Part shown: positions 1 to 64,000 of the stretch, in pieces
Layout of the letters: each line of letters begins with the position of its first letter
How positions within the stretch are numbered: position 1 is the first letter of the stretch
DNA from: Patescibacteria group bacterium
GTDB lineage: Bacteria > Patescibacteriota > Minisyncoccia > Phycocordibacterales > JACOZG01
Direction of reading: 5' to 3'
Length of the DNA stretch: 64,000 nucleotides
NCBI GenBank assembly: GCA_034658935.1
Contig: JAYEGE010000010.1
Location: 3,903-67,902, forward strand
Made by a program: the position numbers and the translations under genes
The notes under the pieces: model-generated
Database searches by the model: none
The model's input: the letters and a program-made list of their open reading frames with translations, nothing else
Told to the model about the DNA's origin: nothing

Positions 1-1
1 C

Positions 2-1474
2 GATCTTAACGACAGCAAAGAAGTGACAAGTACGGCCCAGCACGCTGATTACATTAAGAAGGTGAAGACGGCAGTTGTTGCAGGCACTGGAGCCAATTTT
101 AATTATGGAATTCAGACCGGCAATGGTGGCTTTGAAATGGCGAATAATGCTCAAGTGGACGGTAATGTCTACTCTAATGGCAATATCTTAGGTGGTACTG
201 TGACGGGGAGTGCTATCGCCGCCAATAGCATCCCCACGGTGACTGATCAGACCAATGACAGCCCTGCTAATCCACCGAGCGATATTATTTTCAGGAACGA
301 TGATGATACTGAAGACTTGGCTCAGAGTTTCACTGTCGCCGTCGAGGCTCCTATTCGCCAAGTGGAATTGTATATTAAAAAGGTAGGGGCGCCGGCCGAT
401 GCCGTCCTCCAAATAATGTCAGATGGCGCGGGGGAGCCCGGAGATGTTTTGGCCTCCGGCACGCTCTCGGCCGGGGCTGTCGGTTCGGTCTATGCTTGGA
501 TCCCAGTTGCTTTTGATGTTAACCCTTTGCTTACGGCGGGAACTACCTATTGGATAGTGGTTGATAACTCTAGAGATTCTTCCAGTGAATACTATGTGGT
601 TGGGGCCAACGATACCTATGTCGGTGGTGTAGCCAAGGTTGGTGAGTTGGGAGACAAATGGGACGATACCGTACCCGCCGATCTCGATGCCTATTTTAAA
701 ATTTATTTAGGCGGTTTGATGGCTGTCATAGATGACGTCAACGTGGGGAGTGCTGGCGGTGAGGCCTGGGCCCACACTGTTACTGACTCCAACGTGCTGG
801 GCGAGTTATATTGTCAGGTGGAGAGTGGGAATAATAAGGCTTGCGATACGTCTCGTGCTGATCCCACCCCGCAAGCAATGCCGATCTCTGATGCTAATAT
901 CGCTGAGTTTAAGGCCCAGGCAGAGTTGGGCGGTGTCTTCATTGGTGACTATGTCGCCTCTGGCACTACCATAGGCCCTCTTAGGATCACGGGCGATCTG
1001 ATCTTTAATAACAGTGACGACTTGATAATCTCCGGCACTATTTGGGCTGAAGGTAATTTAATTCTAACCTCTGGGGCTAATGGCAAACTGGTAACTCTGG
1101 ATGCTTCTTATGAAGAGAATGGTGGGGTTATCGTTCTAGATGGTTATGCCGATTTAGCCAATGGCGCTATATTTAATGGTACTGGTCAGGAGGGGAGCTA
1201 TATCATGCTGCTAACTACCAGCGATTGCGACCCTAGCAATGCTTGCGGGCATTATGCTATCGATGTGCCCAATAACGCCGGCACAATAATCCTCAATGCC
1301 CAATGGGGAACGCTGCATTTCAAGAACAATTCTGGCGCTAAGGAGGCTACGGCCTATAAGATTGTTATGGACAATGAGGCTACGGTTATTTACGAGAGTG
1401 GGTTAACTAATATTAATTTTACCTCTGGCCCTTCTGGCGGCTGGCAGATTAATAGTTGGCGGGAAGTTGAGTAG
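2..1474 (+). CDS. Gly/Asn/Thr-rich repetitive putative surface or secreted protein. It is truncated at the 5' end: the ORF is open to the window start.
   Basis: The reading frame is open from nt 2 with no upstream stop. Composition is low-complexity G/N/T/S-rich with repeated GxxNxxG-type segments typical of beta-helix surface proteins. No recognisable enzyme motifs. Confidence 0.45.
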   Translation, partial: DLNDSKEVTSTAQHADYIKKVKTAVVAGTGANFNYGIQTGNGGFEMANNAQVDGNVYSNGNILGGTVTGSAIAANSIPTVTDQTNDSPANPPSDIIFRNDDDTEDLAQSFTVAVEAPIRQVELYIKKVGAPADAVLQIMSDGAGEPGDVLASGTLSAGAVGSVYAWIPVAFDVNPLLTAGTTYWIVVDNSRDSSSEYYVVGANDTYVGGVAKVGELGDKWDDTVPADLDAYFKIYLGGLMAVIDDVNVGSAGGEAWAHTVTDSNVLGELYCQVESGNNKACDTSRADPTPQAMPISDANIAEFKAQAELGGVFIGDYVASGTTIGPLRITGDLIFNNSDDLIISGTIWAEGNLILTSGANGKLVTLDASYEENGGVIVLDGYADLANGAIFNGTGQEGSYIMLLTTSDCDPSNACGHYAIDVPNNAGTIILNAQWGTLHFKNNSGAKEATAYKIVMDNEATVIYESGLTNINFTSGPSGGWQINSWREVE

Positions 1475-1496
1475 GTTTTTGTGATACAATAAATCG

Positions 1497-2273
1497 GTGC
1501 GACGTAAACTAATAGTTGCTAATTGGAAGTCTAATCCGGAAAGCTGGCGAGAGGCCAAAGCGATTTTGGCGCCCCTGAAACGGACGATCAAGAACCTAAC
1601 TAAAGTAGAGGCTATAATTTGTCCTCCAGCTATCTTTTTACCAGACTCTTTCACTTTGATTTCTAAAACCCAGCGCTTATCTCTCGGCGCTCAGGATGCC
1701 TTTTGGGAACCAACGGGGCCTTATACCGGCCAAGTGTCGGCGGCCATGTTGCGGAAGGCAGGCGCCAAATACGTTATTTTAGGTCATTCTGAACGTCGAG
1801 CCTTGGGTGAAAACAATGGGCAAACTAATCTCAAAATCAAAGCTGCTCTGAAGGAGGGTTTGCGGGTGATTTTCTGTGTAGGAGAGAAAGAGCGAGATCA
1901 GCATGGCTTTTATTTAAAGACTCTAAAACAGCAACTAGAGGATGGCCTAAAGGGCATTCCCCGTAAATGGTTAGCCGACTTGGTAGTGGCCTATGAGCCA
2001 GTCTGGTCTGTCGGCGCCAAGGCGCGGCGGGTTGATACCCCGGCCGATTTCGTCGAACAGGCGATTTTTATTAAGAAAGTGGCGAGCGGATTTATTGGCA
2101 ATGAAGCGGCTCGCAAACTGCCAGTACTTTATGGTGGCTCAGTTTCCCCCAAGAATGCTAGCGGTTTCTTAAGTGTCGGTGAGGCCGACGGTCTCTTGGT
2201 CGGTCGCGCTTCCCTTTGCGCCGATAAGTTTTCTGATATTTTACGTCAGGCCAACGAGGCGAAGAGTCTATGA
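1497..2273 (+). CDS. tpiA: Triosephosphate isomerase
   Basis: N-terminal KLIVANWK and the AYEPVWSVG (AYEPxWAIG) TIM signature. The start codon is GTG. Its stop overlaps the pgk start (ATGA). Confidence 0.9.
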   Translation: MRRKLIVANWKSNPESWREAKAILAPLKRTIKNLTKVEAIICPPAIFLPDSFTLISKTQRLSLGAQDAFWEPTGPYTGQVSAAMLRKAGAKYVILGHSERRALGENNGQTNLKIKAALKEGLRVIFCVGEKERDQHGFYLKTLKQQLEDGLKGIPRKWLADLVVAYEPVWSVGAKARRVDTPADFVEQAIFIKKVASGFIGNEAARKLPVLYGGSVSPKNASGFLSVGEADGLLVGRASLCADKFSDILRQANEAKSL

Positions 2274-3415
2274 GCCCACTTATTTCTGTCAAACAATTAA
2301 GTAGCGAGGAACTCAAGGGTAAGCGAGTGCTTTTGCGCTCCAATCTTAATGTTCCTGTCAATGCAGGTGAGGTGGTGAATGCCTTCCGCCTGGAGAAGGC
2401 TCAGCCCACCATTGAGTGGCTGATTGAGCGGGGGGCCAAAGTATTACTCTTAGGACATTTGAGTCGCCAAGATGGTAGCTTGCGTCCAGTTGCTGAATAT
2501 TTTAATAGATCTTTTCCTACCAGCTTTATTGAATCGATCGATGACCTAGACACCTTCGCTGATAAGTCCGAAGCGGTGGTGGTTTTGGAAAATCTGCGTC
2601 ATCGACCTGGCGAGATAGCTAACGATCCAGAGTTCGCTAAGCGCTTAGTGTCTGTTGGCGATCTTTATGTTAATGATGACTTCACTGTTTCCCATCGTCG
2701 CCATACCTCAATTATTGGTTTACCAACTCTCCTGCCTAGTTATGCTGGTCTTGGTTTTGTAGACGAGGTTGAGCATCTTTCTGTTGCCCTGGAGCCAGAG
2801 AAGCCCTTTGTCCTTATCCTTGGTGGTGCTAAGTTCGATACTAAAGTGCCTCTGGTCAAAAAGTTTTTGCCACTTGCCGATAGGATTTTTATTGGCGGCG
2901 CTTTGGCCTCTAGTTGGTTGAAAGTAAGCGGTAAGGAGGTCGGCTCTTCCTTGGTTGATAATGATTTAGAGATACTCAAACCTTTTTTGTCGGCTGAGCA
3001 GATCATGGTTCCTGTCGATGTGATTATCAAGACGGCGAACGATGAAATAAAGATGGTTGGGGTTGACGAGGTGCCCGCTGATGCAAGTATTGTCGACATT
3101 GGGCCGAAGTCTTTGAGAGTTTTGGCCGCCGACTTGAGTGGAGCCAAAACTATTCTCTGGAACGGCCCTTTGGGTTATTTCGAAGAAGGTTTTTCAACCG
3201 CGACAGAAGAATTGGCTCACACTCTTTCAGATAGTCAGGCTAAAACAATAATTGGTGGCGGTGATACTGTTGCCGCGATCGAGGGACTTAAGCTAATGGA
3301 TAAATTTACCTTTGTCTCTACTGCTGGCGGTGCGATGCTTGATTTCCTGGCCGACGGCGCCCTGCCAGGCATCACCGCCCTGAAAGAGAGCCAACAAAAA
3401 TTCAATATCAAATAA
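2270..3415 (+). CDS. pgk: Phosphoglycerate kinase
   Basis: Contains RSNLNVP, ILGGAKFDTK (the GGAKV motif) and GGGDT. Length is 381 aa. It is translationally coupled to tpiA. Confidence 0.9.
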   Translation: MSPLISVKQLSSEELKGKRVLLRSNLNVPVNAGEVVNAFRLEKAQPTIEWLIERGAKVLLLGHLSRQDGSLRPVAEYFNRSFPTSFIESIDDLDTFADKSEAVVVLENLRHRPGEIANDPEFAKRLVSVGDLYVNDDFTVSHRRHTSIIGLPTLLPSYAGLGFVDEVEHLSVALEPEKPFVLILGGAKFDTKVPLVKKFLPLADRIFIGGALASSWLKVSGKEVGSSLVDNDLEILKPFLSAEQIMVPVDVIIKTANDEIKMVGVDEVPADASIVDIGPKSLRVLAADLSGAKTILWNGPLGYFEEGFSTATEELAHTLSDSQAKTIIGGGDTVAAIEGLKLMDKFTFVSTAGGAMLDFLADGALPGITALKESQQKFNIK

Positions 3416-3491
3416 TTACTCCTTTCAATTTTAAAGAATTTACGGTCGTAGGTTTTGTAAGACTCCAAGATCGGGTTCAAAATCAGGGCTG

Positions 3492-3881
3492 TTATTCTTG
3501 TAGCTCCTGTCGTAGTAGGCGGGCGTTTTGTTCGAAGTCCTCTTTTGCGCCCTTGGTGAAATCGGGGCCAGGGAAAACCCAAATATGGGCGTGGGAGATT
3601 TCGTCCCCAACTATTTTTGATAAGATCCAATTGGTGCCGAAGACCTCTCGTTGAGCTAGAGCTATTTTGTGAGCTACTCGAAAATACTCACTGCTATTGC
3701 CCGGGACATCGGCTTGGGTGGGCAGATCCCAGACCCAACGATAATGTTTCTTGGGAATAACTTGAACGTGGCCGGGGGATTGGGGGTGGGCGTCTAAGAA
3801 AGCCAAGAAATTATCGTCCTCGTAGACAATATTAGCGGGGATTTCTTTGTTGGCAATTTTGCAGAAGATACAATCACTCAT
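3492..3881 (-). CDS. HIT-family (histidine triad) nucleotide hydrolase
   Basis: Contains [12 protein letters not shown] and the histidine triad ISHAHIWVF (HxHxHxx). Confidence 0.8.
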
Positions 3882-3934
3882 GAGTCGATTTTAACATAAA
3901 AGAGCTCGCTCTGTGTTACCATTAAGCTCTATTT

Positions 3935-5725
3935 ATGGCTAAGAAATGGCGGCTTTTACCGCAAAAAGAGGGGGATCTACAGAGTCAGCTACTCGCTAAT
4001 CGCGGCCTATCTAAGGGTGAATGGGGTGATTGGCTGGAGCCGAACTATGAGCGAGATGTCCACGATCCCTTCTTAATGAAGGATATGGACAAGGCCATTA
4101 AACTGGTTCTTGAAAGTGTGGAGCGCGGCGATCGGATCGCCATCTTTGCTGACTATGATGCTGACGGAGTGCCGGGTGCGGTGATCCTGTCAGAATGGTT
4201 AAAGCGAGTTGGTCATACTAATTACGAAGTTTATATTCCTCATCGTCATGAAGAAGATTATGGGCTCTCTATCAAAGCGATAGAGGGATTGGCGGCCAAT
4301 GGCTGCAAGATTTTAATTACTATTGATTGTGGGATTACTAATGTTGCTGAAGTGGCGCGAGCTAAGGAGTTAGGAATGAAAGTTATTGTTACTGATCATC
4401 ATCTCTTATCGGATACGGTTCCATCCGCAGATGCAATTCTTAACCCCAAACAAGCGGACGACGAGTATCCGGAAAAAATGCTCTGCGGCGCCGGAGTCAT
4501 TTTCAAATTGGCGCAAGGACTACTAAAGGCCACAACGAGTGGGGCAGATTTTCGCGGCTTTACCCTAAAGGGCTCCCTGCCCGAAGTTGCTACATCGTCG
4601 CAGGCGGGCGACGCCGAGTCTCCGCCGCCCACCAAAGCAGATGACGCCAAGTCTGCACTCGCGTTTGGAAAATGGCTGCTCGACTTAGTGGCGATTGCTA
4701 CCGTTGGCGACATGGTGCCATTGCGTGGTGAGAATAGGGCCCTAGCTTATTTTGGTCTTAAGGTATTGCGCCGCACTCGTCGCCCTGGGCTCATTAGTCT
4801 CTACCGCCTATTGCGCCTGGACCCAACGCATCTTACTGAAGATGATATTGGTTTCTCGATTGCTCCGCGGATTAATTCGGCCAGTCGGATGACTCATGCC
4901 GAAGAGGCTTATGAGCTCTTGAGTACCGCTGACCCGGCTCGAGCGATGGTCCTGGCCGAGCATTTAGAAAAAAAGAATAAGGAACGGAAGCAATGGGTGG
5001 AGAAGATTCTACAAGACGAAGCGGTGCTGGAAATTGCCCAGCAGGACTCGCCGGTACTGGTGGCGGGGAGTGAGGATTGGAACTTGGGTGTGTTGGGTTT
5101 GGCCTGTGCTCGCTTGGCGGAAGAGCATTATCGTCCCGTCTTCCTTTGGGGTAAGAATGGTAGTGGGTTAATAAAGGGCTCTTGCCGTTCAGATGGCAAT
5201 ATTAATGTGGTTGAATTGATGAAGGGCGCCGCTGAGGGCTTATTTGCTAAGCAAGGTGGCCATGCGATGGCGGGTGGCTTCTCCGTCACGCCTGAGCGCT
5301 TGGGCGAGTTGTCTGATGAACTTAATAAGTCTTACGCCAAGTTAACTGCCGGCTCTGACGAGATTGAGGAAGCAGAATTGCCACTCGATTATGTTTTGCG
5401 GCTGGCTGATATTAATGAAGACACTAATGCTCTGGTCTCCGCCCTCGCTCCTTACGGGATGGGTTTTAATAAGCCGCTCTTCTTATTGTCGCAGGTTAAA
5501 TTGCTGGGGCGGCGCAGTTTCGGGGCCACTAATAATCACTTAGAGCTAACGGTGGGGGATGGTGAGTTTTCAGTTAAGGCGGTGGCCTTCTTCCAAGCGA
5601 ACACCTTCACTGATATTTTAAATAATCACTCGATGCTCGACTTGGCTGTCCACTTAGAAAAGAGTTATTTCCGTGGCCGCCCCGAACTCCGTCTCCGCCT
5701 CACCGACCTCCGCCCCTCAGGCTAG
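3935..5725 (+). CDS. recJ: Single-stranded-DNA-specific exonuclease RecJ (DHH/DHHA1 family)
   Basis: Contains IFADYDADGV (DHH motif I), VTDHH (DHH motif) and a C-terminal DHHA1-like region. Length is 596 aa. Confidence 0.85.
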   Translation: MAKKWRLLPQKEGDLQSQLLANRGLSKGEWGDWLEPNYERDVHDPFLMKDMDKAIKLVLESVERGDRIAIFADYDADGVPGAVILSEWLKRVGHTNYEVYIPHRHEEDYGLSIKAIEGLAANGCKILITIDCGITNVAEVARAKELGMKVIVTDHHLLSDTVPSADAILNPKQADDEYPEKMLCGAGVIFKLAQGLLKATTSGADFRGFTLKGSLPEVATSSQAGDAESPPPTKADDAKSALAFGKWLLDLVAIATVGDMVPLRGENRALAYFGLKVLRRTRRPGLISLYRLLRLDPTHLTEDDIGFSIAPRINSASRMTHAEEAYELLSTADPARAMVLAEHLEKKNKERKQWVEKILQDEAVLEIAQQDSPVLVAGSEDWNLGVLGLACARLAEEHYRPVFLWGKNGSGLIKGSCRSDGNINVVELMKGAAEGLFAKQGGHAMAGGFSVTPERLGELSDELNKSYAKLTAGSDEIEEAELPLDYVLRLADINEDTNALVSALAPYGMGFNKPLFLLSQVKLLGRRSFGATNNHLELTVGDGEFSVKAVAFFQANTFTDILNNHSMLDLAVHLEKSYFRGRPELRLRLTDLRPSG

Positions 5726-5771
5726 GCATAAAATGTTCGAAGTTGAATTTCCAACATTGAGCCGCAACTGT

Positions 5772-5802
5772 CAACTGTTCAGAGCTCGGCTCTGAACAGT
5801 TG
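5772..5802. repeat. Hairpin CAACTGTTCAGAGC-TCG-GCTCTGAACAGTTG. It is copy 1 of the TTCAGAGCTCGGCTCTGAA family.
   Basis: A perfect 14-bp inverted repeat around TCG lies just downstream of the recJ stop. A near-identical element occurs at 40333-40367. Confidence 0.8.
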
Positions 5803-5863
5803 GAATTTAGATCCGCTGCCACGGATCCACAAGTGACTAAAATCGTAGGCACCTACTCTGAAT

Positions 5864-5901
5864 GTGGACACCGAGTGTCTGGGAGTGCGACACTTGGTGT
5901 C
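5864..5901. repeat. Composite palindromic element of the GGACAC-N3-GTGTCC family. Loop is TGGGAGTGC (inverted orientation).
   Basis: The sequence GGACACCGAGTGTC-TGGGAGTGC-GACACTTGGTGTC is read directly. It is the reverse complement of the elements at 6926 and 47601. Confidence 0.8.
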
Positions 5902-6172
5902 TTGTCTTGATTGGACTATTGGGTTAAACGATTTGGATATGAGATGATTGGGCCGATGAATTTCGAGAATCCCAAAAAGTGGGTTATCTTGTGCGCCCCC
6001 ATCGCGGCTATCTCACCTATATTGTGTGATGGATCGAGATGTTACCCGGTTACCGACCCAGATACCGCCGTGGGCGGTTTTGTCTACGATCATTAGGCTG
6101 CCCCAGAACCGGCTGCGAATGTTTCTTCGACAATGTCTGACGTGCTGGTTGGCTTTTTGGGCGATTCCTAAA

Positions 6173-6207
6173 GACACAATTTGGACACGAAGTGTCCAAA
6201 TTGTGTC
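6173..6207. repeat. Perfect palindrome GACACAATTTGGACAC-GAA-GTGTCCAAATTGTGTC
   Basis: 16-bp arms with a 3-nt spacer. Core TTGGACAC-N3-GTGTCCAA. Confidence 0.85.
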
Positions 6208-6234
6208 CAAATTCTATATTTTCCCAGTGCGGCC

Positions 6235-6699
6235 TTATTCCAATTCCTTAAACTCGAACGCCTCGCTGTAATCTCCTCCCACCCCGCTAATGACACTCGC
6301 AAATTTGTTGCCAAATAGATCCTGGTAGACAAGGGTGATAGAATTACTCTCTTTCGCAAACAACTCCTCAATCAGATTTCTTGCGTATGGGAGTTTCTGT
6401 TTTATCTTATCTTTATCTATCTGGTTCAGGTCTGTTTGTTTGATAGAGCCAATACCGCCGACAGGTAGGTTTCCTACAACCATGCCTTCAGATGATAACA
6501 ACATCACGCCGTCTGGATTTCCTCGGATTATCACAATATTGAAAGCCGGTCCGTTTCCTACGTTTGTAAATTTAAACGGCTGTAAGTACTCCCCAAGGAA
6601 AGTTAACACCGACCTAGAGCCAATTTGATTCGCCTTTATTGCTTCCTTCGCAATATTCCTAGTGTGCCAAGTGTAAATTGCCAGCACAATTAGCGTCAA
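6235..6699 (-). CDS. Hypothetical protein with an N-terminal transmembrane helix. Start is TTG or CTG, not ATG.
   Basis: A 154-aa ORF with a hydrophobic N-terminus (LIVLAIYTW) followed by a soluble domain. No ATG start and no recognisable family. It lies inside the repeat-rich region between recJ and rnhA. Confidence 0.35.
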   Translation of the reverse strand: MTLIVLAIYTWHTRNIAKEAIKANQIGSRSVLTFLGEYLQPFKFTNVGNGPAFNIVIIRGNPDGVMLLSSEGMVVGNLPVGGIGSIKQTDLNQIDKDKIKQKLPYARNLIEELFAKESNSITLVYQDLFGNKFASVISGVGGDYSEAFEFKELE

Positions 6700-6862
6700 C
6701 GCCAGAGCAATGAACGTTCAAAACTCAATCGAGCAAAGGTTTCCTTTAAATTGGGTGCCCATATTTGTGTTTAGTTGACTTGTTTTCGTTTGAACTTTAC
6801 TCCCGCATGGCAACAATAATCCCATGCTCGACTAGAGTCAAGGTTCTTCTCAGGCCCGACCT

Positions 6863-6893
6863 CGAAATTTGGACACGCAGTGTCCAAATTCGT
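6863..6893. repeat. Palindrome CGAAATTTGGACAC-GCA-GTGTCCAAATTCG
   Basis: Same TTGGACAC-N3-GTGTCCAA core; arms match except for one missing T. Confidence 0.8.
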
Positions 6894-6925
6894 CGATCTC
6901 CGCCCCTCTGGCCAGGCATGACCGA

Positions 6926-6968
6926 CTTGGACACTTAGTGTCGCACTCCCAGACACTAAGTGTCCAAG
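6926..6968. repeat. Composite palindromic element CTTGGACACTTAGTGTC-GCACTCCCA-GACACTAAGTGTCCAAG
   Basis: Perfect 17-bp arms around a 9-nt loop. Each arm is itself a GACAC..GTGTC mini-palindrome. Confidence 0.85.
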
Positions 6969-6995
6969 TTGGAGGGAGTTTGGTATATTAGATAA

Positions 6996-7439
6996 ATGCA
7001 AAAGATTTTTTTAAACACTGATGGTGGGTCACGAGGAAATCCGGGGATAGCCGGCGCAGGGGCGGCGATTTCTAACGAGAGCGGCGAGGTGCTCCAGAGG
7101 GCCAGCAAGGCCCTAGGCACGATGACAAATAACGAGGCCGAGTACAGCGCTCTAATCTTGGGCTTAGAGACCGCCAAGAAGATGCTAGGTAAGGAGAAAG
7201 CCAAACAAGCGGAAGTGGTGGCCAGACTAGATAGCGAATTAGTCACTAAACAATTGAATGGCGAGTATCAAATCAAAGAGGAACGGCTCTTCCCACTCTT
7301 TATTAGAATTTGGAACATGCGCGTAGCCAACTTCGGGCAATTAAGCTTCACTTATGTTCCCCGAGAACAAAACAAAGTGGCAGATCAATTGGCCAACGAG
7401 GCAATGGATCAGCAAACAAAACAGGCTCCGCTAATGTAA
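6996..7439 (+). CDS. rnhA: Ribonuclease HI
   Basis: Contains NTDGGSRGNPGIAGAG (the TDGSxxGNPG motif) and a C-terminal DQLAN region. Length is 147 aa. Confidence 0.85.
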   Translation: MQKIFLNTDGGSRGNPGIAGAGAAISNESGEVLQRASKALGTMTNNEAEYSALILGLETAKKMLGKEKAKQAEVVARLDSELVTKQLNGEYQIKEERLFPLFIRIWNMRVANFGQLSFTYVPREQNKVADQLANEAMDQQTKQAPLM

Positions 7440-7458
7440 CCCATCTCTCCCCCTAAAA

Positions 7459-7481
7459 TGTTAAACACTCGGTGTTTAACA
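7459..7481. repeat. Palindrome TGTTAAACAC-TCG-GTGTTTAACA immediately upstream of the comEC start
   Basis: A perfect 10-bp inverted repeat with a 3-nt spacer. It is a sequence variant of the TTGGACAC-N3-GTGTCCAA architecture and a candidate operator. Confidence 0.6.
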
Positions 7482-7485
7482 CTAT

Positions 7486-8997
7486 GTGATTATGGCGTCT
7501 CGATATGTTCTTGGTATCGCGCTCGGTTTTTTCAGTGGGGTTATTTTGGCTACCTGGTGGGGTGGCATTGATTGGGCCCTAGCTGGTTTCCTGGTCTTGG
7601 TATCTCTGGTGTTACTCGCTACTCGTTACTTGGTCAGCGATAGGCCGCGGCTCTTTCTCTGTTTAGCATTGATATTAATTGGTGTAGCGCTCGGCGCAGG
7701 CCGTCTATGGTTAAATTTCGATGACACCTATCTGAAATTGGCCTCGCAGGCAGACCAGAAGGTGCAATTAGAGGGGGTAGTGGTGGAGGAACCGGACCAA
7801 CGAGATGATTATACTCGTTTGATTGTCCGCCTAAAGGACGAAGATTTTAAAATCTTAATCACTGCCCCACTCTACCCAACCTATCGTTATGGTGATGAGC
7901 TGGCGCTCACTGGTAAGCTGCGCCGCCCAGAGAATTTTACCGGTGACGCTGGGCGAGAATTCGATTACGTTAATTACTTGGCTAAGGATGATATTCGTTA
8001 TCAACTCTACCAACCAGGGGTAACTCTTCTGGCCCGCGACCAAGGTAATTGGTTGAAGGGCGGCTTACTTAAAATAAAGGGCGCTTTTCTGGGGCGAGTT
8101 AATTTAATCCTCCCTGAGCCGGAAAGCTCGCTCTTGGCTGGCCTACTCTTGGGCACTAAACAATCTCTTGGTAGTGAGTGGCTAGAGCGTTTCCAAATAG
8201 CTGGTGTTTCGCACATTATTGTCCTCTCTGGTTATAACGTTACAATCATTGCCGACAACCTTATTAAGTTCTTTGCTTTTATTCCCGCCTTACCCCGAGC
8301 GGCCGGTTGGTCGCTTGGTGGGTTATCCATAATTCTCTTTGCCATTATGACTGGCGCCGGGCCCACTGTGCTTCGCGCTTCTCTGATGGCGCTTATTGCT
8401 CTCTTTGGTCGAGCAACGGGGCGGGTTTACGATGCTAGTCTGGCTCTCCTCATTGCCGCTTTAATGATGGTGCTCATCAACCCCCAGATTCTGGTTTACG
8501 ATATCGGCTTCCAACTCTCTTTCTTGGCCACTCTCGGTTTAATTTATCTTTTGCCGGCTTTGGAACGTAGTTTTTCTTGGTTGGCCCCAAGAAAGGTTAT
8601 GAAAATTATGCGGACTTGGTGGGCCTTAGTCCGAGAGGGGATTCGTTCTATTGCTGTCTCTACTATTGCCGCTCAGATTGCTGTCCTGCCCTGGCTGCTC
8701 TATAAGATGGGAATCCTTTCTTTCGTTGCTTTGCCGGCCAATCTCCTCATCCTTGCTTCTATTCCCTTAACTATGTTCTTTGGTTTATTCGCTGGTTTAC
8801 TTGCTTTCATCTCCACCTGGTTGGCCTGGCCCTTTGCCCTCCTGGCCCACGCCTTTCTCTCCTACCAATTATTAGTCGTCCAATTCCTTTCTGACATTCC
8901 CCTCGCCGCCATCAACATCCCTCTCTTCCCTTGGTGGGCGGCTGTTTTGGCCTATGTCCTGCTTGGTTATTGGATCGCTAGACCGAAATTGCCCTAG
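7486..8997 (+). CDS. comEC: ComEC/Rec2 competence protein, N-terminal part (DUF4131 plus competence membrane domain)
   Basis: A multi-TM protein with GVSHIIVLSGYNV (ComEC competence-domain motif). It ends at a stop 20 nt before the separate MBL-domain ORF, which is in a different frame. Confidence 0.75.
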   Translation: MIMASRYVLGIALGFFSGVILATWWGGIDWALAGFLVLVSLVLLATRYLVSDRPRLFLCLALILIGVALGAGRLWLNFDDTYLKLASQADQKVQLEGVVVEEPDQRDDYTRLIVRLKDEDFKILITAPLYPTYRYGDELALTGKLRRPENFTGDAGREFDYVNYLAKDDIRYQLYQPGVTLLARDQGNWLKGGLLKIKGAFLGRVNLILPEPESSLLAGLLLGTKQSLGSEWLERFQIAGVSHIIVLSGYNVTIIADNLIKFFAFIPALPRAAGWSLGGLSIILFAIMTGAGPTVLRASLMALIALFGRATGRVYDASLALLIAALMMVLINPQILVYDIGFQLSFLATLGLIYLLPALERSFSWLAPRKVMKIMRTWWALVREGIRSIAVSTIAAQIAVLPWLLYKMGILSFVALPANLLILASIPLTMFFGLFAGLLAFISTWLAWPFALLAHAFLSYQLLVVQFLSDIPLAAINIPLFPWWAAVLAYVLLGYWIARPKLP

Positions 8998-9017
8998 GTT
9001 TTTGTTATCCTTAAATC

Positions 9018-9875
9018 ATGTCGCGATGCTGGAAGATTGCTTGGGTGGGGGTCGCAGTTTTATTGATCGGGAATATTTTGGTTTGGAGTGCTGTGGCGCG
9101 GGAAGAGCGTGGGGGAGTGCTGCAGGTAGCCTTCCTTGATGTTGGCCAAGGTGATGCTATTTATATTGAAGCACCCAATGGTAATCAAGTGTTGATAGAT
9201 GGCGGCCCCGGCAAAGCTGTCTTACGTCAATTGCCACAAGTGATGCCTTTCTACGATAAGTCTATCGACCTACTTATCGCCACCCATCCCGATGCCGACC
9301 ATATATCTGGTCTGGTATCGGTATTGGAGCGCTATCAGGTCGATTATTTCATGGAGCCCGGTGTGGAAAGCGAGACGGGAGTTTACCGAGCCTTGCAAGA
9401 AGCCGTTCAAGAAGAAGGATTAGAATCAGTTCTGGCTAGACGGGGGCTGAGAGTTAACTTAGATCCCGAGCGGAACGTCTACTTAGATATTCTATTTCCT
9501 GATCGCGATCCTAAAGGTTGGAAGAGCAATGATGCTTCTATCATTACTAAGCTGAGTTACGGCCGACACTCTTTCTTATTAACCGGGGACGCGCCTAAGA
9601 AGATGGAGCAATACGTGAGCGAGCTTAATGCCGCTGGCTTGGCGGCCACCGTACTCAAGGTCGGCCACCATGGTTCTCAGACTTCCTCTGATCAAGAATT
9701 CGTATCTGCTGTCAGTCCAGATTACGCGGTGATTTCTGTTAACGCAAATAATCGTTACGGCCACCCACATCAGGTAGTGCTCGATACCTTAGACCAACTT
9801 AAAATAAAAATTTTAGATACCACCGAGGGCAATATCCAATTTGAGACGGACGGAATTAATTTGGAACTTATTTGA
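9018..9875 (+). CDS. comEC: ComEC C-terminal metallo-beta-lactamase domain, encoded as a separate ORF with its own signal-anchor helix
   Basis: N-terminal TM helix, then DVGQGDAIYIE and HPDADHISGL (the MBL HxHxDH motif) and VGHHGS. It is homologous to the C-terminal domain of full-length ComEC. Confidence 0.75.
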   Translation: MSRCWKIAWVGVAVLLIGNILVWSAVAREERGGVLQVAFLDVGQGDAIYIEAPNGNQVLIDGGPGKAVLRQLPQVMPFYDKSIDLLIATHPDADHISGLVSVLERYQVDYFMEPGVESETGVYRALQEAVQEEGLESVLARRGLRVNLDPERNVYLDILFPDRDPKGWKSNDASIITKLSYGRHSFLLTGDAPKKMEQYVSELNAAGLAATVLKVGHHGSQTSSDQEFVSAVSPDYAVISVNANNRYGHPHQVVLDTLDQLKIKILDTTEGNIQFETDGINLELI

Positions 9876-10065
9876 TTGCTAAGTGCTTATTGGCCTTGAT
9901 GCACTTGGTACAGATACGAGCTCGGCCGCCTGCGGGTAGGGTGACCCATTGGAGATTAACCTGACGGCGGCGTTTGCCGGTCGGGTTGAATTTAGTGGCA
10001 CGGACGCGGTTGGAATATCCGCCTCCTACTTGGCTAGTTTTGGCGCAAGTCAGACAACTTTTCAT
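9868..10065 (-). CDS. rpmB: 50S ribosomal protein L28 (Zn-ribbon C+ form)
   Basis: Contains CLTCAKTSQVGGGYSNRVRATKFNPTGKRR...RICTKCIKA, matching L28 with two Cys pairs. The start was trimmed to the internal Met of the 77-aa ORF. Confidence 0.8.
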   Translation of the reverse strand: MKSCLTCAKTSQVGGGYSNRVRATKFNPTGKRRRQVNLQWVTLPAGGRARICTKCIKANKHLAIK

Positions 10066-10100
10066 GAGAGCTATGTTATCATGAGAATCAAGATCTGACA

Positions 10101-10700
10101 ATGGAGGTTATTTTTCTAGTTATCATTCTAATAATGTCGGTAGTGATCCATGAAGTCTCTCATGGTTATGTCGCCGACCTCTTGGGTGACCCGACGGCTC
10201 GCTATGCTGGTCGCCTAACTCTTAATCCGCTCAAGCATCTTGATTGGTTCGGCTCTGTTATCTTGCCAGCCTTGATGGCCCTGATGGGCGGCATCATCTT
10301 CGGCTGGGCCAAGCCTGTTCCTTATAATCCCTACAATTTAAAGGCCGGCCGTTGGGGCCCGGCCTATGTCGCTGCCGCTGGCCCAGCCTCTAATCTGGTA
10401 ATCCTCCTTTTGTTTAGCCTGGCCCTTAAGTTTTTCGGCGTAGCTTTGCCACCCGCCGCCGTGGCAATTATGGGGCTAATCGTCTTAATCAACCTGATGC
10501 TGGCCATCTTTAATCTAATCCCGGTACCCCCACTCGATGGCTCTAAGATCCTCTTCGCTCTCCTCCCTCCCCGCTGGCGCCACGTCGAGACCTGGCTCCT
10601 GCGCTATCAATGGGTCCTCATAATTCTCCTCTTGCTTGTTCTCTTAAACAGCGACGCCCTGGGCCGCATAATATTCTCTTTATTCAATTGGCTAGTCTAA
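10101..10700 (+). CDS. M50 family (site-2-protease-like) zinc metalloprotease
   Basis: HEVSHG (HExxH) in the first TM segment and the PPLDGSK (LDG) motif. The protein is polytopic. Confidence 0.75.
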   Translation: MEVIFLVIILIMSVVIHEVSHGYVADLLGDPTARYAGRLTLNPLKHLDWFGSVILPALMALMGGIIFGWAKPVPYNPYNLKAGRWGPAYVAAAGPASNLVILLLFSLALKFFGVALPPAAVAIMGLIVLINLMLAIFNLIPVPPLDGSKILFALLPPRWRHVETWLLRYQWVLIILLLLVLLNSDALGRIIFSLFNWLV

Positions 10701-10757
10701 AAGGGCTATATATTTGCATTTATGGACCAGCTGTATTAAAGTAGTGCTACTGTAAAT

Positions 10758-11168
10758 ATGCCGACGATCAATCAATTAGTTAGGAACGGGCGGAAGCAAA
10801 TCAAGCGCAAATCAAGCGCTATTGCTTTGGCGCGTGGCTATAACACCCTCAAGACTCGGCCGGTCTTCTACTCCTCACCTTTCAAGCGGGGAGTTTGTAT
10901 CCAAGTCAAGACCACCACTCCCAAGAAGCCTAACTCTGCGGTCCGAAAGATTGCTCGTGTCCGTCTAACTAATGGAATGGAAGTGACCGCTTATATCCCC
11001 GGTATGGGTCATAAATTACAAGAGCACTCCGTGGTAATGCTCCGTGGTGGCCGGGTTAAGGACTTGCCTGGTGTCCGCTACCATATTGTCCGTGGTCGCC
11101 TCGATGCTGAGGGAGTAGAGAACCGCAAGCAAAGTCGATCTAAGTATGGTGCCAAGAGGCCTAAATAA
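10758..11168 (+). CDS. rpsL: 30S ribosomal protein S12
   Basis: Starts [13 protein letters not shown]; contains PNSAVRK. Confidence 0.95.
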
Positions 11169-11170
11169 TA

Positions 11171-11695
11171 ATGCGTCGTAAAATTAAAATTAAGCATCGG
11201 CTTATGCCTGACGCGACCTACCAATCGCTCAAGGTTAGTAAGTTGATCAATTACTTAATGGAGAAGGGCCACAAGAATATCGCCCGCGACATTGTTTACG
11301 GAGCCTTTGAAGATATCAAGACTAAGACTAAGCGTGACCCGTTAGAAGTTTTTGAAGATGCTATCAATAATATTGGCCCTCTCATGGAGACCAAGTCACG
11401 ACGTGTTGGTGGTGCCAATTACCAGATCCCACATGAAGTATCACCAGAGCGTCGCTTAGCGCTAACTCTGCGTTGGTTGGTGGCCTTTGCCCGAGCTAAG
11501 AAAGGTAAGCCAATCCGTGGGTGCCTGGTAGACGAGATCTTGGCGGCAGCCAAGAACGAGGGTGAAGCAGTGAAGCGCCGCGAGAATGTCCATAAGATGG
11601 CGGAGTCTAATAGGGCCTTCGCCCACTTCGCTCGTCGGCACAAAACTTCAAGGTTGGTATTAACACCGGCCGCCGCTAGGTCCTCCATAAGATAA
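11171..11695 (+). CDS. rpsG: 30S ribosomal protein S7
   Basis: S7 signature; length 174 aa with a C-terminal extension. Confidence 0.93.
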
Positions 11696-11703
11696 CCACT
11701 ATT

Positions 11704-13845
11704 ATGGAGCGCGACTACCCCCTAGAAAAAGTTCGTAATTTTGGAATCATCGCCCATATTGATGCCGGCAAGACTACGGTTACCGAGCGGGTTCTTTTTT
11801 ATACTGGTATTTCTCATAAGATCGGTGAGGTCCATGAGGGCGACACCGTCATGGACTGGATGGAACAAGAGCGAGAGCGGGGAATCACTATCACCGCTGC
11901 TGCTACGACTTGTTTTTGGACTCCCAGTGATGTCGGAGGCGATGCCAGTAAGCGACATCGCTTCAATATTATTGACACCCCTGGCCATATCGACTTCACG
12001 ATTGAAGTTAAGCGCTCGCTCCGAGTGCTCGATGGCGCGGTGATAGTTTTCGACGGCGTTTCGGGTGTTGAACCTCAGTCTGAAACCAATTGGCGCTATG
12101 CTGATGAGGGTGGGGTGCCTCGTATGTGCTTTATCAACAAACTCGATCGGATGGGGGCGTCTTTCGAATTTTCTTATAGCACTATTCTCGATCGTTTAAC
12201 TAAGAAAGCGATACGCTGCCAATTACCTATTGGCTTAGAGGGCGATTTTGCTGGGGTAGTGGATCTCCTAACTAAAAAGGGTTATGTCTTCGAGGGTAAT
12301 ATGGGCAACGAGATCAAGGAGGTACCCGTGCCCGAAGATATGAAGGCTGACGTCGACAAGTATCACGGCGAACTCATCGAGAAGATTGTCGAGAATGATG
12401 AGCAATTAGTGAATGATTATCTCGAGGGTAAGGCCATCGATATCCCTGTTTTGAAAGCTATTCTTCGTAAGGCGGTGATTGCCAACGATATTGTGCCAGT
12501 GTTCTGTGGCTCGGCGCTTCAGAATAAAGGAGTGCAATTACTGCTAGATGCGGTGGTTGATTATTTGCCTTCCCCGCTAGATATCCCTCCGGCCAAGGGT
12601 ATTGATGAGAAGACTGATGAAGAGATTGAGGTGAAGACTGCTGATGAAGAGCCATTTGCCGCTCTCGCCTTCAAGATCCAGTCCGACCCTTTTGTTGGCC
12701 AGCTAATCTTCTTCCGAGTGTACTCGGGTACCTTGGAGACCGGTTCTTATATTTATAATCCACGAAGTAATTCTAAGGAGCGTATTGGTCGGATTGTCCG
12801 TCTGCACGCTAATGATAGAGAGGAAGTAAAGAAAGTCTTTGCCGGCGATATTGCCGCCACTGTTGGTCTGAAGGACGTTAAAACTTCAGATACTTTTTGT
12901 GACCCAGCCCGCCCAGTGATTCTAGACCAGATTGTGATTCCAGACCCAGTGGTTTCTATGCGAATAGAGCCCAAGACTAAGGTTGACCAAGAGAAATTAG
13001 GTTTAGCCCTGAAAAAACTTTCTGATGAGGACCCAACTTTTAGAGTCCAAACTGATCACGAGACAGGAGAAACTATTATCTCTGGTATGGGCGAGCTCCA
13101 TCTCGACGTTATCGCCGATAGGCTGAAGCGCGAGTTTAGTGTTGAGGCTAACGTCGGCCAACCGCAGGTTGCTTATCGCGAAACTATTACTGCCAATGCG
13201 GAAGCTGAGGGTAAGTACATCAAACAATCCGGTGGTCGTGGTCAATATGGCCATGTCCGTATCCGAATCAAGAAATTGGAGCCCATCGATCCAGAGGCGA
13301 AGGTGCCTAAAAATGTTAAGCGCGAGGCTAATTTTGAATTCATTAACTCGATTAAAGGTGGTGCTATTCCTCAGGAATATATCCCCGCAGTAGAGAAGGG
13401 CCTGCGTGAATCTATGGATCGCGGCGCTGTCGCTGGTTATCCGCTGGTTGATATCTCCGTCGAGCTCTATGACGGTTCTTACCACGATGTTGACTCCTCT
13501 GAGATGGCCTTCAAGATCGCCGGCTCTATGGCCCTGCAGGATGGGGTTAAGAAGTCCAAGCCAGTGCTCCTTGAGCCGGTAATGAGGGTGGAGGTTATTG
13601 TCCCCGAGAAATTCATGGGCGACATCACTGGCCAACTCAACTCTAAGCGTGGCCAGATTGAAGGGATGGAGGACCGAGCCAATCTCAAAGTTATCCGAGC
13701 CAATGTTCCGCTATCTGAAATGTTTGGATATGTCACCAGTCTGCGCTCACTCACCGAGGGCCGCGGTAATTTCACCATGGAATTTGAGCGTTACGAGATC
13801 ATCCCTCATAACGTCGCCGAGAAAATCATTGCTACCAGAAAATAG
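11704..13845 (+). CDS. fusA: Elongation factor G
   Basis: Contains [14 protein letters not shown] (G1), DTPGHIDF and the full five-domain length of 713 aa. Confidence 0.95.
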
Positions 13846-13865
13846 AGGCGTGGGTGGTATATATG

Positions 13866-13908
13866 AAAAGAATCCCCGATTCGCCATGGCGAATCGGGGA
13901 TTTGGTTT
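13866..13908. terminator. Bidirectional Rho-independent terminator (perfect 30-nt palindrome ATCCCCGATTCGCCATGGCGAATCGGGGAT)
   Basis: A 14-bp GC-rich stem flanked by T-runs on both strands. It lies between convergent fusA and the small ORF at 13921-14148. Confidence 0.8.
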
Positions 13909-13920
13909 ATGGGTCTTAGT

Positions 13921-14148
13921 TCAAGACGCTGACTCGAGCTCGCTTTCGAGGCAACCAAAGCCGTGATCCTCGCCCATGAATTCGATCACATACTCGGGTA
14001 CGTCGCTCGCCCACTCCTTCCTTGGTTTGCATCTCCGGATCTCGCATTTCTTCCCGTCGTTCTTGGTGATCCCAGAGCTACCTCGATTGGTGAAAACACA
14101 TATTTGGCCCACTTTGAGGCGGTGTTCCCGGGGCATCCTTCTGATCAT
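13921..14148 (-). CDS. Small Cys-containing hypothetical protein (75 aa)
   Basis: It has a strong Shine-Dalgarno (AAAGGAGAT, 6 nt before ATG), which is unusual in this window. It is convergent with fusA across the bidirectional terminator. No family recognised. Confidence 0.45.
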   Translation of the reverse strand: MIRRMPREHRLKVGQICVFTNRGSSGITKNDGKKCEIRRCKPRKEWASDVPEYVIEFMGEDHGFGCLESELESAS

Positions 14149-14305
14149 TTCGGTATCTCCTTTCTGGGTTGTATATTAGTCTTTATCTGACCCTTGTCAA
14201 CGGGCTGTAATTATCCCTTGGTCAATACGTTTATAGGGTATATGATGAATTGAGGGTAAGAACCCTATATTATCGTCATTTTTACCAGATTAATCGTTCA
14301 ATTAT

Positions 14306-15325
14306 ATGAATAAAGCTATTTATTGGTTATTTGTCCCGGCGCTTGCTCTTGCTATGGCAAGTACGGCCTCGGCTCAGACCGGCAATCAGGATATCGCAAA
14401 CTCGATTACTAGTATTCCTGGATCGGGGATAGTAAGTCCAGATTCCAACGGTAATTGCCCTAGTGCCTACCAAAAGTCTGGGGATGTTTGCATTAAGCCA
14501 TTACCCACTAATGCATCTAGTAATGGCGGCGGAGTTGTAGGTGACGGCTCGCCAGGGAATCAGTCTAGTCAGTCTGGCGGTAGTGCGGGGCACGGAAACA
14601 GTAGCCAGCCTCAAATGTTGCCTACGGTCATTGGTTCTGGCCAATTCACTGTTGCGCCAAACTCTGAGGGTAATTGCCCTGAGGGTTACAAGACTGGAGC
14701 GAATGGCAAGACCTGCTTGAAGCCATCTATAAGCGTTAGCGAGAGCAGCGATGTGAAGATTGTGATCGACTCTGGCCAGATCTCCATTGAAGATGCAGCC
14801 AAATTGCCCCCTAAACCTAGCAGTTCCAGTGGTGGTTCCGGTGGTGGAAAGAAAGCCACTTTCCAGACCCAAACTAGAACTAATGCCGGTATCCAAACTG
14901 TAGTCAGTGTTGGTATTAGCTCAGGTGGGTCTGGTAGTGGCGGTGCCAAGCAGGTGAATGTGGAGGTAGTTGATGGAGGGGTTGTTATTACTGAAGGCGA
15001 TCAGGTAGTTCCCACCGAAGTAAAAGTGGAGATCGCTGATGGCAAGATCAAGCTCGGTAAAGACAAGGGAGAGCTCAAGGTCTTACCTTCCGTGGCTTCT
15101 GAGAAGGCTGTTGCTGTCTTGGGCGAAAAATACGATAGAGTAGAGTTGAAAGAGGTTGGTAATAAGGAAACAGCCTATGTTTTTGAGAAGGATGTCGAGG
15201 AGAAGTTCCTCGGCCTCTTCAAGATTAAGGTTGTCTCGAAGGTCAATGTGAGGACGGAGTCTGGTGCTGATGACATCTCCACTCTCAAGGTCAAAAAGCC
15301 TTGGTGGAGCTTCCTGACTTTCTAA
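14306..15325 (+). CDS. Secreted Gly/Ser-rich protein with signal peptide and duplicated NGNCPxxYxxG...C(I/L)KP Cys motifs
   Basis: N-terminal MNKAIYWLFVPALALAMASTASA signal. Contains the repeats SNGNCPSAYQKSGDVCIKP and SEGNCPEGYKTGANGKTCLKP. Composition is low-complexity G/S-rich. Confidence 0.6.
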   Translation: MNKAIYWLFVPALALAMASTASAQTGNQDIANSITSIPGSGIVSPDSNGNCPSAYQKSGDVCIKPLPTNASSNGGGVVGDGSPGNQSSQSGGSAGHGNSSQPQMLPTVIGSGQFTVAPNSEGNCPEGYKTGANGKTCLKPSISVSESSDVKIVIDSGQISIEDAAKLPPKPSSSSGGSGGGKKATFQTQTRTNAGIQTVVSVGISSGGSGSGGAKQVNVEVVDGGVVITEGDQVVPTEVKVEIADGKIKLGKDKGELKVLPSVASEKAVAVLGEKYDRVELKEVGNKETAYVFEKDVEEKFLGLFKIKVVSKVNVRTESGADDISTLKVKKPWWSFLTF

Positions 15326-15347
15326 CCCCAATTCTGAATTTTCTTAA

Positions 15348-15381
15348 ACAATCATCCCCTCCGAGGGGGTGATTTTGTTTT
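15348..15381 (+). terminator. Rho-independent terminator (AATCATCCCCTCCGAGGGGGTGATT plus T-run)
   Basis: A GC-rich hairpin followed by TTTTGTTTTT, downstream of the 14306-15325 CDS. Confidence 0.7.
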
Positions 15382-15485
15382 TATCGCTTTATTTGACTCT
15401 GTTTTTCTTCTCTGCTAGTATGTTTCTATGCTTTTAGCGCTAGCTTTTTGAGCGAAATTAAAATTAATAACTAAAAATTAGTAAT

Positions 15486-16691
15486 ATGGCAGAGAACAAG
15501 TTTGAGCGTAATAAACCCCACTTGAATGTGGGCACCATCGGGCATGTCGACCACGGCAAGACTACTCTTACCGCTGGCATTCTCCATGTTTTGGATTTGA
15601 ATAAAGATAAGGACTACGGTTCACGAGTTGAGCCGGTAGACAATATCGATAACGCGCCTGAAGAAAAGGCACGTGGTATTACCATTGCTCTCCACCATTC
15701 AGAGTATTGGACCCCTACGCGCCATTACGCCCATATCGATGCTCCTGGCCACGCTGACTATATTAAGAACATGATTACCGGTGCCGCTCAGATGGACGGC
15801 GCTGTTATTGTGGTTGCTGCTACTGACGGTGTGATGCCCCAGACGCGCGAGCATATCCTCTTGGCCCGCCAGGTTGGTGTACCTAAGATCATTGTTTTCC
15901 TGAACAAGGTTGATATGGTTGATGATCCTGAATTAATCGATCTAGTCGAGGCTGAGGTACGTGAACTCCTCTCTAAGTACGAATATGATGGCGATAACGC
16001 ACCAGTTATCCGCGGTTCTGGTCTCAAGGCTCTTGATGCCAAGAGCGCCGATGATGAATGGGCCAAGGGTATCTTTGAGTTAGTGAATGCTCTTGATGAG
16101 CATATTCCTGATCCAGTTCGTGAGACCGATAAGCCTTTCCTCATGCCGATTGAAGATATCTTCACTATCGAAGGTCGTGGCACGGTGGTTACTGGCCGTA
16201 TCGAGCGTGGCCAAGTTAAGGTTGGTGAAGAAATAGAGATGATCGGTATTAACCCAACCACTAAAACTACTGTAACTGGTATCGAGATGTTCAATAAGCA
16301 GCTCGATGAGGGTATGGCTGGCGATAATGCTGGTATTCTATTGCGGGGTACCAAGAAGGAAGACGTGACTCGTGGTCAGGTGCTTGCTAAGCCTGGTTCC
16401 GTTACTCCTCACACTGAGTTTGAGTCTGAGGTCTATATCTTGAAGAAAGAAGAGGGTGGCCGTCATACTCCTTTCCTTACTGGTTATAAGCCTCAATTCT
16501 ACATTCGGACTACTGACGTGACTGGTGAGGTTACCTTAGCTGATACTTCTAAAATGGTAATGCCTGGAGACACCGTGACCTTCAAGGTTAAGTTGGTGGC
16601 CCCAGTTGCTCTAGAAGAGAAACAGCGTTTCGCTATCCGTGAAGGGGGCAAGACAGTTGGCGCTGGAGTGGTCACCAAGATTGTTGCTTAA
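15486..16691 (+). CDS. tuf: Elongation factor Tu
   Basis: Contains [20 protein letters not shown] and NKVD. Length 401 aa. Confidence 0.97.
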
Positions 16692-16720
16692 CCTCTGTAA
16701 TAAAGTCACAATCAAGGAAC

Positions 16721-17083
16721 ATGTCAGCCACAGCCACTAAAACTAAGAAAGCATCCAGTAAGGCCGATATGACTGATTTCCAGAAGATGAGGATTCGAGT
16801 CTCGGCCTATGAGTCGAAGATTCTAGACGCTAGTGTTAAGCAAATCGTCGATACTGCCATTCGTTACGAGGGCACTCTTCACGGGCCAGTACCTTTGCCA
16901 ACTGAAGTAAAGAAGTACACGGTCAATCGCAGCTCCTTTGTTCACAAAAATGCTCGGGAACAATTCGAGATGAGGACTCATAAGCGCTTGATCGACATTC
17001 TTAATCCTAGCGCTAAGATTATCGAGAGTCTAACTAACCTAACTCTACCGTCGGGGGTCAATATTGACGTCAAGCTAATGTAG
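16721..17083 (+). CDS. rpsJ: 30S ribosomal protein S10. The true start is probably an internal Met near 16769-16787.
   Basis: MRIRVSAYESKILD matches S10 QRIRIRLKAFDHRLID. The ORF has an N-terminal extension relative to the ~102-aa norm. Confidence 0.88.
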   Translation: MSATATKTKKASSKADMTDFQKMRIRVSAYESKILDASVKQIVDTAIRYEGTLHGPVPLPTEVKKYTVNRSSFVHKNAREQFEMRTHKRLIDILNPSAKIIESLTNLTLPSGVNIDVKLM

Positions 17084-17114
17084 CTGTTAGCTTCTGACTT
17101 ACAGCTTTCAGCTT

Positions 17115-17732
17115 ATGAAATTTATCTTGGGTAAAAAAGAGGGTATGACGCAAGTCTTCGACGGAGAAGGCCAGGTTTGGCCTGCGACCGTTTTCACTGT
17201 CAGCCCGGCGACTATTACTCAGCTGAAGACAGTCAAGAGGGATGGATACGATGCCCTGCAATTAGGCTTTGGTGAGCATCGCGTTAAGCATGTTGCCAAG
17301 TCGCAGCAGGGTCACTTCAAGAAGGTAGGAGATACCTTATTTCGTCACTTGCGCGAGGCGCAGGTGGACGAAGGCTCTGAAGCCAAGGTTGGTGATCAAT
17401 TTGGCGTAGGCGATATGTTCGCTGAGGGCGATATGGTGACCGTCTCTGGTGTTTCGAAGGGGAAAGGCTTCCAGGGGGTGGTAAAGCGCCATGGTTTTCA
17501 TGGTGGGCCACGATCTCATGGCCAGAAACATACTGAGCGGGCCCCAGGTTCCATAGGCGGGGGCATGGCTAGGGTGATCAGGGGTCGGCGTATGCCTGGT
17601 CGTATGGGTGCCGATAGGGTGACGGTTAAGAATCTCATAGTTCTTCAGATTGATAAGGATAATGATCGTCTATTGATCTCGGGAGCGGTCCCAGGGCGGA
17701 GAGGGACCATGGTAGAAATAGCGGGTAAATAA
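17115..17732 (+). CDS. rplC: 50S ribosomal protein L3
   Basis: L3 family sequence; position after rpsJ. Confidence 0.93.
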   Translation: MKFILGKKEGMTQVFDGEGQVWPATVFTVSPATITQLKTVKRDGYDALQLGFGEHRVKHVAKSQQGHFKKVGDTLFRHLREAQVDEGSEAKVGDQFGVGDMFAEGDMVTVSGVSKGKGFQGVVKRHGFHGGPRSHGQKHTERAPGSIGGGMARVIRGRRMPGRMGADRVTVKNLIVLQIDKDNDRLLISGAVPGRRGTMVEIAGK

Positions 17733-17733
17733 T

Positions 17734-18438
17734 ATGGAAACTACTGTCTATAACCAAGAGGGTAAAGAAACTGGCAAGGTCACACTACCTGAGCAGCTTT
17801 TTGGTCTACCTTGGAATTCAGATTTGGTCCACCAGGTTGTGGTAGGGATGCAGGCTAATCTCCGGACCAATACCGCCGTGGCCAAGGGCCGTGGAGTGGT
17901 TCGTGGCGGCGGCCGTAAGCCCTGGCGGCAGAAGGGGACGGGTCGGGCCAGGCATGGTTCTATTCGTTCTCCATTATGGCGTGGCGGCGGTGTCACCCAC
18001 GGCCCAACTGCCGAACGTGATTATCACCAGAAGATTAATCACAAGATGCGCAACAAAGCTCTATTGACTGTTTTGTCACAAAAACAACGTGACGGAGAGC
18101 TTGTCTTTGTTGACCGACTTGAGATCACCGCCCCTAAGACTGGTATGGCCCAACAAGCAGTTAATAAGCTTGGTCGGGCTACTGGTCACAAGAGTTTAAC
18201 TTATCGAAATGGTAAGCGAGTTCTTTTTCTGGTTCCCCAATCTGGCGAGGCTTTGACCAAAAGTTTTCACAATTTGCCTGGCGCGGCAATTGAGGAGGTT
18301 CGTAATTTGAATCCTCTTAATGCTTTGACTTATCAGTATCTGATCTTTGCTGACCCAGAATCTGGCTTACCGGTTCTAGAGAGCCGAGCAGGTTTAAATG
18401 AGATTAAGTCTGAGACTAAAGTTAAGGCCAAATCTTAA
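17734..18438 (+). CDS. rplD: 50S ribosomal protein L4
   Basis: L4 family; S10 operon order. Confidence 0.9.
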   Translation: METTVYNQEGKETGKVTLPEQLFGLPWNSDLVHQVVVGMQANLRTNTAVAKGRGVVRGGGRKPWRQKGTGRARHGSIRSPLWRGGGVTHGPTAERDYHQKINHKMRNKALLTVLSQKQRDGELVFVDRLEITAPKTGMAQQAVNKLGRATGHKSLTYRNGKRVLFLVPQSGEALTKSFHNLPGAAIEEVRNLNPLNALTYQYLIFADPESGLPVLESRAGLNEIKSETKVKAKS

Positions 18439-18440
18439 TC

Positions 18441-18740
18441 ATGTCTACCCTCGGCCATCAAACTCAATCGGTTCTCGATGTCTTGGTTAGTCCCTATATT
18501 ACCGAGAAAGCGTCCCGGGCTTCATCTGTGGCCTTCCCTGTCTATACCTTCAAGGTGGCCCCGCGGGCGACTAAGCCGATGGTGATCCAGGCGATTAAGG
18601 AGAAATATAAAGTGACTCCGATCAAGGTCAACATGATCAATTTGCATCCCAAGAAGAAGAGGATTCGTGGTCGGATTGGTTACACTTCGGCAGTCCGCAA
18701 GGCACTTGTTTATCTTAAGTCGGGAGATAAGATCGAGTAA
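18441..18740 (+). CDS. rplW: 50S ribosomal protein L23
   Basis: L23 family; operon order. Confidence 0.88.
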   Translation: MSTLGHQTQSVLDVLVSPYITEKASRASSVAFPVYTFKVAPRATKPMVIQAIKEKYKVTPIKVNMINLHPKKKRIRGRIGYTSAVRKALVYLKSGDKIE

Positions 18741-18749
18741 CAATTCAAT

Positions 18750-19592
18750 ATGAAAAAGTTCAAACCAACTTCCCCTGGTCGACGGCAAATGTCGGTTGTT
18801 TCCTATCGCGGAGTTTTAACTACTGATAAGCCACATAAGTCTCTGACCAAGGGCATCAAACGTCGGGCTGGTCGCAATAATGCTGGCCGGATCACTACTC
18901 GACATCAAGGAGGCGGACACAAGCGACGTTATCGTCAGATTGATTTTCTCTACAATAAGACTGATGTTCCCGCTAAAATTGAGACTATTGAGTACGATCC
19001 TAACCGCAGTGGTTTTATCGGCATAGCTCTCTATGCTGATGGCGAGCGGCGTTATGTGCTCTTGCCGGCCGGTCTCAAGGTCGGAGACAAGTTTATTGTT
19101 TCGACTGAGGCGGAATTGCGCCCCGGCAATCGTCTTCCTTTGAAAAAAATCCCAGTAGGTACCTTTGTCTATAATATTGAATTGCAGGCTCGTGGTGGCT
19201 CTAAGTTGGTTCGTTCGGCAGGTACCTTAGCGCAAGTTTTGTCTAATGACGCCGGTTATACCAATATTAAATTGCCTTCTACTGAGGTCCGAAAGGTCAA
19301 CGAGAATGCCTGGGCGACCATTGGCGCTGTCTCTAATTCAGAGTGGAAATTAACCAACCTCGGTAAGGCTGGTCGTTCTCGATGGCTCGGTATTCGTCCC
19401 ACAGTCCGAGGATCAGCGATGAATCCGGTAGACCATCGTCACGGTGGCGGTGAGGGGCGTCAGGGTATTGGCTTGCGCCGTGGGCCAGTCACGCCTTGGG
19501 GTAAGCAGGCGCTCGGCGTCAAAACCCGCCGACCTAAGAAGTATTCCAATGTATTCAGGGTTTCTCGTCGCAAAACCGGCAAAAAGCGCTAA
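18750..19592 (+). CDS. rplB: 50S ribosomal protein L2
   Basis: Contains GRNNAGRITTRHQGGGHKR and the C-terminal GGGEGR motif. Confidence 0.95.
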   Translation: MKKFKPTSPGRRQMSVVSYRGVLTTDKPHKSLTKGIKRRAGRNNAGRITTRHQGGGHKRRYRQIDFLYNKTDVPAKIETIEYDPNRSGFIGIALYADGERRYVLLPAGLKVGDKFIVSTEAELRPGNRLPLKKIPVGTFVYNIELQARGGSKLVRSAGTLAQVLSNDAGYTNIKLPSTEVRKVNENAWATIGAVSNSEWKLTNLGKAGRSRWLGIRPTVRGSAMNPVDHRHGGGEGRQGIGLRRGPVTPWGKQALGVKTRRPKKYSNVFRVSRRKTGKKR

Positions 19593-19718
19593 TTTGACCT
19601 GTTGTCCAGTTTTTGTTAGTCTAGACGCACGCTCAGCGGGCTCAGCGGATGGTCAGGCCGGCCCCGACGCTTCGGCTGGGGTCTGTATTTTTCTTCAGCT
19701 TTCTATCATTTTGTAATC

Positions 19719-20069
19719 ATGTCACGCTCTAGTCACAAAGGGCCCTATGTTGACCCCCGACTAATTAAGAAAATCGACGGCAAGAAGCCTGGCGATTTGG
19801 ATATGGTCAAAACTTGGTCGCGGAGTAGTACGATCAGCCCCGAAATGGTCGGATTTCGTTTTGGTGTCCACAATGGCAAGGACCATATTGAGGTCTTAGT
19901 AAATGAGGACATGGTCGGTCATAAATTAGGTGAGTTCTCTCCAACCCGTAAATTTTTCCGTCATGGCGGTAAGATGCAGAAGGAATTGGAGCAGAAGAAG
20001 AAAGAAGTTGAGATCGCCGCCGCCCAGTCTGCTAAAGCGGCAGCGTCTGATGCTGGTAAGAAGAAATAG
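19719..20069 (+). CDS. rpsS: 30S ribosomal protein S19 with a Lys/Glu/Ala-rich C-terminal extension
   Basis: Contains [17 protein letters not shown] and HNGKDHIEV. Confidence 0.9.
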
Positions 20070-20095
20070 TCTGACTACGCTCGCTACAAATAATT

Positions 20096-20446
20096 ATGAA
20101 AGCTGAATTAAAAAATTATCGTCAATCTCCCCGCAAGGTGCGCCTGGTAGCAGATTTAATCAAAGGCCAAACGGTGCCGGCGGCATTGGAGCAATTAGAT
20201 TTTCTCGCCAAGCGGGCGGCCGGGCCTATTTCTAAGTTACTCAAATCGGCAGTGGCTAATGCCAAGGAGGGAGATAAAGACCAAAAAGACAAGAAGAATA
20301 GCAAGAAGGATGTCTTGGTGGTTGGCAATATCCGAGTTGATCAGGGGGCAACCCTAAGGCGCTCCCGACCACGGGCGCGTGGATCGGCCTATCGTATTAA
20401 TAAGCGGACTAGTCATGTCCAGGTCACCCTGGAACGCAAGTTCTAA
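20096..20446 (+). CDS. rplV: 50S ribosomal protein L22
   Basis: L22 family; operon order. Confidence 0.9.
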   Translation: MKAELKNYRQSPRKVRLVADLIKGQTVPAALEQLDFLAKRAAGPISKLLKSAVANAKEGDKDQKDKKNSKKDVLVVGNIRVDQGATLRRSRPRARGSAYRINKRTSHVQVTLERKF

Positions 20447-20465
20447 TCTGAGTTTTTATTTTATT

Positions 20466-21140
20466 ATGTCTCACAGCGTCCACCCATATGCTCACCGCCT
20501 AGGAATAATCCGTGATTGGCAATCGCGCTGGTTTGCTCGTTCCGGTTCGGGCGAGTATCAAAAATGGCTCCGGGCAGATGTGCTGTTGCGGGAGTGGCTG
20601 TCTAAACGCCTCCGCGGTAATTTTGTTAAAGCGATAGAGATTGAGCGCGGTGCTACTCATATGCGTGTGATCGTCAAGACTTCTCGTCCGGGTATGGTTA
20701 TTGGCCGCAACGGGGAGAATAGCCAAAAATTACGCCAAGACATTGTCCATTTTTGGCAACAGCGGAAAATCGATCCACCCCAGGAGCTAAAATTAGACAT
20801 TGAAGAAGTTAAGAATCCAGAGTCGCATGCTCAGATTGCTGGCCAGATGATTGTTGAGGGGCTGGAGCGACGCTTCCCCTTTAAGCGAGCCGCCCGACAG
20901 GTAATAGAGAAGGTAATGGCCAATAAAAATGTTCAGGGAGTGAAAGTAACCCTCTCTGGCCGTCTGGGGGGGGCAGAGATGAGTCGCTCGGAGTCCTTCA
21001 AGAAGGGTAATTTACCTCTTCAAACTCTGCGTGCCGACCTAGACTTTGCCAAGGAGACCGCCTATTTGCCTTATGGTGTTATTGGCGTTAAGGTCTGGAT
21101 CTATCGGGGTGAGGTCTTCGGTAAAGAAACCAAAAGTTAA
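20466..21140 (+). CDS. rpsC: 30S ribosomal protein S3
   Basis: MSHSVHPYAHRLGIIRDWQSRWFA matches the S3 N-terminus. The start was trimmed to the internal Met of the 20379 ORF. Confidence 0.9.
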   Translation: MSHSVHPYAHRLGIIRDWQSRWFARSGSGEYQKWLRADVLLREWLSKRLRGNFVKAIEIERGATHMRVIVKTSRPGMVIGRNGENSQKLRQDIVHFWQQRKIDPPQELKLDIEEVKNPESHAQIAGQMIVEGLERRFPFKRAARQVIEKVMANKNVQGVKVTLSGRLGGAEMSRSESFKKGNLPLQTLRADLDFAKETAYLPYGVIGVKVWIYRGEVFGKETKS

Positions 21141-21227
21141 AATGTCAAAATTCAAATTACAAATGTCAAAAGTGGGACGAGCAAATTTTTTGAAATTTGA
21201 GCTTTGTAATTTGTAATTACCTTAATC
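21141..21227. repeat. Ribosomal-operon intergenic repeat, copy A (~87 nt; AATGTCAAA x2 ... AATTTTTTGAAATTTGNGCTTTGTAATTTG)
   Basis: Aligned by eye to the copies at 22868-22963 and 26141-26239. CAAATTACAAA can hairpin with TTTGTAATTTG. Confidence 0.8.
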
Positions 21228-21653
21228 ATGTTATTTCCCAAAAAAGTTAAATACCGCAAGTGGCAGACTCTACGCCACAACCCCAATAAGCCCAAGGTTG
21301 AAAGTCGGGGGCTACGCTTAGCTTTCGGCTCTTTTGGGATTAAGGCCGTTACCCCTGGTCGGATTCGGTCGAACCAAATCGAGGCTGCCCGTAAGGCAAT
21401 TGTTCGGGAGATTAGTAAGACCGGTAAATTATGGATCCGGATCTTCCCTGACAAGCCTTATACTAGCAAAGCGGCAGAGATTCCCATGGGCTCCGGTAAG
21501 GGTGACCCCCAGGGTTACGAAATGATCGTTTGGCCAGGCCGAATGATTTTCGAGCTTGATGGGGTAGAGGAGGCATTAGCTCGCGAAGCTCTGCGTAAAG
21601 GGGGAGCGAAATTGCCAGTTAAGACCAAACTTATTAGCCGAACGGAGGCTTAA
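21228..21653 (+). CDS. rplP: 50S ribosomal protein L16
   Basis: Starts MLFPKKVKYRKWQ. Confidence 0.93.
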   Translation: MLFPKKVKYRKWQTLRHNPNKPKVESRGLRLAFGSFGIKAVTPGRIRSNQIEAARKAIVREISKTGKLWIRIFPDKPYTSKAAEIPMGSGKGDPQGYEMIVWPGRMIFELDGVEEALAREALRKGGAKLPVKTKLISRTEA

Positions 21654-21662
21654 TCTAAGCTT

Positions 21663-21872
21663 ATGTCTGAAACAACTCAATGGAAAAATAAAAGCAGAGA
21701 GGAGTTGCTTAAGGCGTTGACCGAAAAGCGGGATGCTTGGAGGGCCATCCGTTTCGGCGCTACCGGCAGTAAGTCAGCTGACGTTAAGGCGGTGAAGAAT
21801 TTGCGCCGAGAGATCGCCAGCATCATGGCCCGTCTTGCTGACGAATCCGGGCAGGCCACTCAAGTAAGTTAA
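21663..21872 (+). CDS. rpmC: 50S ribosomal protein L29
   Basis: L29 family; operon order. Confidence 0.85.
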   Translation: MSETTQWKNKSREELLKALTEKRDAWRAIRFGATGSKSADVKAVKNLRREIASIMARLADESGQATQVS

Positions 21873-21882
21873 TTTATTTATT

Positions 21883-22155
21883 ATGGCAACCAAAACCAAC
21901 AACTCAACTTCTGATCCCAGACGCCAAGTTCTTCAAGGTGTGGTAGTTTCTGCCAAGATACCAAAGACAATAGTGGTGGAGGTCGAGCGTTATTTCAAAC
22001 ACGCCAAATACGACAAGTATATTCGCCGCTCTAAGCGTTATTTGGCCCATGATGAAGCTGATCACCAGGTTGGGGATCAGGTCTCTATCGGGGTATGTCG
22101 CCCGCTGTCTAAACGGAAGCATTTCATGGTTCTCCGCGATACCACCAAAAGCTAA
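21883..22155 (+). CDS. rpsQ: 30S ribosomal protein S17
   Basis: S17 OB-fold sequence with a C-terminal CRPLSKRK. Confidence 0.9.
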   Translation: MATKTNNSTSDPRRQVLQGVVVSAKIPKTIVVEVERYFKHAKYDKYIRRSKRYLAHDEADHQVGDQVSIGVCRPLSKRKHFMVLRDTTKS

Positions 22156-22163
22156 AAGTTATT

Positions 22164-22544
22164 ATGATTCAGCCTCAATCCATTGTTAAGATTGCTGACA
22201 ACACCGGCGCCAAGTTGGGGCGGGTATTTAAGGTGCTTGGCTCTTCTAAGAAACGTTATGCTGAAATTGGCGAGTTGGTTATCCTCTCGGTCCAGAGTGC
22301 CGAGCCACGCAAGTCAGTTAAAAAGAAAGAGATCTGCCGGGCTTTAGTGATTCGACAGAAGAAGCCCCTTCGTCGAGCTGATGGTTCGTATGTCCGTTTT
22401 GATGAGAATGCGGTGGTTATATTAGAGGCTTCAGGCAAGGACGCGAAAGAACCTAAGGGGGGTCGCATCTTCGGCCCTATCCCACGAGAGATCAGCGAAT
22501 TAGGGTATCAAAAGATTGTTTCTCTGGCACCAGAAGTCGTATGA
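22164..22544 (+). CDS. rplN: 50S ribosomal protein L14
   Basis: Starts MIQPQSIVKIADNTGAK. Confidence 0.95.
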   Translation: MIQPQSIVKIADNTGAKLGRVFKVLGSSKKRYAEIGELVILSVQSAEPRKSVKKKEICRALVIRQKKPLRRADGSYVRFDENAVVILEASGKDAKEPKGGRIFGPIPREISELGYQKIVSLAPEVV

Positions 22545-22867
22545 AAATCAAAAAAGGCGACAATGTAATAGTAATTGCTGGTAAGGACAAGGGCCGTCAG
22601 GGCAAAGTTCTTCGGGCTCTCCCGGCCAGGGCGGAGGGCGGTTTTCATCTGGATAAATTGATTGTAGAGGGGGTAAATATACAGAAGCAACGCCAACGAC
22701 CAAAGCGTAGCGGTCAAAAAGGTCAGACTATCCAGGCGCCGGCACCTTTAGCCGCCTCTAATGTTCTACTCCACTGCTCTGCTTGTAAGAGAGGGGTGAG
22801 AACTGGAAGTAAGATAACGGGCAAAAAGAAAACAAGGGTTTGTCGTCAATGCGGAAAAGGAATATAA
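22541..22867 (+). CDS. rplX: 50S ribosomal protein L24 with a C-terminal CxxC...CxxC zinc-ribbon tail
   Basis: MKIKKGDNVIVIAGKDKGRQGKV (KOW domain). The C-terminus is CSACKRGVRTGSKITGKKKTRVCRQCGK. Confidence 0.88.
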   Translation: MKIKKGDNVIVIAGKDKGRQGKVLRALPARAEGGFHLDKLIVEGVNIQKQRQRPKRSGQKGQTIQAPAPLAASNVLLHCSACKRGVRTGSKITGKKKTRVCRQCGKGI

Positions 22868-22963
22868 ACGATAATGTCAAAACTCAAATTACAAATAACA
22901 AAAAGAGGTCGGACGATCGAATTTTTTGAAATTTGGACTTTGTAATTTGAACTTTCAACTACC
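22868..22963. repeat. Ribosomal-operon intergenic repeat, copy B
   Basis: See copy A. It shares the 3' core AATTTTTTGAAATTTGGACTTTGTAATTTG. Confidence 0.8.
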
Positions 22964-23497
22964 ATGTCTATTACCAAAGAAAAATTAGATAAAAGTTTGT
23001 CGCAACTGAAGTCGGAACTTAATGAGACCAACTTGTTGGCTTTGCCTCGTCTGACTAAAATCGTAGTCAACACTGGTCTGGGCCGCAATAGGGATAAAAA
23101 GCATCTAGAATTAGTTACTGATAGGCTCGCAAAGATCACTGGACAAAAAGTATCTACTCGCGGAGCCAAGAAGTCAGTTGCTTCCTTTAAGGTTCGCGAA
23201 GGAGATATCATCGGGGCGGCCGTGACGTTGCGGGGCGGTCAGATGTGGGGTTTTCTCGACAAATTGCTCAATGTGGCTATTCCAAGGATTCGGGACTTTC
23301 GTGGTTTTGAGATCAAGAGCATTGATGATGTCGGCAATTTATCGATTGGTATTAAAGAGCATACGATTTTCCCAGAGACCGCTGATGAGGACTTGAAAGA
23401 TGTTTTTGGGATGACGATTACTCTGGCCACCACTGCCGGAGACAAGAAGGTTGCTCAGGCCTTTTTCCGGGCTATGGGTTTTCCTTTTAAGAAATAA
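22964..23497 (+). CDS. rplE: 50S ribosomal protein L5
   Basis: L5 family; operon order. Confidence 0.93.
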   Translation: MSITKEKLDKSLSQLKSELNETNLLALPRLTKIVVNTGLGRNRDKKHLELVTDRLAKITGQKVSTRGAKKSVASFKVREGDIIGAAVTLRGGQMWGFLDKLLNVAIPRIRDFRGFEIKSIDDVGNLSIGIKEHTIFPETADEDLKDVFGMTITLATTAGDKKVAQAFFRAMGFPFKK

Positions 23498-23587
23498 TTG
23501 GTTATCCACGTCCTCGTTTCCTTTTTTGAGCCCCGGAACTATAATGAGTAGGGGTTTTCTTTTATCATCAGCCTCCGAATAATTAAT

Positions 23588-25162
23588 GTGAAAAAGACTA
23601 TTTTAATAAGTTTAGTTGTTTTGTTGGCGGTAGCAGTATTGTTTGGCTCTATAAATGTGGTCACGGCCCAGGTTATTGGAGGTAAAATCGGTTTTTTAGA
23701 CCAAATAATGAGAAGTTTGGGCTGGGTAATTGGAGACCAAACTGCTCAGGTGGTTAAGAAGGATGACTCTGTACCCAGCTCTAGCGGTGTCGCGCCTGCC
23801 AGTGACGGTGGCGGGGTGGGGGTTACTGTCTCTATCCCTGTCAGCTCTGCATCTATTGGCGGCGGTATAGGCTCGGCTTCTGCGGTTACTTCCGTCTCTA
23901 GTAGCCCTGTCCCATCTGGGGGCAATACTGGCTCTGGTGGAGTCACGGCTAACTCCACCAGCGATGACAACGTTCTCACAAATAATACTGTTGAGGGGAC
24001 ACTCGATGGCAGTGACCATGATTTATCGTGGTATAACCCTAAGACCAAGACTTGGGAGTCTACCTCTAGCCAGAAAGGCGTATTCAAATTTGACGGCAGT
24101 ACGGTTGGCATAGGCTCTGCGCCCACTAGTGCCAGCCTTAGTGTTGCTGCCGCTGGTGGGTCTGTCGCGATTGATGGCCGAAATACCACTGGAACTGCCT
24201 TTATTGGACATAGCGAGGAGGGCGTTGGTATACGAGGGAGTAGTAACGGTTTTTTTAATATATCAGATCCGGCGTCTATCCCATCTGTCGGGGTTTTTGG
24301 TCGGGCAAATTCTGGTGTCGGCTTGTATGGTTTCAGTAATACGGGGGTCGCCGTGAGGGTGGCAGGGGGGGAATTTGGCTTGTACCAACAAGGGTTAAGC
24401 TCGAAGAATTTTTTTGAGGGTAAAGTTGGAATCGGCACTCGAAATCCAGCTACTGAGCTAGATGTTAACGGCAGAATTAGTGTGAGTTCGGATATTGGCA
24501 CTGCCCTATCTGTTCGAGGTCAGGTGGGTATATTTGATGGTACTCAGGGTGCTGGCAAGGTGCTCACCTCTAATTCCGCGGGTTTGGCTTCTTGGCAGAT
24601 GCCCGCTGAGGCTGGCAGTGAGTTCTGGGCCGGCATAGAGGGCGACAATATTTATAATATCAATAGCGGAAATGTCTCTATCGGGGCGGCATCTCGTTCT
24701 TCGGCCAAGCTTTTTGTTACTGCTCATACTAACAACCCAGCGGTCAGAGCGGAGAATAATGGCGGTGGTACCACTCTCCAAATATTAAACGGTGACGGGG
24801 GTGTGGGAATTCAGCAGGTGGGCGGAGACAGGAATTATTTTGAGGGCGATATCGGGATTGGCGTCCAAGATCCCGCTGAACGTCTAGATCTTGGTGGTGG
24901 GAATATCAAAATGGGCCACGAAATAGTGTCTGCTTGGGGTAGTACTACGGGTGGACGTGTTATCAACGTGTTTTGCCCAGAGGACAAGTTTGTGATTGGT
25001 GGGGGTTGTGAGATAACCGATGACAGTGGCTCTACAATATCAATTTCATCTCCCATTGATCTCGCTGAGTCTGCTTCAGGATCAGGTGGCTGGTCGTGTA
25101 AATGGAGCGGTGGTAGGGGAGAAGTTGGGGTCGCCAAAGCCATCTGCGCTAATATTAGGTAA
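23588..25162 (+). CDS. Secreted or membrane-anchored Gly/Ser-rich 524-aa protein inserted in the spc operon. The C-terminus is Cys-rich (CPEDKFVIGGGCEI...WSCKW...CANIR). Start is GTG.
   Basis: N-terminal signal/anchor MKKTILISLVVLLAVAVLF, then long G/S/T-rich low-complexity sequence. No catalytic motifs. Confidence 0.6.
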   Translation: MKKTILISLVVLLAVAVLFGSINVVTAQVIGGKIGFLDQIMRSLGWVIGDQTAQVVKKDDSVPSSSGVAPASDGGGVGVTVSIPVSSASIGGGIGSASAVTSVSSSPVPSGGNTGSGGVTANSTSDDNVLTNNTVEGTLDGSDHDLSWYNPKTKTWESTSSQKGVFKFDGSTVGIGSAPTSASLSVAAAGGSVAIDGRNTTGTAFIGHSEEGVGIRGSSNGFFNISDPASIPSVGVFGRANSGVGLYGFSNTGVAVRVAGGEFGLYQQGLSSKNFFEGKVGIGTRNPATELDVNGRISVSSDIGTALSVRGQVGIFDGTQGAGKVLTSNSAGLASWQMPAEAGSEFWAGIEGDNIYNINSGNVSIGAASRSSAKLFVTAHTNNPAVRAENNGGGTTLQILNGDGGVGIQQVGGDRNYFEGDIGIGVQDPAERLDLGGGNIKMGHEIVSAWGSTTGGRVINVFCPEDKFVIGGGCEITDDSGSTISISSPIDLAESASGSGGWSCKWSGGRGEVGVAKAICANIR

Positions 25163-25193
25163 CGTTAAGCTCTCCGAATAAACAAATAAACCC

Positions 25194-25227
25194 AAAACCA
25201 CCCCGCCTTTGGCGGGGTGGTTTTGGG
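25194..25227 (+). terminator. Rho-independent terminator (CCACCCCGCC-TTTG-GCGGGGTGG plus TTTTGGG)
   Basis: A GC hairpin and T-run ~30 nt after the 23588-25162 stop. Confidence 0.8.
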
Positions 25228-25245
25228 TGTCGCGCGTTGGGGGGA

Positions 25246-25254
25246 TGGTATAAT
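25246..25254 (+). promoter_or_regulatory. Candidate extended -10 promoter TGGTATAAT feeding a ~300-nt leader before rpsZ
   Basis: A perfect TGnTATAAT just downstream of the terminator. No clear -35. Confidence 0.4.
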
Positions 25255-25557
25255 TGAAATAATATGAATAGAGATTCAAAATTGGTCCTAGTTTTAATCG
25301 TATTGTAGGACGATTGCTGATCCCCATACGAAATATTGCTGCTATTACCAGGCCGTCTGTGTGTTTTCCTGGTGTGTAGGTGATATCGAAGCTTACGAGG
25401 CCTGTGACCAGGGCTTTACGAAGCGGTGTTCTCTCTGGTTTGACCTCCTCTCAGTCTTCTGCTAAACTATCAGCTAGCTCTAATTACGGGAGCTGGCTGA
25501 TTTTCCGCCTTATTGGTGGGTCGCTGAAAGGCGATTTCTTTGTCTATATTTGTAAAC

Positions 25558-25743
25558 ATGGCCAAAACCTCAGTAATTGCGCGCTCTCAGAAGCCGCCCA
25601 AATTTAGCACTCGGCTGGTCCGGCGTTGTTTTCGTTGTGGTCGCGGTAAGGCCTATATGCGTGATTTTGGTCTCTGTAGAATTTGCTTTAGGGAATTAGC
25701 CAACGAGGGCCGTATCCCCGGTGTTAAGAAATCATCCTGGTAG
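25558..25743 (+). CDS. rpsZ: 30S ribosomal protein S14 type Z (Zn-binding, 61 aa)
   Basis: [48 protein letters not shown]. The start was trimmed to the internal Met. Confidence 0.9.
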
Positions 25744-25747
25744 GTCT

Positions 25748-26140
25748 ATGTTAATGGATCCTCTAGCTGATATGTTGACAGTAATTAGGAACGCTTCACG
25801 CGCAGGCTTGCCTAGTGCCAGCTTCCCTTTTTCTAACTTTAAATCAGCGGTGGCCGACAAGCTGAAGCGGACTGGCTATCTCAGGTCGGTTACCAATAAA
25901 GGCAAGAAAGTAAAGAAGACGATAGAGGTTGAGTTACTTTATGGAAACGGAGGGCCTAAGATTAAGGAGCTCCGACGTCTGTCTAAGCCCTCATGTCGAG
26001 TCTATCGGCCGATTAAGGCTATCCATTCAGTGCGACAGGGTTATGGGTCTGCTTTCTACTCGACTTCTAGCGGGATACTCACTGATAAGGAGGCGAGGGA
26101 GGCTAAGATTGGCGGAGAGCTATTATTTAGAATTTGGTAA
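25748..26140 (+). CDS. rpsH: 30S ribosomal protein S8
   Basis: MLMDPLADMLTVIRNA matches the S8 N-terminus. The start was trimmed. Confidence 0.9.
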   Translation: MLMDPLADMLTVIRNASRAGLPSASFPFSNFKSAVADKLKRTGYLRSVTNKGKKVKKTIEVELLYGNGGPKIKELRRLSKPSCRVYRPIKAIHSVRQGYGSAFYSTSSGILTDKEAREAKIGGELLFRIW

Positions 26141-26239
26141 TCTTAGAAAATGTCAAAGTCCAAAAACCAAATGTCAAAGGAGGGTCAAATGATTAAATTT
26201 TTTGAAATTTGGGCTTTGTAATTTGGATTTATTGAATAT
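26141..26239. repeat. Ribosomal-operon intergenic repeat, copy C
   Basis: See copy A. Contains AATGTCAAAG x2 and AATTTTTTGAAATTTGGGCTTTGTAATTTG. Confidence 0.8.
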
Positions 26240-26782
26240 ATGTCACGAATTGGCAAACAAGCAATCATGATTCCCGATAAGGTGGAATGTTACCAAGAAG
26301 GCGAATCTATTACGGTAAAAGGGCCCCTGGGGACAGTGGCCAAGACTTTTCGTGATGACGTCAATATTTTGATTGCGGCTAATAATGTTACCCTGACCCC
26401 CAAGCGGATGACCGCTGGTGGGCGAGCTCTTTGGGGCACTTATGCTTCTCATATTCGGAATATGATCCAAGGTGTCACCGCTGGTTATGAGAAGAAATTA
26501 ATTATCGAGGGAGTGGGTTTCAAGGTGGCTATGGCGGGGACGAAGCTAACCTTCAATCTAGGCTGGTCTCATTCGCGAGACCTTGAAATTCCCAAGGATC
26601 TCAAAGTCAATGTTGAGAAAAACTCAATTACCGTTAGCGGAGTGAATAAGGAATCGGTCGGCCAATTTGCGGCCAAGATTAGAGCTCTGAAGAAGCCTGA
26701 GCCGTATCAGGGCAAAGGTATCCGTTATTCAGATGAGGTTGTGCGTCGCAAGGCTGGCAAGAAAGCCACTGTTGCTGCTTAA
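26240..26782 (+). CDS. rplF: 50S ribosomal protein L6
   Basis: Starts [15 protein letters not shown]. Confidence 0.93.
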
Positions 26783-26786
26783 GATT

Positions 26787-27143
26787 ATGAATAAACAAAC
26801 CAAAATCGATAATAGGCAACGTCGTCACCGTCGAGTACGGGCGAAAGTGACAGGTACGGCCCAGCGGCCTCGCTTGTCTGTCTTCCGATCGAGTAAATAT
26901 ATTTATGCCCAGATTGTTGATGATGGTGCTGGTCGGACCTTGGTCGCCGCTAATGATCTTAAGTCGGCCACTAGGCAGTCGCTAGCCAAGACTGATAGCG
27001 CCAAGGCGGTCGGTCAAGTTGTAGCCGAGCTGGCTTTAGCTAAGAAGATCAAACAAGTATCGTTTGACCGCGGGGGTTACCTTTATACTGGTCGAGTTAG
27101 GGCTTTGGCCGAAGCGGCTCGGGCTGGCGGCCTGCAATTTTAA
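26787..27143 (+). CDS. rplR: 50S ribosomal protein L18
   Basis: Contains [33 protein letters not shown]. The start was trimmed to the internal Met. Confidence 0.9.
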
Positions 27144-27149
27144 ATAATC

Positions 27150-27701
27150 ATGCCTACTCCGAGTAATCACTCTAATAACGCAAGGGGAAATGGTCCTGCC
27201 GGTGCTAACCGGCCTGGGGGCGGTCGCCGTACAATGCGCCCGCGACGAGGTCCTCGGCCCGAGCGTCCTAAGCCTGAGTATGACCAGGAAGTGCTCGATG
27301 TTCGCCGAGTGGCTCGAGTGATGCGTGGTGGTAAGCGTTTCCGCTTTCTAATTATTATGGCAATCGGCAATCGTCGCGGTAAAGTTGGTGTGGGTACGGG
27401 TAAGGGGGCCGATATCTCCTTGGCGATGGAGAAGGCGGCGCGTGATGCCAAGAAGCACCTCGTTGAATTAAAGCTCACCAAGGGCATGTCTTTGCCTCAC
27501 GAGCTTAGTGCTAAACATTGCAGCTCTCGAGTTATAATGCGACCAGCTCGTGGACGTGGTTTAGCTGCTGGCTCAGCGGTGCGAACGGTATTGACTCTGG
27601 CGGGCGTGCAGGATGTTAGTGCCAAGATTCAATCGAAAAGTAAGAATAAGCTTAATAATGCCCGCGCCGCCATGGCCGCCCTATCTCAGGTCCGAGTCTA
27701 G
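27150..27701 (+). CDS. rpsE: 30S ribosomal protein S5 with an Arg/Gly/Pro-rich N-terminal extension
   Basis: VLDVRRVARVMRGGKRFRF core; the dsRBD-like S5 domain. Confidence 0.9.
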   Translation: MPTPSNHSNNARGNGPAGANRPGGGRRTMRPRRGPRPERPKPEYDQEVLDVRRVARVMRGGKRFRFLIIMAIGNRRGKVGVGTGKGADISLAMEKAARDAKKHLVELKLTKGMSLPHELSAKHCSSRVIMRPARGRGLAAGSAVRTVLTLAGVQDVSAKIQSKSKNKLNNARAAMAALSQVRV

Positions 27702-27704
27702 CTT

Positions 27705-28136
27705 ATGCAACTTCATAATTTAAAACGACGTACCCCTCTCAAGAAAGCTCGCCGTGTTGCTCGTGGTGGTAAGCGTGGTAAGACTGCTGGTCGGGGGACT
27801 AAGGGACAGAAGTCTCGAGCCGGACACCATATTCGTCCAGAGGCGAGGGATAGGATCAAGAAATTACCTAAACAACGTGGTTACCGATTCAATTCCTTTC
27901 AAGTCAAACCAGCGGTGCTTAATTTGGAAGATCTAGAAAGGGCCTTTAAGGCTGGTGAGCAGGTGAGCCCACAGAATCTGCTCGAGCGTGGCCTGGTTAC
28001 TAAACGTGGGGGCCGCTTACCTGCCGTCAAATTGCTCGGCAATGGCGCTCTGAAAAAGTCACTCAAGGTCGCGGGCTGCCAATATTCCACCACTGCCAAG
28101 GAGAAGATTGAGGCGGCTGGCGGCAGTCTGGAATAA
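27705..28136 (+). CDS. rplO: 50S ribosomal protein L15 (follows rpsE directly, with no L30 gene)
   Basis: Starts MQLHNLKRRTPLKKARRVARGG...GRGTKGQKSR. Confidence 0.9.
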   Translation: MQLHNLKRRTPLKKARRVARGGKRGKTAGRGTKGQKSRAGHHIRPEARDRIKKLPKQRGYRFNSFQVKPAVLNLEDLERAFKAGEQVSPQNLLERGLVTKRGGRLPAVKLLGNGALKKSLKVAGCQYSTTAKEKIEAAGGSLE

Positions 28137-28143
28137 TTAAGTC

Positions 28144-29418
28144 ATGATTGCTAATTTCTTCAGTAAAATAAGGATCATCATTACAGACCCTAGTCTGCGT
28201 CGTCGGGTCTTGTTTGTTTTGATTATTTTAGCCCTATTTCGCCTCGGGTCCTCGGTGCCTATCCCTGGGGTAGATGAGGCGGCTTTGGCCAGGTTCTTTA
28301 GTGGTAATCAATTCTTTGGCTTGCTTAACGTTTTCTCGGGTGGCGGCTTGGCCAATCTGTCTATTTTAATGCTTGGCGTCGGTCCTTATATTACCGCTTC
28401 GATTGTGATGCAGCTTCTGACCATTATGTTCCCGTCTTTGAAGCGTATTTACCATGAGGAAGGTGAAGCTGGCCGTCGTAAATTTATTCAATACTCTCGA
28501 CTCCTGACGATCCCCCTGGCGATTATTCAGGGTTTCGGTCTGTTGGCCTTGTTGGAGAATCAAGGGGTGATTGTTCATTTGACTATGCTGGCCCGCCTAT
28601 TCAATGTCGTGACTGTTGTGGCCGGTTCGGTTCTTTTGATGTGGTTGGGTGAATTGGTTAGTGAGTATGGTATAGGCAATGGCGTCTCGATGATCATTAT
28701 GGCCGGCATTTTAGCGAGTATGCCTGCCGCCGCTGGCTCTATATTGGTCAATTTCGATGCTGGGCAATTACCGATCTATATAGCTTCCTTGGTGGCAATC
28801 GTGGCCATTGTCGCTGGGGTGGTGGTGATAACGGAGGCGGAAAGACCGGTGCCGGTAACCTATGCCAAACGGGTGCGAGGCAATAAGATCTATGGTGGCA
28901 TGTCTACTTACTTACCAATCAGGCTTAATCAAGCCGGCGTGATGCCTATCATCTTCGCCCTCTCTATTCTCCTTTTCCCCCAGATGATTGCCACCCTCTT
29001 AACGCGTTTTGATAATGCCATCATTACTGGTGTCTCTGATTTTGTTCTAGCTGTTTTAAATAATAGTTGGCTTTATGCCGCGATCTACTTTGTGCTGGTC
29101 TTTGCTTTCACCTTCTTCTACTCAGCGATTACCTTTGACCCAGAGTCGATGTCGGAAAATTTGCAGAAGAGTGGCGCCTTCATTCCCGGGATTCGCCCCG
29201 GTCGGACCACTGCTGCTTATATCGCTAAGATTCTCTACCGCTTAACCTTTATCGGGGCCCTTTTCCTTGGTGTAGTGGCGATGCTCCCACTTATTATGCA
29301 GGCGATTACCGGCATTGCCGCTTTGGCCATTGGTGGTACCGCTCTCCTGATTGTTGTCTCGGTTATTCTCGAGTTTGACAAGCAAATCGAAGGCCAACTT
29401 TCGATGCGCGAGTACTAA
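28144..29418 (+). CDS. secY: Preprotein translocase SecY
   Basis: 10-TM protein, 424 aa; position after rplO. Confidence 0.95.
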   Translation: MIANFFSKIRIIITDPSLRRRVLFVLIILALFRLGSSVPIPGVDEAALARFFSGNQFFGLLNVFSGGGLANLSILMLGVGPYITASIVMQLLTIMFPSLKRIYHEEGEAGRRKFIQYSRLLTIPLAIIQGFGLLALLENQGVIVHLTMLARLFNVVTVVAGSVLLMWLGELVSEYGIGNGVSMIIMAGILASMPAAAGSILVNFDAGQLPIYIASLVAIVAIVAGVVVITEAERPVPVTYAKRVRGNKIYGGMSTYLPIRLNQAGVMPIIFALSILLFPQMIATLLTRFDNAIITGVSDFVLAVLNNSWLYAAIYFVLVFAFTFFYSAITFDPESMSENLQKSGAFIPGIRPGRTTAAYIAKILYRLTFIGALFLGVVAMLPLIMQAITGIAALAIGGTALLIVVSVILEFDKQIEGQLSMREY

Positions 29419-29420
29419 GG

Positions 29421-29446
29421 TTGGACACTAAATGTCTTGGTGTTAG
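29421..29446. repeat. Degenerate copy of the TTGGACAC element (TTGGACACTAAATGTCTTGGTGTTAG)
   Basis: Read directly. Its right half overlaps the candidate extended -10. Confidence 0.5.
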
Positions 29447-29449
29447 AAT
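29441..29449 (+). promoter_or_regulatory. Candidate extended -10 (TGTTAGAAT) placed for a leaderless transcript of the 29456 ORF
   Basis: TGnTAGAAT ends 7 nt before the ATG at 29456. Confidence 0.35.
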
Positions 29450-29455
29450 GGGCCC

Positions 29456-29659
29456 ATGTCTAACATGGAATTTAATCCTGACGATAAGGATTTTTATAGT
29501 GATCTGCGTCAGCGAGCTGCTGCTCCTCGAGGTGGTCTAATGGGTTGGTTTATGAGGGTGCTGGGGACCGATAGCGAAAGCAAGGCCAATGGGGTGATGC
29601 TGGCAGTGGCCGTTTTGTTTTTCCTGGCTTCCATTATTATTTTTTGGCGTTTCCTGTAA
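29456..29659 (+). CDS. Small hypothetical protein with a C-terminal transmembrane helix
   Basis: A 67-aa ORF between secY and adk. The C-terminus is MLAVAVLFFLASIIIFW. Possibly leaderless. Confidence 0.35.
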   Translation: MSNMEFNPDDKDFYSDLRQRAAAPRGGLMGWFMRVLGTDSESKANGVMLAVAVLFFLASIIIFWRFL

Positions 29660-29665
29660 TCAATC

Positions 29666-30259
29666 ATGACTGATCTAAAGGCCTGTGTTTTCATCGGTCG
29701 CCCTGGTAGTGGTAAGGGTACCCAATCTCAAAGTTTGATTGAGAAATTAAAAGTAACAAAACCTGTTCGGCCAATTATTTATGTAGAGACTGGGAGCCTT
29801 TTCCGTGAGTTTATGAAAGGCGATTCTTATACCCAGCGATTAGTCAGGGAAGCTCTAGAGAAAGGGGAGAGGTTGCAGGATTTCTTGGCGATCTGGAATT
29901 GGACCAATAAGTTAATAAAGGAGATGACTGGGCAAGAGCATATAATCTTTGATGGGGCGCCTCGATCCTTACTTGAGGCACAGATAGTTAGCACTATGGC
30001 GAAGCAATACTCTCTTCCTGAACCGACTATTGTTTATATCAACGTTAGCCGTGAATGGGCCAAGGCTCGACTTTTGGCTCGCGGTCGGGTCGATGACCAT
30101 GATGAGGGAATCAATAACCGGCTTGGTTGGTTTGACCGCGATGTCGCTCCGGCGGTGACCTATTTCCGAGAGCAAAGCGACTTCCGCTTTCTCGATATTA
30201 ATGGCGAGCAACCAATTGAACGAGTTAGTGCCGATATCTGGAGTGGACTGGGATTATGA
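29666..30259 (+). CDS. adk: Adenylate kinase
   Basis: Contains GRPGSGKGTQ (P-loop) and lid-region Arg residues. Confidence 0.9.
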   Translation: MTDLKACVFIGRPGSGKGTQSQSLIEKLKVTKPVRPIIYVETGSLFREFMKGDSYTQRLVREALEKGERLQDFLAIWNWTNKLIKEMTGQEHIIFDGAPRSLLEAQIVSTMAKQYSLPEPTIVYINVSREWAKARLLARGRVDDHDEGINNRLGWFDRDVAPAVTYFREQSDFRFLDINGEQPIERVSADIWSGLGL

Positions 30260-31020
30260 TTAGCCTGAAGACTCCTAAACAAATAAATATCCTGCGAGAG
30301 GGTGGCCGTCGTCTGGCGACAATTTTGCAAACCGTGGGCGAGCGGGTTAAACCTGGGGTAACTCCACTTGAACTTGACGCTATGGCCCGTGACTTAATCA
30401 AGCAAGGTGGAGATGAGCCCTCCTTCCTAAATTATCGACCGGCTGGAGCGTCTGGGCCATACCCGGCCGCTTTATGTGTATCGGTCAACGAATCTATTGT
30501 CCATGGCATTCCTGATAAGCGGTCCCTGCAGGAGGGGGATATTGTTGGCATTGACCTCGGGCTTAAGCATAAGGGTCTCTATACTGATATGGCAATGACT
30601 GTGTCGGTGGGGGAGCTTAAACCAGAGCTCAAGCGACTCCTCGCTCATACCAAGGAGGGGTTGAGGGCGGGTATTGCTCAAAGCAAAGTGGGCAATCATT
30701 TGGGTGATATCGGGGCAGCCATTGAGGCCGTTGCCGAGAAACATGGCTATGGCGTGGTCCGAGAGCTAGCTGGCCACGGGGTGGGCCTAAAGGTCCATGA
30801 GGAGCCAGAGGTGCCCAATTATGGCCAAGTTGGGACGGGTCTTAAGCTCAAGGCTGGTATAGTTATTGCTATTGAGCCGATGTTCAATCTTGGGGCGGCC
30901 GATGTGGTTTTTCACGACGATGGCTATACGGTTACCACCAAGGATAAATTACCTTCGGCTCATTTCGAACACACAGTGTTGGTGACTGAGAGTGGTGGTG
31001 AGGTGCTGACTCGCTCCTGA
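30256..31020 (+). CDS. map: Methionine aminopeptidase type I
   Basis: Pita-bread fold metal ligands (D..D..H..E..E); 254 aa; follows adk. Confidence 0.93.
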   Translation: MISLKTPKQINILREGGRRLATILQTVGERVKPGVTPLELDAMARDLIKQGGDEPSFLNYRPAGASGPYPAALCVSVNESIVHGIPDKRSLQEGDIVGIDLGLKHKGLYTDMAMTVSVGELKPELKRLLAHTKEGLRAGIAQSKVGNHLGDIGAAIEAVAEKHGYGVVRELAGHGVGLKVHEEPEVPNYGQVGTGLKLKAGIVIAIEPMFNLGAADVVFHDDGYTVTTKDKLPSAHFEHTVLVTESGGEVLTRS

Positions 31021-31188
31021 TCTGTTAAACTATTAGTAACCCCATGTCTAATTTTGAAACAATGCCGGGTGGCGACACCAAACTCAGCCCTGAGCAAGCT
31101 CTGGCCGCTCTCGATGAGCAGACTCGCTTGATTGTGGCCGAGGAGGCTAGTCATCCTCTCCACGAAACACTAGAGATTTTGCAGCAGC

Positions 31189-31509
31189 TTGATTCTCCCC
31201 AATAATCTTATGTTTGATAAACAAGAATTAACTGAGTTGGTGATTACCAATCTCGGCCAACGGGAATTGACCACAGTCGAGCAGGGGGGACTTGTCCAGC
31301 GCTTAGTGAGCAATAGCTCGCGCCGGATTAATTTGGCGGTTTTGAATAAATTATCGGAGGCAGAACATAAGGAATTATTGCAATTGGCAGAAGAGGGCAA
31401 TCGAGAAAAGGTGAGGACTTTTTTACAAGGCAAAATATCTAACCTCAATCAATTAATAAAGCAAACTGTCATTGGTACTGTTGAGGAGTTTAAAGGTTTA
31501 ACGCGCTAA
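31189..31509 (+). CDS. Hypothetical protein (106 aa) upstream of the HerA-like ATPase
   Basis: An ORF only; no recognisable motifs. The start may be the internal MFDKQEL. Confidence 0.35.
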   Translation: MILPNNLMFDKQELTELVITNLGQRELTTVEQGGLVQRLVSNSSRRINLAVLNKLSEAEHKELLQLAEEGNREKVRTFLQGKISNLNQLIKQTVIGTVEEFKGLTR

Positions 31510-31523
31510 GTTATAATTAATTA

Positions 31524-34301
31524 ATGGAACAAATCGGCTTCGGTGAGGGTCCGAAGTTTAAGACTCCCACTGAGGAGCTAGCTTTTTTGCGTCAGCAAGT
31601 GGCTGAGAAGGAAAAGTCGCTGGCTGAGTCGGCGCCGGAAGGCCAGCGGCAAGAAATTGCTCCAGAGCAGATGGTGGCGGAGCAAGTCAGTGCTTACCGG
31701 GAATTTAAGCCGCACGAGGTGTTGACGCCTGGACATGAGCTCAAGCCCCATCAGGTAGAGGAGATCGTGCTAGAGCTCTCGCCTGAGCTCCATGATGATC
31801 AGATGTCCGAGTTATTGACTGTGCTACAAGAGAAGGGGGTGCGTAATGCTTTGACTGTAGTCGAGCAAATGAAGAATCCTCACCTGGAGGATGATTTCCA
31901 TCGTTTTCTAATTGCCTATTTGCGCTCGGGTCAAACCGTGAGCGGCTTGAAGGAGAAGGCCCCTCTGCAACAGGCTCTCCGGCTGGTTCTCTATGAGATC
32001 GCTCTTCCTGAGCCAGGAGACAAGGACGAGGGTCGACCATTGAGGGAATTACTCTCAGCGATGGAACAATTTTATGCTGGGATATTGGCCCCCATGGACC
32101 AGACCAAGCCAGGCGAGCCAAATTATCTCACTTTGGAGATTGCTAACCCTAATCAGAGCGGGGAGTTTATCTTCTACGCCGGAGTACCGGAGGGTCTGCG
32201 GACAGTTTTCGAGAAACAAGTTGTAGCCATATTTCCTCATGCCACCTTGCGTGAGGCGAAGAATGACTATAACGTCTTTAATGTTAGCGGCATCTCAGTT
32301 GGGGCCGAGGCGACACTTTCCGAGAATTTCATTTACCCACTTAAGACTTATGACCAATTTGATCTTGACCCTCTGAATATTATCCTCAATAGCTTCTCTA
32401 AAATTGACCGCGAAGGTGAGGGGGCGGCGATCCAGTTTCTTATCGGCCCGGGGGATAAGCGTAAGGAGAAAGATTATCGCCGGGCCTTGACCGAAATAGA
32501 ACAAGGGAAGTCTGTGACTGAGGCAATGTCTGGCCACGATATCGCCGGCGCTGTTATTAAGGGTCTCGATGTCATCTTGGGCGGTAGTAAACCTAAGGAA
32601 CCAGAACAGCCAGAGGTTCCCAAGCAGATTGATCAAGTCGCCGCCGAGCATGTTAGGCAAAAAATAGCTGCCCCATTAACCAATTGTCAGATCAGGGTAA
32701 TTGCCTCCTCCCCCAACCGCTCTGGGGCGGAAGCCATTCTCCAAGATCTAGAGGCGGCTTTTGCTCAATTCCAGAGTGCTCAAGGGAATAACTTGTGTTT
32801 TCAACCAAAAGATAAGAAGGCCCTGAAGCGCCTACTCCACGACTTTACTTTTCGGCTCTATCATCCTCGCCGCGCCCTGGCTCTTAATATCCGCGAGTTA
32901 ACTACGGTGATGCATTGGCCGGCGACAGCGATCGGGGCGGCGACGCAATTAAAGCAGGCCAAGGCCAGCACAGCGGCGGCGCCTCTCGATCTACCTAAGG
33001 AGGGGGTCCTATTGGGGCTTAATAAGCATCAGCAATTAGACACTGAGGTGAGGGTCTTGCCAGAAGATAGATTGCGCCATTTCTACACCATCGGCCAGAC
33101 AGGCACAGGTAAGTCGGCTCTCTTGAAGAATATGATTATTCAAGATATCCAAAATGGTGATGGAGTTTGCATGATAGATCCACATGGCCAAGATATTCAG
33201 GATGTATTAGCGGCTATCCCCAAGGAGCGTCAAGAAGACTTAATCTATTTTGACCCTGGCTACACCACTAGGCCGATGGCGCTCAATATGCTGGAGTATG
33301 ACCCTCGCTTCCCCGAGCAGAAGACCTTTGTTGTTAATGAGTTGCTCAGTATCTTCAATAAACTTTTCGATATGAAGGTGGCTGGCGGGCCAATGTTCGA
33401 ACAATATTTCCGCAATGCAGTATTGCTGGCAATCGAGCATCCAGATAGTGGCGGTACTTTGCTGGATGTCTCGCGTGTGTTGGCAGACAAGAAGTCCCGA
33501 GAATCCAAATTGGCTAATTGTAAAAATCCGGTTGTGGTTCAATTTTGGCGTGAGGTGGCTGAGAAGGCGGGTGGAGAATCAGCCCTGGCCAATATCGTGC
33601 CCTATGTCACCAGTAAGTTTGACGTTTTCCTTGCTAACGATATTATGCGCCCTATTATTGCCCAGGCGCGCTCCTCTTTTGATTTCCGCGAGGTGATGGA
33701 CGGGCGCAAGATTCTCCTGGTTAACCTAGCTAAAGGACGTTTAGGTGATTTAAATGCCAATTTGATTGGCTTGATCTTGGTCGGCAAGATCCTAATGGCC
33801 GCCCTTTCACGAGCCGATGCCCCGAGCGCCTCCTTAAATCCCTTTTATCTCTATATTGATGAGTTCCAAAATGTGACTACCGATTCGATCGCCACTATTC
33901 TTTCAGAGGCCAGGAAATATAAATTAGGTCTGCATATTGCCCACCAATTCATCGCCCAATTAACCGATCCTATTCGTGATGCCGTCTTTGGTAACGTTGG
34001 TTCCTTGGCTGTCTTCCGGGTGGGGAGTGACGACGCCGAGTACCTAGAGAAACAATTGGCCCCAGTCTTTAAGGCTCAAGACCTTATTAACCTGGATAAT
34101 TTCCATGCCTACTTGCGATTATTGGCTCATGGTCGGCCACTTAAACCTTTCGATATCGAAACCATCAAGCCGGCTATTCCAGACATGGAGAGTTTAGATA
34201 AATTGAAGAAGCTCTCTTATTCAAAATTCGGCCGCCCTCAGGCAGAGATCGAGGCAGAGATCAGTGCTCGGTATCAGGGCGTGACGGGGCCTGGCGCTTA
34301 G
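31524..34301 (+). CDS. HerA/FtsK/VirD4-like P-loop ATPase (DUF87/AAA_10-type) with an uncharacterised ~480-aa N-terminal region
   Basis: Walker A HFYTIGQTGTGKSALL, DPHGQD, Walker B LYIDEFQNV, and ARKYKLGLHIAHQ (the RKxGhxhhhhhQ motif shared by HerA and VirD4/TraG). Length 925 aa. Confidence 0.7.
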   Translation: MEQIGFGEGPKFKTPTEELAFLRQQVAEKEKSLAESAPEGQRQEIAPEQMVAEQVSAYREFKPHEVLTPGHELKPHQVEEIVLELSPELHDDQMSELLTVLQEKGVRNALTVVEQMKNPHLEDDFHRFLIAYLRSGQTVSGLKEKAPLQQALRLVLYEIALPEPGDKDEGRPLRELLSAMEQFYAGILAPMDQTKPGEPNYLTLEIANPNQSGEFIFYAGVPEGLRTVFEKQVVAIFPHATLREAKNDYNVFNVSGISVGAEATLSENFIYPLKTYDQFDLDPLNIILNSFSKIDREGEGAAIQFLIGPGDKRKEKDYRRALTEIEQGKSVTEAMSGHDIAGAVIKGLDVILGGSKPKEPEQPEVPKQIDQVAAEHVRQKIAAPLTNCQIRVIASSPNRSGAEAILQDLEAAFAQFQSAQGNNLCFQPKDKKALKRLLHDFTFRLYHPRRALALNIRELTTVMHWPATAIGAATQLKQAKASTAAAPLDLPKEGVLLGLNKHQQLDTEVRVLPEDRLRHFYTIGQTGTGKSALLKNMIIQDIQNGDGVCMIDPHGQDIQDVLAAIPKERQEDLIYFDPGYTTRPMALNMLEYDPRFPEQKTFVVNELLSIFNKLFDMKVAGGPMFEQYFRNAVLLAIEHPDSGGTLLDVSRVLADKKSRESKLANCKNPVVVQFWREVAEKAGGESALANIVPYVTSKFDVFLANDIMRPIIAQARSSFDFREVMDGRKILLVNLAKGRLGDLNANLIGLILVGKILMAALSRADAPSASLNPFYLYIDEFQNVTTDSIATILSEARKYKLGLHIAHQFIAQLTDPIRDAVFGNVGSLAVFRVGSDDAEYLEKQLAPVFKAQDLINLDNFHAYLRLLAHGRPLKPFDIETIKPAIPDMESLDKLKKLSYSKFGRPQAEIEAEISARYQGVTGPGA

Positions 34302-34334
34302 GCGTGGCCATGCTATACTGCCCACATCAAATTT

Positions 34335-34940
34335 ATGGCCAAACTGCAAACAGAAAAAACTTTAGTTTTAATTAAGCCCGACGGGGTGCAACGCTCGCTT
34401 ATTGGTGAGATTGTGAAGCGTCTTGAGCAAGTGGGACTGAAGATGACTGGCTTGAAGATGGTGGTGCCGACTCAAGCAATGATAGAGAAACATTACACTC
34501 TCGACAAGAGTTGGCGGAAGGTGACGGGGGAGAAGACCATCAAGTCTTATCTCGCTAATGGTAAAAAACCACCTTCTGACGATCCCTATAAAATAACGGC
34601 CATTATCTTGGCGAATTTAAAGAAGTACATGTCTAGTGGGCCCATCGTGGCGATGGTTTGGCAGGGGGGGCACGCTGTACCTATTGTGCGGAAGATAGTA
34701 GGTGGCACAGAGCCATTAACTTCAGACGTTGGTACTATCCGCGGTGATTATGTGCTCGACTCCTATGTTATCTCTGACATGGATGGCCGTTCGGTCCGTA
34801 ATCTCGTCCATGCTTCCGGTTCAGTTAAAGAAGCTAATCGCGAGGTCAAGCATTGGTTCAAAAACTCAGAACTTATTAAGTATCGCCTAGTCCAGGAGCA
34901 AATCCTCTACGACGTAAACTTAGACGGCATTTTAGAGTAG
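34335..34940 (+). CDS. ndk: Nucleoside diphosphate kinase (long form, 201 aa, with insertions)
   Basis: Contains LVLIKPDGVQRSLIGEIVKRLE and NLVHASGS (the NxxHGSD active-site His region). Confidence 0.75.
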   Translation: MAKLQTEKTLVLIKPDGVQRSLIGEIVKRLEQVGLKMTGLKMVVPTQAMIEKHYTLDKSWRKVTGEKTIKSYLANGKKPPSDDPYKITAIILANLKKYMSSGPIVAMVWQGGHAVPIVRKIVGGTEPLTSDVGTIRGDYVLDSYVISDMDGRSVRNLVHASGSVKEANREVKHWFKNSELIKYRLVQEQILYDVNLDGILE

Positions 34941-35214
34941 GTAATGCCTCCTATTTGTTCTTAACTTGTGGATTAAATGTGGGAACGGGGGCTAGGTGGC
35001 GTGAGGAGATTTGGCCGAAGACTTGTTGATGGGTGGGGAAGTGCTATACTCGGAGGTGAGGTTATTTGGAATATTATCTAGATCAAAATAATATGTTTGG
35101 GATCCTAAGATAGTTTGGGCCTTGGTTCAGATTTGCGGGAACCCACCTAGAGTAACTTCTAGGACAATATCCAAGTAGCCTCTCACAAGTGCTCGCCCCT
35201 GTGGTGAGCCTTTC

Positions 35215-35223
35215 TGGTATAAT
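35215..35223 (+). promoter_or_regulatory. Candidate extended -10 TGGTATAAT, 10 nt upstream of the ATG at 35234 (near-leaderless)
   Basis: A perfect TGnTATAAT. Confidence 0.4.
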
Positions 35224-35233
35224 AAGTAGACCA

Positions 35234-36619
35234 ATGACGGGCAAAACAAAATTATCTATTACTTTCCACGGTGGCGTCGGGTCGGTGACCGGCGCCAATT
35301 TCTTACTTGCCGATGACGGCCCTCAAGAGAAGAAAATTCTCATTGATTGCGGTTTTTTTCAGGGTTCTCGAGTTGCCGAGAAGAAGAATCGTGAGCCCTT
35401 TCCTTATGACCCCAAAGAAATTGATACCCTCATCATCACCCATGCCCATCTTGACCATATTGGCCGTATTCCTAAGCTGGTCCACGACGGCTTTCGTGGT
35501 CCTATTTATTCAACTCCGCCGACCAGGGATATAACGGAGCTGAGTCTGACTGATAGTCTGGGGGTTTTAACCAAGGAGGCCAAGGGCTCAAAGGAGCCTA
35601 TAATTTACAATAAAGTAGATGTCGAGCGGTCCATGAAGCAATGGAAGACCGTCGATTATCATCAAGAATTTGAGTTAGGCGATTGGCAGGTAAGTTTATT
35701 GGACGCCGGGCATATTCTTGGTTCGGCAATGATTAGGTTTGTTCATCAACCGAGCGGAAAAGTTTTTGTTTTCACTGGTGACCTGGGCAACTCACCTTCG
35801 CTTCTCTTGCGAGACACTGAGGTGGTTGCCGATGCTGATTACTTGGTAATGGAGAGTGTCTACGGCGATCGCAATCACGAGAATCATGAAGTAGCTTTGG
35901 CCAAGTTGGAAGATGTGATTGAAGATACCGTTAATGCTCAAGGTACCTTGATGGTACCCGCTTTCTCGATCGAGCGTACTCAGGAGCTTCTACACGAGAT
36001 TGAAAAGATGGTTGAAGGCTCGCGTATTCCTGTTGTACCTGTGTTCTTAGATTCACCTTTGGCCATCAAGGTGACTGATATCTACAGCCGTTATTTAGAT
36101 TACCTAAATAAGGAGGTTAATGAATTGATCAACAAGGGTAATGCTATTTTCCGCTTTCCTCAATTGCACCGGACATTAAAGACCTCAGAATCTAAGGCTA
36201 TTGCTGGGATAGAGGGCCCCAAGATTATTATTGCCGGCTCGGGGATGAGTAATGGTGGGCGGATCATTCACCACGAGAAGCGCTTTTTGGCTGACCCCAA
36301 GAGTGCCCTACTATTAGTTGGTTACCAGGCGGCTGGTAGTTTGGGTCGCCAACTAGAGGATGGGGCTAAATGGGTGAAGATCCTTGGCGAGGATGTCCCG
36401 GTCAGGGCTCGAACAGTTGTCATCTCTGGGTACTCGGCCCATAAGGGCTCGGATGATTTGTTTGGTTTTGTATCTCACTCTGCCGATAAGGTGAAAAAAG
36501 TCTTCGTTACTATGGGCGAGCCACATTCCTCGCTTTTCTTGGTGCAACGTTTGCGTGATTATCTAGGTATAGATGCTACCATGCCAGAGCCGGGACAGCA
36601 GTTTGAAGTTGAAGTATAA
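35234..36619 (+). CDS. MBL-fold beta-CASP RNA-metabolising hydrolase (RNase J/CPSF-like)
   Basis: Contains HAHLDHIG (HxHxDH) and ILIDCG, plus downstream beta-CASP motifs (the MESVYGDR... region and the H near the C-terminus). Start set at the Met following the promoter-like element. Confidence 0.72.
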   Translation: MTGKTKLSITFHGGVGSVTGANFLLADDGPQEKKILIDCGFFQGSRVAEKKNREPFPYDPKEIDTLIITHAHLDHIGRIPKLVHDGFRGPIYSTPPTRDITELSLTDSLGVLTKEAKGSKEPIIYNKVDVERSMKQWKTVDYHQEFELGDWQVSLLDAGHILGSAMIRFVHQPSGKVFVFTGDLGNSPSLLLRDTEVVADADYLVMESVYGDRNHENHEVALAKLEDVIEDTVNAQGTLMVPAFSIERTQELLHEIEKMVEGSRIPVVPVFLDSPLAIKVTDIYSRYLDYLNKEVNELINKGNAIFRFPQLHRTLKTSESKAIAGIEGPKIIIAGSGMSNGGRIIHHEKRFLADPKSALLLVGYQAAGSLGRQLEDGAKWVKILGEDVPVRARTVVISGYSAHKGSDDLFGFVSHSADKVKKVFVTMGEPHSSLFLVQRLRDYLGIDATMPEPGQQFEVEV

Positions 36620-36626
36620 TAACCCA

Positions 36627-37265
36627 ATGGAAATTAGACACCCCCATAGTCGTTTTAAGATTTGTGTCTCGGGCGCGGCGGAGACTGGGCATTGTGGCCC
36701 GAATGCTTTGGAGCTGGCGCGCGAATTAGGCAAGGAGATTGTCGAGCAGGGTGCGGTGCTAGTAACTGGTGCTACGACCGGCTTTCCTCTCTGGGCGGCT
36801 CGTGGCGCCAAGGAGGCCGGTGGTCTCTCCTTTGGTCTTTCGCCGGCGGCCACTGAACGCGAGCATGTTGAAGTATATAAATTACCACTCGATTATTTAG
36901 ACATTATCATCTATACCGGCTTTGGTTATTCGGGGCGTAATCTCTTATTAACGCGCTCTTCTGATGCAGTACTAGTGGGCTGTGGGCGAGTGGGGACGAT
37001 TAATGAATTTACCGTTGCCTTTGAGGATGGCAAGCCGGTGGGCATTTTAGAGAGCGCTGATTGGGAGACAGACGAGGTGATCCGCGACATCATGGATAAG
37101 GGCCACCGCCATCGCAATAATATTATTTTTGATACTGACCCAGCTAGCTTGGTAAAAAAAGTTAACGAGCTGATAGAGATCGGGAAGGTGAAGGAACATC
37201 AACATTATGCAAATCCGGGCATCCCCATGGGGGATTACCCGGATAGCGATGCTAGAGTACTCTAA
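36627..37265 (+). CDS. LOG/TIGR00725-family Rossmann-fold protein (lysine-decarboxylase-like)
   Basis: ICVSGAAETG...VLVTGATTG and LVGCGRVGTINEF (the PGGxGTxxE-like motif). The start was trimmed to the internal Met just after the upstream stop. Confidence 0.55.
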   Translation: MEIRHPHSRFKICVSGAAETGHCGPNALELARELGKEIVEQGAVLVTGATTGFPLWAARGAKEAGGLSFGLSPAATEREHVEVYKLPLDYLDIIIYTGFGYSGRNLLLTRSSDAVLVGCGRVGTINEFTVAFEDGKPVGILESADWETDEVIRDIMDKGHRHRNNIIFDTDPASLVKKVNELIEIGKVKEHQHYANPGIPMGDYPDSDARVL

Positions 37266-37613
37266 TTAAGCCTGGACCTGTTTGACTAGGCGCTCGAAAG
37301 CGGCTGGTTCTTCTTTAGCTAGGGTGGCGAGAGACTTGCGATCTAACTCGATCTTTTTCTTGGCCAAGAGATCTATGAAGCGACTATAAGAGAGGCCGAG
37401 AGGGCGGACGGCCGCACCAATTTTAATATTCCATAGGCGGCGGTAATCGTTCTTCTTGTCGCGGCGACCGGCGAAGGCGTCAGCTCCTGCCTTAAGCATG
37501 GCTGTCCTAGCTTCGCGCTCCTTCTTAGAGCGGGCATTCCTATAACCCTTCGTCGCTTTTAGGACGGTGCGACGTTTCTTGGCGGCATGGACCCCTCCTT
37601 TGACTCTAGGCAT
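37266..37613 (-). CDS. rplT: 50S ribosomal protein L20
   Basis: Starts MPRVKGGVHAAKKRR; contains KGYRNARSK. Confidence 0.95.
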   Translation of the reverse strand: MPRVKGGVHAAKKRRTVLKATKGYRNARSKKEREARTAMLKAGADAFAGRRDKKNDYRRLWNIKIGAAVRPLGLSYSRFIDLLAKKKIELDRKSLATLAKEEPAAFERLVKQVQA

Positions 37614-37614
37614 A

Positions 37615-37809
37615 TTATTTCTTTACTAGATTAGGTAAATAGCGACCGATATCCTTATTCTTCATTTCAAAGGTAGTGGTTTGTCGCTTGGCTAATTGCT
37701 TAGGCCTACTGGCCTTGGCATTAAAATGATTCTGGCCAGTCTTGCGGGCCATTAATTTGCCGGTCTTGGTGACCCGCAATCTTTTTGAATATGATTTGTT
37801 AGTTTTCAT
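37615..37809 (-). CDS. rpmI: 50S ribosomal protein L35
   Basis: MKTNKSYSKRLRVTKTGKLMARK. Confidence 0.9.
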   Translation of the reverse strand: MKTNKSYSKRLRVTKTGKLMARKTGQNHFNAKASRPKQLAKRQTTTFEMKNKDIGRYLPNLVKK

Positions 37810-38353
37810 GGCTTTGTTGTTTCTCTCGTTCGATTACCACAGTTAGGCCCTTGGGACTCTTCTTGGCTGGATCGGCGATCTTGTATGGCTCAGAAATGAA
37901 CTTATACAGACGCTCTAATCTGGTCTCCAAAAAGCCTCTGTCTAGGTACTTGGAACGGCCGGGGAGGAAGAGGTTAATCTTAACCCGATGGCCTTCTCGC
38001 AAGAATTCTGAGGCCTTACCGGCTTTGATCTCTAGGTCGTGGTCGCCGGTGCCAATTTTAACCTGGATGCTCTTGGTCTCGGTGGTCGGCGCTTTCACTT
38101 GCTTGCGCTTCTTGTTCTCGAGGTACTGATACTTACCGAAATCCATTATTTTGGCCACCGGTGGTTGAGCGCCAGGGGAAATCTCAATCAAGTCTAACCC
38201 GGCCTCATCGGCAGCCTTTAATGCTTCTGAAAGTGACAAAACACCTAGATTGGCGCCACCGACACCAATCACTCTTAACTCGGAGGCCCGAATCTGATGA
38301 TTGATTCTCGTCGTCGGGACTACCGGCTTTCGTTTGATTCTCTTCTTAACGAT
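37799..38353 (-). CDS. infC: Translation initiation factor IF-3. The non-AUG start is probably ATC or ATT.
   Basis: GLDLIEISPGAQPPVAKIMDFGKYQY core. Upstream in-frame TTRINHQIRASELRVIG matches the IF3 N-terminus. No ATG lies between that and the preceding in-frame stop at 38357-38359. Confidence 0.85.
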   Translation of the reverse strand: MVKKRIKRKPVVPTTRINHQIRASELRVIGVGGANLGVLSLSEALKAADEAGLDLIEISPGAQPPVAKIMDFGKYQYLENKKRKQVKAPTTETKSIQVKIGTGDHDLEIKAGKASEFLREGHRVKINLFLPGRSKYLDRGFLETRLERLYKFISEPYKIADPAKKSPKGLTVVIEREKQQSHEN

Positions 38354-38387
38354 AGCCTATCATAGCCGATTGACGGCCAGGAGTCAA

Positions 38388-38418
38388 GCCCCATTTGGAC
38401 ACGTCGTGTCCAAATGGG
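38388..38418. repeat. Perfect palindrome CCCCATTTGGACAC-GTC-GTGTCCAAATGGGG
   Basis: 14-bp arms; same TTGGACAC-N3-GTGTCCAA core. It sits between divergent infC and the SDR gene. Confidence 0.85.
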
Positions 38419-38455
38419 GGCGCCGTGCCCGAGCTGGTTATGTTAAAATAGAGGT

Positions 38456-39145
38456 ATGAAAACAGCATTTATAACGGGGGCGAGCCGGGGACTGGGGTGC
38501 GGGTTTGTCGAGCATCTACTCGAGGCTGGCTACCAGGTGTTCGCCAGCGTTCTCAGATTCTCAGACAAATTACCTCAGCAGGATAACCTCACTTGGATTA
38601 CTTGCGATGTGTCAGATGATTCTTCGATTCAGAGTGCCTTTGACGAAGTCTCAAAGCTAACAGATCACTTAGACCTGGTTGTTAGTAACGCGGGCATCAG
38701 CAGGCGCACTTTTGAGGATCAAGGGCTTGTTTCCGAATTGACCTCTTTGAATAGAGACTCCCTATTGAAGATGTTTAATGTGAATAGTCTGGGGCCGATC
38801 ATGGTGACCAAGTGCTTCTTGCCCCTATTGAGCGGAGAGGAAGCTTGGGTGATCAATGTGTCTAGTATTAGGGCCTATTTTAATGATGCCAATACTCACG
38901 GTAATTATGGTTATCGAGCAAGTAAGGTGGCTCTGAACATGTTCACTCGATGTTCCTTATTCGATCTGCCGGAAAATATTAGAACCTTCGCTGTTCACCC
39001 GGGGTCAGTCGAGAGCGAGATGAACCCAGACGGGAGCCAGACGCCGAAAGAACAGGCGGAGAAAATTATTTCTATTACTCAGAATTGGGACGATGACCTG
39101 AATGGTAAGTTCCTGAATTATGATGGGACGGAGTTTGAGCAATAG
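38456..39145 (+). CDS. Short-chain dehydrogenase/reductase (SDR)
   Basis: TGASRGLG (TGxxxGxG), NAG, and YGYRASKVA (YxxxK). Confidence 0.85.
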   Translation: MKTAFITGASRGLGCGFVEHLLEAGYQVFASVLRFSDKLPQQDNLTWITCDVSDDSSIQSAFDEVSKLTDHLDLVVSNAGISRRTFEDQGLVSELTSLNRDSLLKMFNVNSLGPIMVTKCFLPLLSGEEAWVINVSSIRAYFNDANTHGNYGYRASKVALNMFTRCSLFDLPENIRTFAVHPGSVESEMNPDGSQTPKEQAEKIISITQNWDDDLNGKFLNYDGTEFEQ

Positions 39146-39174
39146 TTTTATCAACGCTAATTTTCAAATCTACT

Positions 39175-39714
39175 ATGATCCTAGGAGCCTCTGAATTACT
39201 TCGATTAGTTAAGGAGAAGAAGTTGGTAGAAAATCTCTCTGAGCGGGAGCTTACTAACCCTGAGGGGGCGGGGTTTGATTTTCGTATCGGCACCCTCTAT
39301 AAGGTTGATGGCGGGGGGTTCTTGGGCACTGAGAAGAGGGAGACGCCAGCGATGGAGGAGATTGCCACTTACGTGTCAGAGGAGGATCGCTCTGTTAAGT
39401 TAGAGCCGAATATATATTACGTTATGCAGACCATGGAGCGGATCAATACGCCGAACGATATGGCTGTGCTGGTGTGCCCACGCTCAACTCTCTACCGCTC
39501 TGGTATCACGCTCTTCACTGGTAATGTTTGTCCGGGATATAACGGCGAGCTTAGTTTTGGCATTATGAATGTTCGTAGTGAACTCTTCGTCCTCGAGATG
39601 GGTGCCCGTGTTTGCCACGCCATGTTCTACCAAGTTGTTGGCGAGACGAATCTCTATCGTGGCCAATGGCAAGACGGTAGGGCGACAACTGATGGGAGGG
39701 AGACGCAGGTTTAA
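39175..39714 (+). CDS. dCTP deaminase/dUTPase-superfamily protein
   Basis: Size and a Gly-rich beta-barrel signature (GFDFRIG...GNVCPGYNGELSFGIMNV) resemble Dcd/Dut. The assignment is tentative. Confidence 0.45.
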   Translation: MILGASELLRLVKEKKLVENLSERELTNPEGAGFDFRIGTLYKVDGGGFLGTEKRETPAMEEIATYVSEEDRSVKLEPNIYYVMQTMERINTPNDMAVLVCPRSTLYRSGITLFTGNVCPGYNGELSFGIMNVRSELFVLEMGARVCHAMFYQVVGETNLYRGQWQDGRATTDGRETQV

Positions 39715-39749
39715 ATCGATGAAATACGAAATAAGAAAAGCGAGGGTGG

Positions 39750-40193
39750 ATGATCTGGAGGCGGCGGCGTCTTAATTCGAAGCTCAGCGCTAAAGAGAGG
39801 CAAGATTTTAACGACACTATAGATGAGACACTCCTGACATCTCCTGGTGGGAGACAGTATTTCGCAAGTATTATAGACGACAATAATTACGTGGTTCTTG
39901 TTGCCGAAGATAGAGATAAGATTATCGGCTATGGCGCGGGGCACACTAGAGCCACAGAGGATTACAGGAAGAAGGATGTTATTTTGGGACAGGTTGAAAC
40001 TATGTGGGCTGATGATAAATATCGGGGGGAGGGAATAGGCAAAGAGATTGTTGAGAAGATTGAGGCGGCCCTAAGGGGAAAGGGTGTAAATAGAATCGAA
40101 GTCGTCGCTTCTGCCGGCAACATTAAAGCCATTGATTTCTATAAGCGAGAGGGTTACGAGGAGTACGATTTAGTCCTAGAGAAGAATTTATAG
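39750..40193 (+). CDS. GNAT family N-acetyltransferase
   Basis: RGEGIGKEIVEKIE (acetyl-CoA-binding motif A Q/RxxGxG/A) with a C-terminal Tyr. Confidence 0.8.
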   Translation: MIWRRRRLNSKLSAKERQDFNDTIDETLLTSPGGRQYFASIIDDNNYVVLVAEDRDKIIGYGAGHTRATEDYRKKDVILGQVETMWADDKYRGEGIGKEIVEKIEAALRGKGVNRIEVVASAGNIKAIDFYKREGYEEYDLVLEKNL

Positions 40194-40332
40194 GGTTTGT
40201 TGTTATGATTCCCAATAAATCAAATAATTGGTGGCAGGGGGGGGCGATAGTCGCAATGATCGCCGGGTCTCTTTTGGTGCCCAAGAAATAAGCCTATATT
40301 TTTTCCCAAAGGAGTTCGAAGAGGGAGCGGAG

Positions 40333-40367
40333 GCAAACTATTCAGAGCTCGGCTCTGAATAGTTTGC
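40333..40367. repeat. Hairpin GCAAACTATTCAGAGC-TCG-GCTCTGAATAGTTTGC. It is copy 2 of the TTCAGAGCTCGGCTCTGAA family.
   Basis: Perfect 16-bp arms. The central 19 nt are identical to the element at 5772-5802. Confidence 0.8.
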
Positions 40368-40375
40368 GAGAAAAG

Positions 40376-40407
40376 AAAAACCCCGGCAGTTCGTTGCCGG
40401 GGTTTTG
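40376..40407. terminator. Bidirectional Rho-independent terminator (CCCCGGCA-GTTCG-TTGCCGGGG flanked by A-run and T-run)
   Basis: Lies between the convergent GNAT gene and the 40431-40643 ORF. Confidence 0.75.
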
Positions 40408-40430
40408 GGGAGTTGTCGTTGCTGGGGGAT

Positions 40431-40643
40431 CTACTGGTAGAAACTCAAGAAATCCCTGACCAGCTCATCGTTGCTCCAGACTCGGGTGCCCGAGGGGACG
40501 ATCTTGTGCAGGTCTCGCTGGAGGCCTGCGCTGAGGTCGCTGATTGCCATTGGGCGACCGGCCCTGAAGGCGTTCTTTTCCGCTGTAATTCGTTGTAGTA
40601 GTTCTGCCATTACCGACCTGCTTTCTTGGTGCACATACACCAT
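40431..40643 (-). CDS. Hypothetical small protein (70 aa)
   Basis: An ORF ending just before the bidirectional terminator, downstream of the pepE-like gene. No motifs. Confidence 0.3.
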   Translation of the reverse strand: MVYVHQESRSVMAELLQRITAEKNAFRAGRPMAISDLSAGLQRDLHKIVPSGTRVWSNDELVRDFLSFYQ

Positions 40644-40723
40644 CAGATTTCACGTACCAGATACCAAAAAACAAACGCAACTTACATCCTAGCATAGTAT
40701 GGTTTATTTGTCAATAGGGTGGG

Positions 40724-41356
40724 TTAGTCGTTGGAGATTACTTCCTCGCCTGATCCTACGAAAGTGTATTTGCTATCTTCCACGAGAATGCCTTGGCCGT
40801 CTTTTAAGATTCTCACTGGGTATGTAGACTTTTGAATTTCGTTTTTGATCAAATCTTTATTTGCGTCGATGTAATGTGCCGTAATTAAAAAGGGGACTAG
40901 GTTTAATGCCGTGAAATCCGTTAATCCGTATCTATCTTTATCTTGTGATTTCCAGGTGGCCGGGTCGATTGTCGGGCAGGCTATATAGGTCCCGGCGCTT
41001 GTCCCAACATAGATCATGCCTTGATCGATCAATTTGATTAATAGGTTGTCTGCCCCGTTTTCCTTTAGAGCCTTCAATAAATAGAAGGCGTTTCCTCCCT
41101 CGACGTGCATGACATTCTTTGTTGCGAGTAGTTTCTCCAAGTCCTCAGCGCTCTTGCCTTCGATGTCTATTTCCTCATAGTTGATCCCGGCGTCTTCCAT
41201 AGCTTGCTTATGTTGATCTAGATATTCCAAGCTGGTCGCGCCCTTCGATGCCGTGGTTATATAGGCCACCTTCATCTGATCTAGGGGGATACCCAAGAGC
41301 CCATAGCCCTTGGCGAATAAAAATCCACCATTTGATGCCAGTAGAAGCTTTCTCAT
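40724..41356 (-). CDS. Peptidase S51 (dipeptidase E/cyanophycinase-like)
   Basis: VAYITTAS and GTSAG (nucleophile Ser); length 210 aa. Confidence 0.72.
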   Translation of the reverse strand: MRKLLLASNGGFLFAKGYGLLGIPLDQMKVAYITTASKGATSLEYLDQHKQAMEDAGINYEEIDIEGKSAEDLEKLLATKNVMHVEGGNAFYLLKALKENGADNLLIKLIDQGMIYVGTSAGTYIACPTIDPATWKSQDKDRYGLTDFTALNLVPFLITAHYIDANKDLIKNEIQKSTYPVRILKDGQGILVEDSKYTFVGSGEEVISND

Positions 41357-41386
41357 GGCCAGTAGTATAGCAGAGTTGGTTTGGAC

Positions 41387-41833
41387 CTAGGGCTGCGCCT
41401 GGTCTAAGAATATTTCTATGCCAGGCAGTTCGTCTTCGACGGTGGCGAGGTTTTTTATCTCGCTGGCCGGAATCCAACTAACTTTTTCTATGGAGAGCTC
41501 TTTCTCTTTTCTTTGTTTGGTAATTGGCGTTCCGGAAATGTATTTACATAGAAACATCACTGTATTGATTTGAATATTGTCGTCGCCCTTTTTATATTCC
41601 CAATTCCAGACATAGAGAGGGCGTAGGGGATCACAGGCGACCCCAGTCTCCTCCTGGACTTCTCTCACTAGCGACTCTTTGGGAGTTTCTCCCGCATCTA
41701 TCTTCCCACCCGGCAGGGCCCATTTACCGTTTAGTTTGCTGGGCTGGAAGTGAGCCTCGGCGTATTTAAGCATCAAGACTTCACCCCGGTCGTTGACCAC
41801 CAACCCCTTCTGCGCAAAGAATTGCTTGTCCAT
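41387..41833 (-). CDS. NUDIX hydrolase
   Basis: Nudix box GGKIDAGETPKESLVREVQEETGV. Confidence 0.88.
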   Translation of the reverse strand: MDKQFFAQKGLVVNDRGEVLMLKYAEAHFQPSKLNGKWALPGGKIDAGETPKESLVREVQEETGVACDPLRPLYVWNWEYKKGDDNIQINTVMFLCKYISGTPITKQRKEKELSIEKVSWIPASEIKNLATVEDELPGIEIFLDQAQP

Positions 41834-41889
41834 ATGAGGAGAGTATAGCAGAGTGGGGGTGGGGTGGGGTTATCGTAAGGTGGGGCTTC

Positions 41890-42579
41890 CTAGTTGTTGC
41901 GCCCGCCCCCAAGTATTTTTGCTACGAGCGCTTCGTAAATAGTGACATCACTGCTTTTCATTATCGCCTTAGAACTAAAGATATCGGAGGCGTTTTTCAG
42001 GAAATCTTTTTGAATTTCTGGATGTTCTTTGCTTTCGATAATGTGCTGGTAAGATTGAGCCAATGTTTTTCGGTTGGCGTAGTCAATTCTAAGATTACCC
42101 AAGTGGGAATGTTGTTTAAGCGCGTATACAAAGACAGTTAAGAAAACGATGTTAAGTAGATAAAGTCCGGGTTCTTTGTACCAGATAACATCAAAATCGT
42201 AGATAGTTGGTCCAAAAAATGACACCAGGATTGATGCAGAGAGTAGGATGGTGGTGCCTATACCTATTTTAAACCAAAAGCTCTGTTGGCCCTTATAATC
42301 TTTTTCTTGTTCTGCATAGGCCGAAGCAAATCTACTCAACTCCATGACTCTTAATTGCTCCTCAGTTTTGGAAATCCTTTTTTCTAGGACGTCTACTTCT
42401 GACACGAGTTTGGTGTTTTCGTCTTTTAGCCCCGCAGTTTTTTTATCCGCAGCGGTTTTTTGCTTTAGATTTTCGTCGCTGAGATTAGTAAATTGTTCTT
42501 CTAGGACGGTGATTGCCTTGTCTTTCTGGAGGCCTCTCTTTTGTTCTTCGTGATAGTCACGCTTGTAGGATCTTGTCAT
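41890..42579 (-). CDS. Hypothetical membrane protein (N-terminal coiled coil, two TM helices)
   Basis: A charged heptad-like N-terminal 110 aa, then two hydrophobic helices. No family recognised. Confidence 0.45.
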   Translation of the reverse strand: MTRSYKRDYHEEQKRGLQKDKAITVLEEQFTNLSDENLKQKTAADKKTAGLKDENTKLVSEVDVLEKRISKTEEQLRVMELSRFASAYAEQEKDYKGQQSFWFKIGIGTTILLSASILVSFFGPTIYDFDVIWYKEPGLYLLNIVFLTVFVYALKQHSHLGNLRIDYANRKTLAQSYQHIIESKEHPEIQKDFLKNASDIFSSKAIMKSSDVTIYEALVAKILGGGRNN

Positions 42580-42580
42580 G

Positions 42581-42880
42581 TTATTTTTTGTGCTGTTTGT
42601 TAAACCTCGGGGCTTCTTTGCCGATAATCCGTTTTTCTATTTGTAGGGCTTGGGGCTTGTTCTCTACCTGAGCAACCTTGAACTTAGTCCCGCCGGGGAT
42701 GTGATCTTTCTTGAACTGTAGATGGTTTGTGAGGCGCTGTTGCACGTTCCCCCTACCTGCCACTCCGGTATACAGGTTTTCCCCGGCATTGTTAGTAAGC
42801 TCGTATACGATCGTTTTGTTTTTGGGCACTTTTGCGACGTTGGTTTTGTCGAACTTTTGTGGGCGGTTAAATTTGATCAT
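42581..42880 (-). CDS. Small GIY-YIG (URI-domain, YhbQ/COG2827-like) nuclease-domain protein
   Basis: IVYELTNNAGENLYTGVAGRGNVQQRLTNH matches the GIY-x10-YIG-x8-R-x2-H pattern, plus a downstream conserved Glu region. Confidence 0.5.
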   Translation of the reverse strand: MIKFNRPQKFDKTNVAKVPKNKTIVYELTNNAGENLYTGVAGRGNVQQRLTNHLQFKKDHIPGGTKFKVAQVENKPQALQIEKRIIGKEAPRFNKQHKK

Positions 42881-42961
42881 AGTGTGGATAAGTTATTTAC
42901 ATTACTAATATTGTTTGCTAACATTCAAAATATAGCATATAGAAAATAAATAGCAAACTTA

Positions 42962-43618
42962 ATGCTTACTAAGAAACAAAAAAGCGTTTTTGACTACATT
43001 AAGCGGTATGCGGAGAAGAATGAATATGCTCCCTCCCTCGAAGAGATCCAGGGGCATTTTAAGCTCGCCTCTGTCTCAACGGCCTTCTATTACATCAATA
43101 GGTTGGTGGAGGGCGGGTACCTAAAGCGAGAGGCCCATCAGGCTAGGTCGATAAGTGTCCAGCCAGATGAGGTGATTAAGTCAGCCCTTCCAAAACAGAT
43201 AAAATCCTTTTCTGTTCCAGTGCTTGGTTCGGCCAATGCTGGCGAGGCAGTCTTACGTGCAGAAGAAAATATTGAAGGGCATCTCAGGGTCTCTCGTCGT
43301 ATATTAAGTGGGAAAGACGGAGTCTTCGCTCTGCGTGTTAAGGGTGATTCAATGAACAGGGCAAAAATAGATGGTAAAAATCTTGAAGATGACGATTTCG
43401 TGCTCATTGATTCGGAGTATAAAAGTCCCAGAGATGGTGACTATGTCTTGTCTGTTATAGAAGGCCATGCCAATCTCAAGAAATTTAAGCGAGACGGTAA
43501 AACTGGTCAAGTTACGCTTATTTCTGAGTCGACGAATACCAAACACAAACCGATTTTTATTTCTGGCGACGATGATTTTATGATAAATGGTAAAATAATA
43601 AGTGTGGTGAAGAAATGA
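42962..43618 (+). CDS. lexA: LexA-like repressor (winged-HTH plus S24 peptidase domain)
   Basis: N-terminal LTKKQKSVFDYIKRY...SLEEI (LexA DNA-binding domain), VKGDSMN (Ser nucleophile) and NLKKFKR (Lys). Its stop overlaps the MTase start (ATGA). Confidence 0.8.
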   Translation: MLTKKQKSVFDYIKRYAEKNEYAPSLEEIQGHFKLASVSTAFYYINRLVEGGYLKREAHQARSISVQPDEVIKSALPKQIKSFSVPVLGSANAGEAVLRAEENIEGHLRVSRRILSGKDGVFALRVKGDSMNRAKIDGKNLEDDDFVLIDSEYKSPRDGDYVLSVIEGHANLKKFKRDGKTGQVTLISESTNTKHKPIFISGDDDFMINGKIISVVKK

Positions 43619-44769
43619 CTTTTATGAAGAAGAATATAACCCACAAACTCGCCGAATTATTTTCAGGTCCTGGCGGTTTATCGCTAGGTATTGTTTCTGC
43701 TGAAGCGGAAGATTTGGGGGGCAGGAAATATAGTGTAAGCTCGCTTTGGGCAAATGATATAGATGAGGATTCCTGCAATACTTATGCGAAAAATATACAT
43801 AATGGCGATAGAACCAACGTTTTATGCTCCCCAGTTGAAAAAATTGATTTTAAAAAGGTGCCAAAATTTGATGCACTCGCTTTTGGATTTCCGTGTAATG
43901 ATTTTAGTATAGTGGGAGAGCAGAAGGGTTTCGGTGGTAAGTATGGACCTTTATACACCTACGGTGTAAAAGCAATAAAGGAACACAACCCCAAATGGTT
44001 CATTGCTGAAAACGTCAGTGGCCTGCAAAGCGCAAACAATGGTGATGCTTTTGGGAAAATACTCGACGATTTAGAAAATGCGGGGAATGGATACGTACTT
44101 ACACCCCATCTATATAAATTTGAGGAGTACGGTGTTCCTCAGACGAGGCATAGAATTGTCATAGTCGGCATAAGAAAAGACCTCGGTCTTGAATTTAAGG
44201 TACCGACTCCCACTACTTTAGATGGATACGTTACGGCTAAGTCGGCCATTGAAGAACCGCCAATCTCAGAGTCTGCTCAAAACCACGAGCTTACAAAGCA
44301 GGCAAAGATTGTTGTAGAAAGGCTGAAACATATCCCTCCAGGCGAAAATGCCTGGTATGATGGTTTACCTGAACACCTAAGGCTCAACGTAAAATCTGCA
44401 CGTATGAGTCAAATTTATAAACGACTACATCCCAAGAAACCGTCATACACGATAACGGGAAGTGGCGGTGGGGGAACACATGGGTATCATTGGACAGAGA
44501 ATCGTGCCCTTACAAATAGGGAGAGGGCTCGCATTCAGACCTTTCCTGACAGTTTTATATTTGATGGCTCTAAGGAGAGTGTGCGAAAACAAATAGGCAT
44601 GGCCGTACCGGTCAGGGGGGCGAAGATTATCGCGGAGGCCGTGCTTAAAACTTTTGCGGGCGTTACTTATGAATGGATTCCACCCAGAATAACAAATGGT
44701 AACGGTCGTGATAAAAGTAATACTAAACAGACACCACTGTTTAATAAAACTGACCTACAGCCTGTTTAA
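43615..44769 (+). CDS. DNA (cytosine-5)-methyltransferase
   Basis: Motif I LFSGPGGLSLG, motif IV FGFPCNDFSIVG (PC dipeptide), motif VI ENV, and a C-terminal TRD. Confidence 0.9.
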   Translation: MTFMKKNITHKLAELFSGPGGLSLGIVSAEAEDLGGRKYSVSSLWANDIDEDSCNTYAKNIHNGDRTNVLCSPVEKIDFKKVPKFDALAFGFPCNDFSIVGEQKGFGGKYGPLYTYGVKAIKEHNPKWFIAENVSGLQSANNGDAFGKILDDLENAGNGYVLTPHLYKFEEYGVPQTRHRIVIVGIRKDLGLEFKVPTPTTLDGYVTAKSAIEEPPISESAQNHELTKQAKIVVERLKHIPPGENAWYDGLPEHLRLNVKSARMSQIYKRLHPKKPSYTITGSGGGGTHGYHWTENRALTNRERARIQTFPDSFIFDGSKESVRKQIGMAVPVRGAKIIAEAVLKTFAGVTYEWIPPRITNGNGRDKSNTKQTPLFNKTDLQPV

Positions 44770-45591
44770 AAGTTCCCGCCAACTTTTTTTATCTCGGTGA
44801 AGTCGGCCCGATTTGATGACGTATCTGTGGCCGTCGAAAGTTTGACCTGGGATAGAGGTTACTTTCTCAAGTTCATCCTTGTAACAATATCCTGCTATTT
44901 CGCACGGGATATTACCTAGATCAGGAATATCATTCTTGTATTTGTCATAGTGCGGTTGACCTGAGACAAGTTTGGTTATCTCGGACTTTGAGACTCGCAA
45001 TAAATGGTCGTCTTCTAGGGCTGGTCGACAGTATATATAAACGTCAGAGCTTCTTTCGGGTATCTCGACCTCGTTCCCGCCCAGTACGAGGTACGCACTT
45101 TTGGGCTTGGATGATTTAATGCCTACTCCTATTGAGGGTTCTACCCATTTGCTCCTTTTTAGCACTTTTGTTATATCTTGCGGAACAATGTTGGGGTGTA
45201 TATCAAAATCTAGCTCTACGCTGACGTTAAATTTCTGTTTAAAAAATTTTTGAACAGCAATCTCGCCCAACTGTCCCTTTACCCAATTTGTAACTTTTTG
45301 ACCAAATTCCCTGATTCTACTGGTGCCCCAATCAGAAGTTACATATCCTCTAAAATGTTGTGCTAACACAAAGTCCATACATCTGGCGTAGTCATCCCTA
45401 TCGAGGGCGATAGTCCTTTGGTCGTAATCTTTTCTCCATTCTTCCAGATCGGTTTTATTAAACGTAAATCTACCTCTTCCCGCTCTGGGTAGTGGAGTTA
45501 TCTCGTCCGCATTTTTGAAGTAATTCTCAAAAGTTTTCTCGTCTAGTTCGAGAAATTTCACGGCTTCTTTTTTAGTCAAGATATCTGGCAT
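44755..45591 (-). CDS. Putative restriction endonuclease with an N-terminal excisionase-type HTH (HTH_17-like)
   Basis: It is convergent with and overlaps the 3' end of the C5-MTase gene. The N-terminus LTKKEAVKFLELDEKTF...RFTFNKTDLEEWRK resembles the phage Xis/MerR-type HTH. The C-terminal domain is unassigned. Confidence 0.45.
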   Translation of the reverse strand: MPDILTKKEAVKFLELDEKTFENYFKNADEITPLPRAGRGRFTFNKTDLEEWRKDYDQRTIALDRDDYARCMDFVLAQHFRGYVTSDWGTSRIREFGQKVTNWVKGQLGEIAVQKFFKQKFNVSVELDFDIHPNIVPQDITKVLKRSKWVEPSIGVGIKSSKPKSAYLVLGGNEVEIPERSSDVYIYCRPALEDDHLLRVSKSEITKLVSGQPHYDKYKNDIPDLGNIPCEIAGYCYKDELEKVTSIPGQTFDGHRYVIKSGRLHRDKKSWRELLNRL

Positions 45592-45825
45592 AACAATACA
45601 TTTGTAATTTTCACTATGCCCGATTCCCGTCGATTTTTCAAGCTACTCTCTCGTGACGGCACAGCCTGGTCTCGCATTTGGGCGGACGCTTCGCTATCTC
45701 ACTCGCTACGCCCCGGCATATGCGGCTCCGCTCTTTCAAAACCCACGGTTTTGAATAATTTCCTCCACGGGGAACTCCCGTTCCCCGACCCCCTCCCTGG
45801 TTCGATTCCGCCCATCTCACTGCTT

Positions 45826-45863
45826 TTTTCTTTGAAAAAACAAAACACCCCAGCAGGGGTGTT
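45826..45863 (-). terminator. Rho-independent terminator downstream of tmRNA (ACACCCC-UGCU-GGGGUGU plus U-run on the minus strand)
   Basis: A GC hairpin followed by TTTTGTTTTTT on the minus strand. A second hairpin CCCCTCGAT..ATCGAGGGG lies at 45896-45925. Confidence 0.7.
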
Positions 45864-45926
45864 TTGCGCTGAAGCTACGGAGTGCCGCGCACCGCGAAGC
45901 CCCTCGATAGTAATCGAGGGGCGAAG

Positions 45927-46349
45927 TGGTGGAGATGGGCGGAATCGAACCGCCGTTCAAATAGTTGTTGTAAGAGAATCTACGTGTGTAGCTAGTTTTT
46001 TGTTTTAAGCTCAGTACCTATAAAGCCAGCAAAACAATACTGAGCCGGACCTCTAAGTTTTCGGATCCTTAGCGAGATAGACTAAGGGACCTAGCTCGCG
46101 AGAATTACACTCTAGTCCGCGGCACGAGCGCCTGACGGGTAGAATGCCTACTTAAGCCTACAACACTAAAAGTGTCGGCCGGCGCTGAAAGCGCTTAGGC
46201 TAAAGCGAAAGCAGGGGTGAAGTATGGCGAAGCCACACCTCGGTCAGATGAATTGGCATTTATCTGGTTTGCCAACAGGTTTACGAGTCTTTTGGCCTCC
46301 TCGACACGCACACTTAAAACAGGACTACCTGTCTAAGCCGATCATCCCC
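45927..46349 (-). ncRNA. ssrA: tmRNA (SsrA)
   Basis: On the minus strand the 5' end is GGGGAUGAUCGGCUUAGACAGG, a shape comparable to E. coli GGGGCUGAUUCUGGAUUCGACGGG. A PK1-like CGAGGAGGCC...CUCGUAAA is present. The candidate tag ORF is ...GCU UUC GCU UUA GCC UAA (…PAFALA*). The 3' end is GGCGGUUCGAUUCCGCCCAUCUCCACCA, which is T-arm, acceptor and CCA. It lies immediately downstream of smpB. Confidence 0.75.
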
Positions 46350-46350
46350 A

Positions 46351-46794
46351 TTATTGGTTTTTCAAGGTTCGCTGGATCTCGATATCCGTCTCGCGTTTCT
46401 TGATGATACTGCGCTTGTCGCGTTTCTTCTTACCTCGGGCTATAGCTAGCTCTAGCTTCAAGCGTCGTCCTTTATTATACACAGCAAGCGGGATAATTGT
46501 CAACCCCTTCTTATCCTCAACTCCCCCTAATTGTTCCAATTCCTTTTTCGTTAGTAGTAGCCGGAGATTGCGGTCTCCCTCATGCCCCTCAGGTATGTTT
46601 TTGGCTTGGTAGGGATGGATACTCGCGCCAACTAAATAGGCTTCACCCCCACGGACAAGGACTCGAGACCCAGTCAAATTAGCTTCACCGGCGCGGAGGG
46701 ATTTCACTTCATGGCCATAGAGTTCTAGGCCCGCTTCAAAGCGCTCAAGAATTTCGTAATCAAAACTAGCCTTTTTGTTGCTTACCAGGGCCAT
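46351..46794 (-). CDS. smpB: SsrA-binding protein SmpB
   Basis: Contains FDYEILERFEAGLELYGHEVKSLR and a C-terminal basic tail. Confidence 0.95.
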   Translation of the reverse strand: MALVSNKKASFDYEILERFEAGLELYGHEVKSLRAGEANLTGSRVLVRGGEAYLVGASIHPYQAKNIPEGHEGDRNLRLLLTKKELEQLGGVEDKKGLTIIPLAVYNKGRRLKLELAIARGKKKRDKRSIIKKRETDIEIQRTLKNQ

Positions 46795-46898
46795 GGCCCC
46801 ATTTTAGCACCCCCGTCTCCGTTGTCGATCGTTGGGCGAGGCAGGAGTCTTGACCTGGGGGCCTTAATATAGAAGTATGGGGTTAGAAGTTCGGCGTT

Positions 46899-47504
46899 GT
46901 GCTGAATAAAAGTACCTTGTTGGGGGCTATCAATACAGGAGATGCGTTGATGAGCGGTAAGACGATGATTCAGATTTTGGTGTTTGTCGTGTTGGCCGCG
47001 GTGGTGGTATCGGCGAGATTGGTGGGGCATTTGCCCAATTTTACGCCCATCATTGCTGTGTCGCTTTTCGCGGGCTTCTTCTTCGCTCAGCGTTGGCTGG
47101 CGATCGTTCTGATCGTGGCGGCGATGGGGATTAGCGACTTGTTCCTCGGTTTTTACCAACCGGCGATCATGTTGGTGGTGTATGCGAGTTTGCTCTTGCC
47201 GATCGCGGCACGTAGTATTCTGCGGAAGGGGCTAACCGTGCCTCGTATCGGATTGACCGCGGTGGGCTGCTCGTTTACCTTCTTTCTGGCGACAAACCTA
47301 GCCGTGTGGCTGTTCTCCGGGATGTATGTCCTGACGATCACTGGTCTGGTGGAGTGCTACGTTGCGGCCCTGCCATTCTACAAGTACCAGCTAATGGGTG
47401 ATGCGTTTTGGACGACATCTCTGTTTGGCTGCTACGCCCTCTCCGGCCTTGAAAGAAGGCCCGGCGAGGCCCCATCGTCCTTTGGGTTAGCGTTGGAAGG
47501 TTGA
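46899..47504 (+). CDS. Hypothetical polytopic membrane protein (about 5 TM; possibly a small-molecule or ECF-type substrate-binding component)
   Basis: A hydrophobic 201-aa ORF. No catalytic motifs. Confidence 0.45.
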   Translation: MLNKSTLLGAINTGDALMSGKTMIQILVFVVLAAVVVSARLVGHLPNFTPIIAVSLFAGFFFAQRWLAIVLIVAAMGISDLFLGFYQPAIMLVVYASLLLPIAARSILRKGLTVPRIGLTAVGCSFTFFLATNLAVWLFSGMYVLTITGLVECYVAALPFYKYQLMGDAFWTTSLFGCYALSGLERRPGEAPSSFGLALEG

Positions 47505-47566
47505 TGACGTAGGTTAGGCCCAGACACTCCGTGATAGGCCCGCCATGTAGGCGGGCAGGCAAGCAA

Positions 47567-47584
47567 GATCCGCCGCGGCGGATG
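47567..47584. repeat. Palindrome GATCCGCCGCGGCGGATG (copy 1; a second copy is at 50863-50880)
   Basis: An identical 16-nt core ATCCGCCGCGGCGGAT at both loci. An adjacent hairpin GCCCGCC-ATGTA-GGCGGGC is at 47539-47557. Confidence 0.75.
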
Positions 47585-47600
47585 TTTAAATCCAAATATC

Positions 47601-47649
47601 AAACTTGGACACTCGGTGTCGCACACCCAGACACCAAGTGTCCAAGTTT
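47601..47649. repeat. Composite palindromic element AAACTTGGACACTCGGTGTC-GCACACCCA-GACACCAAGTGTCCAAGTTT
   Basis: 17-20-bp arms with one mismatch. Same family as 6926-6968, and directly followed by a terminator hairpin. Confidence 0.85.
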
Positions 47650-47682
47650 GGTCGGCCCCCCCAGGAGGGGGCTTTTTTCTTA
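47650..47682 (+). terminator. Rho-independent terminator (GGCCCCCCC-AGGA-GGGGGGC plus TTTTTTC)
   Basis: A GC stem and T-run read directly. Confidence 0.7.
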
Positions 47683-47685
47683 CGA

Positions 47686-48048
47686 TTACTCTTGAGGGAC
47701 GTCGGGGGTAGACGTAGCGTTAGAGCTAGTGGCCACTCTTGTTGCCAGTTCTTCGTTTGTTTTAATATCGGCGGCTGGAGTTTCTACGTTAGCTAATAGA
47801 TTTTCTCGTTCGACAACCAGGCGTTGCTCGGCTTGAGCCACTAGGCGTAGCTGCCTGGAGCCATAGGTAAAGAGTCCCACTAGCACTAGTACTGCTCCTA
47901 GTCCAGCAAGCAAGAGAAGTATAGTCATCCCTGACCGCGATGTAGTCATACTATTACCCATTAGGGTACTCCGAGTCTCTTGGGGGGTCAAGGCAGATAT
48001 CGACAGCTCCAAAACGTGGCCCAAATTATGACACGCGTCCACTCGCAC
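47686..48048 (-). CDS. Hypothetical single-pass membrane protein
   Basis: An ORF with an ILLLLAGLGAVLVLVGLF TM segment. Weak support. Confidence 0.3.
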   Translation of the reverse strand: MRVDACHNLGHVLELSISALTPQETRSTLMGNSMTTSRSGMTILLLLAGLGAVLVLVGLFTYGSRQLRLVAQAEQRLVVERENLLANVETPAADIKTNEELATRVATSSNATSTPDVPQE

Positions 48049-48155
48049 TTCTCCACAGCATATTTTCTCTCTAACCGGCGTGCATCGCTATACTTTCCAT
48101 TGGTGCTGGTCTTTGTATGTAGGGTAGGATAGACAACAAGAGGAGAAGTCGAGTC

Positions 48156-48542
48156 ATGAACAATCACGGATTGGGAGTTCTTCGGTCTTTTTTGAGAGAT
48201 ACCAAGACAAATCTGGAGCGACTGCAGCTGGCTGCTAGTAATGGAAGTCGTAAGCGTGTCAGAGCTTGTCTGAGTATCGCCGCTTGTGTACCAGAACGGG
48301 TTAACCTCCATTGGTACAGGGAACCTGGGGAAAATGACAAGTGGGAGCGAGAGTTGCCAGATGAGCAGGCCCAGATTCTGGGCGGCCTATTGGGAGACAT
48401 GGATACTCAGTGCTGCTCTTTGGCTCAGGGGCAGTTCCCCCTAGGTGAAATCAGGAGGATTGCTGGGGGTTGGATCTCTCAGGTGGATCTTCTCGCACGG
48501 GCCCTTCCTACCACGGAAGCGGCCGCTATGGTTGGTCGCTAG
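48156..48542 (+). CDS. Hypothetical protein (128 aa)
   Basis: An ORF only, upstream of ftsH. Confidence 0.25.
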   Translation: MNNHGLGVLRSFLRDTKTNLERLQLAASNGSRKRVRACLSIAACVPERVNLHWYREPGENDKWERELPDEQAQILGGLLGDMDTQCCSLAQGQFPLGEIRRIAGGWISQVDLLARALPTTEAAAMVGR

Positions 48543-48677
48543 TCCGAATCGGTGTTGCTGTATCGCCCCATCCGCTCTTGCGGGTGGGGCCTTTTGTCTG
48601 ATGGCCATCGGACAATTCGCCGAAGAGGCGTGGTCATTCCCAAAATAACCATTGCCTGCTATAATCAGCCGACTAAG

Positions 48678-50603
48678 ATGAGTACTAAGAAGAGGCGAAG
48701 ACCAAGGGCTCGGCGCTTGCGTGGCGGTCCGTTAGGGCAACTCAGCACCCAATTATTGGGGGTGATTTTGATTTTGATCACTGTGGTGGCGCTTTATTCT
48801 CTTATCGCTGACCAGGGGGAAGAGATGGAGGAGGTGACCTTTTCAGAAGTGGCTCGCCAAGTGTTAGCTGGTGACGTGGCGCAGATCGCCGTCGAGGGCG
48901 ATGAATTAGAAATTGAACTACGGGGTGGCGAGACTCAATTGTCCCAGAAAGAAACAGAATCTTCCTTATCTGAAGCCCTGGCCGCTTACGGCGTTACCGC
49001 TGAGCAATTGGCTATCGTAGATATTGAGATTAAGGGGCCTGGCGGTTTCTCCTTCTGGTTGGTTAACTTGCTCCCAATTATCTTGCCGATTTTCTTTGTC
49101 CTCTTTCTCTTTTGGTTGATTTCTAAACAAATGAAAGGGGCGAGTATGCAGGCCCTCTCCTTCGGCCAATCGAAGGCCAGGATTATTGATCCTAACGATA
49201 CCAAGCAGAGGATTACTTTTAAGGATGTAGCTGGGGTCAAGGAGGCCAAGGAGGAATTATTAGAGATCGTTGATTTCTTAAAGAACCCTAAGAAGTTTTT
49301 AGACATTGGCGCTCGTATTCCCAAGGGAGTGATCTTAATGGGTGCGCCGGGGACAGGTAAGACTCTGTTGGCCCGCGCAGTGGCGGGGGAGGCGCAGGTG
49401 CCCTTTCTCTATCTCTCTGGCTCTGACTTCGTAGAGATGTTTGTTGGTGTCGGTGCCTCGAGAGTACGGGATCTTTTCAACATGGCCAAGAAAATGGCTC
49501 CCTCGATTATCTTTGTCGATGAAATCGATGCTATTGGTCGGCATCGTGGCTCGGGTATGGGCGGCGGCAATGATGAACGGGAGCAGACTCTCAACCAGAT
49601 TCTGGTTGAGATGGATGGCTTTGAGCCGAATCAGAAATTGATTGTAATGGCGGCGACCAATAGGCCAGATGTGTTAGACCCGGCTCTCTTGCGCCCCGGT
49701 CGCTTTGATCGTCGCGTACTCTTAGACAATCCAGATATCAAAGATCGGGAAGAGATCTTGAAAATTTATGCTCGTAAGAAGCCCTTGGGAGAGGATGTTA
49801 ATTTGCAAACTATTGCCCAGCGGACACCTGGCTTCTCTGGCGCGGACTTGGCTAACTTAATGAACGAGGCGGCCATTTTAGCAGCTCGGGAAGACAGAAA
49901 GGAGATCTCTCAATACGATGTTATCCGCAGTGTCGAGAAGGTGATGCTTGGCCCTGAGCGTAAGAGCCATATCCTATCGGAGCGAGAGAAGAAGGTCACC
50001 GCCTACCACGAGATGGGGCATGCCCTAGTCGCTTCTATTCTCGAACATTCTGATCCGGTTCATAAGGTTTCCATTATTTCACGCGGACATGCGGCTGGTT
50101 ATACCCTCAAGCTTCCTTCCGAAGATAAGAAACTTCAAACTAGGCAGGAGTTCCTAGATGATATCGCTGTTTCTTTGGGTGGTTATGCCACTGAGCAAAT
50201 CATTTTTGGCGATATTACTACTGGTGCCTCCAGCGACATATCTGTGGCCACTGATTTGGCTCGCAATATGGTGACTAAGTATGGGATGAGCGACAAGTTG
50301 GGGCCGGTGGCCCTGGGCGCTAGTGAGCGAGCCTTCACCGCTTGGGGCGGTTTGAGCGAACGTCAAGTTTCAGAGTCGGTAGCTTCGGCTGTGGATGCGG
50401 AGGTGTCGCGGATTATGAACGAATCTTTAACTCGGGCTCGAGAAATTTTGACTACCCATCGCGCGGCCTTAGATAACCTAAGTGAGACCTTGATCAAAAA
50501 CGAAACAATAGACCGAGAGGAATTTGAGAAATTATTGACTGCGAATGGTATCCAGCTTAAAGAGAAGGATTGCTTGGCTGCAGATAAGGCGCTGGAGGCT
50601 TAA
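48678..50603 (+). CDS. ftsH: ATP-dependent zinc metalloprotease FtsH
   Basis: Two N-terminal TM helices, AAA Walker A GAPGTGKT, Walker [13 protein letters not shown], and HEMGHA (HExxH). The start was trimmed to MSTKKRRR. Confidence 0.95.
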
Positions 50604-50645
50604 CTTGGCACCAGCAGGCCTCTGAGCTAGGATTAGAGGAGGAGA

Positions 50646-50718
50646 GTGCCCATAGCTCAATGGTTAGAGCGCCAAGCTTATATCTTGGTGGTTCCAGGTT
50701 CGAGTCCTGGTGGGCACA
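50646..50718 (+). tRNA. tRNA-Ile with anticodon UAU (AUA-decoding). No CCA is encoded.
   Basis: Hand-folded cloverleaf. Acceptor GTGCCCA/TGGGCAC, D-arm GCTC-AATGGTTA-GAGC, anticodon stem CCAAG/CTTGG with loop CTTATAT (U33, A37), T-arm CCAGG-TTCGAGT-CCTGG, discriminator A. Confidence 0.7.
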
Positions 50719-50862
50719 TAAAATAAAGGAGACTCATGCGGATGCATGAGATGACTATTATTTTATAGTGCCCACCAGGACTCGAAAGACGGAGCCGGTA
50801 TACAAGACGAGTGAAGCGAGTGCTTGTCGGCGAGTCGGGGTCGAGAGTACTTAGATTTTTGC

Positions 50863-50880
50863 GAATCCGCCGCGGCGGAT
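50863..50880. repeat. Palindrome GAATCCGCCGCGGCGGATGA (copy 2), embedded in a longer TTTTTGC...GCAAAAA inverted repeat
   Basis: Read directly; the same 16-nt core as 47567-47584. Confidence 0.75.
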
Positions 50881-50932
50881 GAAGCAAAAAGCTTAGTAAC
50901 TCGTGACCGAGTTCTGCATAAAAAGAGCGCCC

Positions 50933-51241
50933 CTAGGTTGGGGCGCTGACTGTTTCTGGATCTCCATCTACGACCGGCTCGGTAGTCTCTGCTTTTTCCC
51001 TGGCCGCTACGGCCTTCTCCTCGAGAACTTTCCGGATCTTGTCGGCCTGTACGCGTCCACAGGAACAATGTCCGGTTCCTGGAGTCGCACAGCTGCCGGC
51101 GTGTCCTTCTGGGATTTCTCGCAACTTACACAAAGCTGTACCCAGGAGCAAAAGATTCTGGTCGTCGATCTCCATGTGGCCGATGATATCCACCGCCGCT
51201 TCTAGTATTCTTAAAGCTTGCTGTTGGGCGTCCATGCGCAC
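50933..51241 (-). CDS. Hypothetical Cys/His-containing small protein (102 aa)
   Basis: An ORF divergent from glyA. Contains CATPGTGHCSCG. No confident family. An overlapping ORF on the plus strand makes the call uncertain. Confidence 0.3.
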   Translation of the reverse strand: MRMDAQQQALRILEAAVDIIGHMEIDDQNLLLLGTALCKLREIPEGHAGSCATPGTGHCSCGRVQADKIRKVLEEKAVAAREKAETTEPVVDGDPETVSAPT

Positions 51242-51327
51242 CTCCCTTTCTAATCGACTAGATTAACAACGGCCACCTGGTCTGTCAACAGCTTTTTACT
51301 CCGAGATGCGTCTGTTACACTGTCATC

Positions 51328-52545
51328 ATGCGTGATCAGGAGATAAACAAATTAATCAAGACAGAGGCTAAGCGCCAGAAGCGGGTCATTAATCTTATCG
51401 CCTCAGAGAATTATGTTTCTAAGGATGTGCTGGCGGCTTTGGGGAGCGGGTTAGTTAATAAATACGCCGAAGGTTATCCGGGGGCTCGTTATTATGGTGG
51501 CAATCAAGTGGTTGATGAAGTGGAGACTTTGGTCAAGAAGCGGTCCCTGAAACTTTTTGGGCTATCAGGCACAAGATGGGCGATGAATGTCCAAGCACTC
51601 TCTGGCTCACCAGCCAACCTGGCCGCCTACACCGCTTTGGTTCCATTGGGCGGTAAGATCATGGCGATGAAGCTAGACCACGGCGGCCATCTTACTCATG
51701 GCCATAAGGTTTCTTTGACTGGTAAGGTCTGGGATTTCGTCCACTACGGAGTGGGCGAGGGGAGTGAGCGACTAGACTATGAGATGCTTATGGAGATGGC
51801 CAAGAAGGAGAAGCCCCGGCTCATCGTTGCTGGCTTCACTGCTTACTCTAGGAAGATTGATTTTAAAAAATTTCGCGAGATTGCCGATGCTGTTGGAGCC
51901 TACTTGATGGTTGATATGTCACATTTCGCTGGTCTTGTTGCCGGCAGAGCTTACCCGCCACCATTTAAATATGCTGATGTGGTAACGACGACGACCCATA
52001 AGACCTTGCGTGGGCCTAGGGCGGCCCTAATCTTTTCTCGGAAGGTCTCGATCAAGCATCTTAAGCGGGCTCCTGGTCTGCACGAGCTAATAGACAAGGC
52101 GGTTTTCCCGGGTCTCCAGGGCGGCCCTCATCTTAATCAGATTGCCGCTGTGGGCGTGGCGCTCAAGGAGGCGATGGCCCCAGAATTTAAAAAATACGCT
52201 GAACAAGTGGTGAAGAATGCCAAGGTATTGGCCGGCGAGCTTGCTCGCTTAGGCTGGCGGGTGGTCTCTGGGGGCACAGACAGTCATCTATTATTACTTG
52301 ATGTTTGGAACGGGGGTGATCCCTCGACAAGCTTGGGACAACCGCTCACTGGCCATGAAGCCAGCGAGCGGTTGGAGGAGGCGGGGATCATCGTGAATAA
52401 GAATACCATCCCTTTTGACACCAGGTCGCCGCGAGATCCTTCCGGCATTCGCCTAGGCACTGCTGCTGAAACAACGCGAGGGAAGAAGGAGGCTGATATG
52501 GTAAAGATCGCCCATAAGATCGACAAGGTCCTGCGCTCAATATAG
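51328..52545 (+). CDS. glyA: Serine hydroxymethyltransferase
   Basis: LIASENYVS, YAEGYPGARYYGG, and TTTTHKTLRGPR (PLP-Lys motif). Confidence 0.95.
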   Translation: MRDQEINKLIKTEAKRQKRVINLIASENYVSKDVLAALGSGLVNKYAEGYPGARYYGGNQVVDEVETLVKKRSLKLFGLSGTRWAMNVQALSGSPANLAAYTALVPLGGKIMAMKLDHGGHLTHGHKVSLTGKVWDFVHYGVGEGSERLDYEMLMEMAKKEKPRLIVAGFTAYSRKIDFKKFREIADAVGAYLMVDMSHFAGLVAGRAYPPPFKYADVVTTTTHKTLRGPRAALIFSRKVSIKHLKRAPGLHELIDKAVFPGLQGGPHLNQIAAVGVALKEAMAPEFKKYAEQVVKNAKVLAGELARLGWRVVSGGTDSHLLLLDVWNGGDPSTSLGQPLTGHEASERLEEAGIIVNKNTIPFDTRSPRDPSGIRLGTAAETTRGKKEADMVKIAHKIDKVLRSI

Positions 52546-52595
52546 ATATCTGTTAAAATAAAGGCAATAGCAGTTTTATTAATAGTCATAAATTT

Positions 52596-53174
52596 ATGAG
52601 TAAGAAAACTTGGTGGGTAATTGGGATAATCGTTGTGATCCTGATCATATGGTGGGTGGCTTCTGCTCCTCAGCCGGTAGACACTCCAGAAGGTGCTATT
52701 AGTGGTCAAGAGGCTTTAAGTTTTAGGACTAGTTTGAGGAGCGTCTTAATTAGGCTTGTTCCCTCTCTTGGGAGGAGGATTAAAACTGAGGCTGAGAAGA
52801 TTGATGATTGCGTGGATGACTGCAATGACGATCTTGGGGACTGTCTTGATCGTGCGAAGAATAAATATAAGAAATGTACCAACGGTGGTGGTCCCGGGGA
52901 TGAGCTGTATGACAATCTCCACGACTGTATTGAGGATGTGAACGATCAATATGAGGATAGTGTGAAGCAGTGCGATGAGACTTTTCAACGGAATGGGGAT
53001 CAAGACGCCTATGATGAATGTATGGAGTGGGCCGATTCTTTCCATGAGGGCCAGACCCAAGAATGTCGAGACAGATATGATAATACCGACACTAATAGGT
53101 GCATAGACGACTACAATGAAGCCAGGTCGCTGTGCGCTGCTGCCTATAACGCATGTAGGGCCACTTGCTACTAG
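52596..53174 (+). CDS. Membrane-anchored extracytoplasmic Cys- and Asp-rich protein
   Basis: N-terminal anchor WWVIGIIVVILIIWWVA, then an acidic domain with about 14 Cys (CVDDCNDDLGDCLD...CRATCY). Confidence 0.55.
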   Translation: MSKKTWWVIGIIVVILIIWWVASAPQPVDTPEGAISGQEALSFRTSLRSVLIRLVPSLGRRIKTEAEKIDDCVDDCNDDLGDCLDRAKNKYKKCTNGGGPGDELYDNLHDCIEDVNDQYEDSVKQCDETFQRNGDQDAYDECMEWADSFHEGQTQECRDRYDNTDTNRCIDDYNEARSLCAAAYNACRATCY

Positions 53175-53229
53175 AAGAATAGGGATCTGAATGTCCCCAA
53201 ATCCCTCGCCAGTTGGCGGGGGATTTTGA

Positions 53230-54012
53230 TTGCTCGGCTGTGGATTAGGGGGTGGGGTGGAGATCGGATATAATGGGCAGGTGATTAAGAAAAAGCGAGC
53301 GGTCAAAAAAGGTAAATTGATTGTCGTCGACGGGGCCGACGGTTCTGGTAAGGCCACCCAATCAGCACTCTTGGCACGAGCCTTGCGCAAGCGGGGCGCC
53401 AAGGTTAAAGCAATCGATTTTCCACAATACCAACAGAATTTCTTTGGTGGTTTGATTGGTCGCTACCTAGCTGGAGAGTTTGGCGATTTCATCCAGCATG
53501 ATCCCTACCTGGCATCGGTTCTCTACGCTGCCGACCGCTTCGAGACTAGCAAGAAGATCCGTCGTTGGCTTGAAGATGGCTATATTGTTGTTGCCGACCG
53601 CTATGCCAGTGCCAACCAGATCCACCAGGGGAGCAAAATAACTGATCTCAAGAAGCGCAAGCTCTTCCTGGACTGGCTCGATGAGATGGAATTCGATGTT
53701 TTCGCTATCCCGCGCCCCGACCTGGTGGTTTATCTGGAAGTACCGTCTAGAGTCTCAGCTCGTTTATTGAAATACAAGCGCTCGTCTAATAAAAAGAAAT
53801 ACTTGAGTAAGACCGGCGCCGGCCGGGACGTAGCCGAGTCTAATCTCGAACATCAGCAAGCTTCTCGTCACAGCGCGATGGAGTTGGTGCGGCAACGTAA
53901 CGATTGGCGACAAATCAATTGCGCCCCCGACGGTACCATCATGCCACGTGAAGCTATTCATGAATGGGTCATCGCCGCGGTAGTGCCAGTCCTCAAATTA
54001 AAGAGTCTCTAA
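53230..54012 (+). CDS. tmk: Thymidylate kinase
   Basis: P-loop VVDGADGSGKATQ, the DRY motif (DRYASAN) and a lid region. Confidence 0.85.
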   Translation: MLGCGLGGGVEIGYNGQVIKKKRAVKKGKLIVVDGADGSGKATQSALLARALRKRGAKVKAIDFPQYQQNFFGGLIGRYLAGEFGDFIQHDPYLASVLYAADRFETSKKIRRWLEDGYIVVADRYASANQIHQGSKITDLKKRKLFLDWLDEMEFDVFAIPRPDLVVYLEVPSRVSARLLKYKRSSNKKKYLSKTGAGRDVAESNLEHQQASRHSAMELVRQRNDWRQINCAPDGTIMPREAIHEWVIAAVVPVLKLKSL

Positions 54013-54038
54013 GTTCCTGCTGTCCCGTATATTAGGGT

Positions 54039-55814
54039 GTGGGGGACTATGTTAGAATGGCCATAATGATAGCTGAGGAATTGAAGGATTTAATTAAGCG
54101 GGCGCTGGAGGCGCTAGGCTTAGAGATGCCCAATGAAATACATCTTGAACATCCAGATGAACTGGTTCGGGGTGATTATGCCACTAACATGGCGATGGTT
54201 TTGGCCAAGCGAGTTGGCAAGTCCCCGCACGAATTAGCGGAGATCATAATTGCTAAATTAGAGGAATCAAAGCCGGAGACGGTCGAGAAGGTTGAAATTG
54301 CGGGCCCCGGTTTTATTAATTTTCATTTGTCGCTCAAGTTTTTGACTAACGAAGTAGAGCGGGTGCTAAAGATGGGGGATGATTATGGCCGCAATCAAAG
54401 TCGCCAGGGGCAGAAGATAATAATCGAGTTTACCGACCCCAACCCCTTTAAGGAATTCCATATTGGCCACTTGATGAGTAATGCTATTGGCGAGTCGATT
54501 TCGCGCCTCATCGCCGCCACTGGCGCTGAGCTCAAGCGGGCCTGCTACCAAGGTGATGTGGGGATGCATGTGGCCAAGACATTGCTCTCCCTAATGGAGT
54601 TGCCTGATGATGCGCTACCCGTCCAGGCGCCGCTGCAAGAGAAGGCGGCTTTCCTGGGCGACGCTTATGCTAAAGGATCGAATTTATATGAATCAGGAGA
54701 AGGGGAGAAGCAGAAAGCGGGGGATTTAAATAAGAAGATCTACGATCGCACAGACCCTAAGGTCAATAAGCTTTATGATTGGGGGAGAGAAGTAAGCTTA
54801 GAATATTTCGAAACTATTTACGGGAAACTCGGCACTAAGTTCGACCATTATTTCTTCGAGAGTGAAGCAGGGCCGTATGGCAAAGGGGTGGTAGAGGAGT
54901 GGTTAGAGAAGGGGGTTTTCGAAAAAAGCGATGGGGCGGTGGTGTATAAGGGAGACGAGGAAGAGGGCCTACATACTCGCGTTTTTATTAACTCTCAAGA
55001 CCTGCCTACTTACGAGGCCAAGGAATTGGGGCTGGCTAAAATCAAATACGATAAATATCCTTACGAGCATTCGCTGGTTATCACCGGCAACGAGATCAAT
55101 GATTATTTCCGAGTCTTATTGGCGGTGATGGGAGAGGTTTTCCCCAACTTGGCGGCCAAGACCACACATTTAGGTCACGGGATGCTTCGCTTGCCTTCTG
55201 GCAAGATGTCTTCGCGAACGGGTGATGTTATTACGGCGGAGTCATTGCTGACAGAAGTGCGATCTAAGATTGCACCTAAGATCGTCGATAGGGGATTAAC
55301 TGAAGAGGAGAAAGGAATTATCGCCGAACAGGTGGCAGTGGGGGCAATTAAGTATTCGATCTTACACCAGGCTGTTGGCGGCGACATCATTTTCGACCTA
55401 GAAAATTCGGTCTCCTTCGAAGGTGACTCTGGTCCCTATATTCAATACACCTATGCCCGGGCTAGATCTGTTCTGAGTAAAGCAAAAGGGCTTGATCCTA
55501 ACTTGGACATTGAATATCCAAGTAATGCTGGGCCACTTGGATATTCAATGTCCAAGTCCTCCGAATGCCATGTTGAGCGTCTGTTATACCGTTTCCATGA
55601 AATAGTGGCTCAAGCAGCTACCGATTACGCGCCGCATCAGCTCTGTACCTACTTGCACCAACTTGCTTCCGCCTTCAATACCTATTATGGCGAGACAAAA
55701 ATTATTGATGAAGATTCTGATTCAAGTTACCGCCTTGCCCTCACTGCCGCTACCGCTCAAGTTCTTAAGTCTGGCCTCCATCTCTTGGGTATTGCCGCGC
55801 CAGAAAAGATGTAG
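54039..55814 (+). CDS. argS: Arginine--tRNA ligase
   Basis: N-terminal Arg_tRNA_synt_N-like region, FTDPNPFKEFHIGHLMSNAIGES (HIGH), and a C-terminal DALR anticodon-binding region. Length 591 aa. Confidence 0.9.
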   Translation: MGDYVRMAIMIAEELKDLIKRALEALGLEMPNEIHLEHPDELVRGDYATNMAMVLAKRVGKSPHELAEIIIAKLEESKPETVEKVEIAGPGFINFHLSLKFLTNEVERVLKMGDDYGRNQSRQGQKIIIEFTDPNPFKEFHIGHLMSNAIGESISRLIAATGAELKRACYQGDVGMHVAKTLLSLMELPDDALPVQAPLQEKAAFLGDAYAKGSNLYESGEGEKQKAGDLNKKIYDRTDPKVNKLYDWGREVSLEYFETIYGKLGTKFDHYFFESEAGPYGKGVVEEWLEKGVFEKSDGAVVYKGDEEEGLHTRVFINSQDLPTYEAKELGLAKIKYDKYPYEHSLVITGNEINDYFRVLLAVMGEVFPNLAAKTTHLGHGMLRLPSGKMSSRTGDVITAESLLTEVRSKIAPKIVDRGLTEEEKGIIAEQVAVGAIKYSILHQAVGGDIIFDLENSVSFEGDSGPYIQYTYARARSVLSKAKGLDPNLDIEYPSNAGPLGYSMSKSSECHVERLLYRFHEIVAQAATDYAPHQLCTYLHQLASAFNTYYGETKIIDEDSDSSYRLALTAATAQVLKSGLHLLGIAAPEKM

Positions 55815-55843
55815 AAGTAATTATTAATGGCTATTTAAAAAAC

Positions 55844-56692
55844 ATGTCCATTTTTACTCAAATTAAAGATAGTGTATACGAGCCTAGCTTTTATCGAAGC
55901 TTGGGCAAACAGCCGCTCTCGTACTCCTTCAAGTATTTCTTTAAGTTCGTTCTACTTTTGAGTCTGGCTTTCACTATTGTGCTGACTATTAATTGGGCGC
56001 CGAGGGTTAAGGAGGCCTTAAATGAGATCGGCCCCGCTGTAGCCAGTTTTTACCCAGCTGAGTTGGTGGTGACTATTGAAGATGGCATAGCGATAACCAA
56101 TGTGCCCGAGCCGTTTTTCTTTGATATTCCCGCGGGGGACTTTGAGGAGGGGGTGGGTCGCCATGTCGACGAGAGACTTGAGCATCTTCTGGTGATCGAC
56201 ACCACGGAGTCTTTCAGTGTGGAGAAGTTTGGAGAATACCGAACCTTAGCTTGGCTGACTAGGGACGCCTTGGTTGTTATGGATGATCAGGGTATCCAGC
56301 TCATCCCTTTAGCTGAGATTCCAAACATAATCATTGATCGTGCGTTGATCGATGGACTCACTACTTCGTTACAGGATTTCCTCTCCGCCTTTCCGTTCCT
56401 TCTTCTGCCGATCGGCATATTTATTGCCAGCTTCGTCTTTTCGGCTTCCAAGCTTATTTACTTATTGATCGCCGCCTTACTCATTTGGCTATTAACAAAA
56501 ATTATGGGTCAGAGTGCTGGCTATGCTAAGTCCTACCAGATTGGCCTTCATGCCGTGACCTTGGGCATGATATTGCTCCCAGTTCTGCATTACTTGTTCC
56601 CTGGCGTTAGCTTCTCTTTCGACTTCACGATTCTCATGTTGATCATTGTTTGGGCCAACCTGAAAGTTGCTGAGGTGCCGAAACAAGCGTAG
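55844..56692 (+). CDS. Hypothetical polytopic membrane protein
   Basis: Several hydrophobic helices; no motifs. Confidence 0.45.
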   Translation: MSIFTQIKDSVYEPSFYRSLGKQPLSYSFKYFFKFVLLLSLAFTIVLTINWAPRVKEALNEIGPAVASFYPAELVVTIEDGIAITNVPEPFFFDIPAGDFEEGVGRHVDERLEHLLVIDTTESFSVEKFGEYRTLAWLTRDALVVMDDQGIQLIPLAEIPNIIIDRALIDGLTTSLQDFLSAFPFLLLPIGIFIASFVFSASKLIYLLIAALLIWLLTKIMGQSAGYAKSYQIGLHAVTLGMILLPVLHYLFPGVSFSFDFTILMLIIVWANLKVAEVPKQA

Positions 56693-56769
56693 CGGCTCTC
56701 TCTTTGGAAATAGTCTTAGGTCTGGGGGCGGTTTTCGCCTGTCTGGTTTAATGGTAAAATGGCTAAACT

Positions 56770-59700
56770 ATGGCGAAAAATGATGAAGCGGGCCGAAGCA
56801 AGTCTGAGCATGCTCAAAGAGAGGAAGAGATCCTCAAGTTTTGGCAAGAAAATGGAATTTTTGAGAAAGCTCTGGCCAAAGACTCTCCTCAGGGCGAGTT
56901 TGTTTTCTACGAGGGTCCGCCGACGGCCAATGGTCGCCCCGGGATCCATCACCTAGAGGCTCGCGCCTTCAAGGATTTAATCCCGCGTTATAAGACGATG
57001 CAGGGTTATCATGTTGCGCGTAAGGCGGGCTGGGATACCCATGGCTTGCCAGTGGAACTTGAGGTGGAAAAAGAACTCGGACTCAAATCGAAGAAGGAAA
57101 TTGAGGAGTATGGCCTAACCGCCTTCAATCAGAAATGTCGTGAGAGCGTTGGGAAGTATATGAGTGAGTGGCGCGACTTTACCGATCGGGTTGGCTTCTG
57201 GGCGGATCTCGACAACGCTTACGCTACTTACCAGGCTCCTTATATGGAGTCGCTTTGGCATATTATGAAACAAGTCGAGGAGCAGGGTCTCTTTGATAAA
57301 GATTATCGGGTGGTGCCTTGGTGTCCACGTTGTGGCACTGGTCTCTCCTCGCATGAGTTGGCGCAGGGATATAGGGACGTCAAAGACCTGTCGGTCTTTG
57401 CAAAGTTCAAAGTTCAAAGTCCAAATTTCAAAGAGGATACATATTTGTTGGCGTGGACGACTACTCCATGGACGCTACCGGGTAATGTGGCGCTAGTGGT
57501 AAGGGAAGATATAGAGTATGTGGCTGTTCACTATGATCCAGATCCCAAAATGGGCCTTTCTATTACAGAAGGTAAAAATGGCCGTCAGACAAAACGAGTA
57601 GAAATTCATTCGGGGACCTACATCTTAGCGAAAGATATCTTTTTCAAAAATATAAATTCTAATGCTGGGTTACCAGAAGTCAGAGAATTGCTTAATCTAG
57701 ACGGTGATTTATTGTTGCAAGATTTAAAGCAGTATGCGCGTGATCAAGATGGTTTTTTCGAAAAACACAAAGACAGGATCCAAGTTTTTAAGGGCAAAGA
57801 CTTAGCCGGACTTGAATATGAACCACTTTACCCGTTCATGCGGGAGGCTAAGCCGGAGAATATCGAGAATGCTTACAAGGTCTATGCAGTGGGGTCGGGT
57901 TCTGACTTCGTAAACACTGAAGATGGTACTGGTGTTGTCCATACGGCGGTAATGTATGGGCAAGAAGACTTTGAAGTTGGTAGCAAAATCAATTTACCTA
58001 AATACCACACCGTTGATGAGACGGGCCACTTCATAAAGGGCGCCGGTTTCCTCGAGGGCAAATTTGTTCGGGATGAAGAGACAGCAATAGATATCATTAA
58101 GGATCTCGCCGGCCGGGAACTCTTATTTGCCAAAGAGAAATATACCCACTCTTATCCTCATTGTTGGCGCTGTAAGACCGCTCTTATTTATTATGCTCGC
58201 GATTCCTATTATATCCGGATGTCAAAACTGCGAGATAAATTGATTGAAGAAAACAATAATATCCATTGGGAGCCGGAGCATATTCGAGATGGTCGCTTTG
58301 GTGAATGGCTACGAGAACTCAAAGATTGGGCCATCTCTCGCGAGCGTTATTGGGGTACGCCCCTACCTCTTTGGGTTGCTGAGGATGAGAGTCAGTTGAT
58401 GATCGGCTCGGTGAAAGAACTCAAGCAATATACTAAAACGTCGGGTAATAAATATTGGTTGATGCGCCACGGTGAGGCTGAGAATAATACCGGGAGAGTC
58501 TTGAGTTCCTTGCCGGATAACCCTCATCACCTAACCGAGAAGGGGAAGGGGCAGATTGCCGATGCTATTCCTCGGCTTAAGGAGGTTGGAGTCGACCTAA
58601 TTATTAGTTCCGATTTCGTGCGTACGCGGGAGACGGCGGAACTTGTCGCCAAGGGGCTCGGTCTTAACTCTGATCAGATCGTCTATGACGAGCGTTTGCG
58701 GGAAGTTAATCATGGCGACTTTAATGGGCGGCCAGTCGAGGATTATTATAGCTATTATAAAGATACGCCCGAACGTTTCTCTAAAAAATTGCCAAATGGA
58801 GAAGACTTTAATGATGTAAAGAGGAGGATGGGGGAGGCATTGTACGATATTGAAACAAAATATCGCGACAAGAAGGTCCTAATAATTAGCCATGAGAGCC
58901 CCTCTTGGCTCTTGATTGCTGCTAGTACTGGTGCTGACCTCGCCCAAACTATTGCGATGCATGATCATGAGGGCGAGACGCGCGGGGTCAATTTCATCAA
59001 TAACGCCGAGGTGCGACCGCTCAATTTTGTGCCATTGCCACATAACGCTGATTACGAACTCGACTTGCATCGCCCGCATATCGACGAGGTGGTGTTAAAG
59101 AAAGACGGCCAGGAATATAAGCGAGTGTCGGAAGTAATGGATGTGTGGTTTGACTCTGGCTCAATGCCCTTCGCGCAGCATCATTATTTGAGTGGCCAGG
59201 GCGATCTTCCTTACCCGGCGGACTTTATTTCTGAGGCGATAGACCAGACTCGGGGTTGGTTTTACACTCTACTTGCTGTCGGTGTGTTAATGGGGCGAGG
59301 GGCGCCCTACAAGAATGTTATTTGTCTCGGCCATCTCTTAGACGAGAAGGGGCAGAAGATGTCTAAGTCGATAGGGAACGTGGTTGATCCTTGGTTGATG
59401 ATGGATAAGTACGGCGCCGATGTACTCCGCTTCTGGATGTACTCAATAAGCCAACCAGGTGAACCGAAGAATTTTGATGAGAAGACGGTGCAGGAGGTGG
59501 TGAATAAGGTGGTGAATATGCTGTTGAATGTGACGAAGTTTTATCAACAGTCTGGAGGGGAGGAGTTCGCAGATCGCGTACCGTTGTGGGATATGGAATC
59601 CTGGGAGAGTGGCGAGTTGCGCTATGAAGACAAAAGGCCAATGGGGGGCGAGTATAACGATCTGGACCATTGGATTATAGAGAAATTGCATTTACTGGTT

Positions 59701-60447
59701 CGCGATGTGACGATTAATTTAGACAAATATCGTGTGCTGGAACCGGCCAGGGCAATTAGAGATTTTATCGCCGATCTATCTCAATGGTATATAAAAAATT
59801 CCAGAGATGAGTTTAAGGTTCGAGACTTCGAAAAGAAACAGCAAGTTTTGGCAACGACCAGATATGTTTTAGTCGAACTGTCTAAACTTATGGCCCCCTT
59901 TATGCCATTTCTTGCGGAATACGTGTTCCAACAAGTTGGCGATTGTGATGGTGGGAAAAGAAGTGTCCACCAAGAAGATTGGCCGCAAATTTCAAATGCA
60001 TGTGACCTAGAGGTTATTGATGAAATGAAATGTGTACGTAGTCTAATTTCTCGAGTTTTAGAACGTCGGGCTTCTGCTGGTATAAGGATTCGGCAGCCCC
60101 TACCTTCACTGAAAATCAAGGGCGATGGGTTGGCTGGGTTGAACGACAAACCTGGGTTGAAGGATCTGATAGGGCGTGCGGTGAATGTTAAAAAAATCAT
60201 TGTTGACAGCACCATCCAATCAGAAATAGAACTCGATACCAATATTACCCCTGAGCTTCAGGAAGAAGGGGATTTGCGAGATCTCATTCGTGAATTACAG
60301 GAGCAGAGGAAGAAAGGGGGGCTTAAACCTGGCGAGCCAGCTGAATTGAGTGTGTCGATTGATAGGAAAGAATTTGTTACCAAACACGAAACGGCATTGA
60401 AAGAAGCTGTCTCTGCTACTGGTTTTAATTTTACCTCGCGGTTTTAA
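56770..60447 (+). CDS. ileS: Isoleucine--tRNA ligase carrying an inserted histidine-phosphatase (PGAM-like) domain
   Basis: IleRS-specific motifs: GPPTANG...IHH, GWDTHGLPVE, PHCWRCKTALIYY, WAISRERYWGTPLP, DVWFDSGSMP and KMSKSIGN. Length is 1225 aa, against about 940-1050 typical. The insert is LMRHGEAENN...RTRETA...LIISHESPSWLL. Confidence 0.9.
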   Translation: MAKNDEAGRSKSEHAQREEEILKFWQENGIFEKALAKDSPQGEFVFYEGPPTANGRPGIHHLEARAFKDLIPRYKTMQGYHVARKAGWDTHGLPVELEVEKELGLKSKKEIEEYGLTAFNQKCRESVGKYMSEWRDFTDRVGFWADLDNAYATYQAPYMESLWHIMKQVEEQGLFDKDYRVVPWCPRCGTGLSSHELAQGYRDVKDLSVFAKFKVQSPNFKEDTYLLAWTTTPWTLPGNVALVVREDIEYVAVHYDPDPKMGLSITEGKNGRQTKRVEIHSGTYILAKDIFFKNINSNAGLPEVRELLNLDGDLLLQDLKQYARDQDGFFEKHKDRIQVFKGKDLAGLEYEPLYPFMREAKPENIENAYKVYAVGSGSDFVNTEDGTGVVHTAVMYGQEDFEVGSKINLPKYHTVDETGHFIKGAGFLEGKFVRDEETAIDIIKDLAGRELLFAKEKYTHSYPHCWRCKTALIYYARDSYYIRMSKLRDKLIEENNNIHWEPEHIRDGRFGEWLRELKDWAISRERYWGTPLPLWVAEDESQLMIGSVKELKQYTKTSGNKYWLMRHGEAENNTGRVLSSLPDNPHHLTEKGKGQIADAIPRLKEVGVDLIISSDFVRTRETAELVAKGLGLNSDQIVYDERLREVNHGDFNGRPVEDYYSYYKDTPERFSKKLPNGEDFNDVKRRMGEALYDIETKYRDKKVLIISHESPSWLLIAASTGADLAQTIAMHDHEGETRGVNFINNAEVRPLNFVPLPHNADYELDLHRPHIDEVVLKKDGQEYKRVSEVMDVWFDSGSMPFAQHHYLSGQGDLPYPADFISEAIDQTRGWFYTLLAVGVLMGRGAPYKNVICLGHLLDEKGQKMSKSIGNVVDPWLMMDKYGADVLRFWMYSISQPGEPKNFDEKTVQEVVNKVVNMLLNVTKFYQQSGGEEFADRVPLWDMESWESGELRYEDKRPMGGEYNDLDHWIIEKLHLLVRDVTINLDKYRVLEPARAIRDFIADLSQWYIKNSRDEFKVRDFEKKQQVLATTRYVLVELSKLMAPFMPFLAEYVFQQVGDCDGGKRSVHQEDWPQISNACDLEVIDEMKCVRSLISRVLERRASAGIRIRQPLPSLKIKGDGLAGLNDKPGLKDLIGRAVNVKKIIVDSTIQSEIELDTNITPELQEEGDLRDLIRELQEQRKKGGLKPGEPAELSVSIDRKEFVTKHETALKEAVSATGFNFTSRF

Positions 60448-60460
60448 GTTTTGCGCTCCC

Positions 60461-61006
60461 ATGTCGCACCATCTCCACCATACTCAAGGGATTCTGATCC
60501 ACAGTCGCTCTTATGGTGAGGCCAATAGACTTCTCTATCTGCTTACTCCCGATCTCGGCCTGGTCTTAGTGGCTGCTCAGGGTGTTCGGCAATCTTACTC
60601 CAAGCTTCGAGGGCAATTAAGTAATTACTCTCAGCTCCGCCTATCTTTAGTGCGGGGTCGCGGAGTTTGGCGCCTAACGGCCGCCGAATCCCTAAACGGT
60701 TTTCAAGTTAGCGCCCTACCATTGGAGGCAAGGCGAGTTTGGTTACGTCTTTGCGCCTTGCTCGTTCGCCTGGTCCATGGCGAGGAGGGGCATCCCGAGC
60801 TCTTCGCTTGTTTTATTAATTGGGCTGAACAATTACCGTCTCTGGAGGCTGATGCCTTAGCTCGCCGCAGTCTCTTGTGGCATCTGGAGTTACTGTATCT
60901 TCTCGGTTATATTCCCAAAGAGCAACTTGATTATGCTCGATTGAACGAAGACGAGCCACGCTTGGTGGCACTCATTAACCAGGCCCTAGAGGGGAGTCAT
61001 CTCTAG
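60461..61006 (+). CDS. recO: RecO-like DNA repair protein (short form without a zinc finger)
   Basis: GILIHSRSYGEANRLLYLLT (OB-fold N-terminus typical of RecO), a helical C-terminus, and position next to an aaRS gene as in many genomes. Moderate confidence only. Confidence 0.5.
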   Translation: MSHHLHHTQGILIHSRSYGEANRLLYLLTPDLGLVLVAAQGVRQSYSKLRGQLSNYSQLRLSLVRGRGVWRLTAAESLNGFQVSALPLEARRVWLRLCALLVRLVHGEEGHPELFACFINWAEQLPSLEADALARRSLLWHLELLYLLGYIPKEQLDYARLNEDEPRLVALINQALEGSHL

Positions 61007-61040
61007 GTGCCTATGTTATACTGCTAAGCGACTTAAGATA

Positions 61041-62990
61041 ATGCCGGAACCAGAATCCAACCAAACACCTCAGCCGCTTGAGCGCCCTGACAGACTGGAA
61101 GATCTTCAGCAACGATTATATAAGCGCGATGCTGAGTCGCCTAAATTGCGCCGAACGCGTTTGTCTGAAGCTGGTCCTGGAGATCGGCAGGGTTGGCCAG
61201 ACTCAGAACCTGAGGAATCTACTCGCTCTAAAACTAAAATGCTTAAAATAATCTTTTGGGTTGCCGTTCTACTCTTCGTAATTAGTGCCGCCGCTGCTGC
61301 GTGGGTTTTTCTCCAAGATTCTAATACTGTCTCTAGTGGTAATGTTGATTTGGAAGTTGTCGGGCCTTTAACTATCCAAGCTGGGGAGATCTCTAATTTC
61401 CAGGTTGAAATTGCCAATCGCAATAATTCGCCGCTGGAGTTCGTTGATTTAATCGTTAATTATCCGTCAGGAACTCTGGCCGCCGATGAGACTGGGCGGG
61501 AATTGGGGCGAGAGCGAGAAACTTTAGGCACTATTCCTGCCGGCGAAACCGTTCGCCGTGAGCTGAGGGCGTCACTCTTTGGCGAACGTAACGGTATTTT
61601 GCCGGTTGGTGTTGGTATTGAATACAGGTTGGTTGGTTCTAACGCCATCTTTGACAAGCGAGTTACTTATGAGGTGACGGTCGGCGCCTCGCCGCTGTCG
61701 CTGACAATGGAGGCGCCTGAGGAGGTTAACACTAACCAAGAGATGGCTCTTGATGTGGAAGTCATTTCTAATTCTGAGACAGCCCTCATCGATACCTTGG
61801 TGACCCTTGAATACCCGCCCGGCTTTAGATTAACTCAAGCTGAGCCGGCTTCACTTAATCAGCATAATGTTTGGCGCTTGCCGAAGCTCGAGGCTGGTGA
61901 GACTTGGTCTCTGTATCTGATCGGGACTCTGGAGGGGCAAGATGACGAGTCCAAAACTTTCCGAGCTCGAGCTGGCATGCCCTCAGCTAATAATTCGGAG
62001 GTGGTTGGCGCACTCTATGGTACCGATGTTGCTAGTGTGGCTATTCGTCGGCCTTACGTTAGCTTGGCGGCGTCTATTAATGGCGATCCGGCGTCCGAGT
62101 ATATCGGATCGAGTAGACAGTCTTTGGGACTAGCTATTGAGTGGTTTAATAATTTGCCGGTAGCGGTAACTGATGGTGAGATTATCGTCGAGCTCGACGG
62201 CGAGACACTCGAGCGCTCAAGTGTCTCACCTGGGCTTGGCTTCTACCAATCAAGCGGTAATCGTGTTCTTTGGAATAAGAATAGCACTCCGGTCTTGAGC
62301 GAAATCGCTCCTGGCGAGAGGGGCGGAGTTAGCTTAGATTTCAATTCTGTTTCCCTGACAGCAGATGATAATTACCAATTCGATAATCCAGAAATTAATC
62401 TTCTAATTAAATTCCGTGGTCGTCGAGCTACTGAGTCAGAGATAGGCGATCAGATTGAGACCGAGGTGCGTCGCCTGGTCAAGTTAAATACCGTTCTGCA
62501 ATCAGCCGCCAAGGTGCTGTATAATAGTGGTCCATTCACTAACTCTGGCCCTTTGCCGCCCAAGATTGGCCAAGAGACCACTTACACAGTGGTTTGGACG
62601 GCAGTTAATTCCACTAATGATCTGGCGGGGGCAAAGATGGAGGCGGTTCTACCACCTTACGTTCGTTGGTTGGGAGAGGTCTCGCCAGGGACTGAGGATG
62701 TCGATTTTCTAGCAAACGCCTCCGGCGGCGGCGCCATTACTTGGGAATTAGGTGAAATCAAGGCGGGCACTGGTTATAATCTGGCGGCTCGCGAGGTGGC
62801 CTTCAGGATTGCTCTTGATCCCAGCCTTAATCATGTGGGCTCGGCGCCCAATCTCCTGTCACGTCCTAGTATAACCGCCAGGGATGTCTTCACTGGGCGG
62901 ACGATTAATGATAGGGTTAGTCGCGATCTCGATACTAATCTAAACAAAGACCCTCAATTTAGTTTTGGGCAAGACAAGGTTGTTCAATAA
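61041..62990 (+). CDS. Membrane-anchored large extracytoplasmic protein with repeated beta-sandwich (CARDB/DUF11-like) modules
   Basis: About 70 aa of charged N-terminus, a TM helix IIFWVAVLLFVISAAAAAWVF, then repeated about 100-aa segments (LEVVGPLTIQAGE..., LTMEAPEEVNTNQE..., VEIANRNNSPLEF...). Confidence 0.5.
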   Translation: MPEPESNQTPQPLERPDRLEDLQQRLYKRDAESPKLRRTRLSEAGPGDRQGWPDSEPEESTRSKTKMLKIIFWVAVLLFVISAAAAAWVFLQDSNTVSSGNVDLEVVGPLTIQAGEISNFQVEIANRNNSPLEFVDLIVNYPSGTLAADETGRELGRERETLGTIPAGETVRRELRASLFGERNGILPVGVGIEYRLVGSNAIFDKRVTYEVTVGASPLSLTMEAPEEVNTNQEMALDVEVISNSETALIDTLVTLEYPPGFRLTQAEPASLNQHNVWRLPKLEAGETWSLYLIGTLEGQDDESKTFRARAGMPSANNSEVVGALYGTDVASVAIRRPYVSLAASINGDPASEYIGSSRQSLGLAIEWFNNLPVAVTDGEIIVELDGETLERSSVSPGLGFYQSSGNRVLWNKNSTPVLSEIAPGERGGVSLDFNSVSLTADDNYQFDNPEINLLIKFRGRRATESEIGDQIETEVRRLVKLNTVLQSAAKVLYNSGPFTNSGPLPPKIGQETTYTVVWTAVNSTNDLAGAKMEAVLPPYVRWLGEVSPGTEDVDFLANASGGGAITWELGEIKAGTGYNLAAREVAFRIALDPSLNHVGSAPNLLSRPSITARDVFTGRTINDRVSRDLDTNLNKDPQFSFGQDKVVQ

Positions 62991-62991
62991 C

Positions 62992-64000
62992 ATGAGCCGA
63001 GACAAACCGCCAGAATTAATGGAAAAGATTGTTTCCCTCGCCAAGAGGAGGGGATTTGTTTTTCCGTCGTCTGAGATCTATGGTGGCTTTGCTGGAGTTT
63101 ACGATTTTGGTCCCTTTGGCGTAGAGCTCGAGAATAATCTTAAAACCCAATGGTGGCAGAAAATGGTCTACGACCGAGATGAAATCGTCGGGCTAGACTC
63201 AAGCATTTTCATGAGCCCGAAGATTTGGGAGGCCAGCGGGCATACGAGCGGGTTCTCGGATCCGTTAGTCGAGTGTAAGGAATGTAATACGCGGCATCGG
63301 GCAGACAAGATGCTTGAAGAGATGGGGGTAGCGGCTGATGAGAAGATGGACGAGGAAGAGATCAATAAAATATTTGATGAGCATAAAAGTAAATTAAAAT
63401 GTCCCTCTTGTGGCAAGCAAGATTTCACTCCGGTACGCAAATTTAATTTGTTGGTAAAAAGTAATTTGGGAGATTTTACAAATGATAATTCTGACCCTGC
63501 CTATTTGCGGGGGGAGACTTGCCAGGGGATATACGTTAATTACAAGAACGTTTTAGACTCGATGCATCCCAAAATTCCTTTCGGCATTGCCCAAATTGGC
63601 AAGGCCTTCCGCAACGAGATATCTCCCCGGCAATTTATTTTCCGCGGCCGAGAGTTTGAGCAAATGGAGATGCAGTATTTTGTGAAGCCTGACGAAGAAA
63701 TGGAAGAGTATGAGAAATTGAGAAAGTATCGCTTTGATGCCGTATTAGACCTAGGCCTCAAAGAGGAAAACGTCAGATGGAAGAAGCACGATAATCTGGT
63801 CTTCTATGCCAAGGAGGCCTACGATATTGAGTATAAATTCCCTTGGGGCTTTGATGAACTGGAAGGCGTCCATGCTCGTGGTGATTATGATTTAGCCCAA
63901 CATGCCAAAGGTTGTGGTAAGCCCCTGGATTATCTTGATCAGGAAACGGGTGAGAAATTTGTTCCTCATATTATCGAATCTTCTGGCGGGGTGGGGAGAT
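62992..64000 (+). CDS. glyQS: Glycine--tRNA ligase (alpha2 dimeric type), 3'-truncated by the window end
   Basis: MSRDKPPELMEKIVSLAKRRGFVFPSSEIYGG...YDFGPFG class II motif 1 region. The frame is open to nt 64000. Confidence 0.9.
   Translation, partial: MSRDKPPELMEKIVSLAKRRGFVFPSSEIYGGFAGVYDFGPFGVELENNLKTQWWQKMVYDRDEIVGLDSSIFMSPKIWEASGHTSGFSDPLVECKECNTRHRADKMLEEMGVAADEKMDEEEINKIFDEHKSKLKCPSCGKQDFTPVRKFNLLVKSNLGDFTNDNSDPAYLRGETCQGIYVNYKNVLDSMHPKIPFGIAQIGKAFRNEISPRQFIFRGREFEQMEMQYFVKPDEEMEEYEKLRKYRFDAVLDLGLKEENVRWKKHDNLVFYAKEAYDIEYKFPWGFDELEGVHARGDYDLAQHAKGCGKPLDYLDQETGEKFVPHIIESSGGVGR

Follow-up and report, generated by a model that had tools for sequence, protein, structure and literature searches.

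Dispersed palindromic repeats in a Patescibacteria genome are probably REP/REPIN-type hairpin elements served by a RAYT-like Y1 transposase

REP/REPIN-RAYT (TnpA_REP) systems have been described in Escherichia, Pseudomonas and Stenotrophomonas (PMC3116915, PMC3337134, PMC5581495, PMC6006769), and in classical REPs a conserved GTAG-like guide tetranucleotide lies 5′ of the hairpin foot (PMC6006769). No published description of a REP-RAYT system in the Patescibacteria (CPR) was found in the literature searched. Here, a family of palindromes in a 64-kb stretch of a Patescibacteria genome (the window) was investigated; these are probably miniature hairpin elements of the REP/REPIN type, served by a RAYT-like Y1 transposase that is widespread in the Patescibacteria. 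As in the REP/REPIN-RAYT systems, the palindromes are short and dispersed, occur singly or as inverted doublets making one long hairpin, and are far more numerous than the Y1/HUH gene, which is bracketed by the same palindromes (here in relatives only) and appears to keep one locus and to evolve slowly, with palindrome sequence co-varying with transposase lineage. In contrast to those systems, the hosts are Patescibacteria with genomes of ~1 Mb, the palindromes are perfect with a strict 3-nt loop, there is no evident GTAG-type tetranucleotide at the hairpin foot, many copies are not extragenic but in frame in essential genes and in the transposase gene, one 16-nt core is identical over many candidate phyla, and the transposases score under the NCBIfam RAYT cutoff.

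Rickettsia palindromic elements (RPEs) are palindromic repeats of 100–150 bp that lie in frame in protein-coding genes of a reduced genome, where the added peptide is tolerated, and to our knowledge they have no associated transposase. The elements investigated here resemble them as in-frame palindromic insertions whose added peptide is tolerated, but are 25–57 nt in size and are found in unrelated host lineages. With IS200/IS605 insertion sequences and derivatives of them that are associated with palindromes (PATEs) there is a shared transposase superfamily (Pfam PF01797) and, by analogy, recognition of a hairpin in single-stranded DNA would also be shared; here, however, the same palindrome is on both flanks, and the gene is apparently single-locus and syntenic, with TnpB unseen.

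The window contains nine copies of the repeated palindrome TTGGACAC-N3-GTGTCCAA, including double-palindrome forms, where ~0.1 would be expected by chance. Scanning with TTGGACACNNNGTGTCCAA, for which dinucleotide shuffles give a chance expectation of 0.02, identified three perfect matches (at 6181, 6869, and 38395) and two with two mismatches (at 6927 and 47605); at up to three mismatches there are nine matches against 0.1 expected, and GACAC-N3-GTGTC likewise occurs nine times. The repeat family proposed in a preliminary description of this DNA is therefore real, and the positions given there are right to within 1–3 nt. At least eight instances had been reported, all of them as intergenic; the copies were found, but not all are intergenic, and a ninth that had been missed (55501–55557) is in frame in ArgRS. 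The copies were also said to be dispersed, which they are, being spread across 50 kb rather than confined to one duplicated segment, though four of them crowd into a 1.2-kb island at 5.8–7.0 kb.

Three copies are single REP-like palindromes with perfect stems. That at 6173–6207 (16 bp, GAA loop) is 28 nt past the stop of a minus-strand ORF (6235–6699) and is followed by an additional half-copy at 6200–6213; the second is at 6866–6890 (11 bp, GCA loop), and the third, at 38389–38419 (14 bp, GTC loop), has a divergent infC-like gene on one side and an SDR gene on the other. A variant palindrome, TGTTAAACAC-TCG-GTGTTTAACA, occupies 7459–7481, after the RNase H stop and before the ComEC start; it has a 10-bp stem in which both departures from the core are compensated, GG to AA by CC to TT. 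The copy at 29421–29446, 3 nt past the SecY stop, had been called degenerate, and it is a weak, decayed remnant; with four mismatches it has no significant hairpin, its fold being no better than those of shuffles.

The four inverted doublets (5864–5901, 6925–6969, 47600–47650, and 55501–55557) are REPIN-like. The first three, previously described as composites, have dyad centres spaced 22 bp apart, and all share the 9-nt loop GCAC(T/A)CCCA, as had been noted. They had also been credited with 17-bp perfect stems. In 6925–6969 the long stem is perfect over 18 bp around the loop GCACTCCCA. The 21-bp stem of 47600–47650 (loop GCACACCCA) has one C.A mismatch and is therefore not perfect, and 5864–5901, on the minus strand 139 nt past the RecJ stop, is a decayed doublet (GACAC-N3-GTGTC / GCACTCCCA / GACAC-N3-GTGTC) with a 13-bp stem, one mismatch, and eroded outer ends. 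As single-stranded DNA the composites reach −20 to −24 kcal/mol (z = −7.5 to −10); the value for 5864–5901 is −9.7 kcal/mol (z = −4.9). The RNase H gene is downstream of the doublet at 6925–6969, and a Logan contig, which is an independent assembly, breaks off within this doublet, at window position 6966. The fourth doublet, inside ArgRS, is of an ACAT/ATGT subtype and has perfect 23-bp arms and an 11-nt spacer. In each arm, one change makes the small hairpin of that arm less stable but is matched in the opposite arm, so that the long 23-bp hairpin remains perfect.

Residence in frame within coding sequence was seen directly. The ArgRS copy supplies 19 codons where the DALR domain begins, corresponding to residues 482–500 of the 585-aa protein. 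The segment containing it is 61 aa here versus 48–53 aa in ~100 of 120 homologues, exceeding the modal length by 11–13 aa, and the element-encoded stretch overlaps the only run with pLDDT below 50 (residues 489–502) in a model with a mean pLDDT of 90. The element is free of stops in every frame, except where the loop brings one. An in-frame insertion is thus tolerated by the host protein in the case of ArgRS, which is a behavioural resemblance to RPEs and not family membership. In relatives, ~30 out of 70 copies (about 40 %) are in frame within long ORFs, and nine out of ten checked copy-bearing ORFs are bona fide housekeeping genes (aaRS, ComEC, TsaD, and others). Many of the other copies in relatives are just past stop codons, and there is no gene context common across genomes.

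In the window, five of the nine copies (5864, 6173, 7459, 29421, and 47600) have a stop codon 3–140 nt before them. The doublet at 47600–47650, in the 3′ region of the DUF6580 gene, is directly before a canonical intrinsic terminator (stem 47654–47673 and T run, to 47680), as the preliminary description had claimed for one composite. These positions, together with the high stability of the hairpins, would suit host RNA elements acting first as terminators, mRNA-stabilising 3′ hairpins, or processing sites, with a transposase link that is secondary; classical REPs do stabilise upstream mRNA. Such an origin is nevertheless unlikely. None of the copies is directly followed by a T run, the copy at 47600 requires a separate terminator behind it, copies are present in both orientations, and those in coding sequences cannot be terminators. 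It would also leave unexplained the bracketing of the transposase gene by the same palindrome. As REP/REPIN-type elements, some copies may have a putative secondary role as RNA 3′-end or stabilising hairpins.

Comparison with relatives showed directly that the family, with this architecture, occurs across the Patescibacteria. In a scan of GTDB species genomes, the exact 16-nt core was found in at least ~38 Patescibacteria MAGs of 31–54 % GC, often at several loci in each and both singly and in inverted doublets (the latter at loci L013, L015, L017, L042, L076, L077, L101, and L109). Loop triplets differ by genome and are genome-specific. Outside the core, the stem continues as (A/T)(C/T), the first and second positions being paired in 93 % and 80 % of 70 copies, with four pair types; this co-variation of the flanking positions indicates that pairing has been kept. 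For REPs it is unusual that one 16-nt core is identical at GC contents from 31 % to 54 %, and this could reflect an additional host-level function.

A Y1 transposase gene was identified by tblastn in nine loci, all fetched solely via the motif (L007, L030, L050, L060, L075, L076, L081, L089, and L102). Flanking of this gene on both sides is directly seen in six of the nine (L007, L030, L075, L076, L089, and L102), with exact-core copies ~20–90 nt upstream and downstream; in L050 and L060 a flanking core was seen on one side only, and in L081 the gene is truncated by the contig end. Five of the motif-selected loci also have in-frame core copies within the transposase gene itself. All eight complete genes pass the cutoff of Pfam PF01797 (Y1_Tnp), and the best NCBIfam match is REP_Tyr_transpos (NF047646, REP-associated tyrosine transposase), although the cutoff of this curated RAYT equivalog is not reached (27–44 versus 80 bits), these transposases being a distant clade. 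The HUH histidines (N-H-x-H) and the catalytic Tyr are invariant across the alignment, and some members have been annotated by JGI as 'REP element-mobilizing transposase RayT'. No solved structure for the transposase was found by profile search.

For a motif-independent test, 80 homologous metagenome loci were picked by protein similarity alone, of which 66 were scored. A perfect 3-nt-loop palindrome is present upstream in 37 and downstream in 35 of these, with an identical stem on both flanks in 22, compared to 43 out of 746 control windows with such a palindrome. The palindrome sequence shifts with the transposase lineage. In the closest clade (L200–L203), whose members are 77–86 % identical, the gene has AAATTGGACAT-ccg/cgg-ATGTCCAATTT on its flanks, at −39 and at the stop codon; the ArgRS copy in the window is of this subtype. 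Evidence tying the exact motif to the transposase comes from the nine motif-selected loci, together with five of the 80 protein-selected loci and L200–L203, all of these latter having ACAT or a similar close variant. In 34 sets of palindromes flanking the transposase, no conserved 4-mer of the GTAG type is evident beyond the stems.

The gene falls in Pfam Y1_Tnp but is under the RAYT equivalog cutoff, one member gives a faint IS200 match, hairpins bracket it as they do the ends of IS200/IS605, and many of the contigs bearing it are just 1–3 kb long, as expected for repeats. It could therefore be an ordinary autonomous insertion sequence of the IS200/IS605 type, with the palindromes as its solo ends or PATEs and no REP-RAYT partnership, but this is distinctly unlikely. 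The left and right ends of IS200/IS605 are distinct, whereas here both flanking hairpins have the same sequence. The palindromes also greatly outnumber transposase genes: the window has nine of the former and none of the latter, and several MAGs have four to five motif loci without the gene. No TnpB partner was present in the loci inspected. In five loci a Pterin_4a gene adjoins the transposase gene, its position kept, and the transposases are 77–86 % identical versus 52–78 % for this neighbour; such synteny and higher conservation would fit a fixed, slowly evolving gene, not an insertion sequence.

As REP/REPIN-type elements, the palindromes would be non-autonomous, being short hairpins, single or in inverted doublets folding into one long hairpin, and their spread and maintenance would most likely depend, in trans, on a RAYT-like Y1 (HUH) tyrosine transposase that is present in single copy and inherited vertically. 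By analogy with the RAYTs of E. coli and Pseudomonas and with IS200/IS605, this enzyme would recognise, bind, and cleave the hairpin in single-stranded DNA, movement would proceed via single-stranded DNA at replication forks, and the enzyme would still be encoded by this genome. Mobilisation, including within this genome, would be expected on the same analogy. No transposase gene was found in 76.5 kb of this genome (the window and a further 12.5 kb, L001 and L119), and the three closest candidates looked up are from other samples.

Orthologous sites were directly seen to differ in presence and absence of the element. An insertion of 50 nt in L034 occupies a site that is empty in the window; at this one filled and empty pair, where flanks are only ~70 % identical, no target-site duplication was discernible. 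Likewise, the ComEC genes of L013 and L015 have a doublet that is not in the ComEC of the window. A further such difference is the ArgRS segment described above, longer here than in most homologues.

The preliminary description had raised both a REP/MITE-type repeat and an operator for a dimeric helix-turn-helix regulator. The former is borne out by the REP/REPIN architecture and by the flanking of the RAYT-like Y1 transposase gene in relatives. The latter, in which a regulator would bind the double-stranded 19-bp dyad and the composites would hold two dimers at the 22-bp spacing, is very unlikely, even though the dyad is perfect with three variable central nucleotides and some copies are upstream of genes (6925–6969 and 38389–38419, for example). 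The TetR-family repressor EilR does bind the same half-site, GTTGGACAC|GTGTCCAAC, but its operator eilOc, AAAGTTGGACACGTGTCCAACTTT, is spacerless, where the dyad here has a 3-nt spacer, and is one enterobacterial operator, not a repeat family (PMC6127294); the match of half-site GTTGGACAC is regarded as coincidence. No regulator gene was found among the gene neighbours of the window copies, and contexts are heterogeneous, with no conserved regulon or promoter set across genomes. The copies in frame in housekeeping genes or just past stop codons, the genome-specific loops, the co-varying flanks, and the variable presence at orthologous sites all argue against an operator. In the doublets, the 'spacers' too are complementary to each other, which a duplex-binding protein would not need.

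A role as a DNA uptake sequence (DUS) in competence can practically be dismissed: the genome encodes ComEC, in the window, and type IV pili, with pilus genes just upstream, and Neisseria DUS are often inverted pairs, but the half-site is not enriched outside the palindromes (GGACAC 11 times and GTGTCC 13 times per 64 kb versus ~16 expected, about half within palindromes) and the link to the transposase gene is left unexplained. The natural competence reported for Saccharibacteria (PMC10187176) also counts towards an uptake sequence.

For the REP/REPIN-type elements and their transposase, a broader reading is put forward tentatively. It is possible that the Patescibacteria have an ancient RAYT-REP partnership, passed on vertically, whose near-invariant hairpin has been kept over class- to phylum-level lineages and routinely colonises the coding sequences of essential genes as in-frame loop insertions. 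If so, a selfish hairpin would regularly generate differences in protein length in bacteria whose genomes are among the smallest. The genes named as colonised in that case are those for aminoacyl-tRNA synthetases, ComEC, and TsaD, and the transposase gene itself.

The palindrome AATTTGGACAC-N3-GTGTCCAAATT occurs in the window both singly and as inverted, REPIN-like doublets. There are nine copies of its core, GACAC-N3-GTGTC, and the element density is approximately one per 7-8 kb. A pattern search with TTGGACACNNNGTGTCCAA, for which dinucleotide-preserving shuffles give an expectation of 0.02, identified three perfect matches (6181, 6869, and 38395) and two more that differ at two positions (6927 and 47605). 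Allowing up to three mismatches, there are nine matches against 0.1 expected, taking in both halves of the composite elements at 6925-6969 and 47600-47650 and adding new matches at 55503 and 55537. Likewise, perfect inverted repeats (stem ≥ 9 bp, loop 3-12 nt) are far more numerous in the window than in shuffled sequence. These include stems of 16 bp (6173-6207), 11 bp (6866-6890), 18 bp (the composite at 6925-6969), 10 bp (7459-7481), and 14 bp (38389-38419), and the element at 55501-55557 has a stem of 23 bp.

Based on the motif counts and the inverted-repeat search, the coordinates and content of the preliminary description are essentially right, including the degenerate copy at 29421, which is a mere remnant, and the intrinsic terminator after 47650, which is real. 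Not every stem is perfect, however: the composite at 47600-47650 has one C.A mismatch, and that at 5864-5901 is shorter and decayed. Nor are all of the copies intergenic, as had been stated, because the element at 55501-55557 is within the ORF of an arginyl-tRNA synthetase (ArgRS). An Rfam scan of the window returned the tmRNA and one tRNA, and nothing else.

A scan of GTDB for the exact 16-nt core, using one genome per species, identified at least 117 loci. Among the matches listed, approximately 56 loci in about 38 metagenome-assembled genomes (MAGs) belong to Patescibacteria by lineage name or matching gene content, including Saccharibacteria, Paceibacterota, and Moran-, Taylor-, Niyogi-, Campbell-, Nealson-, Yonath-, Giovannoni-, and Zambryskibacteria; these MAGs range from 31 to 54 % GC and often have several loci each. 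A further 43 of the listed loci are in one Coriobacteriales MAG and the remainder are scattered singles, in line with chance. Among the Patescibacteria copies, each genome has its typical loop triplet, and inverted doublets occur often. The first two positions beyond the core are paired in 93 and 80 % of 70 copies, with four pair types, and pairing further out drops to approximately 40 %.

The Coriobacteriales copies were rejected as members of the same family; they are a different, ~110-nt multi-hairpin repeat that has the central hairpin alone in common. This MAG (JAISGJ01, loci L004-L116; 65 % GC, actinobacterial) contains more than 50 copies of the repeat, the central hairpin of which is exactly TTGGACAC-GCA-GTGTCCAA, and no Y1 transposase gene was found by tblastn in its 43 loci. 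Because Actinobacteria are hosts of Saccharibacteria, a shared origin of this hairpin and the Patescibacteria element is conceivable.

With naive ORF calling, many motif copies in relatives fall within long ORFs. Three of the translated host ORFs are IS200-like proteins and the rest are ordinary housekeeping genes. Homologues of the IS200-like proteins were identified by tblastn in nine motif-selected loci, six of which have exact-core copies approximately 20-90 nt from the gene, both upstream and downstream. Two others have a copy on one side only, and in the last the gene is truncated by the contig end. Five of the nine genes hold in-frame element copies, at two alternative positions. All eight complete genes are above the Pfam Y1_Tnp cutoff. 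In NCBIfam, the REP-associated tyrosine transposase is their top match, although their scores of 27-44 bits are below its cutoff of 80. The HUH histidines and one tyrosine are invariant in the alignment, for which a profile search found no solved structure at E ≤ 0.01. The family has at least 7989 database proteins in Patescibacteria, annotated by NCBI as 'transposase' and, for some, by JGI as 'REP element-mobilizing transposase RayT'.

Because the first nine loci came via the motif, an independent set of 80 metagenome loci was fetched by protein similarity alone. The element motif, within two mismatches, is present in five of these, a low count that led to the finding that each transposase lineage has its own palindrome: most of the protein-selected loci have a perfect palindrome of their own, with a 3-nt loop, flanking the transposase gene. 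Where both flanks were available (66 loci), such a palindrome is upstream of the transposase in 37 and downstream in 35, with the same apical stem on both sides in 22; of 746 control windows taken from other parts of these loci, 43 have such a palindrome. Therefore, the flanking-palindrome architecture is general and the palindrome sequence tracks the transposase lineage, as it does in classical REP-RAYT pairs.

In the clade nearest to the transposase of comparison locus L007 (77-86 % identity), the gene has AAATTGGACAT-ccg/cgg-ATGTCCAATTT on both sides, at -39 and across its stop codon; this subtype, ACAT/ATGT, also occurs in the ArgRS doublet of the window. In five close-clade loci the convergent neighbour of the transposase gene, Pterin_4a, is kept, with only 52-78 % identity versus 77-86 % for the transposase. 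A kept neighbour that is less conserved than the transposase would fit a fixed, slowly evolving single-locus gene, not an insertion sequence. It is likewise disfavoured that this is an ordinary IS200/IS605 transposase, as both flanks are identical, palindromes are in large excess over genes, and synteny is conserved. In 76.5 kb of the window's own genome (the window and the additional sequences L001 and L119) no transposase gene was found by tblastn, and the three closest homologues are all from other samples.

The repeats are best explained as non-autonomous elements of REP/REPIN type that a RAYT-like Y1 transposase maintains. The REP/MITE-type repeat proposed in the preliminary description is supported by the observed architecture, transposase association, co-variation, and presence/absence differences. 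By analogy with known RAYTs and IS200/IS605, the transposase would act on the single-stranded form of the hairpin; its binding, cleavage, and the path by which elements move are extrapolated from the same systems. The system behaves like REP/REPIN-RAYT and shares most of the defining features that could be tested, although many Patescibacteria copies are intragenic and in frame, no GTAG-type guide tetranucleotide is evident, the palindromes are perfect and their loops strictly 3 nt, the transposase falls outside the curated RAYT equivalog, and one core is identical in very divergent hosts. The in-frame behaviour is similar to that of the Rickettsia palindromic elements, which are longer than those here and are not known to have a transposase. 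In open-access papers, nothing relevant was found on RAYT, REPIN, extragenic palindromes, or IS200 in Patescibacteria (CPR), and two large RAYT/Y1 surveys make no mention of CPR. CPR genomes are usually called streamlined, a picture that a high-copy hairpin element and a conserved, domesticated-looking transposase would alter. The strict architecture (~10-bp stem, 3-nt loop, lineage-specific sequence) makes this a clean system for how Y1 transposases read hairpins, and Saccharibacteria are now genetically tractable.

The ArgRS of the window (ORF 54039-55814) has all three Pfam domains present, with the 19 codons of the element located where the DALR domain begins. The aligned segment is 61 residues in this protein versus 48-53 in approximately 100 of the 120 closest homologues; a few others of the 120 have unrelated insertions at the same spot. 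In the AlphaFold2 model (585 aa, mean pLDDT 90.1), the element-encoded stretch, residues 482-500, overlaps the sole run below pLDDT 50, residues 489-502, a predicted loop joining two helices. Each arm of the doublet has one change that weakens its own small hairpin and, because this is matched in the opposite arm, the 23-bp long hairpin is still perfect. Pfam domains are on either side of the element in nine of the ten host ORFs tested. The housekeeping hosts are ArgRS (with the element at the site seen in the window), PheT, ComEC, ValRS, GluRS, MnmA, TsaD, Dus, and PyrF; the ComEC doublet is present in two comparison loci (L013 and L015) and absent from the ComEC of the window. In-frame copies in aminoacyl-tRNA synthetases and ComEC provide a concrete mechanism for odd protein insertions in CPR.

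ArgRS homologues of other CPR (P0153, P0173, P0229, P0156, P0143, and P0231) have differing insertions of 15-25 residues in the same loop, some being peptides typical of translated palindromes, such as LGNASGKFPEALPRG. Hairpin elements may have landed in this loop repeatedly. In the IleRS of the window (1225 aa; 56770-60447), a whole foreign His_Phos_1 (histidine-phosphatase) domain splits the halves of the catalytic domain, and the PheT of a Saccharibacteria MAG (L077, 3958-6363) likewise has a whole foreign NlpC/P60 domain.

Copies in coding sequence, and the absence of T runs, mean that a terminator or RNA hairpin fails as the primary function, although a secondary RNA role is possible for copies just after stop codons. 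The dyads were also suggested to be operators for a dimeric HTH regulator. The half-site of the EilR operator is identical to that of the element, but without a spacer (PMC6127294), which is the wrong spacing; gene context, in-frame copies, genome-specific loops, and co-varying flanking positions are against an operator, and this reading is rejected. A role as a DNA-uptake sequence is also rejected, since outside the palindromes the half-site shows no enrichment. Association with oriC was rejected because the DnaA-box-like words by copies in three comparison loci (L030, L007, and L032) proved to be transposase gene flanks; GC skew is monotonic across the window.

Gain or loss of the REP/REPIN-type elements is indicated at approximately 34940, where the window passes directly from a stop codon to intergenic sequence, whereas L034 has a palindrome-bearing insertion of 50 nt at the orthologous site. 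The ArgRS and ComEC comparisons show likewise for coding sites, and the elements could double as strain-typing markers. They also appear to break short-read assemblies, since a contig of the same organism, assembled independently in Logan, ends at window position 6966, within the composite 6925-6969, and many transposase-bearing contigs are merely 1-3 kb. This bears on MAG quality.

Another palindrome with a 3-nt loop, CTGTTCAGAGC-TCG-GCTCTGAACAG, is present at 5772-5802 and 40333-40367, the latter followed by a terminator (40377-40406). A G to A difference between the copies is compensated by C to T in the opposite arm. As these share a structural class with the palindromes flanking other Y1 transposase lineages, they may be a second REP family. 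A third, TGTCAAGGT-N3-ACCTTGACA, has two copies in L119 (14289-14325 and 15462-15482), in the same genome and ~6-7.5 kb beyond the window end. A direct repeat of ~29 nt (~83 % identical; 5701-5729 and 6891-6919), which duplicates the final recJ codons, flanks a 1.19-kb island with four of the palindromic elements. The island also has an orphan ORF on the minus strand (6235-6699), which contains a membrane helix, gave no match in a Pfam search, and is closely preceded by an in-frame TGA. This whole segment resembles a scar left when something inserted into the recJ 3′ end.

An A/T-rich repeat of ~95-110 nt with internal inverted arms fills three intergenic gaps in the ribosomal-protein operon (21139-21245, 22870-22981, and 26146-26257), with a partial inverted copy inside the IleRS coding sequence (57401-57447). 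A low-GC island (0.41-0.45; 41890-45591) adjoins the minus-strand tmRNA gene (45927-46349) and encodes a GIY-YIG protein, a LexA-like S24 repressor, a C5 cytosine methyltransferase, and a probable restriction enzyme; it is probably a restriction-modification element integrated at the tmRNA locus. A tRNA-Ile with anticodon TAT, an uncommon bacterial route to reading AUA codons, is present at 50646-50718.

Follow-up and report, generated by a model that had tools for sequence, protein, structure and literature searches.

Among the ribosomal-protein (r-protein) operators of E. coli are an S8 site at the start of rplE in the spc operon and an L4 site on the S10 leader. The spacers of r-protein operons can also hold repeats: the TAACTGA heptamer direct repeats of marine Beggiatoaceae, known from cyanobacteria and some Bacteroidetes as well, are forward-oriented and sit immediately before start codons, where they replace the Shine-Dalgarno (SD) sequence; they precede fusA and the genes for L3, S4, S1 and S21; a translational role with S1, Csp or Csr as binders has been proposed for them (MacGregor 2015, PMC4679880). 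In Nostoc PCC 7120, STRR-type heptamer repeats form abundant direct tandem arrays throughout the genome, close to start codons or promoters, and their effects on transcription or translation are experimentally supported (bioRxiv 10.1101/2022.06.06.494920). MITEs such as Correia/CREE, ERIC, RUP and Nezha are shorter than 200 bp, lack a transposase, fold through inverted arms and occupy intergenic sites, operons included, that are empty in relatives; they may carry ATGs or ORFs and influence expression (Delihas 2011, PMC3184786), and 97.4% of MITE clusters are reported to be genus-specific (PMC11602168). REP/BIME sequences (PMC3733652) are palindromic repeats of transcribed intercistronic spacers that can affect mRNA stability and translation when near a stop codon, REPs being 20-40 nt long, GC-rich, marked by a GTAG/CGTC tag and mobilised by RAYT.

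Here we describe a repeat with three copies in an r-protein operon of a Patescibacteria lineage, found in a window of 64 kb (the whole stretch of DNA analysed), which resembles each of these systems in part. Like the TAACTGA repeats, it has a 7-nt unit, is intergenic and forward, takes the place of an SD sequence immediately before start codons inside an r-protein operon, and shows a patchy phylogenetic distribution and no evident mobility mechanism; in all three copies 14 nt lie between the TTTG array and the ATG. The TAACTGA repeats, however, consist of identical units of unrelated sequence in simple direct arrays, with one inverted case noted, whereas here only CAAA/TTTG is constant, the 5' half is made of NNNCAAA so that the halves are inverted around a G-rich centre, and three paralogous copies have non-periodic parts and a 30-nt core in common. 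The Nostoc arrays are likewise heptameric and close to start codons, but they are direct, of other sequences, genome-wide and abundant, and are not palindromic stop-start insertions. With MITEs the repeat shares small size, the lack of a transposase, inverted arms that fold, an intergenic position within an operon and empty sites in relatives; it differs from them in a degenerate terminal inverted repeat in the window copies, an ambiguous ATGT duplication, only three clustered copies, an internal 7-nt periodicity that is not a MITE feature, and a core common to several phyla. It resembles REP/BIME as a palindrome in an intercistronic spacer; however, on inspection of the sequence none of the REP traits listed above was found: the three copies have neither a GTAG nor a CGTC tag, and their GC content is only 26-29%, against 48% for the genome. 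One copy lies directly upstream of rplE, the gene at whose start the E. coli S8 site is found, but unlike an r-protein operator the same element precedes three different genes, its family occurs beside unrelated genes and a tRNA, and it is conserved in no relative and has no Rfam match or covariation.

Results

Three related elements, all on the forward strand, each fill an entire spacer: copy A (21141-21227, 87 nt) between rpsC and rplP (S3/L16), copy B (22868-22963, 96 nt) between rplX and rplE (L24/L5) and copy C (26141-26239, 99 nt) between rpsH and rplF (S8/L6). These coordinates and the products of the flanking ORFs agree with an earlier annotation of the DNA letters (hereafter the sequence-only reading), which had described three related elements in these spacers. 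A covariance model built from copies A, B and C and run with filters off scores them at 100.3, 105.5 and 101.7 bits, respectively; it finds only these three copies in the window, at 100-105 bits, the next match being unrelated and at 19.5 bits, and a further 12.5 kb or so of this genome yielded none. Known copies thus number three in about 76 kb, all inside 5.1 kb of one operon. The sample has also been assembled independently in Logan; that assembly includes copies A and B and is 100% identical over 6426 nt, and an assembly artefact is therefore ruled out.

Each copy consists of four NNNCAAA units, a G-rich centre and four TTTGNNN units. In copy A the NNNCAAA arm spans 21141-21172, the G-rich centre 21173-21183, the core of U-rich TTTGNNN heptamers 21184-21213 and a 14-nt tail 21214-21227, with the rplP ATG at 21228. 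Copy B opens with 6 native-like nucleotides (22868-22873), followed by the 5' arm (22873-22905), the centre (22906-22919), the 30-nt core (22920-22949) and a 14-nt tail (22950-22963) before the rplE ATG at 22964; copy C is arranged in the same way, with 9 native-like nucleotides (26141-26149), the 5' arm (26149-26180), a GGAGGG-bearing centre (26181-26195), the 30-nt core (26196-26225) and a 14-nt tail (26226-26239) before the rplF ATG at 26240.

The nearly identical 30-nt core that had been reported, AATTTTTTGAAATTTGRGCTTTGTAATTTG, has exactly three matches in the 64 kb with up to 3 mismatches allowed, all on the forward strand, and none in 100 shuffles. Identity between copies is 90-94% in the core, 70-88% in the 5' arm and about 27-57% in the centre and tail, a contrast between the core and the other parts that gives Fisher p values of 0.001-0.04 per pair. 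Every window copy has a core that stops 14 nt short of the ATG, and at several independent loci this distance is 14-19 nt. Such strong conservation of the core, with a spacing that never departs from 14 nt, suggests selection on a host function and counts against a neutral passenger, and to that extent against the MITE-like reading favoured below.

The elements stand out by their periodicity. Self-match at a lag of 7 nt is 0.46-0.53 as compared to 0.29-0.30 in shuffles, none of 2000 of which reached the element value, and the unit TTTGNNNTTTGNNNTTTG occurs 20 times in the window (0.6 expected), 15 of these inside the three elements, on the reverse strand in the 5' half and on the forward strand in the 3' half. 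Only four of the seven heptamer positions (CAAA/TTTG) are constant; the units otherwise differ. Neither this 7-nt periodicity nor the exact 14-nt spacing had been noted in the sequence-only reading. Its duplicated 5' motif was recovered in copies A and C, where AATGTCAAA occurs twice, but not in copy B, where the second unit is AATAACAAA; the window holds five occurrences of AATGTCAAA against 0.57 expected, every one within the elements.

The 5' and 3' halves make up an imperfect inverted repeat and can, in predicted folds, pair as an AU-rich hairpin. A proposed 12-bp stem of CAAATTACAAA with TTTGTAATTTG is indeed predicted in copies A and B, however, its counterpart in copy C is broken, the changes in the 5' arm of that copy being uncompensated and the outer stem lost. 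The predicted hairpins are weak (-16 to -21 kcal/mol, z -1.5 to -2.0). An inner helix of 11 pairs is kept in all three copies (97% of cells paired), the folds predicted for A and B leave the tail and the ATG single-stranded, and the centre of copy B is predicted to form a short stem followed by U6. At most one pair is changed on both sides, which is not above shuffles, three sequences giving low power for detecting covariation; what is conserved is the sequence of the 3' arm and not its pairing.

Each copy also contains a short reading frame on the forward strand: mini-ORF A (21142-21216; 24 codons and TAA) starts 1 nt past the rpsC stop and ends 11 nt before the rplP ATG, mini-ORF B (22874-22945; 23 codons and TAA) starts 6 nt past the rplX stop and ends 18 nt before the rplE ATG, and mini-ORF C (26150-26221; 23 codons and TAA) starts 9 nt past the rpsH stop and ends 18 nt before the rplF ATG. 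The previously listed translations of 23-24 residues were reproduced exactly, including a 3' half that is read in a different frame in copy A. In shuffles such an ORF arises by chance at about 0.08 per copy. The offsets of 1, 6 and 9 nt resemble the native spacers of relatives; as a further observation, absent from the sequence-only reading, the mini-ORF ATG is where the native start codon would sit.

The junctions were compared in five relatives (L009, L012, L013, L035 and L038). Between the L24 and L5 genes, relatives with L5 identities of 80, 75, 73, 71 and 67% have 3 nt, 1 nt, an overlap, 8 nt and 11 nt, respectively; the S3-L16 spacers measure 8 and 6 nt and the S8-L6 spacer 9 nt. Orthologous sites are thus empty at all three junctions, and since relatives at 67-80% L5 identity have spacers of at most 11 nt at all three sites, the elements are lineage-specific insertions, placed precisely at the rplP, rplE and rplF start codons in this Patescibacteria lineage alone. 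A direct repeat is present at both junctions of each copy (ATGT in A, ATGTC in B and ATGTCA in C), but it contains the obligatory ATG, and about 38% of the operon genes have T at +4, giving p of about 0.05. Elsewhere, one copy (L002) is flanked by GGACAA, and no consistent target-site duplication was seen among the copies outside this operon.

A 24-nt version of the core was found in 29 other stretches, 8 from genomes and 21 from metagenomes. The family has a two-part signature, AATGTCAAA at the 5' side and TTGAAATTTGNNCTTTGTAATTTG at the 3' side, and extends over several phyla; the labels of core-carrying MAGs include Patescibacteria, Magasanikbacteria, Nitrospirae, Gammaproteobacteria, Bacteroidaceae and Desulfobacteraceae, and the GC content of the loci ranges from 31 to 57%. 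With the covariance model, several copies per contig were found in L003, L017, L018, L026 and L032-L034. Of the 13 other core sites tested, 8 have AATGTCAAA no more than 150 nt upstream of the core; at six of these loci the core is followed by ACATT, completing TTTGACATT, the complement of AATGTCAAA, which is located 3' of the core in L003, L017, L023, L030, L021 and L008. The terminal AATGTCAAA of the window copies has no inverted partner. Family members fold as long hairpins (z down to -5.4 and -5.7, energies of -34 kcal/mol), some of them (L016, L025, L001 and L006) with a GC-rich, terminator-like stem in the centre, and the most frequent family heptamer outside the bait is TTTGACA.

Nineteen of the 26 classifiable copies lie between co-oriented ORFs, often a few nucleotides from both. 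The adjoining genes are mutually unrelated (S7|EF-G, S9, E2, FabF, PurL-like, radical SAM, tRNA-Gln): copies precede EF-G, E2, FabF and a tRNA, and one follows S9 (rpsI) on the other strand. At the tRNA locus (L028) the core is 17 nt before the gene, hence the family is not tied to translation. The repeat belongs to a broad and apparently undescribed class of heptamer-periodic palindromic intergenic repeats.

A gathering search of the window against Rfam returned only tmRNA and one tRNA, leaving the elements unmatched, and an E-value search of 19500-26400 gave chance-level matches only. The window contains no rRNA. A regulatory RNA bound by an r-protein, one of three suggestions in the sequence-only reading, is not supported in view of spacers of at most 11 nt in relatives, a core beside unrelated genes in 29 stretches, and the lack of Rfam matches and covariation; that reading had itself taken short spacers in relatives at all three positions as counting against it, and the operon position where conservation of an operator would be looked for is without the element in five relatives. 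Our scan for sigma-70-like promoters called 23 sites in 14000-32000, none of them within an element, and no intrinsic terminator was called in the elements; a strong terminator-like site lies outside them at 25190-25228. SD-like motifs are not enriched in the window, being present upstream of 4 of the 42 long ORFs against a background of 13.8%, and none was found before the operon genes.

Discussion

We consider the three elements to be copies, now diverged, of a single insertional repeat that is small, AT-rich and non-coding: a MITE-like, heptamer-derived palindrome that entered the operon and is not a dedicated r-protein operator, and we put the probability of this explanation at roughly 0.55. 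At 87-99 nt and without a transposase gene, the elements are within the MITE size limit of about 400 bp. A small MITE was the best supported of the three suggestions made earlier, however, the elements have degenerate terminal inverted repeats and an ambiguous target-site duplication, three clustered copies contrast with the many scattered copies that are usual for MITEs, and a core that crosses phyla goes against genus restriction. The repeat is presumably mobile, and no transposase or other autonomous partner is visible in the approximately 76 kb.

If co-transcribed with the operon, the element would turn a tight stop-start junction into a spacer of 87-99 nt, which should abolish simple termination-reinitiation, a process reported to fail for the most part once the spacing reaches about 20-38 nt (PMC10666635). 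Since the genome does not use SD sites, translation of the downstream gene is probably kept up by either or both of two routes. The U-rich 30-nt module 14 nt upstream of the ATG, together with the unpaired tail, may serve as an SD-independent ribosome landing site. Alternatively, a relay ORF of 23-24 codons, running from the old start-codon position to 11-18 nt before the new ATG, would hold ribosomes on the message and melt the hairpin, although gaps of 11-18 nt would permit only partial reinitiation and the relay ORF is not general in the family, being absent from L002 and ending after 4 codons in L016. The repeat is probably tolerated thanks to the U-rich 3' module, and possibly also the relay mini-ORF, keeping the downstream cistron translatable.

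A tentative alternative, which we regard as unlikely yet ahead of the others discussed here, is that the repeat has been domesticated as a cis-regulatory RNA, its U-rich TTTG-heptamer core being a putative platform for a general binder of single-stranded RNA, such as a cold-shock protein (one per heptamer) or S1, or else for an r-protein. In that case the translation of L16, L5 and L6 would be adjusted together, through alternative base pairing of the core with the A-rich 5' arm, in response to cues such as temperature or translation of the upstream cistron. The core is far better conserved than the remainder, ends exactly 14 nt from the ATG in every copy and is thereby placed where U-rich S1 enhancers lie. 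Conservation of the sequence of the 3' arm and not of its pairing, together with the 11-pair inner helix retained throughout, also fits this proposal. AGCTTTG, GGCTTTG and GACTTTG resemble the Bacillus CspB consensus GTCTTTG/T (PMC1904285), heptamer repeats upstream of start codons, r-protein operons included, have been proposed as S1/Csp/Csr sites (PMC4679880), and those of Nostoc alter expression (bioRxiv 10.1101/2022.06.06.494920). Nevertheless every available relative is without the element, the module also precedes a tRNA, follows rpsI on the opposite strand and neighbours many unrelated genes, and the window copies have hairpin z values of only -1.5 to -2.0 and no covariation. Improbable, in our view, is a role in RNA processing or stability, in which the AU-rich intercistronic hairpin would be a site for RNase III/E/Y, a 3'-protective stem or a weak attenuator, segmenting the S10-spc transcript into parts at differential levels as REP, ERIC and Correia do elsewhere. 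The long hairpins of the family, the GC-rich central stems of four members, the location between co-oriented genes, the short stem and U6 of copy B and the ability of MITEs to form long RNA stem-loops and affect expression (PMC3184786) are in its favour, but the window hairpins are weak, copy C has lost its outer stem without compensation and the scan calls no terminator, and both the sequence conservation of one arm and the exact 14-nt spacing would be left unexplained.

Internal promoters, also suggested earlier, would face outward and supply short-leader or leaderless transcripts of rplP, rplE and rplF from a -35-like TTGAAA and a -10-like TAATTT. They are compatible with the fixed offset from the start of the gene, which is 14 nt in this operon, 14-19 nt for ORFs elsewhere and 17 nt for the tRNA, the tRNA case being beyond a translation-based explanation; the commonest family heptamer, TTTGACA, contains the -35 consensus, and Correia and REP2 repeats are known promoter carriers (PMC3184786). 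Even so we hold them to be very unlikely: no copy has a sigma-70-like site called by the scan, the gap between TTGAAA and TAATTT is 11 nt only, against the 16-18 nt of a sigma-70 promoter, the correctly spaced hexamers after TTGAAA (TAATTA, AACTTT and GATTTA) are poor and unconserved, canonical TATAAT boxes exist elsewhere in the genome (at about 23531 and 25247), and promoters are not needed inside an operon. Least probable of all, and already disfavoured, is that the elements are genes for three paralogous peptides of 23-24 residues. All three ORFs are intact and ATG-initiated, and copies B and C have G where A would give an in-frame TGA, while copy A carries that A but is read in another frame. 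Between B and C, however, 9 codons differ nonsynonymously and 3 only synonymously, which is not the pattern of purifying selection, the 3' half of copy A is frame-shifted and the peptides have no Pfam match; these results bear out the earlier view that a function at the nucleotide level is likelier than a peptide. The ORF is not preserved in family members elsewhere, and the ATG itself belongs to the family's AATGTCAAA unit.

Three related insertions in a ribosomal-protein cluster

The plus strand of the window carries an S10-spc-type ribosomal-protein cluster in the order EF-Tu, S10, L3, L4, L23, L2, S19, L22, S3, L16, L29, S17, L14, L24, L5, S14, S8, L6, L18, S5, L15 and SecY, and the Pfam labels of the identical genes in another stretch (L040) give the same assignment. 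Three paralogous copies of a small element sit exactly at start codons in this cluster: copy A fills the rpsC-rplP spacer (21141-21227, 87 nt), copy B the rplX-rplE spacer (22868-22963, 96 nt) and copy C the rpsH-rplF spacer (26141-26239, 99 nt). The conserved 30-nt U-rich core at the 3' part of each copy occurs three times in the window with 0-1 mismatch and never in shuffled sequence, and each of the five occurrences of AATGTCAAA in the window falls within the three spacers. The copies were grouped as one family by a repeat finder (D1, D2, D4). A covariance model built from them gives each copy 100-105 bits, and the next match in the 64 kb, an unrelated one, has 19.5 bits. A separate Logan assembly of this sample shows no difference over 6.4 kb that include copies A and B. 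What the sequence-only reading had observed, namely these spacers, the core and the relatedness of the elements, is borne out in every detail, and translation gave the short peptides as it had written them, with copy A again differing in frame. A search for more copies with the covariance model covered the window (filters off) and Logan contigs of this genome totalling 27 kb; no copy besides A-C was recovered.

One candidate fourth copy (57401-57438) was rejected, being a CAAAGTT-type heptamer run inside the IleRS coding region and without the 3' arm. Here five successive CAAAGTT/CAAAGTC/CAAATTT heptamers (57401-57433) encode AKFKVQSPNFK; they are of the periodic word type of the 5' arm, probably by chance or as a remnant. 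The ORF itself (56770-60447, L037 622-4299) encodes a 1225-residue IleRS-like class-I tRNA synthetase, in which a precomputed match to His_Phos_1 (histidine phosphatase) lies between the synthetase domain matches, an unusual domain insertion.

Anatomy of the elements

With at most one mismatch, TTTGNNNTTTGNNNTTTG has 20 matches in the window against 0.6 expected, and 15 of these lie inside the three elements, on the minus strand in the 5' half and on the plus strand in the 3' half. At lag 7 the elements match themselves at 0.46-0.53 and shuffles at 0.29-0.30, with 0/2000 shuffles reaching the values of the elements; lag 14 shows an echo. Each element thus consists of four NNNCAAA units, a G-rich centre, four TTTGNNN units and a tail of 14 nt. 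Between copies, identity is 28-29/31 in the core and 23-29/33 in the 5' arm, and falls to near random in the centre (5-8/14) and tail (4-7/15); the core is more conserved than the rest at Fisher p 0.001-0.04 per pair. The distance from the core end to the ATG is exactly 14 nt in all three copies, and the GC content of the elements is 26-29% against 48% in the window.

The sequences ATGT (copy A), ATGTC (copy B) and ATGTCA (copy C) are present at both junctions of the respective copy and could be a 4-bp target duplication or a target-mimicking element end, a repeat that is statistically weak because the ATG is obligatory and about 38% of the operon genes have T at +4. The first ATG of the elements lies 1, 6 and 9 nt past the upstream stop, which is the native start position in relatives.

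Empty sites in relatives

The L5 protein has a 100% match in a Patescibacteria MAG. In the protein collection searched, the nearest L5 proteins after this are Paceibacteria- and Vogelbacteria-like, the closest at 80% identity. The L24-L5 spacer is 3 nt in this closest relative (L035) and 1 nt in L012 (L5 identity 75%), and the two genes overlap in L013 (73%). In L009 (71%) both L24-L5 and S3-L16 are separated by 8 nt, and in L038 (67%) the L24-L5, S3-L16 and S8-L6 spacers measure 11, 6 and 9 nt. All three elements are therefore lineage-specific insertions, and the short junctions at all three sites, which the sequence-only reading had itself named as a refuting outcome, count against a conserved regulator.

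Other junctions of the cluster also differ. Between rplE and rpsN lies a 524-codon ORF (23588-25162, plus strand) with a signal-peptide-like N-terminus, and relatives (L009, L012, L013 and L038) carry other, unrelated ORFs downstream of rplE, among them a ParE-like toxin pair (L009) and ORFs of more than 430 (L012) and more than 215 codons (L013). The L5-S14 junction looks like a hot spot for insertions in the lineage. In the rplB-rpsS spacer (19593-19718, 126 nt) a U-run follows a GC-rich hairpin, and relatives have inserted ORFs there, one of 454 codons in L009 and a Fic-domain ORF with a small ORF in L038.

Folding and signals

RNAfold predicts hairpins of -16 to -21 kcal/mol for the elements, with sense-strand z-scores of only -1.5 to -2.0. 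An outer stem of 12-13 bp is present in copies A and B, and in copy C three bases of its 5' arm are changed and the 3' arm is uncompensated; the 3' arm looks to be kept as sequence rather than as a pairing partner. As an alternative, the copies can form an inner helix of CAAAUNNCAAAA with UUUUGAAAUUUG, which is 97% paired across all three and invariant. The structure and covariance analysis thus gave predicted folds with no covariation among the three copies, and since both hairpin models are well paired but invariant, they speak neither for nor against structure.

GGAG, GAGG or AGGA was found at -20 to -4 of 4/42 long ORFs, as compared with 13.8% of background 17-mers, so that Shine-Dalgarno motifs are not enriched upstream of genes in the window and are apparently not used; none precedes any operon gene. 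A TAAT(C)-type sequence precedes most operon genes, and neither TTTGTAAT nor TTTTGAAATTTG recurs as a general motif upstream of other genes in the window. No match in the elements was obtained when the whole window was searched against Rfam at the gathering threshold, and the mir-1006 and PK-repZ matches from a search of 19500-26400 at E up to 5 were dismissed as chance-level. Pfam gave no match for the three mini-ORF peptides, the 524-codon ORF or a 67-aa ORF.

The operon is split after rplE by the 524-codon ORF and a strong bidirectional terminator (25190-25228), downstream of which a TATAAT box lies at about 25247; copy C consequently belongs to a second transcription unit, from rpsN-rpsH-rplF onwards. 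The terminator and the box lie within about 395 nt of non-coding sequence ahead of rpsN (25163-25557), for which Rfam returned only a sub-threshold, chance-level PK-repZ match. The roughly 270 nt after the box fold better than shuffles (z -2.36) and are possibly an uncharacterised leader of the rpsN-rpsH-rplF unit.

The family in other genomes

A 24-nt form of the core, TTGAAATTTGNNCTTTGTAATTTG, has exact matches in eight stretches of GTDB species-representative genomes, labelled Patescibacteria, Magasanikbacteria (three), Nitrospirae, Gammaproteobacteria, Bacteroidaceae and Desulfobacteraceae, and in 21 metagenome stretches; for 22 specified bases, far below one match is expected by chance. 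The viral contigs scanned gave 0 matches, and therefore no phage vector is evident. CAAA/TTTG heptamers again make up the flanks of these core sites, AATGTCAAA lies at most 150 nt upstream of the core at 8/13 sites tested, and in six loci ACATT follows the core, giving TTTGACATT, the inverted partner of AATGTCAAA. By the covariance model, several copies per contig are present in L003, L017, L018, L026 and L032-L034. Among the classifiable copies, 19/26 lie between co-oriented ORFs, often a few nt from both; this is the usual niche of the family, at a frequency close to the genomic baseline for gene pairs and hence not in itself evidence of enrichment.

The genes adjoining the copies are unrelated to each other. 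A MAG labelled Gammaproteobacteria (L002, locus GC 39%) has a copy on the minus strand at 7131-7334, a second case within a translation operon, where a hairpin of about 45 bp (-33.7 kcal/mol, z -5.4) fills the 202-nt rpsG-fusA spacer and GGACAA direct repeats stand on both sides; long hairpins also occur in L005 (z -5.7) and L017 (z -3.35). Further copies lie just past rpsI on the opposite strand (L001, L006) and upstream of genes for E2, FabF, a PurL-like protein, an acyl-CoA-synthetase-like protein, a radical-SAM protein and small membrane proteins. A tRNA-Gln gene (L028 230-483) has heptamer-periodic elements on both sides, the core ending 17 nt before the tRNA 5' end, and a 230-nt version with the same two ends stands ahead of different genes in L021, L028 and L030.

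Among the closest described phenomena are the TAACTGA repeats of Beggiatoaceae, cyanobacterial heptamer repeats and bacterial MITEs (PMC3184786). The TAACTGA heptamers occur directly before start codons in place of Shine-Dalgarno sites, and within r-protein operons including before fusA, with a patchy distribution (PMC4679880). Unlike these poorly understood heptamer repeats of Beggiatoa and cyanobacteria, which it otherwise resembles, the present family is palindromic, with degenerate units and a conserved core. Unlike MITEs, of whose clusters 97.4% are reported to be genus-specific (PMC11602168), it is without clear termini or target duplication, has a low copy number here, and shows internal periodicity and a core common to several phyla. 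No description of the family was found in the searchable literature, itself incomplete; full-text searches for the core strings gave no relevant paper, and those for CPR with MITE nothing specific. Made of 7-nt words, and with a two-part signature identical across organisms labelled as different phyla, the family as a whole is a candidate for a new class of small intergenic repeats.

Interpretation and alternative explanations

Few known gene arrays are packed as tightly or conserved as strongly as ribosomal-protein operons, whose stop-start junctions are thought to enforce equal output of the components of the ribosome. The insertion of about 90 nt at exactly three such junctions shows that a reduced genome poor in Shine-Dalgarno sites can do without this arrangement, possibly with compensation by the conserved U-rich module at its constant spacing to the ATG, perhaps aided by a relay ORF. 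The elements are a small, palindromic, heptamer-periodic insertional repeat of a broad family, and we favour, with a probability of about 0.55, a MITE-like passenger that is tolerated through its U-rich core and relay ORF. Such an element would be co-transcribed with the operon. A gap of 14 nt lowers termination-reinitiation by 40-80%, and at 20-38 nt almost none of it is left (PMC10666635), so that spacers of 87-99 nt should abolish it. The downstream cistrons would therefore need another route of translation. One route may be through the core at -44 to -15, followed by a predicted unpaired tail and the ATG; this is the region where U-rich, S1-dependent enhancers lie. The core units resemble the CspB heptamer consensus GTCTTTG/T (PMC1904285). 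The other would be through the relay ORF, intact over 23-24 codons in each copy and stopping 11-18 nt short of the real ATG. The chance of such an ORF in shuffles is about 0.08 per copy; in copy A the frame stays open past its change, and copies B and C have G where A would give an in-frame TGA.

That these mini-ORFs are peptide genes is very improbable, and a conserved peptide gene was rejected: copies B and C differ by nine nonsynonymous against three synonymous-only codons, copy A is frame-shifted, and Pfam is silent. The elements may instead be internal promoters, which we hold to be improbable; scans for sigma-70-like promoters and intrinsic terminators made no call in any element, so that a recognisable promoter or terminator was rejected, and Bacteroidetes-type TAnnTTTG and extended -10 motifs, looked for by eye, were rejected because their spacing is off by one base. 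A role as processing or stability hairpin is somewhat less improbable. The regulatory role favoured by the sequence-only reading is not supported, an r-protein operator being rejected on its absence in relatives, its generic occurrence elsewhere, the lack of an Rfam match and the lack of covariation; that the insertions are a domesticated regulatory platform is unlikely, yet less so than the hairpin role.

A more far-reaching reading, which we advance tentatively and also regard as unlikely, is kept alive by the conservation of the core, its exact 14-nt spacing and the cross-phylum signature. It supposes a hitherto undescribed, cross-phylum family of heptamer-periodic palindromes composed of 5' AATGTCAAA, (NNNCAAA)n, a variable centre, (TTTGNNN)n and a near-invariant 24-30-nt U-rich module, which spreads between distant bacteria and inserts at gene starts, the module being a portable expression signal independent of Shine-Dalgarno sites. 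The module would be, for example, a landing pad for S1 or a cold-shock protein, or a minimal promoter; with it the element could invade even tightly coupled essential operons and leave the host alive, and the old start codon would be turned into that of the relay ORF. A module of this kind would help both to understand and to engineer how translation is initiated in uncultured CPR bacteria. Should the elements be only selfish DNA, they are an ordinary but neat case of a repeat invading an operon.

Other palindromes in the window

At least six sites (6178-6202, 6866-6890, 6925-6970, 38392-38416, 47603-47648 and 55495-55568) carry palindromes, perfect or nearly so, of a second family that is unrelated to the elements. 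They are based on TTGGACAC...GTGTCCAA, as in AATTTGGACACGAAGTGTCCAAATT, and could be terminators or a further repeat family. The window also has two copies, 93% identical, of the 29-nt perfect palindrome AACTGTTCAGAGCTCGGCTCTGAACAGTT (5773-5801 and 40336-40364).

Follow-up and report, generated by a model that had tools for sequence, protein, structure and literature searches.

Type IV coupling proteins (T4CPs) such as TrwB, VirD4, TraD and DotL carry a motor of the FtsK/HerA type together with an N-terminal transmembrane anchor. According to the sections of a recent survey on which we draw, a chromosomal, MPF_FATA-derived T4SS is present in 2,417 of 3,035 Patescibacteria genomes, and a separate, true VirB4 is often encoded near dnaA (Quinonero-Coronel et al. 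2025, Microb Genom, PMC12102498). The same sections count 5,713 VirD4-type T4CP homologues, spread over 2,918 genomes and in only 148 cases close to virB4, and describe these orphan homologues as chromosomal, found in nearly all Patescibacteria genomes and almost never adjoining virB4 or a relaxase. Saccharibacteria could do without the T4CP homologue but not without the T4SS, and exaptation of the T4CP homologues "cannot be ruled out" according to the authors (PMC12102498). These sections deal in counts of HMM matches; a DUF8128 domain, loss of the anchor, a position between map and ndk and extreme conservation, as described below, do not feature in them.

The gene studied here lies 3' of the spc operon in a 64-kb stretch of Patescibacteria DNA (64,000 nucleotides, referred to as the window). 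The locus is made up of the following features.

30256 to 31020, forward strand: map (methionine aminopeptidase), the last canonical spc-operon gene and conserved 5' anchor of the locus.
31044 to 31205, forward strand: orf53, 53 aa from an ATG start, acidic (pI 4.2), without a transmembrane segment; an orphan.
31189 to 31509, forward strand: orf106, 106 aa from a TTG start, a helical orphan with a sub-threshold DUF5663 match.
31489 to 31517, forward strand: sigma-70-like promoter match TTTAAA-17-TATAAT, a consensus match only, ending 7 nt before the start codon of the ATPase gene.
31524 to 34301, forward strand: the ATPase gene, encoding a predicted soluble, two-domain translocase of 925 aa (DUF8128 plus T4CP-like motor); part of the Paceibacteria core gene set.
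34335 to 34940, forward strand: ndk (nucleoside diphosphate kinase; PF00334, 3.5e-37), 33 nt 3' of the ATPase gene.

The three ORFs that the initial annotation had placed after map are all present and tightly spaced (31044-31205, 31189/31210-31509 and 31524-34301), the first having been corrected from 31046-31204. It had also rightly stated that the alpha-operon genes are missing there: infA, rpmJ and the alpha-operon genes were not found 3' of map in the window, where the small ORFs, the ATPase gene and ndk are followed by genes for a beta-CASP RNase, a SLOG protein and L20/L35/IF3. An independent Logan assembly (SRR26901924) showed the same order (L5-524aa-S8-L6-L18-S5-L15-secY-67aa-adk-map-53aa-99aa-ATPase), and Peptidase_M24 was found in this copy of the locus, identifying map. 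GC content at the ATPase locus is unremarkable. The promoter match in front of the ATPase gene carries little weight, because 14 sigma-70-like sites were found in the region compared to 6.9 ± 2.8 expected. The window also encodes ComEC and RecJ.

The ATPase matches NCBI U9M92_03110 at 100%, and over 900 full-length homologues sharing 55-68% identity with it were found; these carry T4CP-type names at NCBI. Relatives occur in at least 591 species-representative genomes, and all those with an organism name are Patescibacteria/Paceibacteria. The usual order in these relatives is secY-adk-map, a variable spacer, the ATPase gene and ndk. Across 83 loci the conserved neighbours were housekeeping genes, among them map, adk and ndk; ndk was the most conserved of them, located 3' of the ATPase gene in 47 of the 83 (median distance 99 nt), and a map homologue was located 5' in 37. 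In another subgroup (6-7 loci) the ATPase gene lies directly 3' of the dcw cluster (rsmH-ftsL-ftsI-murF) with RmuC nearby, and in three loci it lies near pilM/ruvX. The same locus position is kept in dozens of species at about 55% identity. In the same 24 genomes, the median identity of the motor domain was 71%, versus 60% for SecY, 61% for IF3, 55% for S5 and 52% for map. IMG/VR yielded no match to the ATPase. Since the arrangement recurs throughout the lineage, the ATPase gene is a core gene, neither a cassette nor an insertion, and the initial idea of a cassette that replaced the alpha operon in this genome does not hold. The gene is chromosomal in Paceibacteria, where it appears to be vertically inherited and is under very strong constraint. 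As first noted, it stands within a housekeeping operon and is experimentally uncharacterised.

The spacer between map and the ATPase gene varies among relatives, and in at least 13 of them map directly abuts the ATPase gene. In the window it holds the two small ORFs, both of which are annotated in the NCBI record (orf53 as U9M92_03100, at first taken for an unannotated ORF of 52 aa, and orf99 as U9M92_03105). The second is more likely 99 aa long, starting from an ATG at 31210, which is the version called by NCBI. The in-frame codon-usage log-odds were 0.355 for orf53 and 0.232 for orf99; because these values fall in the range of the real genes of the window (0.29 ± 0.11; off-frames -0.37), both look coding. 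A match of orf106 to PF18908 (DUF5663; E=1e-4, 23.3 bits) fell below the cutoff of 23.7. Among 5.8 billion protein clusters each small ORF matched only itself, and no counterpart was found in 84 related loci. The proposed module of small proteins and ATPase hence does not exist; a lack of conservation of the small ORFs alongside the ATPase is also what the initial annotation had named as refuting it. Being ORFans that are missing in relatives, and with map and the ATPase gene adjoining each other in at least 13 of these, the small ORFs are not partners of the ATPase; they are strain-specific orphan genes in a variable spacer, outside the ATPase machine.

Within the ATPase, the following regions were distinguished.

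31524 to 31943, forward strand: N-terminal extension, residues 1-140, helical in the AF2 model.
31956 to 32933, forward strand: DUF8128 core, residues ~145-470, alpha/beta with a predicted VirB4-N-terminal-domain-like fold; putative docking domain.
32988 to 34163, forward strand: P-loop motor, residues ~489-880, FtsK/HerA superfamily, coupling-protein (TrwB/VirD4/TraD) type; putative helical insertion at ~599-703.
33093 to 33116, forward strand: Walker A GQTGTGKS, residues 524-531, aligning to the TrwB P-loop.
33849 to 33872, forward strand: Walker B LYIDEFQN, residues 776-783, aligning to TrwB LFIDEL.
33912 to 33947, forward strand: RKYKLGLHIAHQ, residues 797-808, Arg/Gln sensor region common with T4CPs, aligning to TrwB GRKAGLRVVAGLQ.

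Walker A, Walker B and the Arg/Gln sensor region mark the nucleotide-binding domain of a T4CP. In 26 homologues, G524-K530, DPHG 552-555 and D779 E780 F781 Q782 N783 are invariant, as are R797, K798, Y799, H807 and Q808 in the sensor region. The original placement of the C-terminal half among the P-loop ATPases of the HerA/FtsK/VirD4 superfamily was right. Mean pairwise identity in the family is 79% for the motor domain and 47.5% for the N-terminal extension, which is missing from forms of ~792 aa (e.g. in Wolfebacteria) that begin close to query residue 145. At the other end lies a short, variable C-terminal tail (881-925). The helical N-terminus is hydrophilic, and a Kyte-Doolittle scan (19 residues) revealed no transmembrane segment, the sole hydrophobic peak (743-761) being located inside the ATPase core. 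The AF2 model of the motor half was poor, with a pLDDT of only 45-75 for the helices at 599-703.

The N-terminal half had been described as novel and without a recognisable motif. Precomputed annotation of the identical protein places PF26449 (DUF8128) on this half, followed by the P-loop motor; the same family is given for all 120 homologues listed, and the UniRef name of a Wolfebacteria member is "DUF8128 domain-containing protein". The domain was modelled by AF2 with a pLDDT of 91 and a pTM of 0.88. A Foldseek search against the PDB returned TrwK/VirB4 for all of the top nine matches (probability 1.0, TMq 0.41-0.50, E=1e-5). A match to the VirB4/TraC/TraG families, by which the initial annotation would have been refuted, holds in part, at the level of fold and profile but not in plain sequence; a HAS barrel, for which it had suggested a check, is not what the mixed alpha/beta domain forms. 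Alignment with the N-domains of plasmid ATPases by hhalign gave 99.3% (E=8.5e-21), and the structural comparison with Bacillus phage G gp156 gave a TMq of 0.64 (E=2.4e-20). The DUF8128 domain thus occupies the place of the usual transmembrane anchor, has a predicted VirB4-N-terminal-domain-like fold and is homologous to the N-domain of soluble plasmid and phage ATPases of the coupling type.

In VirB4 (TrwK of R388; PDB 7o42, 7o43, 8rtd) an alpha/beta N-terminal domain precedes a motor of the FtsK/HerA type, the domain order also predicted for the ATPase. Both proteins are soluble or peripheral, and VirB4 was the top structural match of the whole ATPase model (Foldseek E=4e-8, ~900 aligned columns). 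However, identity to VirB4 is only 9%, the TM-scores are 0.41-0.50, and the ATPase motor is closer to T4CPs by sequence. The VirB4 models CagE_TrbE_VirB (PF03135) and AAA_10 (PF12846) had no listed match for the window protein and were not among the 25 most-matched families of 51 members; hhalign to a bona fide plasmid VirB4 gave a probability of 1.1%, over the P-loop only.

The best match in the PDB, by sequence as well as by profile, was TrwB (profile 2e-4). TrwB_AAD_bind, DUF87 and TraG-D_C weakly matched 45-50 of the 51 family members, with TrwB_AAD_bind (all-alpha domain) found in 50 of them (best 1.1e-9), and the best NCBIfam matches were TraD models (SXT_TraD 1.4e-13). The curated T4CP cutoffs were not reached by TraG-D_C (20.5 vs 22), TrwB_AAD_bind (15.9 vs 20.5), T4SS-DNA_transf (13.6 vs 20.1) or SXT_TraD (50 vs 366). 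The ATPase shares with TrwB, VirD4, TraD and DotL the FtsK/HerA motor, Walker A/B, the RK...Q motifs and a putative helical insertion (Foldseek 4.6e-4). Unlike these proteins, it has a soluble region of 470 residues instead of the N-terminal transmembrane anchor, its gene is not linked to a relaxase or T4SS, and its scores remain far under the family cutoffs.

The two-domain layout recurs, over ~670 residues and at 22-23% identity, in "DUF87 domain-containing" ATPases (800-930 aa) whose genes open the Tcp-type conjugation operons of Bacillus, Niallia and Streptomyces plasmids (e.g. WP_229762801.1 on NZ_CP086062.1) and in two phage proteins, Bacillus phage G gp156 and phage 0105phi7-2 gp32. Alignments with plasmid ATPases span residues 201-886, with E values as low as 6e-29, pairwise BLASTP with a plasmid ATPase gave 5e-36 over residues 214-876, and gp156 matched at 1e-38. 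The Bacillus proteins also lack an N-terminal transmembrane segment. In the plasmid operons (Tcp-type, monoderm conjugation) the ATPase gene directly precedes a relaxase-like Replic_Relax gene, with TcpC, TcpE and VirB4 after it. The plasmid and phage ATPases, themselves uncharacterised, are located on mobile elements and lack the helical extension of 140 residues, whereas the CPR gene is far more conserved and has none of these neighbours: homologues of Replic_Relax, TcpC, TcpE and VirB4 were not found within 8 kb on either side in 83 loci, nor in the 64-kb window. The motor half is also 35% identical to that of a Bradyrhizobium plasmid protein whose gene has CHAT and TPR genes around it.

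HerA helicases (HerA-NurA in repair, HerA-Sir2 and HerA-DUF4297 in defence, mad8 of MADS) belong to the same ATPase superfamily. Matches of this type were weak (DUF87/HerA models; Foldseek HerA 3.9e-3; NCBIfam HerA E=0.08). In contrast to the HerA systems, the ATPase has neither a HAS barrel nor a NurA, Sir2 or DUF4297 partner, and it is a core gene rather than patchy. As its N-domain is modelled as alpha/beta and VirB4-like and no partner family is conserved nearby, an identity as HerA helicase or HerA-based defence protein was rejected. FtsK_SpoIIIE gave weak matches at the level of the P-loop in 46 of 51 members (best 7.3e-5), and an FtsK/SpoIIIE identity was rejected as well, the ATPase having no transmembrane segments, no gamma (KOPS-binding) domain and a short C-terminal tail.

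Sequence and profile comparison hence predict a soluble NTP-driven translocase of the FtsK/HerA superfamily, in the type IV coupling protein branch. It most likely represents, in Paceibacteria, the "orphan T4CP homologues" tallied by the survey, to which it was matched by description and not by their profile. The best explanation overall, in which we have moderate confidence, is that this translocase is probably coupled to the chromosomal relaxase-less T4SS. The ATPase would most likely form a hexameric motor, and its DUF8128 domain would probably dock on a membrane complex. The docking partner would most plausibly be the MPF_FATA-derived relaxase-less T4SS encoded elsewhere on the chromosome in most Patescibacteria genomes, where the ATPase may recruit or pump DNA or protein as a substrate needed for the host-dependent lifestyle. 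We infer this link indirectly, since no T4SS gene, relaxase or membrane partner was found within 8 kb on either side in 83 loci or in the window, and an identity above that of SecY is atypical for T4SS components, which argues against coupling, as do the dispensable T4CP homologue of Saccharibacteria, the scores under the curated T4CP cutoffs and the poor AF2 model of the motor half. The ATPase on its own may serve to translocate DNA or protein, in uptake or in secretion.

Alternatively, a domesticated conjugative coupling ATPase could act independently of a T4SS as a housekeeping translocase on own or imported nucleic acid, a role that we regard as possible but doubtful. It could lie in FtsK-like division-coupled clearance or segregation, in recombination or repair, or in nucleotide salvage, by processing the DNA that ComEC and type IV pili take up. 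Conservation of the motor domain exceeds that of SecY and ribosomal proteins, every recurrent context is a housekeeping one (spc operon plus ndk, dcw cluster, pilM/ruvX) and T4SS genes were not found nearby, yet in genomes this small and compact, gene neighbourhood says little about function, and the closest two-domain relatives all occur in conjugation or phage-plasmid contexts. In the survey sections cited above, T4CP homologues are found in 2,918 Patescibacteria genomes versus virB4 in 2,417, and Saccharibacteria, which need the T4SS, can spare the T4CP homologue (PMC12102498), which is consistent with a function independent of the T4SS. The weak FtsK_SpoIIIE matches in 46 of 51 members would fit as well, although an FtsK-type membrane domain and the gamma domain are both missing. 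The presence of ComEC and RecJ in the window would suit the salvage route, but the viability of S. epibionticum was unaffected by ComEC loss (reviewed in PMC12857230), which weakens an essential DNA-for-nucleotides route.

Very unlikely, in our judgement, is the origin first suggested, an undescribed system for anti-phage defence or for DNA uptake or secretion in which a three-gene cassette (two small proteins and a HerA-like ATPase with an effector-sized N-domain) was inserted in a ribosomal operon. In its favour are the tight spacing of the genes, a match of the PADLOC mad8 model to the motor half at 3.7e-12 (HerA models match weakly) and the Bradyrhizobium plasmid relative, which resides among CHAT and TPR genes. 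Against this, the small ORFs are ORFans missing from all relatives examined (84 related loci), map abuts the ATPase gene in at least 13 loci, and the N-domain has a predicted VirB4-NTD-like docking fold, being neither an effector nor a HAS barrel. Defence genes are typically patchy and fast-evolving, whereas at least 591 species carry the ATPase gene, with a conserved position and housekeeping-grade conservation. Nuclease, Sir2 and NurA effectors were not found nearby, and no nuclease, Sir2, NurA or other defence partner is conserved near the gene. A role in defence is unlikely because a core gene is concerned, with a motor evolving slower than SecY and no effector partner. Least credible of all is that an integrated conjugative element or phage-plasmid landed after map by chance and that the gene is its decaying remnant: the closest non-CPR relatives do lie on plasmids and phages and the map-ATPase spacer is variable, but the gene has an intact reading frame with invariant catalytic motifs, the position is constant in dozens of species at ~55% identity, GC content is normal, and neither an integrase, relaxase or repeats nor matches in IMG/VR were found.

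The favoured reading is still a soluble translocase of the T4CP branch that probably serves the chromosomal T4SS. More tentatively, a coupling ATPase may have been captured by an ancestor of the Paceibacteria and turned into an indispensable housekeeping motor within ribosomal-protein or cell-division operons, driving a process central to episymbiosis, be it DNA or protein transfer via the relaxase-less T4SS or division-coupled DNA handling. If this were true, the ATPase would be the first essential, non-conjugative machine of the T4CP type.

Three open reading frames follow map, as the initial annotation had described:

31044-31205, orf53, small ORF of 53 aa
31189-31509, orf106, small ORF of 106 aa from a TTG start, or 99 aa (orf99) from the ATG at 31210 used in the NCBI record
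31524-34301, + strand, ATPase gene, 925 aa

Gaps of 23 nt, 14 nt and 33 nt separate map from orf53, orf106 from the ATPase gene and the ATPase gene from ndk, respectively. Codon usage is gene-like in both small ORFs (log-odds of 0.355 and 0.232, compared with 0.29 +/- 0.11 for the confident genes of the window and -0.37 for off-frames). An identical gene order was found, via orf99, in an independent Logan assembly. The reported absence of infA, rpmJ and the alpha operon behind map was borne out for the window; present instead, downstream of the ATPase, are ndk, a beta-CASP RNase and a SLOG protein, followed by L20-L35-IF3 on the opposite strand. Two additional ORFs were observed upstream of this region:

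23588-25162, + strand, 524-aa ORF within the spc ribosomal operon, flanked by rplE (22964-23497) and rpsN/rpsH
29456-29659, + strand, 67-aa ORF between secY and adk

The former displays a signal-peptide-like N-terminus and Gly/Ser-rich repeats, has no Pfam match and recurs in the independent Logan assembly. The latter contains a single C-terminal hydrophobic helix, has coding-like codon usage and gave a tblastn match in only one of the 84 related loci (L024).

When orf53 and orf106 were searched against ~5.8 billion protein clusters, only self-matches were returned (NCBI U9M92_03100 and U9M92_03105), and neither tblastn nor jackhmmer revealed a match across the 84 loci. A comparison of orf106 with DUF5663 stayed below threshold (23.3 bits, cutoff 23.7). 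Both small ORFs are ORFans. Among relatives of the ATPase (loci L001-L084), the map-ATPase spacer ranges from 0 to ~7 kb; map directly abuts the ATPase gene (gap <160 nt) in at least 13 loci, while others contain unrelated ORFs, the largest of 2,117 aa (L043). In about ten (L001, L003, L008, L012, L015, L019, L025, L026, L028 and L030), the ATPase gene is immediately preceded by a member of a separate helical family (~95-122 aa), which as a rule follows a large variable ORF (397-1,645 aa) and shows no convincing Pfam match. Membership of orf106 in this family was rejected, an HMM of the family giving a non-significant E value of 0.2. Since the spacer varies in length and ORF content and orf106 falls outside the helical family, the small genes sit in a variable hotspot. 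The initial annotation had joined small proteins and ATPase into one module; no relative conserves the small ORFs beside its ATPase gene, the very outcome that this annotation had named as refuting its proposal, and the three-gene system put forward is not real.

The ATPase itself is widely distributed. It is identical to a protein of a 'Patescibacteria group bacterium' MAG and has more than 900 full-length homologues (55-68% identity). A scan with one genome per species identified a relative in at least 591 genomes, and among the matches listed all with an informative organism name were Patescibacteria of the Parcubacteria/Paceibacteria type. Because contig ends cut most loci, the synteny counts are minimum values: ndk was located downstream in at least 47 of 83 loci (median distance 99 nt), map and secY lie upstream in at least 37 and 29, respectively, and a beta-CASP RNase is found nearby in at least 34. 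The contig of the closest homologue (P0002, 68% identity) is too short for upstream genes. Two other contexts recur, for which the gene labels are a tentative reading of representative sequences. In 6-7 loci (L056, L062, L066, L067, L073, L083 and L052), the ATPase gene follows lysS-(mraZ-like)-rsmH-ftsL-ftsI-murF, a dcw-type cell-division cluster, directly and in the same orientation, and RmuC lies several genes beyond it; in three (L010, L017, L061) a pilM cluster/ruvX lies beside it. The dcw-linked ATPase marks a second subgroup of Paceibacteria.

The GC content at the ATPase gene is unremarkable, and a scan of IMG/VR revealed no relatives. Homologues of Replic_Relax, TcpC, TcpE and VirB4 are absent from the +/-8 kb around the gene at every locus, and from the 64-kb window as a whole. 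What had been proposed as part of a cassette embedded in a housekeeping operon is, with its lineage-wide occurrence and recurrent map/ndk position, a core lineage gene rather than an insertion. In one MAG (CALRBL01, Ca. Nomurabacteria MsH-01oct19-81), two different copies were observed on two contigs (L016 and L050; 56% and 53% identity to the query), which are either genuine paralogues or the product of strain mixing in the bin. Elsewhere in the window, base composition is uneven around the tmRNA gene:

~41890-45600, low-GC stretch (0.40-0.44 vs ~0.48)
42962-43618, ORF resembling a LexA-type regulator
43615-44769, ORF resembling a DNA methyltransferase
45927-46349, - strand, tmRNA, directly beside the low-GC stretch
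46351-46794, - strand, smpB
50646-50718, + strand, tRNA-Ile with anticodon TAT (UAU), the sole tRNA in 64 kb

The regulator and methyltransferase, accompanied by several unknown ORFs, were assigned by sequence look alone. With the tmRNA as a classic integration site, this stretch may be a small genomic island.

Conservation is concentrated in the motor half (residues 481-880), with a mean identity of 79% among 26 homologues, compared with 52% for the DUF8128 region and 48% for the N-terminal extension. Across 24 full-synteny genomes, the median identity of the motor domain to the window protein is 71%, above IF3 (61%), SecY (60%), ndk (58%), L20 (56%), S5 (55%), map (52%) and L15 (52%). It is unusual for a T4SS-type ATPase to evolve more slowly than SecY, and the sequence offers no explanation. 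This level of conservation suggests that the ATPase may be indispensable.

Pfam detected DUF87, TraG-D_C, TrwB_AAD_bind and T4SS-DNA_transf in the window ATPase, all below threshold; across 51 family members, TrwB_AAD_bind was matched by 50, DUF87 by 48, FtsK_SpoIIIE by 46 and TraG-D_C by 45. Among NCBIfam models, those for conjugative TraD coupling proteins rank first (1.4e-13, far under the cutoffs), and the top PDB match is TrwB (0.005 by sequence, 2e-4 by family profile), with DotL next. In alignment, the Walker A, Walker B and RK...Q motifs coincide with their TrwB counterparts; the motifs noted initially were all found and are invariant across the 26 homologues. No transmembrane segment was found in the ATPase. 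Given these matches and motifs and the lack of a transmembrane segment, the C-terminal half is a coupling-protein-type motor of the FtsK/HerA superfamily, yet not a canonical type IV coupling protein (T4CP), which agrees with the HerA/VirD4-like ATPase initially annotated. In the full-length AF2 model the motor half is poor (pLDDT 40-70), hence its structure matches were read for ranking only. Two candidate relationships were rejected: a VirB4 paralogue as judged by sequence, since hhalign of the family to a true plasmid VirB4 aligned the P-loop only, and pLS20 VirD4 as the closest characterized relative, which has two TM helices and a different operon type. The PADLOC mad8 model also matched the motor half (3.7e-12), as did a Bradyrhizobium plasmid protein (35% identity, motor half only) encoded among CHAT and TPR genes. 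Thus the motor has cousins in defence contexts, but without the features that define the Paceibacteria gene.

The N-terminal half, in which no motif had been recognized initially, corresponds to Pfam PF26449 (DUF8128), a precomputed assignment carried by all homologues. The literature searched contained no mention of DUF8128 or DUF5663. A phmmer search with residues 1-480 against 1.84 billion representatives retrieved 978 clusters. Full-length family proteins span 790-1,120 aa; forms of ~792 aa (Wolfebacteria) lack residues 1-145, which places the domain core at ~145-470.

Relatives outside Patescibacteria were found on plasmids, with 635 records among 72,556 plasmids matched by tblastn. The best-covering matches were 'DUF87 domain-containing' proteins of 800-930 aa from Bacillus, Niallia, Clostridium and Streptomyces, which align to residues ~201-886, and hence both domains, at 22-23% identity (E to 6e-29; 5e-36 pairwise). 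With the N-domain alone, tblastn gave no plasmid match; despite this, a profile-profile comparison restricted to the N-domains of Paceibacteria and plasmid proteins yielded 99.3% probability (E = 8.5e-21, 259 columns), indicating that they are homologous and that this homology is detectable by profiles rather than by tblastn. In four plasmids the ATPase gene is first in an operon, followed by a Replic_Relax (PF13814) relaxase-like protein, TcpC, TcpE, VirB4 (AAA_10) and more transfer genes; for Streptomyces, the annotation covers only the ATPase-Replic_Relax pair. This puts the plasmid ATPase where a Tcp-type conjugation system of monoderms has its coupling protein. Like the Paceibacteria ATPase, the Bacillus plasmid proteins lack a membrane anchor.

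Further relatives are encoded by Bacillus and Geobacillus phages and phage-plasmids, among them gp156 of phage G (E = 1e-38) and gp32 of 0105phi7-2, annotated as 'DNA helicase or translocase' and adjoined by ParA/RepA genes. In the jumbo Bacillus phage G (L094, NC_023719.1 89194-93336), gp156 (825 aa) is adjacent to gp155, a compact VirB4-like ATPase of 549 aa with matches to AAA_10 and P-loop_TraG. Both match the DUF8128 model structurally and form a VirB4-like and T4CP-like pair, around which the annotation shows no further T4SS genes.

A large part of bacterial diversity belongs to the Patescibacteria (CPR), whose host-dependent living is poorly understood. According to a recent survey, 2,417 of 3,035 Patescibacteria genomes carry an MPF_FATA-derived chromosomal type IV secretion system (T4SS), mostly relaxase-less and often near dnaA; of 5,713 VirD4-type T4CP homologues in 2,918 genomes, only 148 lie near virB4; and Ca. 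S. epibionticum can dispense with its T4CP homologue, although other genes of the T4SS are essential to it (Quinonero-Coronel et al. 2025, PMC12102498). A 2025 review describes this T4SS as the first that is essential for its bearer and reports that loss of ComEC leaves viability unaffected (PMC12857230). In the window, ComEC is apparently split, with RecJ nearby:

3935-5725, RecJ
7486-8997, + strand, ORF with DUF4131 and Competence channel
9018-9875, + strand, adjacent ORF with a separate metallo-beta-lactamase domain

The DUF8128-ATPase family fits these 'orphan T4CPs', and its closest two-domain relatives come from the very monoderm conjugation systems presumed to be the source of the Patescibacteria T4SS. 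A literature search on FtsK in Parcubacteria returned nothing useful.

As judged from sequence, the protein belongs to the coupling-protein lineage of FtsK/HerA-superfamily ATPases; it is soluble and catalytically intact, has two domains and is homologous across both to plasmid coupling-type ATPases. Of this identity and architecture we are highly confident. Its gene is core, highly constrained and chromosomal. We somewhat favour a mechanism in which the ATPase would form a hexamer, dock via a VirB4-NTD-like domain on a membrane complex, for which the chromosomal T4SS is the most plausible candidate, and there recruit or pump a substrate; the link to the T4SS is itself tentative. The main alternative, which we consider less likely, is a housekeeping translocase that would work independently of the T4SS, in division, segregation, repair or the processing of imported DNA. 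It is favoured by the level of conservation, by the recurrence of dcw, RmuC, RuvX and ndk as neighbours and by the reported decoupling of T4CP and T4SS in Saccharibacteria. The defence role initially suggested found no support, no recurrent nuclease or Sir2-type partner being present among the related loci, and a three-gene defence cassette is contradicted by the data and highly improbable. A decaying mobile element, likewise contradicted, is more improbable still.

The gene as such is not new: the family already has entries in Pfam (DUF8128) and at NCBI (T4CP-type names), and T4CP homologues of the orphan kind have been published for Patescibacteria. In the literature searched, we found no prior description of a putative VirB4-NTD-like docking domain replacing the membrane anchor, of the homology to soluble coupling-type ATPases of Bacillus/Streptomyces plasmids and Bacillus phages, of the fixed map-ATPase-ndk (or dcw-ATPase) position, or of a motor domain more conserved than SecY. 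The analysis removes a false lead, in that neither a three-gene cassette nor a defence role is supported. For the question of what the widespread orphan coupling-protein homologues do (PMC12102498, PMC12857230), it points to one defined target within the largest CPR class: a single gene in a fixed position, with an unusual architecture in which a putative VirB4-like docking domain replaces the membrane anchor, and with clear relatives in tractable Bacillus plasmids.
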